From Squalus acanthias (Eukaryota): a DNA stretch of 64,000 bases. Shown here piece by piece: positions 1 to 64,000 of this stretch; position 1 is the stretch's first letter, and each line of letters starts with the position of its first letter. Where the stretch lies: NCBI GenBank assembly GCA_030390025.1, contig CM059432.1, positions 2,170,001-2,234,000 of the forward strand. Reading direction: 5' to 3'. Both the position numbers and the translations under genes were made by a program. Below the pieces are notes generated by a model that was given only the letters and a program-made list of their open reading frames with translations, made no database searches and was not told where the DNA came from.

Positions 1-87
1 TGATAAGCGGATGTCACGTTGCTGATGGAGAATTGAGACCAAGGAGACTATTGCGGTAAGACTGGACAATTGACTAGCTCACTGTAA

Positions 88-597
88 ATCACAGAATCAT
101 AGAAATTTACAGCACAGAAGGAGGCCATTCGGCCCATCGTGTCCGTGCCGACCGACAAAGAGCTCTCCAGCCTAATCCCACTTTCCAGCTCTTGGTCCGT
201 GGCCCTGCAGGTTACGGCACTTCAAGTGCATATCCAAGTACTTTTTAAATGCGATGAGGGTTTCTGCCTCTGCCACCCTTTCAGGCAGTGAGTTCCAGAC
301 CCCACCATCCTCTGGGTGAAGAAAGTTCTCCTCAACTCCTCTCTAATCCTTCTACCAATTACTTTAAATCTATGCCCCCTGGTTATTGGCCTCTCTGCTA
401 AGGGAAATAGGTCCTTCCTATCCACTCTATCTAGGCCCCCCATAATTTTATACACCGCAATTAAATCTCCTCTCAGCCTCCTCTGTTCCAAAGAAAACAG
501 CCCCAGCCTATCCAATCTTTCCTCACAGCTAAGATTCTCCAGTCCTGGCAGCATCCTCGTAAATCTCCTCTGTACCCTCTCTAGTGTAATCACATCT
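88..597 (-). mobile_element. CR1-type LINE, 5'-truncated 3' fragment
   Basis: ORF 222-593 LERVQRRFTRMLPGL..RLRGDLIAVYKIM..TRGHRFK is the CR1 ORF2 C-terminus; 3' UTR GGGCCGAATGGCC and short-repeat tail. Confidence 0.9.
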
Positions 598-734
598 TGT
601 CAAGTGAAACTGAGCTGTAACTCAGTGCTCCGAGAAGCTGGTCAAATCCTATAGTCCTATAACCACTGAGTAGTCACGATGCGTAGAACTTTTGAGATGT
701 TAAAAGGGTTTTCGTTTCAATTCTATGAAAGAAA

Positions 735-1216
735 ACGAAATAAAGACTTGCATTTCTACAGCGCCTTTCACGACCTCCGGACGTCCCAAAGCGCTTTACA
801 GCCAATGAAGTACTATTGAAGTGTAGTCACTGTTGTAATGTGAGAAACGCGGCACAGCAAGCTCCCACAAACAGCAATGTGATAATGACCAGATAATCTG
901 ATTTAGTGATGTTCATTGAGGGCGAATCGTTAGCCAGGACCAATGTTCCCCGTCAATATTTTTTTGGGGTGCGGGGCCCCTTTAAGGGGCCGCACGGCCC
1001 AGTGACGGTTCTGCGCATGCGCGAAACCTAACAGCGAAAAAGCCGGACCCGGGCAGCGTGGGATCGCCAAACGGCCGCACAGCTTTGTGGGAACGTTGGC
1101 CTGGACACCGCGGAGAACGGCCCCTGCTCTTCTTCGAAATAGTGCCCGTGGGATCTTTTACGTCCACCTGAGAGGGCAGACGGGGCCTCGGTTTAACGTC
1201 TCGTCTGAAAGACGGA
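735..1216 (-). mobile_element. DeuSINE (SacSINE1/AmnSINE1-like), partial, interrupted by a MITE
   Basis: Matches core and tail of the full-length copies at 2325 and 61121. Confidence 0.85.
941..1098. mobile_element. hAT-like MITE
   Basis: TIRs CAATGTTCCC / GGGAACGTTG; 8-bp TSD GCCAGGAC (933-940) / GCCTGGAC (1099-1106); host SINE resumes after it. Confidence 0.8.
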
Positions 1217-1517
1217 TTTATATGTAATTTTTAAAAAATGTTTGAAAACACAAATGCCTTCCACCAATGAATGCGTTCAGCTCAAGGTCACCTACTTTTT
1301 GCATCTATCTATTCTTGCTGTCAATTTAAAATTACAGGCTATTCCCAATTCTCTCAGATTTCTAAATACACATGCCATCACCTGTTAGTGTTGACACACT
1401 TAGTTTCTCTGCCATCTGTGAGATCAGAAGGATCTTCCCCATTAACTGGAGAGAAACTGGAATTATCAGGAAGGCACACCTGACTGGCCATGAGGTCACT
1501 TCTGTCAACGGCTCTTT

Positions 1518-2020
1518 ACAACAACAACTTGTATTTATACAGCGTCCTTAACGTAGTAAAACGTCCCAAGGCGCTTCACAGGAGCGATTATCAAACTAAA
1601 TTTAACACTAAGTCACATCAAAAGCTCAATCAAAGAGGAAGGTTTTAAGGAGGGTCTTAATGGACGTAGAGAGAGGCGGAGCGGTTTAGGGACGGAATTC
1701 CAGAGCTCAGGGCCCAGGCAGCTGAAGACACGGCCACCAATGGTTGAGCGATTAAAATCGGGGATGCTCAAGAGGGCAGAATTAGAGGAGCGCAGAAATC
1801 TCGGGGGGTTGTGGGGCTGGAGGAGATTACAGAGATAGGAAGGGGCGAGGCCATGGAGGGATTTGAAAACAAGGATGAGAATTTTAAAATCGAGGCGCTG
1901 CTTAACCGGGAGCCAATGTAGGTCAGCGAGCCCAGGTGAACGGGACTTGGTGCGAGTTAGGACACGGGCAGCCAAGTTTTGGATGACCTCAAGTTTACGG
2001 AGGGTGGAATGTGGGAGGCA
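1518..2020 (-). mobile_element. L2-type LINE 3' fragment
   Basis: LHWLPVKQRLDFKILILVFKSLHGLAPSYL..GGRVFSCLGPELWNS; (TTG)n tail. Confidence 0.9.
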
Positions 2021-2324
2021 CAAGAGCAAATGCTCAAGACATGCACTAGTTTTGCTTCCTCCTCCTTCTCCCGTGGGTATTCCTGGTGGGCAGTCTTGGC
2101 AAATCTGGTACACTTACATTGGAATTACACAAGACCAGTGTAGTGATAACCAGTGGCACAAGGTCATTACAGAAGCAGCTTCAAACCATTGCTCATTAAC
2201 AGCCCTTGAACAACAACCAACATTTCACCTGTGCAACGCTAATCTATACACAATGTTGGTTCCAGATTATTAGCAGTAAGACAAGTACAGGTAAAACAAT
2301 CATTTGTCAGGTAAAACAATCGCA

Positions 2325-2774
2325 GTGTCAGCCGTGGCTCAGTGGGTAGCACCCTTGCCTTCTGAGTCAGGAGGTTGTAGGGTTCAAGTCCCACTCCAAG
2401 AGACTTGAGCACAAAGATCTAGGCTGACACTCCCAGTGCAGTGCTGAGGGAGTGCGGTGCAGTCGTTTGGATGATCCGTTAAACTGAAGCCCCGTCTGCC
2501 CTCTCAGGTGGACGTAAAAGATCCCATGGCACTATTTTGAAGAAGAGCAGGGGAGTTATCCCCAGTGTTGTGGCTTATATTTATCCCTCAATCAACATCA
2601 CTAAAAACAGATGATCTGGTCATTATCACAATGCTGTTTGTGGGAGCTTGCTGTGCGCAAATTGGCTGCTGCACTTCCTACATTACAACAGTGACTACAC
2701 TTCAAAAAAAAGTACTTATTCGGCTGTAAAGCACTTTGGGATGTCCGGTGGTCTTGAAGGGAACTATTTAAATG
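2325..2774 (+). mobile_element. Full-length tRNA-derived DeuSINE
   Basis: A box TGGCTCAGTGGG, B box GGTTCAAGTCC, head closed by GTGTCAGCC..GGCTGACAC, conserved core, L2-like tail that resumes at 3766. Confidence 0.9.
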
Positions 2775-3765
2775 TGAGGTATTACATTTTGGTAGGATGC
2801 GGAGATGCCGGTGTTGGACTGGAGTGGACAAAAATGAGAAGTCGCACAACACCAGATTATAGTCCAACAGATTTATTTAAAATTACAAGCTTTCGGAGCT
2901 ATCGCCCCTTCCTCAGGTAAAGTTACGTAACTTTACCTGAGGGAGGGGCGATAGCTCCGAAAGCTTGTAATTTTAAATAAATCTGTTGGACTATAACCTG
3001 GTGTTGTGCGACTTCTCATTTTGGTAGGAAGAATAGGGAGGTCACTTATCACTTGGAGGATGCGAGTCTAGATGGGGTAGAGGAACAAAGGGATCTCGGA
3101 GTACAAATACACAATAATCACTAAAAGTTGCGACACAGGTTAGCAAGGCCATAAAAAAAAAGCAAACCAAGCACTAGGGTTTATTTCTAAAGGTATAGAA
3201 TTGAAAAGTAGGGAAGTTATGCTAAACCTGTATCAAACCACACTTAAGAGTGCTGTGTGCAGTTCTGGTCGCCATATTATAAAAAGGATATAGAGGCACT
3301 GGAAAAGGTGCAGAGAAGGTTTACAAGGATGATACCAGAAATGCGAGGGTATACATATCAGGAAAGGATGAACAGGCTGGGTCTCTTTTCTCTTGTAAAA
3401 TTATGAAAGGTTTTGAGAGAGTGGATACAGAGAGAATGTTTCCACTTGTGGGGAAGAGCATAACTAGAGGCCATCAATATAAGATAGTCACCAAGAAATC
3501 CAATAGGGAATTCAGAAGAAACTTCTTTACCCAGAGAGTGGTGAGAATGTGGAACTCGCTACCACAGGGAGTGGTTGAGGCAAATAGTATGGACGCATTT
3601 AAGGGGAGGCTGGACAAGTATATGAGGGAGAAGGGAATCGAGGGTTATGCTGATAGATTTAGATGAGGAAAGACGGGAGGAGGTTCGAGTGGAGCATAAA
3701 CGCCGGCATGGACTGGTTGGGCCGAATGGCCTGTTTCCGTGCCGTATATCCGATGTAATCCTATG
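2775..3765 (+). mobile_element. CR1-type LINE 3' fragment inserted in a SINE tail
   Basis: ORF 3403-3666 (RRNFFTQRVVRMWNSLP); TAAATG duplicated at 2769-2774 and 3766-3771. Confidence 0.9.
2798..3016. mobile_element. Penelope-like pLTR fold-back insertion (family 1)
   Basis: 96-bp arms 2831-2926 / 2927-3022 with 2 mismatches; TSD CATTTTGGTAGGA at 2785-2797 and 3017-3029; hammerhead-like motif. Confidence 0.75.
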
Positions 3766-4313
3766 TAAATGCAAGTCTTCCTTTATTTCCAAACTGCCCA
3801 AGACAGACGTGGGACCACTGCTTTCCTGACTTCATAAAAATTCACACCAATACGCAAGATTAGGGGTAACGGATAATCCAGGTTTCACTCCAAATGCTTT
3901 CCTAATTAAAACATTTCAACATGCTCATTAGCACAGCAGCAATACAAATAGTTGGGACCTGCTTTCATTTATCCAACAATATTAGCTCCAGGGTGAGTCA
4001 CCTGGGTTATTCTGCATGGGTAGTTTCCCCACATGGAGGCAATGTACCTCATCCATTGTAAGGTGCGGACTAACATGGCAAGTGGACAAGAGCCACCTCC
4101 CAGGAGAGACAAGGATAGAAAGATTAGGAGAGCAAGTCAGCTTAGCTCACTCATGCGAGTCTCTTAATAGCAGGTTACAAAGCAGACCGCCTCTCAATAT
4201 CCTCAGTTAGGTTGTTAACAGTGGAAGGATGAGGGAGGGGCAAAAAAAAGAGGGGGGGGGGAAAGTGCCAATATCCCCAATCTTGGCACTTGTGATTTGA
4301 CTGTAGGGTCTTA

Positions 4314-4848
4314 CAACATAAGAATTAGGAGCAGGAGTCGGCCATTCGGCCCCTCAAGCCTGCTCCGCCATTCAATAAGATCATGGCTGATCTTCGACCT
4401 CAACTCCACTTTCCTGCCCGATCCCCACAGAGTCAAAAAATCTATCGATCTCAGCCCTGAATATACTCAACGATTCAGCAACCACAGCCCTCGGGGGCAG
4501 AGAATTCCAAAGATTCACAACCCTCTGAGTGAAGAAATTCCTCCTCATCTCGGTCTTAAATGGCCGACCCCTTATCCTGAGACTATGCCTCCTAGTTCTA
4601 GACTCTCCAACCAGGGGAAACAACCTCTCAGCATCTACTCTGTCAATCCCTCTCAGAATCTTCTATGTTTCAATGAGATCACCTCTCATTCTTCTAAACT
4701 CCAGAGAGTATAGGCATCATCTACTCAAGCTCTCCTCATAGGACAACCCTCTCATCCCAGGGATCAATCTAGTGAACCTTCGTTGCTCTAAGGCAAGTAT
4801 GTCCTTCCTCCGATAAGGAGACCAAAACTGTGCCCAGTACTCCTGGTG
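4314..4848 (-). mobile_element. CR1-type LINE 3' fragment
   Basis: MFPLVGESRTRRHSLRIRGRPFKTEMRRNFFTQRVVNLWNSLP. Confidence 0.9.
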
Positions 4849-4974
4849 CGAGAGGTAACCTATTTTTTCTGCCACTGTGAATCCCACTCTCAAAGCATTT
4901 CCCAACTTTTGGCCACATCATTCAGCATCAATGGGAAAAAAAACCATAACTAAAATATAGTTTACTTCTCAATT

Positions 4975-5378
4975 ACTCCTTAGAGCAGAGAAGGTCAAGG
5001 GGAAATTTAATAGAGGTGTGCAAAATCATGAAGCGATTTGATGGAGTAAATAAGGAGAAACTGTTTCCACTGGCAGGAGGGTCGGTAACCAGAGGACACA
5101 GATTGAAAGTAATTGGCAAAAAAAAACAGAGGGGGAGATGAGGAGAATTTTTTTTATGCAGCGAGTTGTTGTGATCTGGAATGCGCTGCCTGAAAGGGCG
5201 GTGGAAGCAGATTCAATAGTAACTTTCAAAGGGGAATTGGATAAATATTTGAAAAGGAGAAATTTGCAGGGCTGTGGGGAAAGGGCAGGGGGGAGTGGGA
5301 CTAATTGGAGAGCTCTTTCAAAGAGCCGGCACAGGCACGATGGGCCGAATGGCCTCCTCCTGCGCTGTGAGATTCTAT
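4975..5378 (+). mobile_element. CR1-type LINE 3' fragment
   Basis: RRIFFMQRVVVIWNALPERAVEADS; CR1 3' UTR. Confidence 0.88.
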
Positions 5379-5594
5379 TTAAAGTCACTTGATTCAAATG
5401 ATCTGATTATTTGATTTTCCCATGTTATTTGCGTGGCTACTTCTAACTAATGGATAATTTGAATGGTCTGTATCATCAAGAACAAAAGAAACAACTCGGA
5501 GTTGTGAAGAGTAGGCTCGACGCGCACAAGGTAGTCGTCATTCAAACCCACCCCGATAAAACCAAGAATGGTTTCTTTCATAGAGTCAGCTCAG

Positions 5595-5735
5595 CGGCCT
5601 GGGCCCTAAGCTCTGGAATTCCCTCCCTAAACCTCTCTGCCTCTTCTCCTTATGTGTCTCGGTGTTTGATAATCGCTCCCGTGAAGCGCCTTGGGATGTT
5701 CTATCATGTTAAAGGCGCTGTATACATCATCGTCA
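5595..5735 (+). mobile_element. L2 3' remnant with internal deletion
   Basis: GGGCCCTAAGCTCTGGAATTCCCTCCC..GTGAAGCGCCTTGGG..AAAGGCGCT. Confidence 0.75.
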
Positions 5736-5737
5736 AG

Positions 5738-6628
5738 TTACATCGAGTCTACAGCACAGAAACAGGCCATTCGGCCCAACTGGTCCGTGCCGGTGTTTCT
5801 GCTCCACATGAGCAGGAGTCCCACCCCTCTCCATCTCACCCCATCAGCATATCCTTCTATTCCTTTCTCCCTCATGTGTTTATCCAGCTTCCCCTTAAAT
5901 GCATCGATACTATTCACTTCAACCACTCCCTGTGGTAGCGAGTTCCACATTCTCACCACTCTCTGGGTAAAGAAGTTTCTTCTGAATTCCCTATTGGATT
6001 TATTAGTGACTATCGTATATTTATGACCTCTAGTTTTGGATTGCCCCACAAGTGGAAACGTTTTAAGAACATAAGAATTAGGAGCAGGAGTCGGCCATAC
6101 GGCCCCTCGAGCCCGCTCCACCATTCAATAAGATCATCTTCGACCTCAACTCCACTTTCCTGCACTATCCCCATATCCCTTGATTCCCCTAGAGTCCAAA
6201 AATCTATCGATCTCAGCCTTGAATATACTCAACGACTGAGAATCTCCCCTATACTATTCGCCTCAACCACTCCCTGTAGTAGCGAGTTCCACATTCTCAC
6301 CTCTCTCTGGGTAAAGAAGTTTCTCCTGAATTCCCCATTGGATTTATCAGTGACTGTCTTATATTGATGGGCCTCTAGCTTTGGTCTTCCCCACAAATGG
6401 AAACATTTTCTCTACCGATACATTTTTGGGCACGAAGGGAATCAAGGGATATGGGGATAGGGCGGGAAAGTGGAGTTGAGGTCGAAGTTCAGCCGTGTGG
6501 ATGGGCAATAAATGCTGGCCTTGCCAGCGACGCCCACATCCCATAAACAAACAAAAAATGATCTTATTAAATGGCGGAGCAGGCTCGAGGGGCCGAATAG
6601 CCGACTCCTGCTCCTAATTCTTATGTTC
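5738..6628. mobile_element. Mosaic of CR1 3' ends (two subfamilies, both strands) plus a short LINE tail at 6498-6557
   Basis: Alternating segments match other CR1 copies; GGGCAATAAATGCTGGCCTTGCCAGCGACGCCCACATCCC interrupts a CR1 UTR. Confidence 0.8.
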
Positions 6629-6794
6629 TGAGGTAAACCCTTTCATTACCTTAAAGACATCTATCAGGTCACCGCTCCGGCCTTCTGCCCGCCCCCCCAC
6701 CCCTCACCCCCGGTAACATTCTAATGCAAGGACCAAAACGTGAAATGATTAAAAAATTTAAGACGTCAAGATACAAGGAAATAAAAGGTGTAGG

Positions 6795-6922
6795 AGACAG
6801 ATACAACCAGACAGATACAACCAGACAGATACAACCAGACAGATACAACCAGACAGATACAACCAGACAGATACAACCAGACAGATACAACCAGACAGAT
6901 ACAACCAGACAGATACAACCAG
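6795..6922 (+). repeat. Minisatellite (AGACAGATACAACC) x9
   Basis: Perfect 14-bp tandem units. Confidence 0.97.
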
Positions 6923-6925
6923 CCC

Positions 6926-7400
6926 AATACAAAAGCAAAATACTGCAGAGGCTGGAAAACTGAAATACAAACAGAAAATGCTGGAGACACTCAGCAGGTC
7001 AGGCAGCATCGTGGAGAGAGAAACAGAGTTAACGTTTCTGGTCGGTGACCCTTCGTCAGAACTGGAAAAAGTTGAAGATGGAACAGGTTTTTAAGCAAGT
7101 GTAGGGGCAGGGAAAGGGGGGGGAGGGGAGGAAAGAACAAAAAGGAAGGTCTGTGATAGGGTGGAGGGCAGGAGAGATTAAATGACAAAAGGGATGATGG
7201 TGCAATGGGCAAAGGAGATGGTAATGGGACAAGTTAAGAAACAAAAGATGGGTCAATGGGAATAGCACAATCAGCACCTGCTGTCCGAAAAAATGGGGGC
7301 AGAGGTTATGATGTGAAATTGTTGAACTCAATGTTGAGTCCAGAAGGTTGTAAAGTGCCTAATTGAAAGATGAGGTGCCATTCCTCGAGCTTACGTCGAG
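6926..7400 (-). mobile_element. Penelope-like element 3' end (family 2): endonuclease C-terminus and pLTR
   Basis: Minus frame 7398-7306 reads RRKLEEWHLIFQLGTLQPSGLNIEFNNFTS*, resembling the PLE GIY-YIG C-terminal motif, then a pyrimidine-rich UTR and hammerhead motif. Confidence 0.8.
7027..7063 (-). ncRNA. Minimal hammerhead ribozyme motif
   Basis: AGUU-CUGACGA-A-GGGUC acc GACCA-GAAA-CG-UU-AACU. Confidence 0.6.
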
Positions 7401-7642
7401 AACCAACCGTTTGGCTCTTAGATGTTACGTCCTCTGCTTGACTTGTTGCCTCCATTCTGTTCCAAGACATCATGTGTGAGCCCACTCTGCCTTATCAATG
7501 GCTATGACCTTTAGGCTGCCTTATCTCACCTTACAGATCTTGGTCTGTTGGGGGGTGGGTGGGAACCTGCTGTTATTGAGAGTTCTGTGCAGTTCATCAC
7601 TGCTAAAGACAAATGAAGTTGTTTTTTTAAATGGGCTCTTTG

Positions 7643-8120
7643 AAAGAAAGACTTGCATTTCTACAGCGCCTTTCAGGACTACCGGACGTCCCAAAGCGCT
7701 TTACAGCCAATGAAGTACTTTTTGAAGTGTAGTCACTGTTGTAATGTAGGAAATGTGGCAGCCAATTTGTGCACAGCAAGCTCCCACAAACAGCAATGTG
7801 ATAATGACCAGATCATCTGTTTTAGTGATGTTGATTGAGGGATAAATATTGGCCCCAGGACACCGGGGAGAACTCCCCTGCTCTTCCTCGAAATAGTGGC
7901 CGTGGGATCTTTTGCGTTCACCTGAGAGAGCAGACAGGGCCTCGGTTTAACGTCTCATCCGAAAGGCGGCACCTGCGACAGTGCAGCACTCCCTCAGTAC
8001 TGCACTAGGAGTGTCACCCTTGATTTTTGTGCTCTAGTCTCTGGAGTGGGACTTGAACCCACAACCTTCTGACTCAGAGGCGAGAGAGAGAGTGCGACCC
8101 AGTGAGCCACAGTTGACAGT
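7643..8120 (-). mobile_element. Full-length DeuSINE
   Basis: Reverse complement of head, core and tail. Confidence 0.9.
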
Positions 8121-8498
8121 GTGCTGGTCTTTGTACATGGGGTGTGTGTGGGGGTGGGGGGAGCGGAGGTGGTTGAAGGTGGACTGACACTAAGGGAGAG
8201 GGAAAAAAAACCAAACTCTCTGCTGCCGCCTGACCTGAAGCACTCGTACATGTGCTGATTGCAGCACGGAGCACAAATCAATTCATACTGAGCAGCTTCA
8301 ATTCACGGAGGACAATGATAGCATTGTTCAATCATATCAAAAGCACAGCAAAAAAACACAATACAGCCTTCCAATGCTCGGCTTTCTCAGAATACAGTTA
8401 CAACAAAAGAGATGCTTGTTATGTGCTTCAGTTCCACTCCCCACACACACACTGATCCTTCTCTCAATACACGCAGGGCTGGTATAGAATGGTTTCAA

Positions 8499-8770
8499 TA
8501 CACACACACACACACACACACTACATACACACACACACTACATACACACACACTACACACGTGTTACATACAGACAGACACACATACACGCAAACAGACA
8601 CACACAAACACAGACACACAGACAGACACACACACACAGACAGACACACACTAACTCACAAACACACTTACACATACACACACTCACTCACACACACAGA
8701 AACACACACTCACACACTCACTCACACACTCTCACATACACATACACACTCGCACTCACACACACGCACT

Positions 8771-8803
<33 letters not shown>

Positions 8804-9194
8804 ACACACACACACTCACACTGACACTCACACACACACACTCACACACACACACACACACTCACACTCACACTGACACTCACACACACACACACTCACT
8901 CACACACACTCATACACACAGTGACACACACACACACTCACACATACACACACACACTCACACTGACACTCACACACACACACTCACTTACACACACACT
9001 CACTCACACACACACTCACACTCACACACTTACACACTCACACACACTCACTCACACTCACTCACACACATACACTCACTCACTCACACTCACACACACA
9101 CTCACTCACACTCACTCACACACATACACTCACTCACTCACACTCACACACACTCACACTCACTCACTCACACTCACCCTCACTCACACTCACT
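8499..9194 (+). repeat. Complex (CA)n/(CACT)n microsatellite
   Basis: About 700 bp of CA-rich low-complexity sequence. Confidence 0.97.
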
Positions 9195-9549
9195 GTAACA
9201 GTTTACACTCACGGAGTTTCTCAGGAGCACGGTTACTGTGAGTTTGCGATGTTATCGGGCCCTCAGCACCTACTGTCCAGCAGGTTTCTGAGCATCACAT
9301 GGTGATCACTAAAGACTTTTTGTCCTGTTTTCCTAACATCTTTCCAAGTGAAACTATCAATCACAATCCCACCGAGATTTGGCATTTTGTGAATCTACAC
9401 ATTCACTCGTCAAATCGACATTTTGCAGCCCAGGCTCCATCTCTGCCTGAACTTTCTCAGCTCTCACCGTATCTCACCGCTTCCCAATAACCCGATTTAA
9501 CAAGTTTGTGAAACCAAATGAATGCTCAAAAATGACTTGTAACTCAGAA

Positions 9550-9997
9550 CAGACTTGCATTTCTACAGCGCTTTTAACAACCTCAGGACGTCCCAAAGCC
9601 CTTTAAAGGCAATGAAGTACTTTTTGAAGTGTAGTCACTGTTGTAATGTAGGAAACGCGGCAGCCAATTTGCGCACAGCAAGCTCCCACAAACAGCAATG
9701 TGATAATGGCCAGATAATCTGTTTTAGTGATGTTGATTGAGGGATAAATATTGGCCAAGACACCGGGGAGAACTTCCCTGCTCTTCTTTGAAATAGTGCC
9801 ATGGGATCTTTTACATCCACCTGAGAGAGCAGATGGGGCCTCGGTTTAACGTCTCATCTGAAAGACGGCACCTCCGACAGTGCAGCGCTCCCTCAGCACC
9901 GCACTGGAGTGTCAGCCTAGATTTTTGAGCTCAAGTCTCTGGAGTGGGACTTGAACCCACAACCTTCTGACTCAGAGGCGAGAGTGCTACCCACTGA
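9550..9997 (-). mobile_element. Near full-length DeuSINE
   Basis: Same family as 2325. Confidence 0.9.
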
Positions 9998-10096
9998 ACA
10001 GGATAATGATGTAGGGGAGAAAAAGGATACATTACAAAAAAAAACACTTACTTTATATAAAAACAGAATCCACTGAAGATTTAGTAGGCAAGCATT

Positions 10097-10532
10097 CATA
10101 TGAACATAAGAATTAGGAGCAGGAGTCGGCCATACGGCCCCTCGAGCCTGCTCCGCCATTCAATAAGATCATGTCTGATCTTTGACCTCAACTCCACTTT
10201 CCCGCCCGACCTCCATATCCCTTGATTCCCCTGGAGTCTAAAAATCTATCGATCTCAGCCTTGAATATACTCAACGACTGAGAATCCACAGCCCTCTGGA
10301 GTAGAGAATTCCAAAGATTCACAACCCTCTGAGTGAAGAAATTCCTCCTCATCTCGATTTTAAATGTCCGACCCCTTATCCTGAGACTATGCCCCCTAGT
10401 TCTAGACTCTCCAGCCAGGGGAAACAACCTCTCAGCATCTACCCTGTCAATCCCCTTCAGAATCTTAGACGTTTCAATGAGATCACCTCTCATTCTTCTA
10501 AACTCCAATAGGCCCAACCTACACAATCTCCT
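10097..10532 (-). mobile_element. CR1-type LINE 3' fragment
   Basis: ORF 10188-10526 RRMRGDLIETSKILKG..WNSLL. Confidence 0.9.
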
Positions 10533-10536
10533 AGTA

Positions 10537-11030
10537 GGATGAGTGCAGCTCCAACAACACTCAAGAAGCTCAACACCATCCAGGACAAAGCAGCCCGCTT
10601 GATTGGCACCCCCTCTAGCACCTTAAATATTCACTCCCTCCACCACCGGCGTACCGTGGCTGCAGTGTGTACCATCTACAAGATGCACTGCAGCAACTCG
10701 TCAAGGCTTCTTCGGCAGCACCTCCCAAACCAGCGACCTCTTCCACCTAGAAGGACAAGGGCAGCAGGCGCATGGGAACACCATCACCTCCAATTTCCCC
10801 TCCAAGTCACACACCATCCTGACTTGGAAATATATCGGCTGTTCCTTCATCGTCACTGGGTCGAAATCCTGGAACTCCCTCCCTAACAGCACTGTGGGAG
10901 CACCTTCACCACACGGACTGCAGCGGTTCAAGAAGGCGGCTCACCACCACCTTCTCAAGGGGCAACTAGGGATGGGCAATAAATGCTGGCCTTGCCAGCG
11001 ACGCCCACACCCCAGGAACAAATATTTTTT
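10537..11030 (+). mobile_element. Third LINE family 3' fragment (CR1 group; Crack/Daphne/Zenon-like, clade uncertain)
   Basis: LKKLNTIQDKAARLIG..HSLHHRRTVAAVCTIYKMH, later WNSLP; distinct tail; other copies at 37175 and 43165. Confidence 0.75.
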
Positions 11031-11236
11031 AAAAATCTGACTGAGCACTGCCCCAGCTTTGATGCCTGGGTTGAATGTGTCAGCTGGGAGGTGGTCAGTG
11101 CCGTACAATTGACACTGATGATGTTGAGTTCACTGATCTCTGATGGAATAACATTTGGGGGGGTCTGCAATTCACAGCGCTCCTGAGCTGGGAAATGGGA
11201 GGGGGGGGGGGAGTGTGGTGGGATTCATCCAGGATA

Positions 11237-11643
11237 TGTATTCCCTAGAACTTAGAAGGTTAAGGGGTGATTTTATCGAAGTTTTCAAGATATTAAGGGG
11301 AACAGATAGGGTAGACAGAGAGAAACTATTTCCACTGGTTGGGGAGTCTAGGACTAGGGGGCATAGTCTAAAAATTAGAGCCAGACCTTTCAGGAGTGAA
11401 ATTAGGAAACACTTCTACACACAAAGGGTGGTGGAAGTTTGGAACTCTCTTCCGCAAACCACAATTGATGCGAGGTCAATCGTTAATTTTAAAATATGAG
11501 ATTGATAGATTTTTGTTAACCAAAGGTATTAAGGGAGATGGGGCAAAGGTATATGGAGTTGGGTCACAGATCAGCCATGATCTCATTGAATGGCGGAATA
11601 GGCTCGAGGGGCTAAATGGCCTCCTCCTGTTCCTATGTTCCTA
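11237..11643 (+). mobile_element. CR1-type LINE 3' fragment
   Basis: YSLELRRLRGDFIEVFKIL..RKHFYTQRVVEVWNSLP. Confidence 0.9.
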
Positions 11644-11714
11644 TTTCCACTCCTCACCAGAATGCCCTTCTGGGACCCGTGAAATTGTATCTTAGTTGGA
11701 ACTGTTCGGAACAG

Positions 11715-12267
11715 AAAAAAGGAAGTCTTGCATCTATACAGCACCTTTCACGACCTCAGGACGTCCCAAAGCGCTTTACAGCCAATGAAGTACTTTTTTT
11801 TTAATTCGTTAACGGGATGTGGGCGTCGCCGGCAAGGCCAGCATTTATTGCCCATCCCTAATCGCCCTCGAGGTCTTTTGAAGTCCTGGTCAATATTTAT
11901 CCCTCAATAAACTTCACTAAAACAGATTATCTGGTCATTACCTCATTGCTGTACTTTTTTTAAGAGAACTAACTTGAAGGCGTTCTTTCTTGCCATAGTG
12001 CAGTCTACAACAATAACTTGTATTTATATAGTGCCTTTAAGGTAATAAAATGTCCCGAGGGGCTTCACGGGAGCGATTTTATCAGACAGAATTTGACACC
12101 GAGCCACATATTAGGGCAGGTGACCGAAAGCTTGGTCAAAGAGGGAGGTTTTAAGGAGCGTCTTAAAGGAGGAAAGAGTGAGGTATAAATAGAAAGACTC
12201 GCATTTATAAAGCGCTTTACAGCCAATGAAGCATTTTTCAAGTGTAGTCGCTGTTGTAATCTAGGAA
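11715..12267. mobile_element. Cluster of short DeuSINE, LINE-tail and L2 3' fragments
   Basis: Segments match tails of the families described above. Confidence 0.75.
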
Positions 12268-12813
12268 GAAAAAGGGGAAAGAATTGCCAAGGGGAGGGGG
12301 GAGATTAATAAAAGGTTGAAAACCCACACACACAATCTTGCTCTTCCTGAGCCCAGACTGCAGTCACAGCCTCCACACAGCAGGACATCACACAACTACA
12401 CACCGACTGTAATTTGCAAAAAAAGAATATTAAAAATAACAAACGTTTTTGCAGCAACATGTCCGTGCACAAATAATTGGAGAGGACAGTTGATTAAGTA
12501 TTCACTGGCACCGACGAGAATCACTGGACCTGCACAGCAGTGCCTTGCAACATAAATATATCGGTTTCTAATTAACGTTCACAACTGGACATGCTCAACC
12601 AGATCCCACTCGCTCCTCCCTTCGACCAGCACCAACCCACCGCACCCCCCACCCTGCCCCCCCGCACCTCTTCAAAGTGTCAGTAATTTTATTGGGTTAA
12701 ATTTCACCTTTCAGAAACATGGTCGCTCTGCCGGCACCCTCCCATGTATCGAGGCACTTTCACCTCGCTGTTACGGTTTTCAACAAAGCTGCATTAATGC
12801 CGGCCTCCGTCCC

Positions 12814-13283
12814 AGCCAGTGGCTCAGTGGGCAGCACTCTCGCCTCTGAGGCAGAAGGTTGTTGGTTCAAGCCCCACTCCAGAGACTTGAGCACATAAAT
12901 CTAGGCTGACACTCCCAGAGCAGTGCTGAGGGAGTGCCGCACTGTCGGAGGTGCCGTCTTTCAGATGAGACGTTAAACCGAAGCCCCGTCTGGTCTCTCA
13001 GGGGGACGTAAAAGATCCCACGGCCACTATTTCGAAGAAGAGCAGGGGAGTTATCCCCGGTGTCCTGGCCAATATTTATCCCTCAACCAACATCACTAAA
13101 AACAGATCATCTGGTCATTATCACCTTGCTGTTTGTGGGAGCTTGCTGTGCGCAAACTGGCTGCCGCGTTTCCTGCATTACAGCAGTGACTACACTTCAA
13201 AAATACTTCATTGGCTGTAAAGCGTTTTTGGACATCCGGTGGTCGTGAAAGGCGCTATAGAAATGCAAGTTCTTTCTTCTTCT
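12814..13283 (+). mobile_element. Full-length DeuSINE
   Basis: A/B boxes, core and tail. Confidence 0.9.
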
Positions 13284-14679
13284 CCCAGTCCCGGCTTCAC
13301 GACATCCTAATAGATGTTTTAGCAAGCCACATTTTCAAGATATATTTATTAAAAAATCGCTGCGATTATTTATGAAGCCATTGTACTACAAGTCTGGTAA
13401 TCACAAGGACAGCATGTCGCAGCACACCGCATTTTCCTCAATCTAAATCTAGATTTATTTATTTTTTAAATCGCTGCGATTGTTTATTAAGCCAAGCCCG
13501 GTAATCACAAGTGTGGCATGTCGCAGACAGTAACTCATTTCTACTTCCTATGTATTTGCATGCAGCCACTGTTGACTTCTTACAGTAGCAGATGTTAATT
13601 AAGTTTCAGATTCTCTGTTCTTGTTGCTCTCTGTGGTAATTTGTCGAACTGTGATGATAAAATAAGGCTGCAATTATCTTACTTGATCAGCAGTCGAGAC
13701 TCCCGTACAGAATGGATTATCTGTCCTGTCGTTTGGGTCACGGCGCTGCTGCAAGCGGCAACGCTTTTTTTTTATCCCCCGGCCTACAGAAAAGAAAAGA
13801 AAAATACCTTGCGTTCTGGCGCTCTGGCCATTCAACATTTACTCAATCCTACTCATTAATAATTAGCGCAAGCAGAAACGAAAATGACAGGGCCGAGCTC
13901 GAAACTATTGGCACTTTGGGTCATGGTTTCCAATTACAATTGGCAACCTAAACGAAAACCTCGTACAGTCAGACACTGTGTTAAAGAGCAGATGTCCCCG
14001 TATCATTAATCACATTTCTAATACATTCCAGATGAATAAATACGTCTAAAATTACAATGCCGAGCGTTCAGCCTAAGATATGCAATTTATGTACCCTCCA
14101 GGTCCTAAAACTCGTGAGCTTTACGAAGGTCAGTGTCTGTAGTTTGTCTACAATATTTACAACACGGGGAAGAGATGTGTCTAATTTATGAAAAATGAGG
14201 CATTTATCAGCTTTAGCCTCCATTTACATTTTTTTTTAAATAATGATTTTCCATCACCCAGCCATTTGCAATAGGCGGCCAGCCGCTCAGCATTCCTCAA
14301 GTCAGTTCAATTATTATCTATCATCTTATAAAGTAGTCTTCATTCAGCATATTTTAGCCGACTCTCTGACTGGGCACTTCACAGAGAAAGAGAACATTTA
14401 AATTCCTAGGACTTTCGCAGACTGAAGATTGCAACTAAATGAGAGACAAATTATTCTTCTTCACTTTGAATTTTATTCCCCCCAATCTGTCCTCTTATCC
14501 GAGTTATCTTAAACCACCATAGCTGATGCACTGACTGCTCCGTTCGGCAAGCAGTACTGGGATAACTAGAAAAACAATTTGCACTGTGGAAAATAATCTG
14601 CATTGTTTATAGCTCCATCGTTTCAGTATCGAAGAGGTTTGTCTCGGCAGTTCCGTCAGAGACCAGGCAGTCTGGGGCA

Positions 14680-15579
14680 CTCTCCTCTGCTCCCCTCCCC
14701 TCCCCAACTCTCCTCTCCTCTCCCCTACTCTCCTCTCCCCTCCCCTCCACCACTATCCCCTTCTCTCCGCTCCCCTCCCCTCCTCAACTCTCCCCTCCCC
14801 TCCGCTCCCCTCCCCTACTCTCCTCTCCCCTCCTCCACTCTCCTCTCCCCTCCTCCACTCTCCCCTCCCCTCCGCTCCCCTCCCCTCCCCTACTCTCCTC
14901 TCCCCTCCCCCACTCTCCTCTCCCCTCCCCTACTCTCCACTCCCCTCCTCTCCCCTCCCCAACTCTCCCCTCCCCTCCCCTACTCTCCACTCCCCTCCCC
15001 TCCCCTCCTCCACTCTCCTCTCCCCTCCTCTCCACTCCCCTCCCCTCCACAACTCCCCAACTCTCCCCTCTCCTTCCCTCCCATCCCCTCCCCAACTCTC
15101 CCCTCCGCTCCTCTCCTCTCCCCTCCCCTCCACAACTCTCCTACTCTCCCCTCCCCTTCCCTCCTCTCCCCTCCCCTCCCCTCCCCAGCTATCCCCTCCC
15201 CTCCACTCCCCTCCTCTCCGCTCCCCTCCCCTCCACAACACTCCGCTCCACTCCCCTCCTCAACTCTCCTCTCCACTCCCCTCCTCCACTCTCCACTCCC
15301 CTCCTCCACTCTCCTCTCCTCTCCCCTCCACCAATATCCCCTCCTCTCCGCTTCCCTCCCCATCTCTTCTACTCTCCCCTCCTCTCCGCTCCCCTCCCCT
15401 ACTCCCCTACTCTCCGCTCCCCTCCTCTCCTACTCTCCGCTCCCCTCCCCTCCTCTCCTACTCTCCGCTCCCCTCCTCTCCTACTCTCCGCTCCCCTCCC
15501 CTCCTCTCCTACTCTCCGCTCCCCTCCCCTACTCTCCTCTCCCCTCCACTCCCCTCCCCTCTGCTCCGCTCCCCTCCCC
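14680..15579 (+). repeat. Polypyrimidine pentamer-like repeat (CTCCC/CTCCT/CTCCA)
   Basis: About 900 bp, almost all C/T on the + strand. Confidence 0.97.
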
Positions 15580-16139
15580 AGAGTCCCCAGAGGGCGGGAG
15601 TGCAGTGTTAGCCGGGGGCAGCTCTGGAACCCACGATCCGATTGATTTCTGCAAGGGGTGGGGAAAGAGTACAAGGAAGGGAATCTGAAGAAGCACAGCC
15701 ACACTGTCTGCCGGCAATCAGGCTGCCTTGGGCTTTGCTCCACACATGCTCTGGAGTCCGGGCAGAAGAAAACGAAACACACACACACATCCTGCAGCGA
15801 GAGCGATATTTCCCGTTGAATCCAACAGGGAATAAAGTCTCCTCAGTTGCAACATACCGACATTGGCAAGTCATTGCAGCGCCAAGAACTTCGAGAACCA
15901 AGATGGGGAATTCCAGAGGAGGAATCCCCCCAGCCTGTGTTCCAGGGAGTGGGGGGGGGCTTTCCGTTTATTGTGGAGGATGTGGGGGCAGGAATGGGTT
16001 TGAATATTTATTTCATTCCTCAATAATCTCATTTACTTGACTCCTGCATGGAATGTTCCATTCGTCCATTCACAACACAGCTCTACCCCCAATGATTCAA
16101 ATCACAGGGATCCTCTCCGAACGTGTCCACGTCCTAATA

Positions 16140-16650
16140 TTACACAGAATCCCAGCACAGCAACAGGCCACTCGGCCCAACTAGTCGTTTGTGCTCCACA
16201 CCAGCCTCCTCCCACCTCTCTTCATCTCACCCCCATCAGCATGTCCTTCTGTTCCCTTCTCCCTCATGTGTTTATCCAGCTTCCCCTTAAAATTGGTGCC
16301 AGTGGGATTGAGACTGATCCCAAACCCTTTATCCCGTCCCTCCCGCCATCCCAATCTCCCTCACTACTTCACTGATACTTAGCTAATTCAGATGAGGAGG
16401 AATTTCTTCACTCAGAGGGTTGTGAATCTTCAGAATTCTCTGCCCCAGAGGGCTGTGGATGCTGAATCGTTGAGTATATTCAAGGCTGAGATCGATAGAT
16501 TTTTGGACTCTAAGGGAATCGAGGGATATGGGGATCGGGCGGGAAAGTGGAGTTGTGGTTGATGATCAGCCATGATCTTATTGAATGGTGGAGCAGGCTC
16601 GAGGGGCCATGTGGCCGACTCCTGCTCCTAATTCTTATGTTCTTATATTC
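16140..16650. mobile_element. Two CR1 3' ends (minus 16140-16292, plus 16390-16650)
   Basis: Match CR1 UTRs elsewhere in the window. Confidence 0.8.
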
Positions 16651-18235
16651 TAATACATAGAATCATACATCCTGAGGTTGTGAAAGGCGCTGTAGAAAGG
16701 TAAGTTCTATCTTGAAATCAGAGACTGAAAAAAAGTTACCCAACTGAGTGGCGGGCAAGTGCGAATGGAGACGTGCGTGCCCTGGGATTTGTCCAGACCT
16801 CCGTGTCCGGAGGCAAAAATTCCAACTGTTCAAACGTAAATGTAGGATTAGGGGGATTCAAAGCATAAGACGACTTTAATTTGTCTTCGGGAGTGCAAGG
16901 TGACAGCTTCTGTCTCACTAACCTTTGACGGCACACCCGGGCTTTGGAGCCTCACAGGTCACTCTGTAAGTGATAAAAAATGGTTCTCGAGAAGCAGCTT
17001 CACAATTATTTATGGCCAGCCAGCTGACCTCCTTCACGGCTACATTTTCAACTGTCCTCTTTGAAGTTCGATCTGTGGCAGAAAATGGAAGGGAAAATGA
17101 TCTCCAGATATCCAGCACTGTGGATATTGCGATTCCTTAATGGCTTTTGCAAAGCCCGGGCTTAGGACCAATTTGTACGTGGGTGCCAAACGTGTGATGT
17201 TTTGACAGTGAGCTGCAGAGGAAACGCCGGGACCCAAAGGATTAATAAGGACCTTTCAAAACCATCAGTGTGGGCCTTGATAAAACATTCGTCTTTCTGC
17301 AAGCCTGTGACATTTTGCCAGACTCTCCATTTAAAAAAAAAGTCTCCATTTTTTCCCCCCCCCCAAGAGCTGCCAGGGTTTCAGGAGCCTGTTTTTTTAA
17401 ATTTTTGGCGAATGGATCAGACGCAAGCTGACGGGATGGAGCGGCCACCATCTCGACGACTCTTAGCCCCGCAGAAATCGTTTGCGCAGGACAGGTCTAA
17501 GAGACAGTCTGCTTCCTGGCAGGTTAAGAAGCGCACAGGCAGCAGAACGGCCCACCTCTGAGGCTACTGATGTCACATAAGCTGCCGACCCCTGTGCGAT
17601 TCTTTGATTATTACAGAGATATAAAATGCAGCAGCGAGATGCCGAAGCCTTGAATTCTTCTTCTCAATTAGAGTAATGATTTAGAAGAGACACTCAAACT
17701 GCTGGCTAGGCTGCACTTACACTCCGCAGCTACCCCTGAAGAATAATAAACCCAAACTTAACATAAAAATTTGTTTCCTAGTGTAATATTTCCACCAGCA
17801 CTTGTTAGCAGTTTAATGTGATAAATTAGTCACTGTAGAGATAGAAAACTTATCACCAAAACATATGGGGCAATTATTTCTTCAATGCCGACAAGGTTAT
17901 AATATACAATTTTACATTCACATCTCTCTCCACAACGGCAGTTAATATATTCCACCGAGAACCGAGGTGCTTCAACAATTTTTCCCCCCAGTATACAAAC
18001 TGACATGTTTCAATTACTTTCCAGAACAGGTTGATAGGCCCAGAGCTTTCTAATTTGGAGTTGAAGATACCCATACCTTCGCTTGAATAACTAGGAGATG
18101 TGCTGCATTCTACCGTCACGACCTCTAACGTCGGCCACTCTAGCTGCACCTGGCAACATCCAGCGGTAGACGTCAGGTAGACTGGCGCTAAAATATCTGG
18201 TCTCGCCCCCACCCCCCTGCACACCCCCACCCACC

Positions 18236-18588
18236 TTCCCTATCTCCGTAACCTCCTCCAGCCCTACAACCTCCCGAGATCTCTGCTCTCCTCCAATTCC
18301 GGCCTCTTGCGCATCCCCGATTTAATCGCTCCACCATTGGCGGCCGTGCCTTCAGCTGCCTGGGCCCCGAGCTCTGGAATTCCCTCCCTAATCCTCTCCG
18401 CCTCTCTACCTCTCTCTCCTCCTTTAAGACGCTCCTTAAAACCTACCTCTTTGACCAAGCTTTTGGTCACCTGTCCTAATATCTCATGTGGCTCGGTGTC
18501 AAATTGTGTCTGATAATCGCTCCTGTGAAGCGCCTTGGGACGTTTTACTACATTAAAGGCGCTGTATAAATACAAGTTGTTGTTGTTA
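18236..18588 (+). mobile_element. L2-type LINE 3' fragment
   Basis: Same family as 1518; (GTT)n tail. Confidence 0.9.
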
Positions 18589-18600
18589 TAGACACCCCAC

Positions 18601-18744
18601 CAATGTAACCTTTAAGCCGCGCGGCTCTCTGGACCTCCCGCGCAATGAGAAAAGCCGCGCATGCGCAGTATTTTGAATGGGCCGCGCAGCCCCTTAAAGG
18701 GGTCGCGCACCCCCTTAAAGGGGTCGCGCACCCAAAGAACATTG
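18601..18744. mobile_element. hAT-like MITE (family of 941)
   Basis: Ends CAATGT / ACATTG; TSD CACCCCAC / CTCCCCAC; shares GCGCATGCGC and CCCCTTAAAGGGG palindromes. Confidence 0.7.
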
Positions 18745-19199
18745 CTCCCCACCCCACCCGAAACTATGTGATCTCCTGGGAGATCATTAGTAACCCAGGC
18801 AAATTTGGAGGCAGGGCAAACAATCTGGGAAATTCCTCTCCGAACGCCCCCCCCCCACCGCCTAGGCGAACGAGACCAGTCCAGGAATGATGTCACCGTG
18901 CACCGCAGCACACAAACCCCGTGGTGAAGTTTCCTGCGTGTCATTTGATGAGGACAGCGTTGCTCATTAAATGCGCGCCATTAAACGGTTCGATCGCAGC
19001 ATGGACTGGTTGGGCCGAATGGCCTGTTTCTGTGCCGTATATCCTGTGTAAAGTGTCGCTCGTTAGACCCCTCTCTGGGTTAGTGCATACTAATCATTCT
19101 CATACAGATGTGGGAGCCGATTCGCACAGCACACACTTCATCATTTTAGGGAGGGAAGGGAAGGAAGGAAGGAAAGGAGGGAGGGAGGGAAGGAAAGAA

Positions 19200-19452
19200 A
19201 GACTGAGATGAGGAGGAATTTCTTCACTCAGAGGGTTGTGAATCTTTGGAATTCTCTGTCCCAGAGGGCTGTGGAGGCTCAGTCGTTGAGTATATTCAAG
19301 ATTGATAGATTTTTGGACTCTAGGGGAATCGAGGGATATGGGGATCGGGCGGGAAAGTGGAGTTGAGGTCGAAGATCAGCCATGATCTTATTGAATGGCA
19401 GAGCAGGCTCGAGGGGCTGTATGGCCGACTCCTGCTCCTAATTCTTATGTTT
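19200..19452 (+). mobile_element. CR1 3' end
   Basis: GAGATGAGGAGGAATTTCTTCACTCAGAGGG through the tail. Confidence 0.88.
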
Positions 19453-19769
19453 TTATCCCGCTTTTAAAAAAATGCCATCCTGTCACTAACTGTTACAAGG
19501 AGGGATTTTAAACTAAAAGAGAAATTGTCAAAATAAATATACATGACTTAATCCCCAGAGTGCTTAATGACGGTTTGACAGGCAGACTGTTCCTAAACGC
19601 TTGTTAAAAAAGAAAGGAACAGCCCCTTTTAAAACCCTTTATTCATGATGAACCCATGGCAGTGTCTCACGTCCTGTGTTTTGAAGTGGCCCTATTAGGG
19701 CAACATAAGGCACTGCTTGACGATCAGCTTTACACCGTATGTACCTCAGAGCAGCACACACATTATAAA

Positions 19770-20170
19770 AAAACAACAAAATTGCATTGATATAGCGCCT
19801 TTAACGTAGTAAAACGTCCCAGGGCGCTTCACAGGAACGTTAACAAGCAGAATTTGACACCGAGCCACATAAGGAGATATTAGGGCAGGAGACCAAAAGC
19901 TTGGTCAAAGAGGTAGGTTTTAAGGAGTGTCTTAAAGGAGGAGAGAGAGGTAGCGAGGCGGAGAGGTTTAGGGAGGGAATTCCAGAGCTTGGGGCCCAGG
20001 CAGCTGAAGGCACGGCCACCAATGGTGGAGCGATGGAAATCGGGGGATGAGTAAGAGGCCAGAATTGGAGGAGCGCAGAAATCTCGGAGGATTGTGGGAC
20101 TGGAGGAGATCACAGAGATACGGAGGGACCGAGGCCATGGAGGGATTTGAAAACAAGGATGAGAAATTTC
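19770..20170 (-). mobile_element. L2-type LINE 3' fragment
   Basis: FKSLHGL..GGRAFSCLGPKLWNSLP..FKTLLKTYLF. Confidence 0.9.
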
Positions 20171-20432
20171 AACCGTGGGATAGATTTTCCTCCAGTTACT
20201 TGTCGCAACATCAACAACCCTAACCCAAATTTCCTCTGCTTACTTTTTCTAGCTAAATTACAAACTTGTTCAAACAAAACAAAAGGCTTCTCAGAAATAT
20301 CACCCCGATAAAATCTCAAATTGATTTTAATATTTCACCCGCACAGCGTCTATAAACAATCACCCCCACAGATGTGGTACTGAGGCACACAGACCCGAGA
20401 TATCCCAGGATTAATCTCCAGCACATAATATT

Positions 20433-20853
20433 CATAAGAACATAAGAAATAGGAGCAGGAGTCAGCCATTCGGCCCCTCGAGCCTGCTCCGCCATTTAAT
20501 AAGATCATGGCTGATCTTCGACCTCAACTCCACTTTCCCGCCCGATCCCCATATCCCTTGATTCCCCTAGAGTCCAAAAATCTATCAATCTCTGTCTTGA
20601 ATATACTCAATGACTGAGAATCCACAGCCCTCTGGGGTAGAGAATTCCAAAGATTCACCACCCTCTGAGTGAAGAAATTCCTCCTCATCTCAGTCCTAAA
20701 TGGCCGACCCCTTATCCTGAGACTGTGACCCCTGGTTCTAGACTCTCCAGCCAGGGGAAACAACCTCTCAGCATCTACCCTGTCAAGCCCTGTAAGAATT
20801 TGATATGTTTCAACCTCTCATTCTTCTAAACTCCAGAGAGTATAGGCCCATTC
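20433..20853 (-). mobile_element. CR1-type LINE 3' fragment
   Basis: ORF 20524-20763. Confidence 0.9.
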
Positions 20854-21359
20854 AGTGATTTATTTTCATTGGGGCATGTGTCCAGATGCTTGGCGCGTTT
20901 GGCTTTTAAATGGATAACTGATTTCCCGTCATTTTATTTTTCCAATTTTCCCTCCCTCCGAATTCTCAAACCTTGCAGGGAGTGGCAGCAAAGGTCCTAG
21001 CCCCCAAATGGTCATTCCTTGCCTGCAAGCCCCAAGACACCGAACATCAGCAGCTAATTCGATCGCAGGGGAAATTATAGTTAGTCCAATCCTGTTCCCA
21101 CCTTATCGTACAGCACGAGAAGGCAGCCATTCGGCCCATCGTGCCTGTACCGGCTCATTGGAAGTGCTGTCCAGTGAGTCCCACTCACCCCCCTGCTCTT
21201 TCCCCACACGCTCGAACTTTACAATCGCTACTGGATCGCAGGTACACAAACCATAACTTCTCCCCCCCTCCAGATCCCCATTCCCCCACCCTCACCCTGA
21301 CCGAGATCACCAAATAACTGAAAAATTAATCAGAGACCTTCCAGTCTGTATCTCAATTC

Positions 21360-21820
21360 TAGGGCTCCAAGGGTTAGATTATGAGGAGAGATTACATAAA
21401 CTAGGCTTGTATTCCCTGGAATATCGAAGGTTAAGGGGTGATTTGACTGCAGTTTTTAGGATTTTGAAAGGAATTAATAGGGTAGATGGAGAGAGACTTG
21501 TTCTGCTGGTGGGGGGAGTCTAGGACAAGGGGGACATGACCTTAAAATCAGAGCCAGGCCATTCAGGAGAGAAGTTAGGAAACACTTCTTCACACAATGG
21601 GTGGTAGAAGTGAGGAACTCTCTCCCACAAAGAACAGTAGATGCTGGGGCTCAATTAATAATTTTAAATCTGCGATGGGATAGATTTTTGCTAGACAAGG
21701 GTATTGAGGGATATGGAGCCAAGGCAGGTGGGTGGAGTTAGGATACAGATCAGCCGTGATCTCACTGGATGGCGGAACAGGCTCGAGGGGCCGAATGGCC
21801 TCCTCCTGGTTCTATGTTCG
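21360..21820 (+). mobile_element. CR1-type LINE 3' fragment (more diverged)
   Basis: Similar to the 41977 subfamily. Confidence 0.85.
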
Positions 21821-22069
21821 ACACTAGGAGGTGCTTTTACAGATTGAGTCATCGCGAAACCTTTCACTAGTTTCTTATCCAAAGCTGTAATTTCTATTTG
21901 GGCACTTTCCACCCTCCTTGTACACAAAGTGCTCCTGTACGTTTATAGGCATAAACCCCATAGTCGGGTGAAAGAACATGTTTGCTCCCCAAAATTTATA
22001 CCGTTCCTCTCAAACTTATAACGTCCCACCTTCCCTCTCCAAACTCCAAATCCCAGAATTAAACTCAAT

Positions 22070-23281
22070 GGGCCGTAATTTGCGGCCCCTATGGGCGCGT
22101 ACGAGGTGTGCACGAACCCCCCCCCCCACCCCCCAGGGGCCGCGCAAGTTCCGGGTTCAGATGATTCGCATCTCCGGGAGATGGGCCCCCGCGGGCGGAG
22201 AGTTGGGCTATTTGCCCGTGAAATTCTTACGCCTGGGAAAAGCCGGCGTAAGAGTTTTAAAAACTGAAAAAAAATATTTTATCAATAATTTATACATTTA
22301 AAAACCTGTCCAATAAGGTAAGGTTATTTTTAGCCTCTTTAAAACATTTAAATTTATTTTTCAAAAAATGAAATTTTTGTGTTAAATATTTAATTAAATG
22401 GCATTTTAATTAATTTTAAATATAGAGTCATAAAGGCACAGAAGGAGGCCATTCAGCCCATCGAGTCCGTGCCGGTTCTCTGTAGCACAATCCAGTCAGT
22501 CCCATTCCCCCTGCTCTATCCCCGTAGCCCTGTGAGTTTATTTCCCTCAAGTGCCTCTCCAGTCTCCCCTTGAAAACATTGAGTGTCTCCGCTTCCATCA
22601 CTTCCGTCGGCAGCGAGTTCCAGGCTCCTCACCACTCACTGCGTAAAAAGGTTTTTCCTCACATCCCCCCTGTATCTCTTGCCCAAAACCTTAAATCTGT
22701 GTCCCCCTAGTCCTTGTACCATCAACTAGTGGGAACAGCCTTTCCCCGTCTAGCCTATCCAAACTCATCATAATCTTGTACACCTCTATCAAATCACCCC
22801 TCAACCTCCTTTGCTCTAATGAAAACAAATCCAGCTTCTCCAACCTGTCCTTGTAGCTAAGATCTCCCATCCCTGGAACCGTTCTGGTAAATCTCCTCTG
22901 CACCCTCTCAAGGGCCTTCACATCCTTCCTAAAGTGTGGTGACCAGAACTGGTCGCAATACTCCAGTTGTGGCCTAACCAGCGCTTTATAAATATGTGAT
23001 TTAAAAAAATATATTTGATGTCTAGGTGTATTTTTTGGGATATTCCCATTCATGCTTAGGGAGGTTCCGTACATACAGAATCCCCGTAAGTATGAATGGG
23101 GATCCCCTTCTGTCATTGGTTGGGCCTGCCCACATGATCCCAGGGCCTCTACCCGCGGGTACCCAGAGAGGCCCAGGACCGCGAGTCTCCGTACCCCCCC
23201 GGACCACCGGGTAGGTGGGCATTTTATTTGCGAATCGGAGGCATCTCCCCACGGGACGCCTCCGACCGCCAATTCAGGGCC
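22070..23281. mobile_element. Probable non-autonomous DNA transposon (Harbinger-like) interrupted by CR1
   Basis: Imperfect TIRs GGGCCGTAATTTGCGG / CCGCCAATTCAGGGCC; GC-rich ends, AT-rich centre; no clear TSD. Confidence 0.5.
22424..22988 (-). mobile_element. CR1-type LINE 3' fragment
   Basis: [38 protein letters not shown] on both sides (22417-22423, 22989-22995). Confidence 0.9.
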
Positions 23282-23374
23282 GCTGTTGCTTCAAGCAAAC
23301 TAGAAATGGCAGCAAGACTAATCCATCACTCCAGAAGACATTAAAGGGGCACCATCAGTTTAAAAAGTGCAATG

Positions 23375-23828
23375 TGATCCCGGGGATGGGGGGACTTCAA
23401 TTACGGTGGAGAGACTGGAGAAGCTGAGATTGTTCTCCTTAGAGTAGAGAAGGTTGAGAGGAGGAGATTTAATAGAGGTGTCCAAAATTATGAAGGGTTT
23501 TGATAGAGCAGATAGGGAGAGACTGTTTCCAGTGGCAGGAGGGTCGGTAACCAGAGGACTCAGATTTAAGGTCATTGGCAAAAGAACCAGAGGGAGAGAC
23601 GAGGAGAAATTTTTTACGCAGCGAGTTTTTGTGATCTGGAACGCGCTGCCTGAAGCAGATTCAATAGTAACTTTCGAAAGGGGAATTGGATAAATGCTTG
23701 AAAAGGAAAATTCACAGGGCTACAGGGAAAGAGCAGGGGAGAGTGGGACGAATTGGAGAGCTCTTTCAAAGAGCCGGCACAGGCACGATGGGCCGAATGG
23801 CCTCCTCCTGTGCTGTACCATTCTATGT
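23375..23828 (+). mobile_element. CR1-type LINE 3' fragment
   Basis: ORF 23454-23693 and UTR. Confidence 0.88.
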
Positions 23829-24553
23829 GCCTTCTGGACTTGATGTATCTTTTGTCGAACGTTGAAAAATACAGCAAGTGGCGCAGCAACTGAGGGCAGG
23901 CATCGTAGGGCCCACCTCAAGCCTTCCGTTGCCTGGCAACAGGTCAGCTTCCCACTGACTGGAGTGTGTTGCCTGGGGAGATTGGGGGGGGGATGGGACG
24001 GGAGGAGAGGGGCAGAAAGAGAGAAGGGATAGAGAGGTGTAATGCCCATAGAACAAAGAGCTGTGAAAGAGTTAACAATTAGAATCTCGGCTCTTTCATC
24101 GGTGCGCTCTCTGTAAACAAATAAAAGAAATTCCCATTGGTGGGTTGGCTTGCATATTGTATTATTGTCAGAGAGCAGAGTTTCAGAAGATATTGTGGTC
24201 TGGAGAATCTTACCACCCACTCAGACTCTAGATTCACATGTCAGGAGATAATAAAAAAGTTATTTATCATTATTTGATAGTAACACAATGATACAACATA
24301 TTAAAAATAGTTTTGGGGAACTTCACAGAAACTCACAGCACAGTAGGAGGCCGTTCGGCCCATCGTGCCTGTGCCGCTCTTTGGAAGAGCTCTCCAATTA
24401 GCCCCACTCCCCCACTCTTTCCCCACAGCCCTGCAAATTTTTCCCGTCGAGTATTTATCCAATTCCCTTCTTCAAAGCTCACAGAAATCAGAACCACATC
24501 AAATAAGTATTTCCTCAAAAATAATCATTTTGTGAGGCAGGGGAAATAATAAG

Positions 24554-25600
24554 ACCCACTCCAGGGACTTGAGCACTAAAATCTAGGCTGACACTCCCAG
24601 TGTGGTGCTGAGGGAGCGTTGCACTGTCGGAGGGGCAGTACTGAGGGAGCGCCGCACTGTCAGAGGGGCAGTACTGAGGGAGTGCTGCACTGTCGGAGGG
24701 GCAGTACTGAGGGAGCACCGCACTGTGGGAGGGGCAGTACTGAGGGAGCGCCGCACTGTCGGAGGGGCAGTACTGAGGGAGCACCGCACTGTGGGAGGGG
24801 CAGTACTGAGGGAGTGCTGCACTGTCGGAGGGGCAGTACTGAGGGAACGCCGCACTGTCGGAGGGGCAGTACTGAGGGAGTGCTGCACTGTCGGAGGGGC
24901 AGTACTGAGGGAGCGCCGCACTGTCGGAGGGGCAGTACTGAGGGAGCGCAGCACTGTCGGAGGGGTCAGTACTGAGGGAGCGCCGCACTGTCGGAGGGGT
25001 CAGTACTGAGGGAGTGCTGCACTGTCGGAGGGGTCAGTACTGAGGGAGTGCTGCACTGTCGGAGGGGCAGTACTGAGGGAGTGCTGCACTGTCGGAGGGG
25101 CCGTCTTTCGGATGAGACATTAAACCGAGGCCTCATCTGCCCTCTCAGGTGGACGTAAAAGATCTCACAGCACTATTTCGAGGAAGAGCAGGGGGGTTAT
25201 CCCCGGTGTCCTGGAGCCAATATTTATCCCTCAATCAGCATTAGTTTCTCTAGTACTTTTTCTCTACTTATATTAATTACGTTAAGTTCCTCAACCTCAT
25301 TAGACCCTTGGTTCCCCACCATTTTTGGTATGCTTTTTGTGTCTTCTACTGTGAAGACAGATACAAACAGATATTGGAAGAAGAACAGTCCTGACCAATA
25401 TTTATTCCTTAACAAACGTCAGTAAAAAAAATTGATTATCTGGTCATCGCTGTTTGTGGGAGCTTGCTGTGCGCAACTCTGGCTGCCGTGTTTCCTACAT
25501 TACAACAGTGACTACACTTCAAAAAGTACTTCATTGGCCGTAAAGCGCTTTGGGACGTCCAGAGGACGTGAAAGGCGCTATATAAATGTAAGTCTTTCTT
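24554..25600 (+). mobile_element. DeuSINE with 33-bp VNTR and an embedded CR1 fragment
   Basis: SINE sequence flanks the array on both sides; CR1 piece at 25240-25375 (minus). Confidence 0.85.
24603..25100 (+). repeat. 33-bp minisatellite, about 15 units
   Basis: Unit CAGTACTGAGGGAGCGCCGCACTGTCGGAGGGG. Confidence 0.95.
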
Positions 25601-25813
25601 TCCTTGTCTCACTCCTCTTTTTCAATGACTATTAAAGCCACATATTACATGGAGGAGGAGGAGGAGGACGGGAAGAGTCGGAGAGGCTGTTTGGAGTTTG
25701 CAAGTCCAGAGGCAGATGGTGATCGTAACTCCCAATGGGCTGTAGTAGTTTGAGGGATGGATTTCAGCCCTGACTGGTGAAATTTGTCCCAAATCTGAAA
25801 CATTTAGATGAAT

Positions 25814-26725
25814 ACTGGGGCCCCTGCTCTTTTTGATATATATTAATGATCTGGACCTGGGTATTGGGGGCAAAATTTCAAAAGTTTACAGGTGACACAA
25901 AGCTTGGAAATATAGAAAACAGTGAGGAGGCCAGTAACAGACATAGACAGACCGGTGAAATGGGCAGGCACACGGTCGATGAAATTCAATGCAGAGAGGT
26001 GTGAAGTGACGCACTTTGGAACAATGAGGAGGCACGATTTTAAAGGGGGTGCAGGAACAGAGAGACCTGGGGGTGAATGTGCACAAATCTATGAAGGTGG
26101 CAGGACAGGTTGATCAGGCTGTTTAAAAAAAACAAAGGGGATCCTTGGCTTTATAATCAGAAGCATAGAGTACAAAAGCAAAGAACTTATGGTATAGTTT
26201 TAAGAACATAAGAATTAGGAGCAGGAGTCGGCCACACGGCCCCTCGAGCCTGCTCCGCCACACGGCCCCTCGAGCCTGCTCCGCCACACAGCCCCTCGAG
26301 CCTGCTCCGCCACACGGCCCCTCGAGCCTGCTCCGCCACACGGCCCCTCGAGCCTGCTCCGCCATTCAATAAGATCATGGCTGATCTTCGACCTCAACTC
26401 CACTTTCCCGCCCGATCTCCGTATCCAAAGATTCACAACCTTCTGAGTGAAGAAATTCCTCCTCATCTCAGTCCTTAAATGGCTGACCCCTTTTCCTGAG
26501 ACTGTGCCCCCTGGTTCTAGGCTCTCCAGCCAGGAGAAACATCCTCTCAGCATCTACCCTGTCAATCCCTGTAAGAATTTTATACGTTATGAATCAGTGG
26601 TTAGGCCTCAGCTGGAGTATTGCGCCCAATTCTGAGCGATCCACTTTGGGAAGGATGTCAAGGCCTTGGCGAGGTTGCGCCAGTTACAGGAATGGTACCA
26701 GGGATGAGGGAATTCAGTTATGTAG
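25814..26725. mobile_element. Older plus-strand CR1 interrupted by a minus-strand CR1 (26200-26590)
   Basis: Degenerate RT region (LGPLLFLIYINDLD) resumes as VRPQLEYCAQF after the insert. Confidence 0.8.
26231..26364 (+). repeat. 26-bp tandem repeat x5 derived from the CR1 3' UTR
   Basis: GCCACACGGCCCCTCGAGCCTGCTCC units. Confidence 0.95.
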
Positions 26726-26744
26726 CCTCCTTCTGCGATGTATG

Positions 26745-27172
26745 AAAAGAAAGACAGACTTGCATTTCTACGGCGTCTTTCACAACCTCAGGACGTCCCA
26801 AAGCACTTTACAGCCGATGAAGTACTTTTTTGAAGTGCAGTCACTGTTGTAATGTAGGAAACGCGGCAGACAATTTGCGCACAGCAAGCTCCCGCAAACA
26901 GTGATGTTGATTGAGGGATAAATTTTGGCCCCAGGAAGAACTCTCTCTGCTCTTCTTCAAAATAGTGGCCGTGGGATATTTTACATCCACCCGAGGGAGC
27001 AGACGGGGCCTCGGTTTAACGTCTCATCCGAAAGACGGCACCTCCGACAGTGCAGCCCTCCCTCAGCACTGCACTGCGAGCGTCAGCCTAGCTTTCTGTC
27101 CCTGGAGTGGGACTTGAACCCACAACCTTCTGACTCAGAAGTGAGGCTTCTACCCACTGAGCCCCGGCTGAC
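26745..27172 (-). mobile_element. DeuSINE
   Basis: Head, core and tail with small deletions. Confidence 0.88.
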
Positions 27173-27596
27173 CCTGTGAGCTAGGATTTAGATGGGCTTC
27201 CGTGCTCACAAACCACAGACCTCTCCCCTCACCAGGAAACCTTTCAGCTCACTTTTTGTAATTTATATTACACTCCAATGGTTTTGCAATAAAGAATTTG
27301 GCACTTTAACGGCCTAGAAATGAAACTAGTTTTAATTTAAAGATCTACATAATAAAAAGGCTCGGTTTTTCATGCTGACTAAAAGGCTCGGTTATGAAGT
27401 AATAATCCGAGTCCAGTATTGCTGGGGACAAGCGGTTTTCCACGGAGATAAATTGGCCATTTATCTGAAGGCGTCCCTTAAAATCAGCCCTTTCCGTAGA
27501 CAGACCCTGTATAATTGTCTTCCACATTATAGGCCCGGAGTTTAACTCCAGTGAGACTCATGCAGGGGGAGAAAGAAAGCAAGACAAGCACGCAAA

Positions 27597-28045
27597 GACA
27601 GACTTGCATTTCTATAGCGCCTTTCACAACCTCAGGGCATCTCAAAGCGCTTTACAGCCAATGAAGTACTTTTTGAAGTGTAGTCACTGTTGTAATGTAG
27701 GAAACGCAGCAGCCAATATGCGCACAGCAAGCTCCCACAAACAGCAATGTGATAATGACCAGATCATGTTTTAATGATGTTGATTGAGGGATAAATATTG
27801 GCCCCAGCACACTGGGGACAACTCTCCTGCTCTTCTTCGAAATAGTGGCCATAGGATCTTTTATGTCCAGCTGACAGGGCAGACGCGGCCTCGGTTTAAC
27901 GTCTCCTCCAAAGGACGGCACCTCCCTCAGCACTGCACTGGAGTGTCAGCCTAGATTTTTGTGCTCAAGTCTCTGGAGTGGGACTTGAACCCACAACCTT
28001 TCTGACTCAGAGGGGAGGGTGTGACCTACTGAGCCAAGGCTGACG
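27597..28045 (-). mobile_element. DeuSINE
   Basis: Head, core and tail. Confidence 0.88.
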
Positions 28046-28156
28046 CTGCGGGCTGAGGGGGCGGGATCGGGAGGGGCAAGGTGTGGAGGAACCCATCCGT
28101 ACCCCCTCCCTTCCTCGAATCTTGAGAGCTGGGTGATTTTAACTCCTGAGAGTTTG

Positions 28157-28691
28157 GGGGGTGATTTTAACCCCACTCGCTCAGCAGAAGCCTGGCGGGC
28201 GGGCATTAAAAATCGCCCTGGCTCTTACCTGTCAGGAAATTCCTCCTCATCTCGGTCTTAAATGGCCGCCCCCTTATCCTGAGACTGTGCCCCCTAGTTC
28301 TAGACTCTCCAGCCAGGGGGAAACAGCCTCTCAGCATCTACCCTGTCACGGAAGGGACAAGCAGTCCTGCTCCTCATGGCCCACAAGGAGTTCTGCCAAA
28401 AGTAGTCCTTTAAAACTTACCTTGGCCTCTTCCGGCCGTTGGCTCTGCTGTCAGGACTCCCCCCTGACTGGACATTAAGAACACGTCGCGGCACCGAATG
28501 TTAAGCAGGTGCCCGCCTGCCCGTCACAGGAGCCTCGGCCAACTAGAAACTCATCACAGATTAAAATGGCGTCGGGCGGGTAGGGAGCGGCCTCTTGCCT
28601 GGGAAGTCGACCGGATTTTAATCCTCCCACCCCTCCCCCGCTTCTCCCACGCACCATTCTCACTGGGCCTGGTTGGGTTAAAATCGAGGCC
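28157..28691. mobile_element. Probable Harbinger-like non-autonomous element containing a CR1 fragment (28235-28347)
   Basis: TIR core GATTTTAACCC / GGGTTAAAATC. Confidence 0.5.
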
Positions 28692-28985
28692 AGGCCTCAG
28701 TCTGGTAAACAGGCCTCAATATTGCCATATTTGGTCTCAATTCTCTCCATAGGTTTAACCGGATCCCCAAAAGTATTCTTCCCGTCATCACTGCCTCCTT
28801 CCATTCAAGTGGCCGCAATGCATTCCTCCAGCACCATCAATAACTGGCATTTAAACAATAGTTCAACCGCAAGAAGCTGTCCCAAAGCCATTCACCAAGG
28901 CACCAATTGAATAAAATAGTTTTGCTGGAGTCAAACACTCTGATAAAATAACTGCAGGTTAATCAATACCAATACCTTTTGATCG

Positions 28986-29477
28986 ACTGCCCGTGTCCTA
29001 ACTCGCACCAAGTCCCGTTCGCCCATAACCCCCTGTGCTCGCTGACCTACATTGGCTCCCGGTTAAGCAGCGCCTCGATTTTAAAATTCTCATCCTCCAT
29101 TTTCAAATCCCTCCACGGCCTCGCCCCTCCCTATCTCTGTAATCTCCTCCAGCCCCACAACCCCCCCGAGATATCTGCGCTCCTCTAATTCTGCCCTCTT
29201 GAGCATCCCTGATTATCATCGCTCCACCATTGGCGGCCGTGCCTTCAGCTGCCTGGGCCCAAAGCTCTGGAATTCCCTGCCTAAACCTCTCCGCCTCTCT
29301 TTCCTCCTTTAAGACGCTCCTTAAAACCGACCTCTTTGACCAAGCTTTTGGTCACCTGTCCTAATATCTCATGTGGCTCAGTGTCAAATTTTGTGTCTTA
29401 AAATACTCCTGTGAAGCGCCTTGGGACGTTTTACTACGTTAAAGGCGCTATATAAATACAAGTTGGTGTTGTTGTTG
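28986..29477 (+). mobile_element. L2-type LINE 3' fragment
   Basis: CTACATTGGCTCCCGG (LHWLP)..FKSLHGLAPPYL; tail. Confidence 0.9.
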
Positions 29478-29725
29478 ATACAGAAGAACTGTAAAAGGGT
29501 TTACATTATTCGGTACGCAGCTTTGCTGTTTTAAGGCCTACCTTGATTAATTATTAACCATGAATAAATATCAATATTCAATATTTCATAAACCTAAGAT
29601 TGTTTATGGCAGACTTTGAAATTAACTACTCATCGTCAATTTCCATCAAAGCCCAATCTCAGTCGAGATATTTGGTATATTTTAATGAATTTGCTCTGTA
29701 TATGATATATCAGAATTGGTTTGCT

Positions 29726-30085
29726 GAACATAAGAATATAAGAATTAGGAGCAGGAGTCGGCCACACGGCCCCTCGAGCCTGCTCCGCCATTCAATAAGA
29801 TCATGGCTGATCTTCCACCTCAACTCCACTTTCCTGCTCAATCTCCATATCCCATGATTCCCTTAGTTTCCGAAAATCAATCGATCTCAGCCTTGAATAT
29901 ATTCATCAACTGAGAATTCACAGCCCACTGGGGCAGAGAATTCCAAAGATTCACAACCCTGAGTGAAGAAATTCTTCCTCATCTCAGTCCTAAATGGCCG
30001 ACCCCTTATCCTGAGACTCTGCCCCCTGGTTCTAGACTCTCCAGCCAGGGGAAACAGCATCTCAGCATCTACGCTGTCAAGCCCC
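29726..30085 (-). mobile_element. CR1 3' fragment
   Basis: Matches the 20433 subfamily. Confidence 0.88.
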
Positions 30086-30264
30086 CATCAAACCTAGAGA
30101 AGAGAATTGGTTTGTAAAGCAGAGGTTTTTAATATAGCCTTCACGTTATTCTTTTGGGAGGCTCTCTCAGTGGTTCTGCAGATATATGCATTGCCGAATG
30201 CGATATGAAACCATACCAAAACAAGCGTTAACACTCCTTGGAAAATAAGAGTTTAAATCGGGCC

Positions 30265-30945
30265 GAGGATCAGAGAGATCTGGGGGTACAGATTCGCAAA
30301 TCATTAAAAGTAGCGACGCAGGTTAGCGAGGCCATAAAAATGTAAACTAAGCATTGGGGTTCATTTCTAGAGTAGAATTGAAAAGCAGAGAGGTTATGTT
30401 AAACTTGCATGGAACCTTGGTTAGACCACACTGGTTAGACCACACTAAGTACACAGTTCTGGTCTCCATATCGCAAAAAGGATATAGAGGCACTCGAGAA
30501 CGTGCAAAGAAGATTTACATGCATGATATCAGAACTGAGAGGTTACACATATCAGGAAAGACTGAACAGGCTGGGGCTCTTTTCTCCAGAAAAGAGAAGA
30601 CTGAGGGGTGACCTGATAGAATGGGGTTCGATAGGGTAGACATTAAGAGGATGTTTCCACTTGTGGGGGGGACCAAAACCAGGGGCCATCAATATAAGAC
30701 AGTCAATAATAAATCCAACAGGGAATTCAGGAGAGACTCCTTTAGCCAGAGAGTGGTGAGAATGTGGAACTCGCTCCCACAGGGAGTGGTTGGAGGAGAT
30801 TGGTATAGGTGCAACTAAGGGGAAGCTGGATAAGTAGGTGAGGGAGAAAGGAATAGCGGGTTCTGCTGATATGGAGTAGGATGGGAGGAGGCTCGTGTGG
30901 AGCACAAACACCGGCACAGACCCACCGGTTCCGTGCTGTAAATTC
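30265..30945 (+). mobile_element. CR1 3' fragment (diverged)
   Basis: TRGHQYK..QRVVRMWNSLPQ. Confidence 0.85.
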
Positions 30946-31116
30946 CACGTGACTCATCTCAAGCTCCGTGGTTGTTGAGCAATGGCCCACAATGTTACCA
31001 AGACTAGAGATGGGCCGGGCAAGATTCAGCGACAGTTCCTGCTTCCGAATTGCAATCCAGTGACTCGACTGAAAATGTCCATACGTAGATGCCGGGCAAA
31101 GATAGGATTGGACCAA

Positions 31117-31329
31117 AAACAGAAAATGCTGAAAATACTCAGCAGGTCAGGTAGCATCTGTGGAGAGAGAGAAACAGAGTTAACGTTTCAGGTCGATGAC
31201 CCTTCGTCAGAACTGAAACGTTAACTCTGTTTCTCTCTCTCCACAAATGCTGCCTGACCTGCTGAGTATTTCCAGCATCTTCTGTTTTTATTTCAGATTT
31301 CCAGCATCCGCAGTATTTTGCTTTTGTAT
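31117..31329. mobile_element. Penelope-like inverted pLTR pair (family 2)
   Basis: Arms of about 75 bp; TSD TAGGATTGGACCAA at 31103-31116 and 31330-31343. Confidence 0.78.
31178..31214 (-). ncRNA. Minimal hammerhead ribozyme motif
   Basis: AGUU-CUGACGA-A-GGGUC auc GACCU-GAAA-CG-UU-AACU. Confidence 0.68.
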
Positions 31330-31490
31330 TAGGATTGGACCAACCTCGGCTCTGATTATCCCCACAGCTGAACAGCCTACTATCTAGGCCCAAGCGAGAA
31401 AAATAGACACTTGGGTGAGGTACCAGAAGGTTGTAGGTGCCCTTGGAGCCTGACTGAAGTAGGAGACACTACCTTCCAGTGAAGATTAAA

Positions 31491-31840
31491 GAATCAGAGA
31501 ATCATGCAGCACAGAAGGAGGCCACGTGTCCGTGCCGACTCTTTGAAAGAGCTCTCCAATTAGTCCCACTCCCCCCTGCTCTTTCCCTATAGCCCTTCAA
31601 AAATGTTTCTTTTTCAAGTATTTATCCAATTCCCTTTTTGAAAGTTACGATTGAATCTGCTTCCACCGGGCAGCGCATTCCAGATCACAACAACTCGCTG
31701 AGTAAAGAAAATAAATTGTCCTCCTCTCTCCCTCTGGCTCTTTTGCCAATTATCTTCAATCTGTGTCCTCTGGTTACCGACCCTCCTACCAGTGGAAACA
31801 GTTTCTCCCCATCTACTCCATCCAAACCCCTCATGATTTT
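31491..31840 (-). mobile_element. CR1 3' fragment
   Basis: Matches the 4975 subfamily. Confidence 0.82.
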
Positions 31841-32056
31841 TTATAAGTTTTTAAAAGGAAAGCTCCATTTTTTCAATTCGATAAACCAAGCTGAATTCCT
31901 GGACCGCCCACTCAGTGTTGGAAAAGTTCTGGATTTCCATTTCTACACAAAGGCCAAAAGCCCACTTGGCAGCTACAGCAAGTTCTTTGCTGAAGTAAAA
32001 TGGACGTAACATAAATCCAACTTACCAACGATTACGTTAATCGAAACAACACGAGT

Positions 32057-32665
32057 TCAAAAGAGAAGCTGTGTCAAACTTGTGTCGAACCTTGGTTAGA
32101 CCGCACTCGGAGCACTGTGCACAGTTCTGGTCTCCATATTACAAAAGGGAATATTAGAGGCACTGGAGATGGTGCAAAAAAGATTTACAAGCATGATATC
32201 AGAACTGAGAGGTTATAGCTATCAGGAAAGGCTGCACAGGCTGGGGCTCTTTTCTCCAGAAAAGAGAAGAGAAGGTGACCTGATAGAGGTCTTTAAAATT
32301 ATGAAGGGGTTCGATAGGGTAGACGTAGAGAAGATGTTTCCACTTGTGGGGGAGACCAGAACTAGGGGTCATCAATATAAGATAGTCACTAATAAATCCA
32401 ATAGGGAATTCAGGAGAAACTTCTTTACCCAGAGAGTGGTGAGAATGTGGAACTCGCTACCACAGGGAGTGGTTGAGGCGAATAGTATAGATGCATTTAA
32501 GGGGAAGCTGGATAAGCACATGAGGGAGAAAGGAATAGAAGGATATGGTGATGGGGTGAAATGAAGAGGGGTGGGAGGAGGCTCGTGTGGAGCAGAAACA
32601 CCGGCACGGACCAGTTGGGCCGAATGGCCTGTTTCTGAGCTGTAAAATTCGAAGTAATTCTGTGT
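32057..32665 (+). mobile_element. CR1-type LINE 3' fragment
   Basis: ORF 32169-32564. Confidence 0.9.
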
Positions 32666-33189
32666 ACTATCTCACAGTTGAGAGGAAAGTCTGAACGTGG
32701 TGAGGTGGCTGACATATAACAACCTGCTCTGGTTGAAGGAAAAACCTGGGCAGTTTAGAGTGCTTGACGAAACGTGGGTTGCACCCTGTTTCTGGGGAGG
32801 AAAGCTCCACTGCCAGAAGAACAGGTTCGCAAATGAGAACCCAACGTTTTTTTTTTGTTCTATCTGTCACTGTGTTAAACATCTGCGGAGATGTGGAGTT
32901 TGCTTGTTCTGGGATGAGATGAAGGCAGCTGACAGGAGCAGGCCATCCAAGCAGTGAGAGCACACCTGCAGACAATGAAAACACTGTGCGTGCAGCCCCG
33001 GCAAAGTGTTTACATGCCCTACACGCATCAGCGAGCACAGAGACTACTCCACATCGAGCGAGCCCAGGAACACCATCCAGAGAAACGTCAACATCCAGGG
33101 TTTTTTTTTTTAGCTAAATGGTCAGAATGAAGTACGGGTATCGATGTGGTCTGGAGAATGTTTTGGATTCAGTCTAAAATAATAAATAT

Positions 33190-35327
33190 CTTGCATTTCT
33201 ACAGCACCTTTCACGACCTCAGGACGTCCCAAAGCGCTTTACAGCCAATGAAGCACTTTTTGGAGTGTGGTCCCTGTTGTAATGTTGGAAACGCGGCAGC
33301 CAAGTTGCGCACAGCAAGCTCCCACAAACAGTAATGTGATAATGGCCAGATCATCTGTTTTTTTTAGTGCTGTTGGTTGAGGGATTAATATTGGCCCCAG
33401 GACACCAGGGAGAACTCCCCCTGCTCTTCTTCCCATATCTGTTTGTATTTGTCTTCACAGTAGAAGACACAAAAAGCATACCAAAAATGGTGGGGAACCG
33501 AGGGTCTAATGAGGGTGAGGAACTTAACGTAATTAATATAAGTAGAGAAAAAGTACTAGAGAAACTAATGAGACTAAAAGCCGACAAATCCCCAGGACCT
33601 GACGGCCTACATCCTAGGGTTCTAAAAGAGGTGGCTGAAGAGATAGTGGATGCACTGGTTTTGATCTTCCAAAATTCCCTAGATTCTAGAACGGTCCCCA
33701 GGGATTGGAAGGTCGCAAATGTAACACCGCTATTCAAGAAAGGAGGGAGAGAGAAAACAGGGAACTACAGGCCAGTTAGCCTGACATCAGTCATCAGGAA
33801 AATGCTGGAATCCATTGTTGAGGAAATGGTATCAGGGCACTTAGAAAATCATAACATGATTAGGCAGAGTCAACATCGTTTTATGAAAGGGAAATCGTGT
33901 TTGACAAATTTATTAGCGTTTTTTGAGGCTGTAACTTGCAGGGTAGATAAAGGGGAACCAGTGGATGTAGTATATTTAGATTTCCAAAAGGCATTCGATA
34001 AAGTGCCACATAAAAAGTTATTACACAAGATAAGGGCTCATGGGGTTGACGGTAATATAGTAGCATGGATAGAGGATTGGTTAACGGACAGAAAACAGAG
34101 AGTAGGGATAAACGGGTCTTTTTCGGGTTGGCAGGCTTTAACTGGTGGGGTGCCGCAAGGATCAGTGCTGGGGCCTCAGCTATTTACAATCTATATTAAT
34201 GACCCAGATAAAGGGACCGAGTGTAATGTATCCAAGTTTGCTGACGATACAAAGCTAGGTGGGACAGTAAGCTGTGAGGAGAACACAAAGAATCAGCAAA
34301 GGGATATAGATAGACTTAGTGAGTGAGTAGATAGGTGGCAGATGGAGTATAATGTAGGGAAATGTGAGGTTATTCACTTTGGTAGGAAGAATAGAAAAAC
34401 AGAATATTTTTTAAATGGTGAGAAACTTTCAAATGTTGGTGTTCAGAGAGATTTGGGTGTCCTCGTGCAAGAAACACAGAAAGCTAGCATGCAGATACAG
34501 CAAGCAATAAGGAAGGCAAATGGCATGTTGGCCTTTATTGCAAGGGGGTTGGAGTATAAGAGTAAGGAAGTCTTGCTACATTGTACAGGGCCTTGGTGAG
34601 ACCACACCTGGAGTACTGTGCACAGTTTTGGTCTCCTTATCTAAGGAAGGATATACTTGCCTTGGAGGCGGTGCAACGAAGGTTCACTAGATTGATTCCT
34701 GGGATGAGAGGGCTGTCCTATGATGAGAGATTGAGTAGAATGGGCCTATACTCTCTGGAGTTTAGAAGAATGAGAGGTGATCTCATTGAAACATACAAGA
34801 TTCTGAGGGGGATTGACAGGGTAGATGCTGAGAGGTTGTTTCCCCCTGGCTGGACTGTCTAGAACTAGGGGGCACAGTCTCAGGATAAGGGGTCGGCCAT
34901 TTAAGACTGAGATGAGGAGGAATTTCTTCACTCAGAGGGTTGTGAATCTTTGGAATTCTCTGCCCCAGAGTGCTGTGGATGCTGAGTCTTTGAGTATATT
35001 CAAGGCTGAGATCGATAGATTTTTGGACTCTAGGGGAATCAAGGGATATGGAGATCGGGCGGGAAAGTGGAGTTGAGGTCAAAGATCAGCCATGATCTTG
35101 TTAAATGGCGGAGCAGGCTCGAGGGGCCGTATGGCCGACTCCTGCTCCTAATTCTTATGTTCTTATAGTGGCCGTGGGATCTTTTCCACCCACCTGAGAG
35201 GGCAGACGGGGCCTCGCTTTAATTTCTCATCTGAAAGATGGCATCTCCGACAGTGCGGCGCTCCCTCAGTACTGCCCCTCCGACAGTGCAGCGCTCCCTC
35301 AGTCCTGCCCCTCCGACAGTGCAGCAC
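33190..35327 (-). mobile_element. DeuSINE split by a CR1 insertion (33190-33433 and 35164-35327), ending in the VNTR at the gap
   Basis: SINE breaks at CTGCTCTTCTTC and resumes at ATAGTGGCCGTGGGATC. Confidence 0.8.
33434..35165 (+). pseudogene. CR1 LINE ORF2 reverse transcriptase, 5'-truncated and disabled
   Basis: RT motifs KSPGPDG, NYRPVSLTS, YLDFQKAFDKVPH, GVPQGSVLGP, KFADDTKL; stop at 34324-34326; frameshifts near 34581 and 34845; intact 3' UTR. Confidence 0.95.
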
Positions 35328-35827
35328 NNNNNNNNNNNNNNNNNNNNNNNNNNNNNNNNNNNNNNNNNNNNNNNNNNNNNNNNNNNNNNNNNNNNNNNNN
35401 NNNNNNNNNNNNNNNNNNNNNNNNNNNNNNNNNNNNNNNNNNNNNNNNNNNNNNNNNNNNNNNNNNNNNNNNNNNNNNNNNNNNNNNNNNNNNNNNNNNN
35501 NNNNNNNNNNNNNNNNNNNNNNNNNNNNNNNNNNNNNNNNNNNNNNNNNNNNNNNNNNNNNNNNNNNNNNNNNNNNNNNNNNNNNNNNNNNNNNNNNNNN
35601 NNNNNNNNNNNNNNNNNNNNNNNNNNNNNNNNNNNNNNNNNNNNNNNNNNNNNNNNNNNNNNNNNNNNNNNNNNNNNNNNNNNNNNNNNNNNNNNNNNNN
35701 NNNNNNNNNNNNNNNNNNNNNNNNNNNNNNNNNNNNNNNNNNNNNNNNNNNNNNNNNNNNNNNNNNNNNNNNNNNNNNNNNNNNNNNNNNNNNNNNNNNN
35801 NNNNNNNNNNNNNNNNNNNNNNNNNNN
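35328..35827. other. Assembly gap (500 N)
   Basis: Run of N. Confidence 1.
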
Positions 35828-36671
35828 CCCCCCCCCCCCCCTACATAAACGTCAAGTTGTCATAAGAACATAAGAAATAGGAGCAGGAGTCGGCCACTCG
35901 GCCCCTGGAGCCTGCTCCGCCATTCAATGAGATCACGGCTGATCTTCTGCCTCAACTCCACCTTCCCGCCCGATCTCCGCATCCCTTGATAAGAAACAGG
36001 AGCAGGAGTAGGGAGCAGGGAAATACTACCCAGAAGATTATTTTTATTTTTTGAAAGATGTGCTTCCCCACACAGGCCAAAAAAAGCTAATGTTCAAGAC
36101 GCCACATAATTGAAGAGCGTGCCACATCTTTTGCTTGCTGAGCTTGATTTATTTCCACACTGGGCAAGCTGCTACTGCATTTGGCCACAAGGATCAATGC
36201 AGTTGCCAACCTTGGTCGGGGTTTGGTCCAAAAAGTACATTTTGATTTTTTTTTTCTCTGGGATTTAGTTAAAAGCGTTGGGATTCCTTCCTGCCCAGTC
36301 CACACGCTGCTGATATGGATGTGTCACCAGTTCCTCTCCAGCACTGTTGCCGCAGCTCCTGATCCAAGCCAAACCCACCCAACCAATGAACCATCTTCAC
36401 AAATAAACAGAGCGCTGAAGGAAAGGAATGTTCAGGGAATACTGCGAACGGGGGTTGGGAAGGGGGGGGGGGGGGAAGTCACAGCCTTCCCGAAATCCTG
36501 AAAGCTGGCTTCAAGAGAAGGTGGGAGGTGGGTGAGTCAGAGCAGGCTGTGAATTCAACACAGTGTACAGGCTGATGCACCAGAACACCAAACAATTTTT
36601 GCATAAGTATCTTTTCGCATCTAATTTTTCTTTTTACACTTGACAGGATCAGAGAGTAATTGAACATGCCC

Positions 36672-37122
36672 TTGACTATTCCAACGCACTCCTGGCTGGC
36701 CTCCCACGTTCTACCGTGCGTAAACTTGGTCATTCAAAACTCTGCTGCCCGTGTCCTAACTCGAACCAAGTCCGGTTCACCCATCACCCCAGTGCTCACT
36801 GACCTACATTGGATCCTGGTCCGGCAACGCCTCGATTTTAAAATTCTCATCCTTGTGTTCAAATCCCTCCATGGCCTCACCACTTCCTATCTCTGTAATC
36901 TCCTCAGCCCTAAGCTCTGGAATTCCCTCCCTAAACCTCTCCGCCTCTCTACCTCTCTCTCCTCCTTTAAGACGCTTCTTAAAACCTACCTCTTTGACTA
37001 AGCTTTTGGTTACCTGATGTAATGACTCCTTATGTGGTTTTATAATCGCTCCTGTGAAGCGCTTTGGGATGTTTTACTATGTTAAAGGCGCTATATAAAT
37101 ACAAATTGTTGTTGTTGTTGTT
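36672..37122 (+). mobile_element. L2-type LINE 3' fragment with internal deletion
   Basis: IQNSAARVLTRTK..PITPVLTDLHW..LWNSLP. Confidence 0.9.
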
Positions 37123-37174
37123 GATAACGACAGGATTAATGAAATACTGCAGCATCGAGACTCTCAATGTTTCT

Positions 37175-37785
37175 TTTTTATTCGTTTTATAGGATGTGGG
37201 CGTCGCTGGCAAGGCCAGCATTTATTGCTCATCCCTAATTGCCCTTGAGAAGGTGGTGGTGAGCCGCCTTCTTGAACCGCTGCAGTCCGTGTGGTGAAGG
37301 TGCTCCCACAGTGCTGTTAGAGAGGGAATTCCAGGATTTTGACCCAGCGATGATGAAGGAACGGCGATATACTTCTAAGTCAGGATGATGTGTGACTTGG
37401 AGGGGAACTTGGAGGTGGTGGTGTTTCCATGCGCCTGCTACCCTTGTCCTTCTAGGTGGTAGAGGTCGCGGGTTTGGGAGGTGCTGCCGAAGGAGCCTTG
37501 GCGAGTTGCTGCAGTGCATCTTGTAGATGGTACACACTGCAGCCACGGTGCGCCGGTGGTGGAGGGAGTGAATGTTTAAGGTGCTAGAGGGGGTGCCAAT
37601 CAAGCGGGCTGCTTTGTCCTGGATGGCGTCGAGCTTCTTGAGTGTTGTTGATGGTGGTGGTGGAGTCGGTGATGGTAATGCCGTTGAATGTCAGGGGGAG
37701 GTGTTTAGACTCTCTCTTGTTGGAGATAGTTATTGCCTGGCACTTGTGTGGCGCAAATGTTACCTGCCACTTAACGGCCAAGCCT
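37175..37785 (-). mobile_element. Third LINE family 3' fragment
   Basis: KWQVTFAPHKCQ; HSLHHRRTVAAV; WNSL. Confidence 0.8.
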
Positions 37786-38064
37786 GAACATCATCCAGGT
37801 CTTGCAATGATTATCAAGCCTCTGAAAACTCATAGTGTGACACCCCGAGTTACACATGCAGTAATGCACAGTGCACAGGAAATTCACTTACTATAGGTGG
37901 TAACACCACACGCTAACTGCAGATGAAAATAACCACATGCAGATAAATTAATCAGTGCATTGTTTTTTGGCCGAGTATCGTGTACAGACAGTGGTGATTC
38001 AGCATTGTAAAACGGGCAACTCTGGAGCCCAAACGACTGCTTAATAATTTAATTCTTAAAGCAC

Positions 38065-38925
38065 GTTACAACTTCCATTTATTTATACAGCGCCATTAAC
38101 GTAGTAAAACGTCCCAAGGTGCTTCACAGGAGCAATTATCAGATATAATTTGACACCCAGCCACGTAAGGTATTAGGGCCGATGACCAAAAGCTTGGTCA
38201 AAGAGGTAGGTTTTAAGGAGCGTCTTCAAGGAGGAGAGAGCGGTAGAGGGGCGGAGACGGTTAGGGAGGGAATTCCAGAGCTCAGGGCCCAGGCAGCTGA
38301 AGGCACGGCCACCAATGGTGAAGCGATGGAAATCGGGGGGGTGGGGGGGAGGCGGTGGAAGAGGCCAGAATTGGAGGTTACTGTGCACAGTTTTGGTCTC
38401 CTTATCTAAGGAAGGATATACTTGCCTTGGAGGTGGTGCAACAAAGGTTCACTAGATTGATTCCTGGGATGAGAGGGCTGTCCTATGATGAGAGATTGAG
38501 TAGAATGGGCCTACACTCTCTGGAGTTTAGAAGAATGAGAGGTGATCTCATTGACACATACAAGATTCTGAGGGGATTGACAGGGTAGTTGCTGAGAGGT
38601 TGTTTCCCCTGGTTGGAGTATCTGGAACTAGGGGCCACAGTCTCAGGATAAGGGGTCGGTATTTAAGACTGAGATGAGGAGGAATTTCTTCACTCAGATG
38701 GTGGTGAATCTTTGGAATTCTCTGCCCCAGAGGGCTGTGGATGCGGAGTCTTTGAGTATATTCAGGGCTGAGATCGATAGATTTTTGGACTCTAGGGGAA
38801 TCGAGGGATATGGGGATCGGGCGGGAAAGTGGAGTTGAGGTCGAAGATCAGCCATGATCTTATTGAATGGTGGAGCAGGCTCGAGGGGCCATATGGCCGA
38901 CTCCTGCTCCTAATTCTTATGTTCT
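38065..38925. mobile_element. L2 (minus, 38065-38378) abutting CR1 (plus, 38379-38925)
   Basis: GGRAFSCLGPELWNSLP; YCAQFWSPYLRKDILALE. Confidence 0.88.
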
Positions 38926-39249
38926 TAAATACAAATAACGCCCGCCGTCTGTGTTTAGAAAAAGTCCTTGATACTTCTTTTGGTTTCCTCTCCTCTCATC
39001 AGCTTAGACTGAACTGAATAGAATAGTCTTTGAATAAAAAGTGGGCAAAGGATTTGCTTTGGCTGCTACCGGCCAGAGGTAGGGCATAATGAGCTAATAA
39101 ACTTAAAAGGCATTGGGAGGAATACCAAGGTAACCAGGAAAGTTCTGAAGATGCGTCTCCTCTCTCAGCTCCGTTACAGGAAGGTACCCAGTCTTTCAGT
39201 TGGGACAATGCTCGATTAAAAGACACACATGGCACTAATATCACCAAAA

Positions 39250-39710
39250 AGGAAGAACTTGAATTTATTTCGCACCTTTCACGAGCTCAAGACATCCCAA
39301 AGCACTTTACAGCCAAATAATTACTTTTTGAAGTGTAGTCACTGTTCTAAAGTAGGAAACGCGGCAGCCAATTTACGCACAGCAAGCTCCCACAAACAGC
39401 AATGTGATAATGACCAGATCATCTGTTTTTTAGTGATGTTGGTTGAGGGATAAATATCGGCCCAGGGCACCGGGGAGAACTCCCCTGCTCTTCTTCGAAA
39501 TAGCGGGCCGTGGGATCTTTTACGTCCACCAGAGAGACAGACGGGGCCTCGGTTTAACGCCTCATCTGAAAGACGGCACCTCCGTCAGGGCGGCGCTCCC
39601 TCAGCACGGCACTGGGAGTGTCAGCCTGGATTTTGTGCTCAAATCTCTGGAGTGGGGCTTGAACCCACAACCTTCTGACTCAGGTGAGGGGGCTACCCAC
39701 TGAGCCACGG
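39250..39710 (-). mobile_element. Near full-length DeuSINE
   Basis: Same family as 2325. Confidence 0.88.
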
Positions 39711-39850
39711 TGATGGAGCGAAAGGGAGGGCTTTCAGGGTCCATTATCTTTTACTTTCCAACCAACATCATGTGTTTTTAAATAATCCAGTGCAGTGGAA
39801 AACACCCCCCCCAGATTATGTCTGCATTGTGCCTGACCCAAAGATACAAA

Positions 39851-40062
39851 TGTGAGAAGTCGCACAACACCAGGTTATAGTCCAACAGCTTTATTTGAAA
39901 TCACAAGCTTTCGGAGCGCTGCTCCTTCGTCAGGTGAAGTCACCTGACGAAGGAGCAGCGCTCCGAAAGCTTGTGATTTCAAATAAAGCTGTTGGACTAT
40001 AACCTGGTTTTGTGCGACTTCTCACTTTTGTCCACCCCAGTCCAACACCGGCATCTCCACAT
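39851..40062. mobile_element. Penelope-like pLTR fold-back insertion (family 1)
   Basis: 86-bp arms 39852-39937 / 39940-40025 with 1 mismatch; TSD CAAAGATACAAA at 39839-39850 and 40063-40074. Confidence 0.78.
39941..39975 (+). ncRNA. Minimal hammerhead ribozyme motif (mirrored on the minus strand)
   Basis: CAC-CUGACGA-A-GGAGC agc GCUCC-GAAA-GC-UU-GUG. Confidence 0.68.
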
Positions 40063-41073
40063 CAAAGATACAAAGATACGGGGCATTGTTGGCAGTATAG
40101 ATGGAAGCATAAAATTATAAAGAGATATTAATAGATTAAGCGAATGGGCAAAACTGTGGCAAATGGATTTCAATGTAGGCAAATCTGAGGTCATCCATTT
40201 AGGAGCTAAAAAGGACAGAAGAGAGAAATGGTGAAAAGCTAGAAGCAGTGGAGGTCCAAAGAGACTTGGGCGGGTTCAGGTACATCGATCATTAAAATGT
40301 CATGGACAGGTACAAAAAATCAGAAAGGTTAATGGGATGCTGGCCTTTATATCGAGAGGACTAGAATACAGGGACCTGGGAGTTAATGTGCATAGGTCCC
40401 TGAAGGTAGCGGGACATATTGAGAGAGTGGTTAGCACAGCATATGGGATCTTGGGCTTCATAAATAGAGATATTGAGTACAAAAGTAGAGAAGTTATGCT
40501 GAACCTTTATAAAGCTCTGGTTAGGCCACAACTGGAGTATTGCGTCCAGTTCTGGTCACCACACTTTAGGAAGGATGTGAAGGCCCTCGAGAGGGTGCGG
40601 AGGAGATTTACCAGAATGGTTCCGGGGATGGGGGATCTTAGCTACAAGGACAGGGTGGAGAAGCTGGATTTGTTTTCATTAGAGCAAAGGAGGTTGAGGG
40701 GTGATTTGATAGAGGTGTACAAGATTATGATGGGTTTGGATAGGCTAGACGGGGAAAGGCTGTTCCCACTAGTTGATGGTACAAGGACTAGGGGACTCAG
40801 ATTTAAGGTATTGGGCAAGAGATACAGGGGGGATGTGAGGAAAACCTTTTTTACGCAGCGAGTGGTGAGGACCTGGAACTCGCTGCCGATGGAAGTGGTG
40901 GAAACGGAGACACTCAATGTTTTCAAGGGGCAACTGGATAGGCACTTGAGGGAAATAAACTTGCAGGGCTACGGGGATAGAGCGGGGGAATGGGACTGAC
41001 TGGATTGCTCTACAGAGAGCCGGCACGGACTCGATGGGCCGAATGGCCTCCTTCTGTGCCGTTATGACTCTAT
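40063..41073 (+). mobile_element. Composite CR1 (older 5' piece joined near 40370 to a younger 3' piece)
   Basis: ORF 40337-40999 is the CR1 ORF2 C-terminus; the ..FISRGLEY / ..FINRDIEY segment occurs twice. Confidence 0.88.
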
Positions 41074-41965
41074 GGGGGAGAAATTCAGTATCGCCCCATT
41101 TGGGGCGCAATTATCGGCTGGGCGCAAAGATTAGCGCCTGGCGATAATTATCTCCACCGACTGCAAACTTGACTTTTATCGCCCCTGGGGGTGATTGGAG
41201 CGCTAAATCAGGCGCTACACATCTGTCTTAAGGCACAAAGGTCGAGGAGCGAGGCGCTACCTCAGAGCACTGGCGAAGCTCATGTGATGTCAGTCAGCAA
41301 TGGATCACACACACAATGGCACGGGCCAGTTCCTAAAGGGGAGGGTTGATCTTGCTTTCCATCCACATCCTGCTCATTGCAGCCTTGAATCTCGGCCTGG
41401 AGAGACCTGCACATCAAATCTGCTGGAAAGAACAATGGAGAGTACCAGGGAAAGAGCTCAGAATGCCGCCCCCACAGTCTCTTCTAAATCGATACAAGGA
41501 AGGGCAAATCAAAATGAACCTGCAAAGTGCTGCTCAGTACCCAAAACTACTTCACACACCGTTGAATTTTCCAGAAGTCTCTCTCTCTCTCTCTCTCTCA
41601 GAATGCGTGGTTCAAAAATGTCATCAATAAAAGGCAGGAAGCGGTCGCCTTTAAATAGCGCTCCCCAGTCCCTTCCTGACTGCAAAACGCTCCTTTCAAA
41701 CTGTCGTTGCTAGCAGCAGGCGGTAAGGCAGGGGGCGCCACTCAATATCCGCTCCGGGGCGATACCGGGGCGTTGCGAACTCGACTGACGTCACGATCTG
41801 CTGGCGCAGGAGATCGTGGTGGTAGTGTTTAGCGCCGCCGCAAAATGTCTAGTTAATTTCGCGAGCAGCGCAAACATCGCCGCACCCGGGCGCTAGATGC
41901 TTTGCACCCCATTAGCGCCCTCTTAAGGCGCTAACGGGAGGCGCAACCAACTGAATTTTTCCCCC
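41074..41965. mobile_element. Non-autonomous PIF/Harbinger-like DNA transposon
   Basis: TIRs GGGGGAGAAATTCAGT / ACTGAATTTTTCCCCC; 3-bp TSD TAT; many GCGCC/GGCGC subterminal motifs. Confidence 0.75.
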
Positions 41966-41976
41966 TATGACTCCAT

Positions 41977-42560
41977 AAGTTATGCTACAGCTGTACAAAG
42001 CCTGGTTAGACCACACCTGGAGCACTGTGAGCAGTTCTGGGCACCACACCGTAGGAAGGATATATTGGCCTTGGAGGGAGTGCAGCGCAGGTTTACCAGA
42101 ATGATACCCGGGCTTCAAGGGTTAAATTACGAGGAGAGATTACACAAACTAGGGTTGTATTCCCTGGAATTTAGAAGGTTAAGGGGTGATCTGATCAACA
42201 TTTTCAAGATATTAAGGGGAACAGATAGGGTGGATAGAGAGAAACTATTTCCACTGGTTGGGGATTCTAGGACTAGGGCATAGTCTAAAAATTAGAGCCC
42301 GACCTTTCAGGAGTGAAATTAGGAAACACTTCTACACACAAAGGGTGGTGGAAGTTTGGAACTCTCTTCCGCAAACGGCAATTGATGCTAAATCAATTGT
42401 TGATTTTAAATCGGAGATTGATACCTTTTCATTAACTAAAGGTATTAAGGGATATGGGGCAAAGGCGGGTATATGGAGTTAGGTCACAGATCAGCCATGA
42501 TCTCATTGAATGGCGGAACAGGCTTGAGGGGCTGAATGGCCTCCTCCTGCTCCTATGTTC
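41977..42560 (+). mobile_element. CR1-type LINE 3' fragment
   Basis: ORFs 42065 and 42258. Confidence 0.9.
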
Positions 42561-43164
42561 CAAAGCCTTTACACGCTGACAAACTGCAATTCACACGGTT
42601 CCCACACACACAGTAAATTCAAACCTTGGTGACAATGAAAATTTCACCTAGCGTAAACTTTCTGGTGATTTTAAATCTTAAAAACAAAACTAGATACCGC
42701 AAGTGAACCAAATGTTTTAAAGAGTTCACCTTCACAGCAAGTAGGACTTTTGGTCGGTGGCAGGATGATGTCACACAAGATTCAAAAGAGAATTGGATAA
42801 AAACTTGAAGGGAAAAATTTGCAGGGCTATGAGGAGAGAGCCGAATTGGAGAGCTCTTTCAAAGAGCCAGCACAGGCCCGATGGGCCGAATGGCCTCCTC
42901 CTGTGCTGTGCCATTCTATGATTCTTCGGTAAAATGAGATGGTAGTGTAATGCGGTACTATGGCCTTAACATAGGGGATAATGCTACACCATTACTCTCC
43001 TCTCCTCTCACCCTTGGGAAAAAGCATTGTATTGTTAGCCCACTTAAGCAGCCTTTTTTTTTAAGACCGTGTTATTTTCAACAAAGGTCTTCTATGAATT
43101 GTATATGAATCGTATATGAATCAATGTGTTACAGTGATCATGTCGCCTCTTGACTGGTAAGTCT

Positions 43165-43666
43165 TTTTATTCGCTCCTGGGATGTGGGTGTCGCTGGCAA
43201 GGTCGGCATTTATTGCCCATCCCTAATCGCCCTTGAGAAGGTGGTGGTGAGCCGCCTTCTTGAACCGCTGCAGTCTGTGTGGTGAAGGTGCTCCCACAGT
43301 GCGGTCAGGGAGGGAGTTCCAGGATTTTGACCCAGCGACGATGAAGGAATGGCCAATATATTTCCAAGTCAGGATGGTGTGTGACTTGGAGGGGAACTTG
43401 GAGGTGGTGGTGTTCCCATACGCCTGCTGCCCTTGTCCTTCTAGGTGGTAGAGGTCGCGGGTTTGGGAGGTGCTGCCGAAGAAGCCTTGGTGAGTTGCTG
43501 CAGTTCATCTTGTAGATGGTACACACTGCAGCCACGGTGCGCCGGTGGTGGAGGGAGTGAATATTTAAGGTTTAAGGTGGCGGATGGGCTGTCGATCAAG
43601 CGGGCTGCTTTGTCCTGGATGGTGTCGAGCTTCTTGAGTGTTGTTGGAGCTGCACTCATCCAGGCA
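43165..43666 (-). mobile_element. Third LINE family 3' fragment
   Basis: MSAAPTTLKKLDTIQDKAARLI; same family as 10537. Confidence 0.8.
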
Positions 43667-44184
43667 ATGTTTTTAACTGCACTGTCTACATAAAAGTTGT
43701 CGGTAAATCTTAATTTGGTTTGTTGAGAGCAAATGTCTGTGTTATTTTTATTGGGTGACCTCCTACGTTAGTGATGCACTGGCCCCGAATCTGCTGGAGG
43801 TGGGGTCTCAGGGTGAGGGTTGTGAGTTGCATCTGTTGTTTCACTCCTTCAGCCCCAATTAACTTTGCGCCAGAAATTGCTGGAAGTGCAAGCCGGTGAA
43901 TTCAACGGGGCATCTGGGACCTCGGTGAGCGACGGGACCAACAGTCTATCTCCTTAACCAATGAGATTGAAGGATTGAGAAAGAAACAGAGGAACGACGG
44001 AGAAGGAAATCGGGTGAATTCGAGTCAAATTAGATACAGAAAGAGAGGGAAAAAAATGTTGGATTAAGAGAGAAAAAGAGAGACAGAAAGGAAAAGTAAG
44101 ATCACTTTTTTTTAATAAATTAATTGAAAAAACCTCCAGGAACGATTTACTACCTCCAGGAATGAGACTCCAGAGTTTCAATTA

Positions 44185-44900
44185 ATAACATAAGAATTAG
44201 GAGCTGGAGGCGGCCATCCGGTCGCTCGAGCCTGCTCCGCCATTCAATAAGATCATGGCTGATCTTCGACCTCAACTCCACTTTGAATATTAAGGGAATC
44301 AAGGGATATGGGGATAGTGCAGGAAAGTTGAGATGAGGTAGAAGATCAGCCATGGTCTTACTGAATGGCGGAGCAGGCTCAAGTGGCCAAATGGCCGACT
44401 CCTGCTCCTATTTCTTATGTTCTTATGTTTCCCGCACTAGCCCCATATCCCTTGATTCCTTTAGTGTCCACAAATCTATCGATCTCTGTCTTGAATATAC
44501 TCAACGACTGAGCCTCCACAGCCCTCTGGAGAAGAGAATTCCAAAGATTCACCACCCTCTGAGTGAAGACATTTTTCCTCATCTCAGTCCTAAATGGCCG
44601 ACCCCTTATCCTGAGACTGTGACCCCTGGTTCTAGACTCCCCAGCCAGGGGAAACAACCTCCCTGCATCTACCCTGTCAAGCCCTGTAAGAATTTTGTAT
44701 GTTTCAATTAGATCAATTCTCATTCTTCTAAACTCCAGAGAATACAGGCCTAGTCTACTCAATCTCTCCTCATAGGACAACCCTCTCATCCCAGGAATCA
44801 ATCTAGTGAACCTTTGTTGCACCGCCTCAATGGCAAGGAGACCAAAACTGTACACAGTACTCCAGATGTGGTCTCACCAAAGCGCTAAATAATTGCAGCA
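44185..44900. mobile_element. CR1 cluster (two short tails and a minus-strand copy at 44430-44900)
   Basis: ORF 44415-44855. Confidence 0.85.
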
Positions 44901-45315
44901 AGGCACTTTACAGCCTTCCAGACTCAACATTGAGTTCAACAATTTCAGATCATAACCTCTGCCCTTATTTTTTCCACATGGCAGCTGTTGGTAATGATTC
45001 TGTTATTCCCATTCACACTTCATCTAGACCCATCTTTTGTTCCTTAACTTGTCCCATTACCATCTCCTTTTGCCTTGCACCATCATCCCTTTTGTCATTT
45101 AATCTCTCCTGCCTTCCACCCCATCACAGACCTTCCCTTTTGTTCTTTCCTCCCCTCCTCCCTTTCCCTGCCTTCGGTACTTGTTTAAAATCTGTCACAT
45201 CTCCAACTTTTTCCAGTTCTGACAAAGGGTCATTGACCTGAAACGTTGACTCTGTTTCTCTCTCCACAGACACTGCCTGACCTGCTGAGTGTTTCCAGCG
45301 TTTTCTGTTTTTATT
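44901..45315 (+). mobile_element. Penelope-like element 3' end (family 2)
   Basis: GTLQPSRLNIEFNNFRS*, then a UTR homologous to 6926-7400; degenerate hammerhead at 45215-45251. Confidence 0.78.
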
Positions 45316-45929
45316 ACACCTCTTAATCTTCTATATTCCAGGGAATACCAGCCTAGTCTATGTAGTTTCTCCTCATTAAGCTGAGTGGCCTTGCGGAGTT
45401 AAAGCACTTCTGAAAATTAGCCGTTGTTGCCCTTTCTGGTGAAGTGAGCCGAACTTGCGTGTCCAGAATTCTCAGACTAGCTGTAATAATCTTGACAGAA
45501 GTCTCTCAAAGAGCCGGCACGGGCACGATGGGCCGAACGGCCCTCTTCTGCGTTGTAAGGTTGATTTGGAACTGACTATCGGTCGCTGCGTGTAACGGGC
45601 GGCCGATCCGATACCACCCGTGTGGCGTCACTGCCCAAGGCTGATTTCTAGCCCTATGATTCGAAGCATGAAAGGAGTTGTGAAGCATTTCGCTTATGAA
45701 TCCAAAGATGGGGACCAGTTTTTTTGTCGTCCCCCCCCCGTCCCATTTGTACTCTGCGTAAATGTGTCACTGGGGAGGAGACTCCAGTACTCGGAGAACC
45801 AATGCTGTCCAAATGGAAAATGTAGCTATCAGGGGTCAGGTTTTCCAATCTAATGTTTTTTTTAAAAAAGAAAACAATGTCCAGTGGTGAAGTCAATCCT
45901 TTCATTACATTATTCACATTTCTCTCCAC

Positions 45930-46195
45930 TTACACAGAATATTACATCGAGTCTACAGCACTGAAACAGGCCATTCGGCCCAACTGGTCCGTGCCGGTGT
46001 TTCTGCTCCACACGAGCCTCCTCCCACCCCTCTTCATCTCACCCCATCAGCATATCCTTCTATTCCTTTCTCCCTCATGTACTTATCTAGCTTCCCCTTG
46101 AATGCATCTCTGCTATTGGCCTCAACCACTCCCTGTGGTAGCGAGTTCCACATTCTCACCGCTCTCTGGGTAAAGGAGTTTCTCCTGAATTCCTT
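45930..46195 (-). mobile_element. CR1 3' end
   Basis: Matches the 32057 subfamily. Confidence 0.85.
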
Positions 46196-46476
46196 ATCAG
46201 CAAGATTTCTTTCTCCTAACTTGTGTATTTTTTTTTCTTACTTTCCCCTGAGGAACCGGTTCAATCTGTAATTACCCGTTTATACCTCCCGGGTTTTAGC
46301 GTCAGCTCTTGCAGCAAAGAATTCTGGTTAAAATGATCTGGCTGAATTCTACAAATTTCTGTGCACAATCCCATCCACCCGCCTCCCCCCCCCATCCACC
46401 CCTCCCATAACTTTGTTCTGTTTGCTATTGATTTCTGTTCCAATACCTGTATTATTACTGTGCTTGTAAGAAGGTT

Positions 46477-47080
46477 AGGAACATAGGAACAGGAGTCGGC
46501 CATTCAGCCCCTCGAGCCTGCTCCGCCATTCAATGAGATCATGTCTGATCTGCGACCCAACTCCATACACCCGTCTTTGCCCCATATCCCTTAATACCTT
46601 TGGTTAAAAAAAAAATCAATCTCAGATTTAAAATTAATTGATTTAGCATCAATTGCTGTTTGTGGAAGAGAGTTCCAAATTTCCACCACCCTTTGTGTGT
46701 TGAAGTGTTTCCTAATTTCACTCCTGAAAGGTCTGGCTCTAATTTTTAGACTATGCCCCCTAGTCCTAGAATCCCCAACAAGCAGAAATAGTTTCTCTCT
46801 CTCTACCCAATATGTTCCACTTAATATCCTGAAAACGTCGATAAAATCACCCCTTAACCTTCTAAATTCCAGGGAATACAGCCCTAGTTTGTGTAATCTC
46901 TCCTCGTAATTTAACCCTTGGAGTCTGGGTATCATTCTGGTAAACCTACGCTGCACTCCCTCCATGGCCAATATATCCTTCCTAAGGTGTGGTGCCCAGA
47001 ACTGCTCCCAGTACTCCAGGTGTGGTCTAACCAGGGCTTTGTACAGCTGCAGCATAACTTCTACCCCCTTGTATTCTAGG
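46477..47080 (-). mobile_element. CR1-type LINE 3' fragment
   Basis: ORF 46591-47118. Confidence 0.9.
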
Positions 47081-47324
47081 TTGAATTGGAATGAGTGGTC
47101 ACATGTTCTGCTCCTCACCCTTTAACGTTGGGGGGGGGCGGGGGTTGGGGGGCGCCGGTGGAGGGAAAATGTGATTTAATTTGACCTCTTTACAGCAGCA
47201 CCACTAACAGTGTAAAGGGTGAAAAGCTGGAATCTGTTAATCATAGAATCATACAGCACAGGGGGAGGCCACTCGGCCCATCGTGCCTGTGCTGGCTCTT
47301 TGAAAGAGCTCTCCATTTAGTCCC

Positions 47325-47718
47325 GGTGGCATAGTGGTTAGCACTGGTGCCTCACAGCGCCAGGGACCCGGGTTCGAATCCGGCCTCGGGTGACTGTCTG
47401 TGTGGAGTTTGCACATTCTCCCCGTGTCTGCGTGGGTTTCCTCCGGGTGCTCCGGTTTCCTCCCACAGTCCAAAAATGTGCGGGTTAGGTTGATTTGGCT
47501 ATGATAAATTGACCCTTAGTGTTAGGGGGGGGATTAAATATGTGGGGTTACGGGGATAGGGTGGGATACGTGTCGGTGCAGGCTCGATGGGGATTCTGTG
47601 TAGGAAAAGCAGGGACAGGGTACTGGATTTGGATGATCAGCCATGATCGTATTGAATGGTGGAGCAGGCTCAACGGGCCGAATGGCCTACTCCTGCTCCT
47701 AGTTTCTATGTTTCTATG
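47325..47718 (+). mobile_element. V-SINE (HE1-like) with CR1-derived tail, inserted in a CR1 UTR
   Basis: A box TGGCATAGTGG, B box GGTTCGAATCC, V core TGTGTGGAGTTTGCACATTCTCCCCGTGTCTGCGTGGGTTTCCTCCGGG. Confidence 0.9.
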
Positions 47719-49470
47719 TCCCACTCCCCCCCCCTGCCCTTGCCCCATTAGCTCTGCACATTTTCTCTCCTTTAAGGACTGTCAGAATGTTTTATAAATG
47801 TTATTTTGAACGAATGCCAGAATGCGAACCGACCCTTTTAATTCGGAGAAGGATCATCGTAACACAAGCTTAGTGAAGTTTAAGGTAAAGGTCTTGCCTG
47901 TTTTATGTGGGTTAGCACTCTCCACTCTCGGGCATTGCGCTAGCAATGATTGTAACTTCCTGTAATGAGTGTCCATTTTGCCTGTAGTTGTTGTTTTTCG
48001 TGAGTGCTTTCGTGCTTTTGAGGTCCATCAATTTTTCAAAGAAGCGCCACTCAGCCTCTTCTGTCGAGATGTTTTTCCTCTCTCTCTCTCTCTCTCCCCT
48101 TCACTTCATTTCACTCTTTCCCATATCGATGTGTTCATCAGTGCCCGAGCTCGTCAGTATTCTGTTCCTGTCTATTGTAAAGTGATTTTGCCCAGACAAG
48201 TCTAGCTCAGGGTGAAGTGCTCTCCCCGGAGAGCCTACTCTGCAGCCCCAGGTCGCTACTGCCATGAATACATTATTATCCCAATTTCCATCCTGTTGCC
48301 AAGGCAGCACTTTCGGAACCGCTGGGGTTATTAAGTCGTACATCACTTAATACCCTGATATGAGCAGAAGTTGGATTTAATATCAGCCTTTGATCAGATT
48401 ACCTCGCCAACAGTCAGCTGTCAGCGGGAGTATTCCGGCGCTGGCTCTGCCCTCGGAGCCTTGGCCTAGCACAAGAGGGGTCAGCAAATCTTGAAGCTTG
48501 TGGACACTTTCAATGCCTCGGGCCTCAAGTCCGGGGCGGTTAATTGTTCTCCTGACCTTTTAGCATGCCAGCCAGGCAAGTGTGTGCGTAGCGGAGGGAG
48601 GGGGTGGGGGGGGAAGGATTTATTTTTCTTTCCTCCTCTCGAGAAGTTTAGCTCTGTCCTTGTGTCATGTATTAAACATGGAAGTTTCAGGTAGAGATGA
48701 AGGGTAAAAGGATGTGTGTGTGTGTGTGTGTGTGTGTGTTTCCCCCCCCCTCCCCCCCCTCCCCTAAATGGCCAGCCTTGTGTATGCACCTAACACTTCA
48801 CTGAGCAATCTGTCAGCATGTCAGCAACACATGTTTTGTAAAAAGCCTCCAGTGGGAGTGGAGAAAGCTCCAGGCTAGGGCCGAGGAAATGCTTTGAATT
48901 CAGCAGATTTCTATTGCCGGGGTCCCCCGAGGACGTTGTTACAATGCCTACATTTCAGAAATTTGAACCCGAGACCCCTGAGGGGCTTCTTTCAGAATGC
49001 CTGAAAATGTAGAGTTATATTGTTGTGTGTCCCCAAGCGGTCTTTACTAATACCTGAATTCAGAGAAGCTGGAAATTGCGGCAAGCCCCAGGGGACAGCT
49101 TTATCCTCACCAGGAAGAGGAGAATAAGTCAACGGGGAGATTGCTTAATGCATCACTGAAATAAAAGAATTTGTGAGAGATGGGCTGAAGTGCTTTCTGG
49201 CCACTCCTTCAGCTCAGCTCAGTCCTCTTAAGACTAAGTCATGGTAAATAAGCAGCCAGGCTCTCTTTTTTTTATATTATAAAGAAATGTTAGGTGGAGC
49301 TTGCGAATCAGGGAGTGCAGAGCTAGCTGCCTTTGTGCTGGCTTCTTTCTCTAACACGTACAGCGTCTCTTCCCTCTTCTTTAAAACCACACTTTTACTG
49401 GTTCACCCGCCCCCCCCCCCCGCGCCTTTCGGCTAATTAGCCTCTCTGCCCGATGCTTTTCGCACTTTAA

Positions 49471-49591
49471 GGCCCAGAGTTTCGGCGCGGGACAGGCGCT
49501 ATCGGATCGGCCGCCCGTCATACGCAGCGCCCTGGGCGGCCCGTCCGACAGCGCCCGTCCCGCGCCGTCGCCCGTGACGAATTTCCAGCCC
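49471..49591. mobile_element. Harbinger-like MITE
   Basis: Ends GGCCCAGAGTTT / AATTTCCAGCCC; TAA on both sides; related to 51185 and 45567. Confidence 0.55.
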
Positions 49592-49647
49592 TAATTTTTG
49601 AATCCTGGTCTTTTAATCTTTGGGGGTACCCCCCCACCCCCACTACA

Positions 49648-49815
49648 GCAACAACTTGTATTTATACAGCGCCTTTAACGTAGTAAAACATCCCAAGGCG
49701 CTTCTCAGGAGCGAATATCAAACAAAATGTGTCACCGAGCCACATAAGGAGATATTAGGACAGGTGACCAAAAGCTTGGTCAAAGAGGTAGGTTTTAAGG
49801 AGCGTCTTAAAAAGG
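49648..49815 (-). mobile_element. L2 3' end
   Basis: L2 tail match. Confidence 0.85.
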
Positions 49816-50834
49816 ACAATGACTCGTCAGATATTCATCCAGCTTTGGCATTCTTTCATTCATTGCCATTCCGGCTGATTTTTTTGAAAAAAATGTTCTG
49901 CTGTACCTTTTATTTTTTGTTTAAGCTCTATTTATTCTCGACTTTCTCCCTTTCTTTTCCACCTCTTGATTCATTCCCCATTGTTCTGTCTCTCTCTGGC
50001 CTTTGTCTCCCGCTCTTTACAAGCGGGAGTGGATTGAAAGTGCTGCTCGATAACAAATTGCAAAAAAAAAAAATCCCAACCAGTTCCTCGTGTCCATTTC
50101 TCCCTCCCCCTCGCCCCCTTTTACTATCAGTTCGCCTAAAATTACGTTTCAAAAAAAAAAATGGTAACTCTCCCCATCACAAGTTTGAAGAGAGAGGCTC
50201 GGGGAGCGATTTTCTTCCAGGAGTTGCGACTGAGAACGCATGAAGGTCGACATTCTAATTGCAATCAATAGTTGAAGAGTTCCCGGCGATCTCCAGCACT
50301 AAGATTCCAGATTTTTTCTTTATTTGCCTGCCTTTGATGGAGTCACATGACCCTCTCAGAGGGCAGTCAAGCTTTGGACTCAAATTCTCTTGTTTGCAGG
50401 CCAGTGGCTCCTGGGAGCGAGAGAGACAGAGACAGAGAGAGAGAGAAGTGCCTCAAAGTCCAACTCCTTTTAACACTGCGCACTCGTACGGATTGCCAGA
50501 ATTCCTGCAAAAAAAAACTCGCCAGGGAGCTGAAATACAACTTCCATTGTCTCGCAACACAAATAAGGAGGGGAAAAAAAAGGACGATTTAATATTTTTC
50601 TCCAGCGTCTCGTGTGGCGATCTCTGCCAATCAGAATTTATTGGGTTTTTTTTTTTTTACACGAACATCGCCGCCTCTCGCTTCCTGCGGGACTGGTGCT
50701 TGGGGCATCATGGGACATTTACAATTGAAGACTGAAGCTTGCTGTGTAAACACGGGAAAAGATCACCTCGTTTCTAATGACTGTCGAAAGCCACAAGCAA
50801 AGCGAGGTCGAGAAATCTCGCATGAACTACCCCG

Positions 50835-51122
50835 ACGTTAAACCCGAGGCCCCGTCCACCTTCTCAGGTGGGCGTAAAAGATGGCTGTGTCCTGGGGTGG
50901 GGGGGGGGGGGGGGGACAATATTTCAGCCCTCAGCCAACACCTAAAACAGATTATCTGGTCATTATCACATTGCTGTTTGTGGGATCCTGCTGTGCGCAA
51001 ATTGGCTGCCACGTTTCCCACATTACAACAGTGGCTGCATATCAAAAAAGTACTTCATTGGCTGTAAAGCGCTTTGGGACGTCCGGTGGTCGTGAAAGGC
51101 GCCATATTGCTACAAGTCTTTC
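50835..51122 (+). mobile_element. DeuSINE fragment
   Basis: Core and tail match. Confidence 0.8.
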
Positions 51123-51184
51123 TACCGGGCGACAGGTCTCCCAGACAAAACCTCTTGTTCTGTTCATGCGCCTTAAAAGGCTGT

Positions 51185-51348
51185 GGCCTAGAAATTGATC
51201 TCGGCCGGTGGAGCAACGCGGGCGGTCTGGGACCGGCCGCCTGTTATCGACTGACTGCAGTGGAACTGAACATCGGGCGGTGCGTATAACGGGCGGGCGA
51301 TCCCACACCGCCTGTTTTGCCTCACCGGCCGAGACTGATTTCTAGCCC
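51185..51348. mobile_element. Palindromic Harbinger-like MITE
   Basis: GGCCTAGAAAT..TCTCGGCCGGTG / CACCGGCCGAGA..ATTTCTAGCCC; half copy at 45567-45654. Confidence 0.6.
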
Positions 51349-51446
51349 TCAATGCGCCCAGAAATTTGAAAATGGCAATTTGTGTTTACGGAACAAAGCG
51401 TCCCATTTTTAATCGGCAGAAATTGGGGCTGAAAGGTACATTTTTA

Positions 51447-51991
51447 ACATAGGACAGGAGGAGGCCATTCAGCCCCTCGAGCCTGTTCCGCCATTCAATG
51501 AGATCATGGCTGATCTGTGACCTGACTCCATAGACCCGCCTTTGGCCCCATATCCCTTAATACCTTTGGTTAACAAAAATCTATCAATCTCAGATATAAA
51601 ATTAACAATTGATCTAGCATCAGTTGCCGTTTGCGGAAGAGAGTTCCAAACTTCTACCACCCTTTGTGTGTAGAAGTGTTTCCTAATTTCACTCCTGAAA
51701 AGGTCTGGCTCTAATTTTCAGACTATGCCCCCTAGTCCTAGAATCCCCAACCAGTGGAAATAGTTTCTCTCTATCTACCCTATCTGTTCCCCTTAATAAC
51801 TTGAAAACTTCGATAAAATCACCCCTTAACCTTCTAAATTCCAGGGAATACAACCCTAATTTGTGTAATCGCTCCTCGTAACTTAACCCTTGAAGTCCGG
51901 GTATCATTCTGGTAAACCTGCGCTGCACTCCCTCCAAGGCCAATATATCCTTCCTAAGGTGTGGTGCCCAGAACTGCTCACAGTGCTCCAG
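51447..51991 (-). mobile_element. CR1-type LINE 3' fragment
   Basis: ORF 51689-51943. Confidence 0.9.
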
Positions 51992-52390
51992 TTAAGAACG
52001 ATGACAGTTGACCAAAAGGTGAAGCGCGCACTTTGGAAGTATTTATTTTACTGATTTAGGCAGCTCTGTTACTACGATCCCCACCCACATTATGGGATGG
52101 CTCCAAGGGTTGCTAACTCTGGATGTATCCCTGGAGGTTCAGGACATAACCTCCCGCTTCCAACCGCTCGGCCCTGTCAAACATCCCTTTTTTTTTAAAT
52201 CACACACGTCCCCAATATTTTTAATAACTAATAAACAAAAGGAGAGAGGAAATCTGGGAGTGACTGATGCCAAGTGTTCACTAGAACATAAGAAATAGGA
52301 ACAGGAGCAGGAGTCGGCTATTTGGCCCTTCGAGTCTGGACCGTCATTCAATAAAAAAAAGACTTGCATTTCTATAGCGCCTTTCACGAC

Positions 52391-52823
52391 CATAGAAACA
52401 TAGAGCAGGAGTAGGCCATTCGGTCCGTCGAGCCTGCTCCACCATTCAATACGATCATGGCTGATCATCCAAATCCAGTACCCTGTCCCTGCTTTCTCAC
52501 ACAGAATCCCCATCGAGCCTGCACCGACACATATCCCACCCTGTCCCCGTAACCCCACGTATTTAATTCCCCCTAACATATCCCATCCTATCCCCGCATA
52601 TTTAATCCCCCCCCTAACACTAAGGGTCAATTTATCATAGCCAAATCAACCTAACCCGCACATTTTTGGACTGTGGGAGGAAACCGGAGCACCCGGAGGA
52701 AACCCACGCAGACACGGGGAGAATGTACAAACTCCACACCGACAGTCACCCGAGGCCAGATTCGAACCCGGGTCCCTGGCGCTGTGAGGCACCAGTGCTA
52801 ACCACTATGCCACCGTGTTGCCC
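52391..52823 (-). mobile_element. Full-length V-SINE (HE1-like)
   Basis: Close reverse-complement match to 47325-47718. Confidence 0.9.
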
Positions 52824-53042
52824 ACCGGCCATCCCAAAGCGCTTTACAGCCAATGAAGTACGTTTTGAAGTGTGGTCACTGTTGTAATGTAGAAATGCGA
52901 CAGCCAATTTGAACACAGCAAGATCCCACAAACATCAATGTGATAATGACCAGATCATCTGCTTTTTAAAAAAAAGAGATGTCAGTTGAGGGATAAATAT
53001 TGGCCAGGACACCGGGGATAACTCCCCTGCTCTTCTTCATAA

Positions 53043-53132
53043 CTTCACCTGAAGAAGGAGCAGCGCTCCGAAAGCTTGTGATTTCAAATAAAACTGTTGG
53101 ACTATAACCTAGGTGTTGTGCGACTTCTCACA
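53043..53132 (+). mobile_element. Penelope-like single pLTR mini-insertion (family 1)
   Basis: TSD CTTCTTCATAA at 53032-53042 and 53133-53143; CAC-CUGAAGA-A-GGAGC agc GCUCC-GAAA-GC-UU-GUG. Confidence 0.75.
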
Positions 53133-53227
53133 CTTCTTCATAATAGAAGAGCGAGATCTTATCGTCCACCTGAGAGGCCAGATGGGGCCTCGATTTAACA
53201 TAGCACCCGAAAGGCGACACCAATTTG

Positions 53228-54674
53228 TGGCAGCCAATTTGCACACAGCAAGATCCCACAAACAGCAATGTGATAATAACCAGATAATCTGTTTTTTTTT
53301 CATGATGTTGATTGAGGGATAAATATTGGCCCAGAACACCAGGGAGAACTCCCCTGCTCTTCTTTGAAATAGTGGCCGTGGGATCTTTCACATCCACTTG
53401 AGAGAGCAGATGGGGCTTCGGTTTAATGTCTTAGCTGAAAGACAGCAGCTCCGACATTGCAGCGCTCCCTCAGTACTGCCCCTCCGACAGTGCGGCACTC
53501 CGACAGTGCGGCGCTCCCTCAGTACTGCCCCTCAGTACTGACCCTCCGACAGTGCGGCGCTCCCTCAGTACTGACCCTCCGACAGTGCAGCGCTCCCTCA
53601 GTACTGCCCCTCCGACAGTGCAGCACTCCCTCAGCACTGCCCCTCCTACAGTGCGGTGCTCCCTCAGTACTGCCCCTCCGACAGTGCGGTGCTCCCTCAG
53701 TACTGCCCCTCCGACAGTGCAGCACTCCCTCAGTACTGCCCCTCCGACAGTGCAGCACTCCCTCAGCACTGCCCCTCCTACAGTGCGGCGCTCCCTCAGT
53801 ACTGACCCTCCGACAGTGCAGCGCTCCCTCAGTACTGCCCCTGCATCAGTGCAGCGCTCCCTCAGTACTGCCCCTCCGACAGTGCAGCACTCCCTCAGTA
53901 CTGCCCCTCCGACAGTGCAGCACTCCCTCAGTACTGCCCCTCTGACAGTGCGGCGCGCCCTCAGTACTGCCCCTCCGACAGTGCGGCCCTCCCTCAGTGC
54001 TGCCCCTCCGACAGTGCGGCGCTCCCTCAGTACTGCCCCTCCGACAATGCGGCACTCCCTCAGTACTGCCCCTCCGACAGTGCAGCACTCCCTCAGTACT
54101 GCCCCTCTGACAGTGCGGCGCGCCCTCAGTACTGCCCCTCCGACAGTGCGGCCCTCCCTCAGTGCTGCCCCTCCGACAGTGCGGCGCTCCCTCAGTACTG
54201 CCCCTCCGACAATGCGGCACTCCCTCAGTACCGCCCCTCCGACAGTGCGGCGCTCCCTCAGTACCGCCCCTCCGACAGTGCGGCGCTCCCTCAGTACTGC
54301 CCCTCCGACAGTGCAGCACTCCCTCAGTACTGCCCCTCTGACAGTGCGGCGCGCCCTCAGTACTGCCCCTCCGACAGTGCGGCCTCCCTCAGTGCTGCCC
54401 CTCCGACAGTGCGGCGCTCCCTCAGTACTGCCCCTCCGACAATGCAGGCACTCCCTCAGTACTGCCCCTCCGACAGTGCAGCACTCCCTCAGTACTGCCC
54501 CTCTGACAGTGCGGCGCGCCCTCAGTACTGCCCCTCCGACAGTGCGGCCCTCCCTCAGTACTGCACTGGGAGTGTCAGCCTAGATTTTTGTGCTCAAGTC
54601 TCTGGAGTGGGACTCAAACGCACAACCTTCTGACTCAGAGGCGAGTGTGCTACCCACTGAGCCACGGCTGACAT
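53228..54674 (-). mobile_element. DeuSINE with large internal VNTR
   Basis: Intact head at 54563-54674 and core at 53228-53451 flank the array. Confidence 0.9.
53452..54562 (-). repeat. 33-bp minisatellite, about 33 units, with higher-order structure
   Basis: Same unit as 24603; 11-aa periodicity in the ORF track. Confidence 0.95.
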
Positions 54675-55219
54675 TTAATGCCCCCTGTGACTTTTCTTCC
54701 CGGATTTTTTTTTCTCACAGCAGTGCCCCTGGAGATTAAGCTTTAATTCCTGGAGACTAAGAGACAATGCTGGAGGGTTGGCAGTCCTCGATGACACAGG
54801 CCTTTGATAAGCAGGTGATGAAGATGCAGTGGCATTTGGATTCTGGTCAAAGTCTGGCGGTGGGAACGTGAAATGTTCATGCTGCGGCTGACTTGAATGG
54901 CGAATAATGCCCAGCACTGCAATTATGGATTTTATCCTTCCAAACTCGGGCTGTGGCTAGAGGTAGCTTTTGGAGCTATATAGTATATCACTAGGACCAA
55001 GCACTCGGTTATTGGAGGCTGTCCGTGCTGGTAATACTGTAAAGAGAGTAACTCGAGATGTTGCATTAAGCATATCGCACAATAAACATACCATCTAAAA
55101 GTAAAGCGTATTGGCTGAACTCTCTCTCTCTCTCTCTGGTGGTGCATCAATATGTTGGCCATTGTTGGAGACGACTCTGTCCTGTAAAGGAATGCTGGTA
55201 GTTTGCCGTCATTGAATAA

Positions 55220-55396
55220 ATGATCTGCTCATTAGCAGATTGCGGTTTGTGGGAGCTTGCTGTGCGCAAATTGGCTGCCGCGTTTCCTACATTACAACAG
55301 TGACCGCACTTCAAAAAAAAAAGTACTTCATTGGCTGTGAAACGCTTTGGGACGTCCTGAGGTTGTGAAAGGCGCTATAGAAATGCAAGTTCTTTC
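55220..55396 (+). mobile_element. DeuSINE 3' fragment
   Basis: Tail match. Confidence 0.85.
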
Positions 55397-55464
55397 ATTA
55401 CAAAGGACTTTCTGAACGAAAGAACAAAGGTCGCCACCAGCTGTTCACGAAGACAACCCGCCGC

Positions 55465-55614
55465 CAATGTTCCCTCCAAGCCGCGCGGCCGCGTGCGCCG
55501 TCTGCAGCCCGGGGGGGGGGGGGGGGGCGGCTTTTTAAACGTGAAGGTTCGCGCATACGCGAAACTTTGGGAGGGCCGTGTGGCCCGTTAAGGGGGGCCG
55601 CACCCCCAACATTG
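55465..55614. mobile_element. hAT-like MITE (family of 941)
   Basis: Ends CAATGTT / AACATTG and shared internal motifs; TSD not evident. Confidence 0.6.
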
Positions 55615-56299
55615 CCCCTTCGCCACCATCTCAAGGGGCAACTGGGGACGGGCAATAAATGTCGGCCTTGCCAGCGACGCCCACATCCCGAGAATGAATA
55701 GATTTCTCCATTGTGTATTTTCTACTTTAAGGCACTACTGCCAGAGCAACAATTTGCCGTCAGTTCGACGCCTGAAACACGCTCTCTCGCTCATTGTAAT
55801 GGGAGACACGAAGAACGTGTCTCACATGAACGACACATTCAGCCATGATCTCACTGAATGGCGGAGCAGGCTCGAGGGGCCAAATGGCCTACTGCTGCTC
55901 CTAATCCTTATGTTATCATTCGACTGCCCAGGTGGTGGTGGTGACTGGTGAGCGTGGGGCTTTACGACATTGAACACAAGGAGTTAACACAACACAAAGG
56001 CGCGAGATTAACACTGGGCTGTTAGATGGACAGCACCGCGTTTAGCAACAACCCAGTGACAGGAGGAGTCTGATGTATTTGTGAACACATTCCAACTCAT
56101 CTCCTACACACACAAAGCTTCTTCTTCAAGGTTCTTTTCACTCTCGTGAGAGAAAAGGGTGCAGCAATCCAACTTAAGTTTCCAGAATATTAAGAAATCA
56201 CCAGTTTCAGATCGAGTCTGTGCTTCCAATAACCTAGTGAGCGCCAAGTGAAAGACCCGAGAACCAGCAGCAATTAGGCTGAAGAGGAAGGGAAGGAGA

Positions 56300-56830
56300 A
56301 TAGAATCATACAGCAGAAAGAGCTCTTCAATTAGTCCCACTCCCCCCCTGCTCTTTCCCCACAGCCCTGCAAATTTTTCCCCTTCCAGTATTTATCCAAT
56401 TCCCTTTTGAAAGTTACTATTGAATCTGCTTCCACCGCCCTTTCAGGCAGCGCGTTCCAGATCACAACAACTCGCTGCGTAAAAAAATGTTTCCTCATCT
56501 CCCCCTCTGGTTCTTCAGCCAATTAACGTATGTCTGTGTCCTCTGGTTACCGACCCTCCTGCCACTGGAAACGGTTTCTCCCTATCTACTCTTATCAAAA
56601 AAAAACGCTCAGCAATTTGAACACCTCTTATTAAATCTTCCCTTAACCTTCTCTGCTCGAAGGAGAACAGTCCCAGCTTCTCCAGTCTCTCCACATAACT
56701 GAAATCCCTCATCCCTGGTACCATTCTAGTAAATCTCTTCTGCACCCTCTTAAAGAGCGGTGCCCAGAATTGGACACAATACTCCAGCTGAGGCCTAACT
56801 GGGTGATTTATAAAAGGTTTAGCATAACGT
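56300..56830 (-). mobile_element. CR1-type LINE 3' fragment
   Basis: ORFs 56331 and 56515. Confidence 0.88.
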
Positions 56831-56930
56831 TTGGAAGGTGAACATTCCCAGCTTCCCTAGTCTCTCCGCAGACTAAAGAATTTCTGTCCTCTGTCCTCCC
56901 CCTCCCCCTTCCCCGTGACTCCGATACATT

Positions 56931-57450
56931 AACATAAGAACATAAGAAATAGGATCAGGAGTCGGCCATTTGGCCCCTCGAGCCTGCTCGGCCATTCAAT
57001 AAGATCATGGCTGATCTTCGACCTCCACTTTCCCGCCCGATCCCCATATCCCTTGATTCCCTGAGAGTCCAAAAATCTATCGATCTCAGCCTTGAATATA
57101 CTCAAAGACTGAGCCTCCACAGCCCTCTGGGGCAGAGAATTCCAAAGATTCACAACCCTCTGAGTGAAGATATCCTCCCTCATCTCAGTCCTAAATGGCC
57201 GACCCCTTATCCTGAGACTATGCCCCCTAGTTCTAGACTCTCCAGCCAGGGGAAACAACCTCTCAGCATCTACCCTGTCAAGCCCTGTAAGAATTTTGTA
57301 TGTTTCAATGAGTTCATCTCTCATTCTTCTAAACCCCAGAGAGTACAGGCCCATTCTACTCAATCTCTCGTCACAGGACAAGCCTTTCATCCCAGGGATC
57401 AATCTAGTGAACCTTTGTTGCACCCCCTCTAAGGCATGTACGTCCTTAAC
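56931..57450 (-). mobile_element. CR1-type LINE 3' fragment
   Basis: Core of ORF 56929-57567. Confidence 0.9.
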
Positions 57451-57882
57451 TGGGAAACAGGCCCGAGACAACCTCCAACATTCCACAAGCGTAGATGGCA
57501 TCAGTAACACATTGCTGGCACCTTCCAGGCAAGTAGCTGTTGCCTTTTTTATCAAATCAATATGCACCGAGATTTGATTTTTTCTTAATTTGAACTGCCT
57601 AAAAGCAAAGACTAGTACAACTCAAGGGACTGCGATATTACGAGCAACTATTGTACTACTTGAATACAAAACAAAGTTGCACCATAAATTAATCCAGCAG
57701 GGACTACCATCTGAAGATTTTCAAACCCTTACAATCTGAATAGCTTTTGCAGTAAATCACAGCAATAGTAGCAGCAGATCTCATTTAACTAATCCTATTA
57801 ACTGTGGCATTTACTAGAATTTCAAACTTATTTTTTAAGATCGTTTTCGCAATTTTTTTAAAAAAAGGTACAACAATAAGTA

Positions 57883-58397
57883 ACAGGATCAGGAGTCGGC
57901 CATTCGGCCCCTCGAGCCTGCTCCGCCATTCAATAAGATCATGGCTGATCTTCTACCTCAACTCCACTTTCCCACCCCATCCCCATATCCCTTGATTCCC
58001 CTAGAGTCCAAAAATCTATCTATCTCAGCCTTGAATATACTCAAAGACTCAGCATCACAGCCCTCTGGGGCAGAGAATTCCAAAGATTCACCACCCTCTG
58101 AGTGAAGAAATTTCTCCTCATCTCAGTCCTAAATGGCCGACCCCTTATCTGAGACTGTGACCCCTGGTTCTAGACTCTCCAGCCAGGGGAAACATCCTCC
58201 CTGCATCTACCCTGTCAAGCCCTGTAAGAATTTTGTATGTTTCAATGAGATCACCTCTCATTCTTCTAAACTCTAGGGAACATAGGCCTAGTCTACTCAA
58301 TCTCTCCTCATAGGACAATCCCCTCATCCCAGGAATCAGTCTAGTGAACCTTTCACTCCCTTTAAGGCAAGTATATCCTTCCTTAGGTAAGGAGACC
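57883..58397 (-). mobile_element. CR1-type LINE 3' fragment
   Basis: ORF 58145-58411. Confidence 0.9.
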
Positions 58398-58559
58398 TCA
58401 ACCAGCATCACTAAAAAAACAGATTATCTGGTCATTATCATACTGCTGTATGTGAGCCTACCTACCTGACCCAGAAATGCCAATTTGTGGGGGAGGGAGA
58501 GAAACATACAATTAAACTTGTAAAACATGGTATAGAAATGGTAATGTAGAATATTTATT

Positions 58560-58890
58560 GGCCTGGGCCCTAAGCTCTGGAATTCCCTCCCTAAACCTCT
58601 CTACCTCTCTCTCCTTTAAGACGCTCCTTAAAACCTACCTCTTTGACCAAGCTTTCGGTCACCTGCCCTAATATCTCTTATGTGGCTCGGTGTCAAATTG
58701 TGTCTGATAATCGCTCCTGTGAAGCGCCCTGGGATGTTTTACTATGTTAAAGGCGCTATATAAATACAAGTTGTTGACGAAAGGTCATCGACCTGAAACG
58801 TTAACTCTGTTTCTCTCTCTTCACAGATGCTGCCTGATCTGCTGAGTATTTCCAGCATTTTCTGTTTTTATTACAAGTTGTTGTTGTTGT
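58560..58890 (+). mobile_element. L2 3' end
   Basis: Tail interrupted by a Penelope-like insert. Confidence 0.88.
58777..58871 (+). mobile_element. Penelope-like pLTR mini-insertion (family 2)
   Basis: TSD TACAAGTTGTTG at 58765-58776 and 58872-58883; starts inside the hammerhead core. Confidence 0.72.
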
Positions 58891-59334
58891 CTTTAGTAAA
58901 TTTTGATACTTGTATATATTTTTAATACCAAATAATGGTTAAAAATATACATGTTAAAAAAAAATCCATTGACGTCTGCCCCTGGAGAGTATTAATAAAT
59001 ACCCCCACGGAACATTCCAGCGCTGTCCATGCTCACATTCACATTCAGAGTGAAGTAGACATTTCCATAATTGCTCATTTTAAATAACATTTCTCAGTTT
59101 TCTGGGTAAAGGAACTGTCGGGAATCAATTAAAAATAAAACATCTTCCTAAAATGTGCCCACAGCCTGACCAGCATTAAAGCCATACCCTTCTGCCCACG
59201 GAAATAATGAGAAGGAAAGGTGGGTGTCTGAGAGAGTTCTTTTTAAAAACAGCAATATATATTCTAAATGCACAAGTTTAGCAGAATCAGATTCAGGTTT
59301 CTGCAAAAAGGAGATGAAATGAAAATATAGTCAC

Positions 59335-59930
59335 GCACTCTCCCCTCTGAGTCAGAAGGTCGTGGGTTCAAGTCCCACTCCAGAGACTCGAGCATAAAAA
59401 TCTAGGCCGACACTCCCAGTGCAGTGCTGAGGGAGCGCCGCGCTGTCGGAGGTGCCGTCTTTCAGATTAGATGTTAAACCGAGGCCCCGTCTGCTCTCTC
59501 AGGTGAACGTAAAAGGTCCCATGGCCACTATTTTGAAGAGGGGCTGGGCAGCAATCCCTGGTGTCCTGGCCAATATTTATCACTGAAACAGATTATCTGG
59601 TCATTGTCACATTGCTGTTTGTGGGAGCTTGCTGTGCGTATATTTGTGAAAGGCGCTATATAAATGCAAGTCTTTGGAACGTGCAATTAAACTTGTAAAA
59701 CACGGTATAGAAAGAAAGAACTTGCATTTCTATAGCACCTCAGGACGTCCCAAAGCGTTTTACAGCCAATGAAATAAGTCTTTTGAAGTGTAGTCACTGT
59801 TGTAATGTGGGAAACGCGGCAGCCAATTTGCGCACAGCAAGCTCCCACAAACAGCAATGTGATAATGATCAGATAATCTGGGTTTTTTTTTTTTAGTGAT
59901 GATGGTTGAAGGATAAATGTTGGCCCAGGA
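59335..59930. mobile_element. Two tail-to-tail DeuSINEs (plus 59335-59675, minus 59710-59930)
   Basis: Family match. Confidence 0.85.
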
Positions 59931-60257
59931 CTTCAATGTGACGAGACAGAGACTGTCCACAGTGAACTGGGCCAATCTGTTTACCGGCAAAACGACAGAA
60001 GATCAGTGGGAGGTGTTCAAAAAAGAATTTAATACGATACAGAATCAGTTTATACCCGTAAGAGGCAAGAGCTCTACCTGCCAACAAAAAACCAGCCATG
60101 GACGACTAAAGAGGTAAGGGACAATATAAAACTAAAAGAAAAAGCAGATAAAAGTGCGAAAACCAGCAAAGATCCTGGCAACTGGGAGAGATACAAATAA
60201 CAACAAAAGGTGACAAAACAGATCGTAAGAGCTACAAAAAGGGAGCATGAAAAGAAA
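59928..60257 (+). mobile_element. Internal CR1 ORF2 fragment (endonuclease-RT linker)
   Basis: DFNVTRQRLSTVNWANLF..QWEVFKKEF..FIPVR, then PWTTKEVRDNIKLKEKA..WERYK after a frameshift. Confidence 0.75.
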
Positions 60258-60618
60258 CCTTCACAGGAGCGATTATCAAACAAAATTCGACACCGAGCCA
60301 CAGAAGGAGAAATTAGGGCAGGTGACCAAAAGCTTGGTCAAAGAGGTCGGTTTTAAGGAGCGTTTTGAAGGAGAGAGAGAGGTGGAGAGGTTTAGGGCAG
60401 GGAATTCCAGAGCTCAGGGTCCAGGCAGCTGAAGGCACGGCCACCAATGGTGGAGAGATTAAAATCGGGGATGCGCAAGAGGCCAGAATTGGAGGAGCGC
60501 AGAGATCTCGGGGGGTTGTGGGGCTGGAGGAGATTACGGAGATTGGGAGGGGCGAGGCCCTGGCGGGATTTGAAAACAAGGAGGAAAATTTTATAATTGA
60601 GACGTTGCTTAACCGGCA
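60258..60618 (-). mobile_element. L2 3' fragment
   Basis: PVKQRLNYKIFLLVFKS..LWNSLP. Confidence 0.88.
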
Positions 60619-61120
60619 AGTACTCCAGCAAGAGTCAGTAAGTCGATGAACGAGAGGACGTGTAAAAAAAGGGGAAAAAAGCAGGGAGATGTTTGCTTTG
60701 TAAACACTAGATTGGAAAACCAACTCTCAGAGCAGCACAGTCAGCACTTGCTGCTATCGCCACCTTTCCTTAGCAGCACTGCGTTGGGAGTCTTCAGACC
60801 TGGTTACTAAAGCCAGCCCAAAAACATCCCCAATACTATAGCGCCAACCCTTTGACAGGATGTTGTAAAAGTTTGGTGCTTACTGATGTAAACCACTGCA
60901 GTTCCAAACCCTTCTCCTGTGGCTGCCAAGGAATTAATATCAATGCCAGATCAACCCTCCAAATATTTACGGCAGAACCGTTCAAACTGTGCTTTCCAGA
61001 TCTGGCCCTCAAAATCCAAGAACCTGATTGACAAACACTTTTCATTCATCGCTGCAACACACATGCAGTCGACACGGAACATAATGAAAACCTCCAGCAA
61101 CTTCATTCCCAGCATAATTC

Positions 61121-61562
61121 AGTGTCAGCCGTGGCTCAGTGGGCAGCACTCTCGCCTCTGAATCAGAAGGTCGTGGGTTCATAGTCCCACTCCAGAGACT
61201 TGAGCACAAAAATCCAGGCTGACACTCCAGTGCCAGTGCTGAGGGAGTGCTGCACTGTCGGAGGTGCCGTCTTTCAGATGAGACGTTAAACCGAGGCCCC
61301 GTCTGCTCTCTCAGGTGGACGTAAAAGATCACATGGCCACTATTTCGAAGAAGAGCAGGCGAGTTATCCCCGGTGTCCGGGGCCAATGTTTATTCCTCAA
61401 TCAACATCATTAAAACAGATTATCTGGTCATTGTGACATTGCTGTTTGTGGGAGCTTGCTGTGCACAAATTAGCTGCTGTTTTTCCTACATTACAACAGT
61501 GACTGCGCTTTGGGATGTGCTGAGGTCGAGAAAGATGCTATATAAATGCAAGTCTCTTTCTT
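61121..61562 (+). mobile_element. Full-length DeuSINE
   Basis: GTGTCAGCCGTGGCTCAGTGGG head through the tail. Confidence 0.9.
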
Positions 61563-62017
61563 TTTTTATGGCAAATTTAGCCAAAGGTTTTTTTTTAATA
61601 ACTTTGCAAGTAATTTTTTTCCCAATCTCCTGGGATTGGAGATTTTGCAGCATGTTGTTAATACTGCAGTCATTTCCTCTGTCTACACAAATATATATCT
61701 ATATATATCTATATATATATATATAAACGATTCAAGGAGAGACAGATGTAGAGGATATACGCTAAGGTTTTTCTGTAGATTTTAACTACGATTCCCCCCC
61801 AAACCTCCGACTCAGTTGTTCGGTTAAAAACATTTGAGGTTTTTGTATCGTTGTAATCAGAAAACACAACGGCGATAAGTGGTTAACAACTTTTATTGAA
61901 AAGGCTCAATAAATTTCCAGGAAGACTTTATGCTGTTTGGAAAGCTTCTTAAGCTGCTCACTAAGATAACTTAAATACATCTTCGAGCAGAACCTCAAGA
62001 TCCACAATGGGCACAGA

Positions 62018-62863
62018 GGGGGCGAATTCTCCCAGCCCTGGGGAGGCGGGTTTGGAGGCGGGACTGCGGGAAAATGGCAGAATCTGGGAGCGGGTACCCA
62101 TCCCGCCCCCAACCCGCCTCCGTGCCATCTTCCCAGGAGGCGGGTACCCAACCCGCACTGGGAGCCGCCTCCTGGAGGCGGGAAGGTGATTAGTGCCAAT
62201 TAACTGCCTGTTAACAGGTAGTTAACAGGCAGTTTTTTGGCTAATCCCTATTTTGCCACCTAAAGTGTGGGCTTCCCGACGTCTCCGAACCGCGCCAGGG
62301 TCAGCGAGGTGAGCCGTGGGTCTGCGGGGGTCGGAGGGGCCGAGATGTCCGTTGTGCAGGTGAGTGAAGGGTGCATGTGTGCAGAGGTAAGTGTGTGAGG
62401 TGTGTGTAAAGTGTTTTAATAAGTTTTACTTACCTTTACTTCTTCCTGCAGGCTTCCTCCCTTCAGGTCTCGGGAGTCCCTCAGTTCACCGGCACAGAAA
62501 GCAGAATGGCCGCTGAACTGTCAAAAGCTGCAGCCTTCTGTTTTCTGCTCAGGAAGGCTTTCTAATTGAGTCTCGAGTAAAGACTCAACTTAGAAGACAG
62601 ATTGTCAGTGTTTGACAGCTTCACAGAGCCATCAAACGCTGACATTTCATCTGTCAAAAGCTCTTGACAGATGAAACGTCACTCGCTGACGTCACCTGTA
62701 ACCGGCTTTCCCTTAATTGGCCTGCTGAGCCCGCTGGGCGGGCTTAACAATGTCAATCAAGGGAAAATAGCATGGGTTGGCCACAAGTCGATGGGAGGCG
62801 GGACTAAAACCCGACGAGTGGGAGTCCCACCTCCAAAAGCTCCCCATTGACAAAATCCAGCCC
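62018..62863. mobile_element. Probable non-autonomous Harbinger-like element
   Basis: Imperfect TIRs GGGGGCGAATTCT / AAAATCCAGCCC; subterminal inverted match TTTGGAGGCGGGACT / AGTCCCACCTCCAAA; flanks AGA / ATA. Confidence 0.6.
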
Positions 62864-63076
62864 ATAGACTTTGAACTTTATAGACATCCCACAAAAAAAG
62901 ACACTTGTGCAAACACATTTACAAATGCTTTTCATTCATCGCTGCAGCACACACGAAACATAATGGAAAACCTCCTGCAACTTAACATACTTGGGAGGGG
63001 AAACATTCGCTGGGCTATGGGGAAAGTGCAGAGAGGGTAGGACTATGTGCAGAGCTCTTTCAAAGAGCCGGCAGCA

Positions 63077-63680
63077 GCAACAACTTGTATTTATACAGCG
63101 CTTTAGCATAGTAAAGCGTCCCAAGGCACTTCACAGGAGCGATTATCAAACAAAATTTCACACCGAGCCACATAAGAATAAATTAGGGCAGGTGACCAAA
63201 GCTTGGTCAAAGAGGTAGGTTTTAAGGAGCGTCTTAAAGGAGAGAGAGAGGTAGAGAGGCGGAGAGGTTTAGGGAGGGAATTTCACAGTTTAGGACCCAG
63301 ACAGCTGAAGGCACGGCCACCAATGGTGGAGCGATGAAAACCAGGGATGCTCAGGAGGGCAGAATTGGAGGAGCGCAGAGATCTCGGAGGGATGTGGGGC
63401 TGGAGGAGATTACAGAGATAGGGAGGGGGGCGAGGCCACGGAGGGATTCGAAAACGAGGATGAGAATTTTGAAATCGAGGGGTTGCTTCACCGGGAGCCA
63501 ATGTAGGTCAGCGAGCACAGGGGGCGATGGGCGAACGGGACTCGGTGCGAGTTAGGACACGGGGCAGCAGAGATTTGGATGAGCTGAAGTTTATGGAGTG
63601 TGGGAGATGGGAGGCCGGCCAGGGGAGCGCTGGAATAGTCGAGTCTGGAGGTAACAAAGGCAGGGGTGAGAGTTTCAGCA
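63077..63680 (-). mobile_element. L2-type LINE 3' fragment
   Basis: PPYLCNLLQPHIPPRSLRSSNS..GGRAFSCLGPKL; tail. Confidence 0.9.
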
Positions 63681-64000
63681 CGATCTGCTGAATGGCCTCC
63701 TTTTGTGCTGTATCATTCTATGCCATGAGGAGTCCCCAGATGATCACCCTCAACAGTTTGAAAATGTAATCTGCCTGGGGGCTCAAAGAATTTAAATAGT
63801 TACTTTAAAAATGACCCAGCTTAGCTGAAATGTATGATTTTCAGTGACAGACGCACAGCATTTTTTAAAACTCAATACCCATGCCATTAGCGTCTTTTTA
63901 AAAATCAGAAACTGATTTAAACTTTCAATTTTGCTTCGCTACCTTGTGGATTGTAATTTTGAATCAAAAACCATCAGGCTTTGAAAATGACAGTTAAAAA

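What the first reader, a model, noticed from the sequence alone, without database searches (positions are those of the whole stretch)
2798..58871. Dispersed hammerhead-bounded Penelope-like mini-elements (two families, seven insertions)
Seen: all five short inserts (2798, 31117, 39851, 53043, 58777) have 11-14 bp TSDs, and their sense-strand 5' boundary or fold-back point lies within about 10 nt upstream of, or inside, a CUGANGA..GAAA motif. The two families differ in sequence but share architecture: short stem I, 5-bp stem II, and a palindrome (AAGCUU or AACGUU) in place of stem III. Established: Penelope-like elements carry minimal hammerheads, reported to cleave as dimers, and often form inverted pLTR structures. 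Inference: the folded ribozyme fixes where reverse transcription stops or switches template, giving a stereotyped 90-220 bp ribozyme-bearing unit that may move non-autonomously. Most inserts keep the core, so their boundary is not simply the predicted cleavage site. Best candidate system in the window.
Basis: partly seen in the sequence, partly recalled or inferred. Interest (0 to 1): 0.72.

Follow-up and report, generated by a model that had tools for sequence, protein, structure and literature searches.

The report
Truncated Penelope ends with hammerhead motifs
These are short, likely dead tail-end copies of two Penelope-like jumping genes in what is likely a shark or ray genome; they carry a known kind of predicted mini-ribozyme and mostly begin at its upstream edge, which hints that the copied RNA starts there.

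Summary
In detail: five 90-219 bp inserts with exact 11-14 bp TSDs and two longer copies; two families that share only a minimal hammerhead motif with covarying stems. They are best read as 5'-truncated pLTR ends of endonuclease-positive Penelope-like elements: a 3' tail on one arm only, head-to-head inversions, and in family B 300+ nt of upstream sequence ending in a GIY-YIG-like C-terminus. All this is described in print. Real and not found in my searches: 7 of 10 5' ends lie at -10 to +4 of the core, none at the cut site. Most likely the template has a discrete 5' end at the ribozyme's edge (inferred, untested). No genome was held, so genome-wide breakpoints were not counted. This scan noted the same pattern in other shark- or fish-like genomes. 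New members of a known kind; interest modest.

The parts
2798..3016 (.). Family A (subfamily A2) head-to-head insert, 219 bp: left arm 2798-2926 (-) with tail, C3 at 2916; right arm 2927-3016 (+) without tail, C3 at 2937, A9>G; both arms start at -10
   Evidence: TSD 2785-2797 / 3017-3029, 13 nt
39851..40062 (.). Family A (A1) head-to-head insert, 212 bp: left arm 39851-39943 (-) without tail, starts at -10 (or -6), C3 at 39933; right arm 39940-40062 (+) with tail, starts at -4, C3 at 39944; 4-nt overlap
   Evidence: TSD 39839-39850 / 40063-40074, 12 nt
53043..53132 (+). Family A (A1) single 90-bp insert without tail, starts at -6 or -7, C3 at 53049, intact motif
   Evidence: TSD 53032-53042 / 53133-53143, 11 nt
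31117..31329 (.). Family B head-to-head insert, 213 bp: left arm 31117-31215 (-) without tail, intact motif, C3 at 31210, starts at -2 to -5; right arm 31213-31329 (+) with tail, starts at +20 to +23; 3-nt microhomology
   Evidence: TSD 31103-31116 / 31330-31343, 14 nt
58777..58871 (+). Family B single 95-bp insert without tail, starts inside the core (+2 to +4), C3 lost
   Evidence: TSD 58765-58776 / 58872-58883, 12 nt
6927..7401 (-). Family B long 5'-truncated copy with tail: last 31 codons of an ORF (7309-7401), about 250 nt pyrimidine-rich 3' region, hammerhead motif (C3 at 7059), body, tail; no exact TSD
   Evidence: the peptide matches the C-terminus of a gene model with weak GIY-YIG and RVT_1 hits
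44901..45316 (+). Family B long 5'-truncated copy without tail: ORF end, 3' region, decayed motif (C3 at 45219, G8>A); 84% identical to the 6927 copy over 422 columns; no exact TSD

Best explanation
The seven inserts are likely 5'-truncated copies of the terminal (pLTR) module of two endonuclease-positive Penelope-like retrotransposon families, likely made by target-primed reverse transcription that would run to a discrete template end at the upstream edge of the predicted hammerhead. Steps: (1) the element's endonuclease nicks both target strands 11-14 nt apart (TSDs shown; the enzyme inferred); (2) RT starts at one of two sites about 35-45 nt apart, giving arms with or without the tail (pattern shown here; two start sites shown in vitro for the anole element); (3) one priming gives a solo copy, priming at both nicks gives two cDNAs that join by 0-4 nt of microhomology into a head-to-head insert (inferred); (4) the cDNAs are short because the protein likely starts on the copy of the module nearest the RNA's 5' end and runs off it, the RNA beginning, or being trimmed back, at the edge of stem I (inferred, untested). 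Ribozyme cleavage would not set the boundary. Odds: Penelope-like ends about 0.9; two priming events about 0.65; discrete template end about 0.45.
For: TSDs and seven copies. Tail on exactly one arm in 3 of 3 inversions, tail-less ends at one site per family; in contigs of four public runs the largest listed loose-end group with unrelated flanks lies at that tail-less site, 6969 (554, 389, 44, 549 contigs). Long family B copies end an ORF whose last 29 residues are 69% identical to the C-terminus of a cartilaginous-fish-type gene model with weak GIY-YIG and RT hits. At 31117 the left arm has the core but no tail and the right arm the tail but no core; at 39851 the further-reaching arm also lacks the tail, so neither arm is a copy of the other. 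Frangieh 2024 (PMC11167929): both strands nicked and extended, two RT start sites bounding the tail, predicted dimer, ribozyme mutants do not change insertion. 5' ends: 7 of 10 at -10 to +4, 0 of 10 at the cut site; five of seven insertions are 90-99 nt from the tail-less end, P at most 4e-4 under exponential truncation with a 30-50 nt detection floor and 8e-3 with a 70 nt floor. In family A, -9 is the edge of a predicted extended stem I with an A-U/G-C swap between subfamilies. Two listed contig joints in family B fall at -3 (7062).
Against: No transcript start was mapped and no genome was held, so the template end is inferred. Ends are spread over 14 nt and one arm starts at +20; among the six loose-end groups listed per run none lies at 7055-7069 (2196 rows not shown), so the 5' boundary is not one nucleotide. 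The ribozyme edge and a length of 90-99 nt coincide in both families, so a length ruler cannot be told apart. Family A has no long copy and no protein link here; its native upstream sequence is inferred from three arms. The Pfam hits of the related gene models are below cut-off (GIY-YIG 14.4 against 22.6 bits). In D. virilis the start site lies about 120 nt upstream of helix I, beyond an intron, which does not fit a start at the stem. Several priming junctions show 1-6 nt of microhomology, unlike the non-homologous starts reported in vitro.
Confidence: 0.5

Rival explanations
1. Self-priming: once stem I has been copied, the nascent cDNA (or an antisense RNA, as Arkhipova et al. 2013 proposed) snaps back on itself, which ends copying at the 5' edge of the fold; the hairpin is extended and the endonuclease resolves its two ends, leaving the tail on one arm.
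For: A mirror hairpin in the cDNA can form only after the whole stem is copied, which puts ends at the 5' edge. Junctions at 2798 and 39851 are palindromic. PMC3846280 reads junction palindromes as self-priming and PMC8557442 ascribes the tail to endonuclease resolution (passages). An off-target hairpin trimmed at both ends could give tail and core on different arms.
Against: Snap-back through stem I predicts a second arm starting at +30; 0 of 3 inversions show it. A target-primed single cDNA cannot give the 31117 and 39851 patterns. In vitro both start sites are target-primed RT starts.
Confidence: 0.2
2. One reading: the folded ribozyme (perhaps as a dimer, bound by protein) blocks RT or makes it switch template, and the 90-220 bp unit moves on as a non-autonomous element.
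For: Clustering at the motif is real. Short family B copies are about 95% alike and share two variants that both long copies lack. Single contigs with high depth hold an inverted joint 7003/7062 (depth 508 in run X1) and a 99-nt head-to-tail joint 7062 to 6964 (605, 2 contigs, run X5), which may be amplified derivatives. Tandem retrozymes related to pLTRs are reported in one cartilaginous fish (bioRxiv 10.64898/2026.07.22.740005).
Against: Ends lie on the far side of the fold; five inserts, five different junctions; the two motifs of an inversion are on opposite strands and cannot form a cis dimer; the isolated motifs fold no better than shuffles (z from -1.2 to +0.4 in 6 of 6); ribozyme mutants did not alter insertion in vitro. 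The two-variant split rests on 3 arms against 2 copies.
Confidence: 0.12
3. The boundary is a splice junction: an intron in the pLTR ends at the start of stem I, as in D. virilis Penelope, and RT copying a spliced or partly spliced RNA leaves the genomic sequence there.
For: Family B has a pyrimidine run and CAG at -5 to -3; ends at -2 to -5 and contig joints at -3 fit it. PMC4209133 places the D. virilis intron end at the 5' end of helix I.
Against: No first exon is seen in any short copy; family A has no AG in -10 to -1; the whole family B region is pyrimidine-rich and has two more acceptor-like sites; long copies keep the region; no GT-AG joint among the 15 joints listed of 242.
Confidence: 0.1
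4. No link to the ribozyme: the enzyme tends to fall off after about 90-100 nt (a length ruler), or the clustering is a small-sample and detection effect.
For: Length and ribozyme edge coincide in both families; n is 7 insertions; with a 70-nt detection floor P rises to 8e-3; five short lengths within any 10 nt have P up to 6e-3.
Against: Tail-bearing arms, which start about 40 nt further 3', still end at the motif (2798 left at -10, 39851 right at -4, 31117 right at +20) rather than 40 nt earlier. No copies of 30-70 nt were found by permissive BLAST.
Confidence: 0.08

Closest known systems
5'-truncated and inverted insertion units of canonical EN+ Penelope-like elements (Penelope/Poseidon, Neptune; PMC8557442, PMC3846280)
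   Same: Heavy 5' truncation, head-to-head inverted copy, 30-40 bp tail on one end only, palindrome or short overlap at the inverted junction, TSDs (8-10 bp in the rotifer), hammerhead in the pLTR.
   Different: Here both arms are only 90-130 nt, TSDs are 11-14 bp, and 5' ends gather at the upstream edge of the hammerhead, which I did not find stated in the passages read.
Minimal hammerheads (min-HHR) of metazoan PLEs (Cervera and de la Pena 2014, PMC4209133)
   Same: CUGANGA and GAAA boxes, extra base between 9 and 10.1, 4-bp helix I, palindromic 15.2-16.2 in place of helix III; most genomic motifs are solo and ascribed to truncated PLEs; opposite-strand pairs 100-700 bp apart were noted.
   Different: Helix II is 5 bp; family B has G-U or A-U instead of G10.1-C11.1; the residue at the cut site is U in both families; activity untested.
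Poseidon of Anolis carolinensis, PAc (Frangieh 2024, PMC11167929)
   Same: Two RT start sites bounding the tail, hammerhead about 90-130 nt upstream of them, mild A+T lean of targets (41 of 62 TSD bases against 52% in the window).
   Different: No full ORF here; several priming junctions show microhomology; family and clade differ or are unknown.
Non-LTR retrozymes (bioRxiv 10.64898/2026.07.22.740005)
   Same: Short hammerhead-bearing units related to pLTRs, dispersed monomers, seen in a cartilaginous fish.
   Different: Defined by tandem units with at least two complete motifs; none in the window; the inserts here are solo or head-to-head.

Membership tests
EN+ Penelope-like element | ORF with telomerase-like RT and C-terminal GIY-YIG endonuclease | tested here: inconclusive
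   Family B: only the last 31 codons are in the window; 69% identity over 29 residues to a gene model with sub-threshold GIY-YIG (E 0.048) and RVT_1 (E 0.16) hits. Family A: no coding sequence in the window.
EN+ Penelope-like element | Optional 30-40 bp tail at one end | tested here: met
   4 of 10 arms carry a tail of about 35-45 nt; on exactly one arm in 3 of 3 inversions.
EN+ Penelope-like element | Inverted 5'-truncated copy head-to-head, with TSD | tested here: met
   3 of 7 insertions; TSD 12-14 nt.
EN+ Penelope-like element | Partial tandem (pLTR-ORF-pLTR) full-length unit | not testable with these tools
   No genome held; one head-to-tail joint in run contigs is not a full element.
EN+ Penelope-like element | Clade (Neptune or Penelope/Poseidon) by RT phylogeny | not testable with these tools
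   No RT sequence of these families obtained. A Neptune-like look of the family B ORF end is recalled, not tested.
Minimal type I hammerhead | Core boxes, helix I and II, palindromic helix III remnant | tested here: met
   5 descriptor hits against 0 in 200 resamples; 68 of 69 cells paired, 7 of 10 pairs with two-sided change, slid controls 14-44% paired. Only 7 distinct rows from 3 lineages, aligned on the motif I proposed, so this is few independent events.
Minimal type I hammerhead | G10.1-C11.1 pair | tested here: inconclusive
   Met in family A; family B has G-U or A-U, and 27-36% of contig depth reads the A variant opposite U (7051, 7039).
Minimal type I hammerhead | Self-cleavage as a dimer | not testable with these tools
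   Needs a bench assay; 1 of 9 Xenopus dimers cleaved in the preprint.
Non-LTR retrozyme | Tandem units with two or more complete motifs | tested here: not met
   No tandem unit in the window; one 99-nt tandem joint in contigs of two runs.
Non-autonomous master element (SINE-like) | Copies share fixed ends and private mutations | tested here: not met
   Five inserts, five structures; a two-variant split of short and long family B copies is too small to decide.

The most novel reading that the evidence does not exclude
The hammerhead of vertebrate Penelope-like elements is not there to cut but to mark the 5' end of a dedicated RNA of about 100-140 nt, made from an internal start or trimmed to the folded, protein-bound stem; a dimeric element protein copies two such RNAs from the two nicks of one target, and some products (such as the 99-nt tandem seen in contigs) amplify on their own as retrozyme precursors.
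Probability: 0.15. Interest if true: 0.62.

Novelty: new member of a known kind. Interest (0 to 1): 0.3.

Why it matters
The role of the hammerhead in endonuclease-positive Penelope-like elements is stated to be unclear (PMC8557442) and cleavage was dispensable in vitro. Abundant short copies record where cDNA synthesis starts and ends in vivo. If a genome-wide count confirms a peak of 5' ends at the edge of stem I and arm patterns that need two priming events, two open points of the insertion cycle become testable from sequence alone. The elements themselves are ordinary repeats of a known class.

Tried and rejected
No whole genome is held, so copies could not be collected. Rfam at E up to 10: 16 matches, none a hammerhead; the best are microRNA-type hairpin models on the inversions, all below gathering score. 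Pattern scans: 0 in viral contigs for each family; 1 in metagenome contigs, an unrelated tandem repeat. Protein word searches with the ORF-end stretch and with the open frame across motif and tail found nothing (0 of 5 and 0 of 16 candidates), so an ORF start inside the module (an ATG-led frame runs through the family B tail) is not shown. Run search: no RNA holder listed; all runs were contigs. Summed contig depth on the long copy is 0.43-0.48 of the body at 7130-7180 and 0.26-0.52 at 7317-7384 in the three DNA or unlabelled runs, which would fit a step at the motif, but the tool states that this is no copy number, and dips follow the reference's own indels: not used as evidence. The lower ratio of the guessed-RNA run X13 to X1 between about 7062 and 7330 could suggest an intron; contigs cannot show RNA level, so it is set aside. 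The large loose-end group at 7010 follows an indel of the reference and is treated as an artefact. Cleavage-defined 5' ends rejected: 0 of 10. Cis dimer inside an inversion rejected: motifs are on opposite strands. The Lunse et al. paper on dimer cleavage is not held; I saw it only as cited in PMC6765202. Supplements: the figures of PMC11167929 are pictures and those of the bioRxiv preprint are closed; Fig. S2 of the former shows genomic coverage around the motif and may bear on whether the 5' clustering is already visible in print.
Full report
Setting. The window is repeat-rich DNA with many LINE-like coding fragments and minisatellites and 500 N. The only relatives of the family B peptide among 1.84 billion representatives were five gene models named from whale shark, a stingray and a skate, so the source is likely a cartilaginous fish. 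No whole genome is held.

Observation. All five short inserts are present with exact TSDs of 13, 14, 12, 11 and 12 nt. With tandem repeats masked, 8 of 5000 random position pairs gave a match of 11 or more. Self-BLAST finds three family A insertions (2798, 39851, 53043) and four family B insertions (31117, 58777, and long copies at about 6927-7401 and 44901-45316), and no shorter fragments. Three inserts are head-to-head, so there are 10 arms. The long copies have no exact TSD.

The ribozyme motif. A minimal type I descriptor hits 5 places in the window and none in 200 resamples. The families share only a 10-nt core match, yet the proposed stems hold: 68 of 69 cells pair, 7 of 10 pairs change on both sides, and slid controls pair at 14-44%. 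This rests on 7 distinct rows from three lineages (A1, A2, B), so on few events. Between A1 and A2 stem I swaps C-G for U-A, and a predicted extension of stem I (2x2 loop, then 3 bp, reaching -9) swaps G-C for A-U; the A1 form of that extension rests on one junction-spanning arm. In contigs of four runs, position 10.1 of family B reads G or A (27-36% A) opposite U. The architecture matches the min-HHR of PMC4209133 (parts 1-2 of 4 read), which already says that most motifs are solo, probably truncated PLEs, and that opposite-strand pairs occur 100-700 bp apart. Folding energies of the isolated motifs are no better than shuffles. Four of nine core-bearing arms are damaged or weakened. Cleavage is untested.

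What the elements are. The long family B copies are 84% identical over 422 columns and begin in the last codons of an ORF. That peptide is 69% identical over 29 residues to the end of a gene model whose upstream part has weak GIY-YIG and RT matches, both under Pfam's cut-off. Arms end at one of two 3' sites about 35-45 nt apart; the tail is on exactly one arm in 3 of 3 inversions. Laying public contigs on the long copy gave 48,590, 32,441, 2,655 and 64,816 pieces in four runs, and a group of loose ends with unrelated flanks at the tail-less site 6969 in all four, so family B is very abundant and that 3' end is general. Truncation, inverted copy and one-sided 30-40 bp tail are the described signature of EN+ Penelope-like elements (passages of PMC8557442 and PMC3846280). 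Family A is placed there by architecture only.

The 5' ends. Relative to C3 (+1; cut site after +29 or +30): family A -10, -10, -10 (or -6), -4, -6/-7; family B -2 to -5, +20 to +23, +2 to +4, and about -318 and -342 for the long copies. Seven of 10 lie at -10 to +4, none at the cut site. Counting one value per insertion, five of seven are 90-99 nt from the tail-less end; under exponential truncation the chance of 5 or more in the 15-nt ribozyme window is at most 4e-4 with a detection floor of 30-50 nt and 8e-3 with 70 nt (one search gave the same picture with a slightly shifted window). Tail-bearing arms are about 40 nt longer yet also end at the motif, which argues against a plain length ruler. 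Two of the 15 listed contig joints (of 242) use position -3; others lie at +2 to +16; no loose-end group at the 5' edge is among the six listed per run. The boundary is thus a zone, not a base, and I could not count it genome-wide.

Mechanism. Frangieh 2024 (PMC11167929, parts 1-2 of 4 read) showed for the anole Poseidon that both target strands are nicked and extended, that RT starts at two sites bounding the tail, that the protein is a predicted dimer and that ribozyme mutants do not change insertion. In the window, the 31117 insert has core without tail on one arm and tail without core on the other; at 39851 the further-reaching arm also lacks the tail; 2798 is symmetric and uninformative. 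One target-primed cDNA folding back would put tail and furthest reach on the same arm, so two priming events joined by 0-4 nt of microhomology fit best (inference). Self-priming of an off-target hairpin with later trimming (PMC3846280) remains a rival. On why ends gather at the motif: a structure stops RT at its 3' foot (established behaviour, recalled), which would leave the core out; the ends lie at the far, 5' edge. A discrete template end there explains this most simply: an element RNA holds the start sites twice, and initiation on the 5'-proximal copy would run off after about 100 nt. Whether the end is a start site, a trimming stop or a splice junction is open. In D. virilis the intron ends at helix I and the start site is about 120 nt upstream (PMC2377424 part 1 of 4 and passages); family B has an acceptor-like CAG at -5 to -3, family A has none.

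Mini-element or not. The five inserts have five different junctions, so each was likely made anew. Against this: short family B copies share two variants absent from both long copies, and a few deep contigs hold an inverted joint and a 99-nt tandem joint at -3, which may be amplified derivatives of the retrozyme kind (preprint 10.64898/2026.07.22.740005, parts 1-3 of 5 read).

Novelty. Class, motif, tail and inversion are known. In eight full-text searches and the texts read I found no statement that 5' ends gather at the upstream edge of the hammerhead, nor a twin-priming reading of PLE inversions; the library lacks most subscription papers, including the dimer-cleavage paper (seen only as cited in PMC6765202, passages), and some supplements were not readable. 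Earlier notes of this scan report the same pattern in other shark- or fish-like genomes; they are unchecked, and I had put 40% on a template end before seeing them. Verdict: real, new members of a known kind, with one testable mechanistic detail; interest 0.30.

Noticed in passing
window 39851 (left arm end) and 53132: Two independent tail-less family A1 ends carry the same extra A at the priming junction where the tail-bearing arm has T; a non-templated first base or a subfamily variant.
   Followed up: no
window 2917-2926 and 39934-39943 against the 10 nt after the cut site: In family A the 10 nt before the core and the 10 nt after the cut site are 8 of 10 identical, each a near-palindrome, and four positions change together between A1 and A2, so stem I could pair in more than one register or between molecules.
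   Followed up: partly
window 31247-31329 and 6926-7075(-): An ATG-led frame, just after a pyrimidine run and CAG, stays open through the family B tail, as expected if the ORF starts inside the module; no protein relative found.
   Followed up: partly
window 44183-44425: A 243-bp inverted pair (76%) made of the ends of the common LINE-like repeat family, another head-to-head structure unrelated to the hammerhead families.
   Followed up: no
window 51182-51351: A G+C- and CpG-rich 170-bp inverted pair (72%), possibly an old DNA-transposon-like or MITE-like element.
   Followed up: no
window 24539-25137, 35163-35330, 53397-54620: A 33-bp minisatellite occurs three times, grown out of a unit also found singly in dispersed repeats at 12917 and 61230; one array runs into the 500-N gap.
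   Followed up: no
window 6803-6925: A 13-bp tandem repeat abuts the tail end of the long family B copy; a possible decayed TSD (8 of 11 by eye) spans its two ends.
   Followed up: partly
P0004, P0005: The end of this element's ORF is fused into annotated host gene models of two rays (a VKOR-like protein and a neuromedin-U receptor), either annotation error or exonisation.
   Followed up: no
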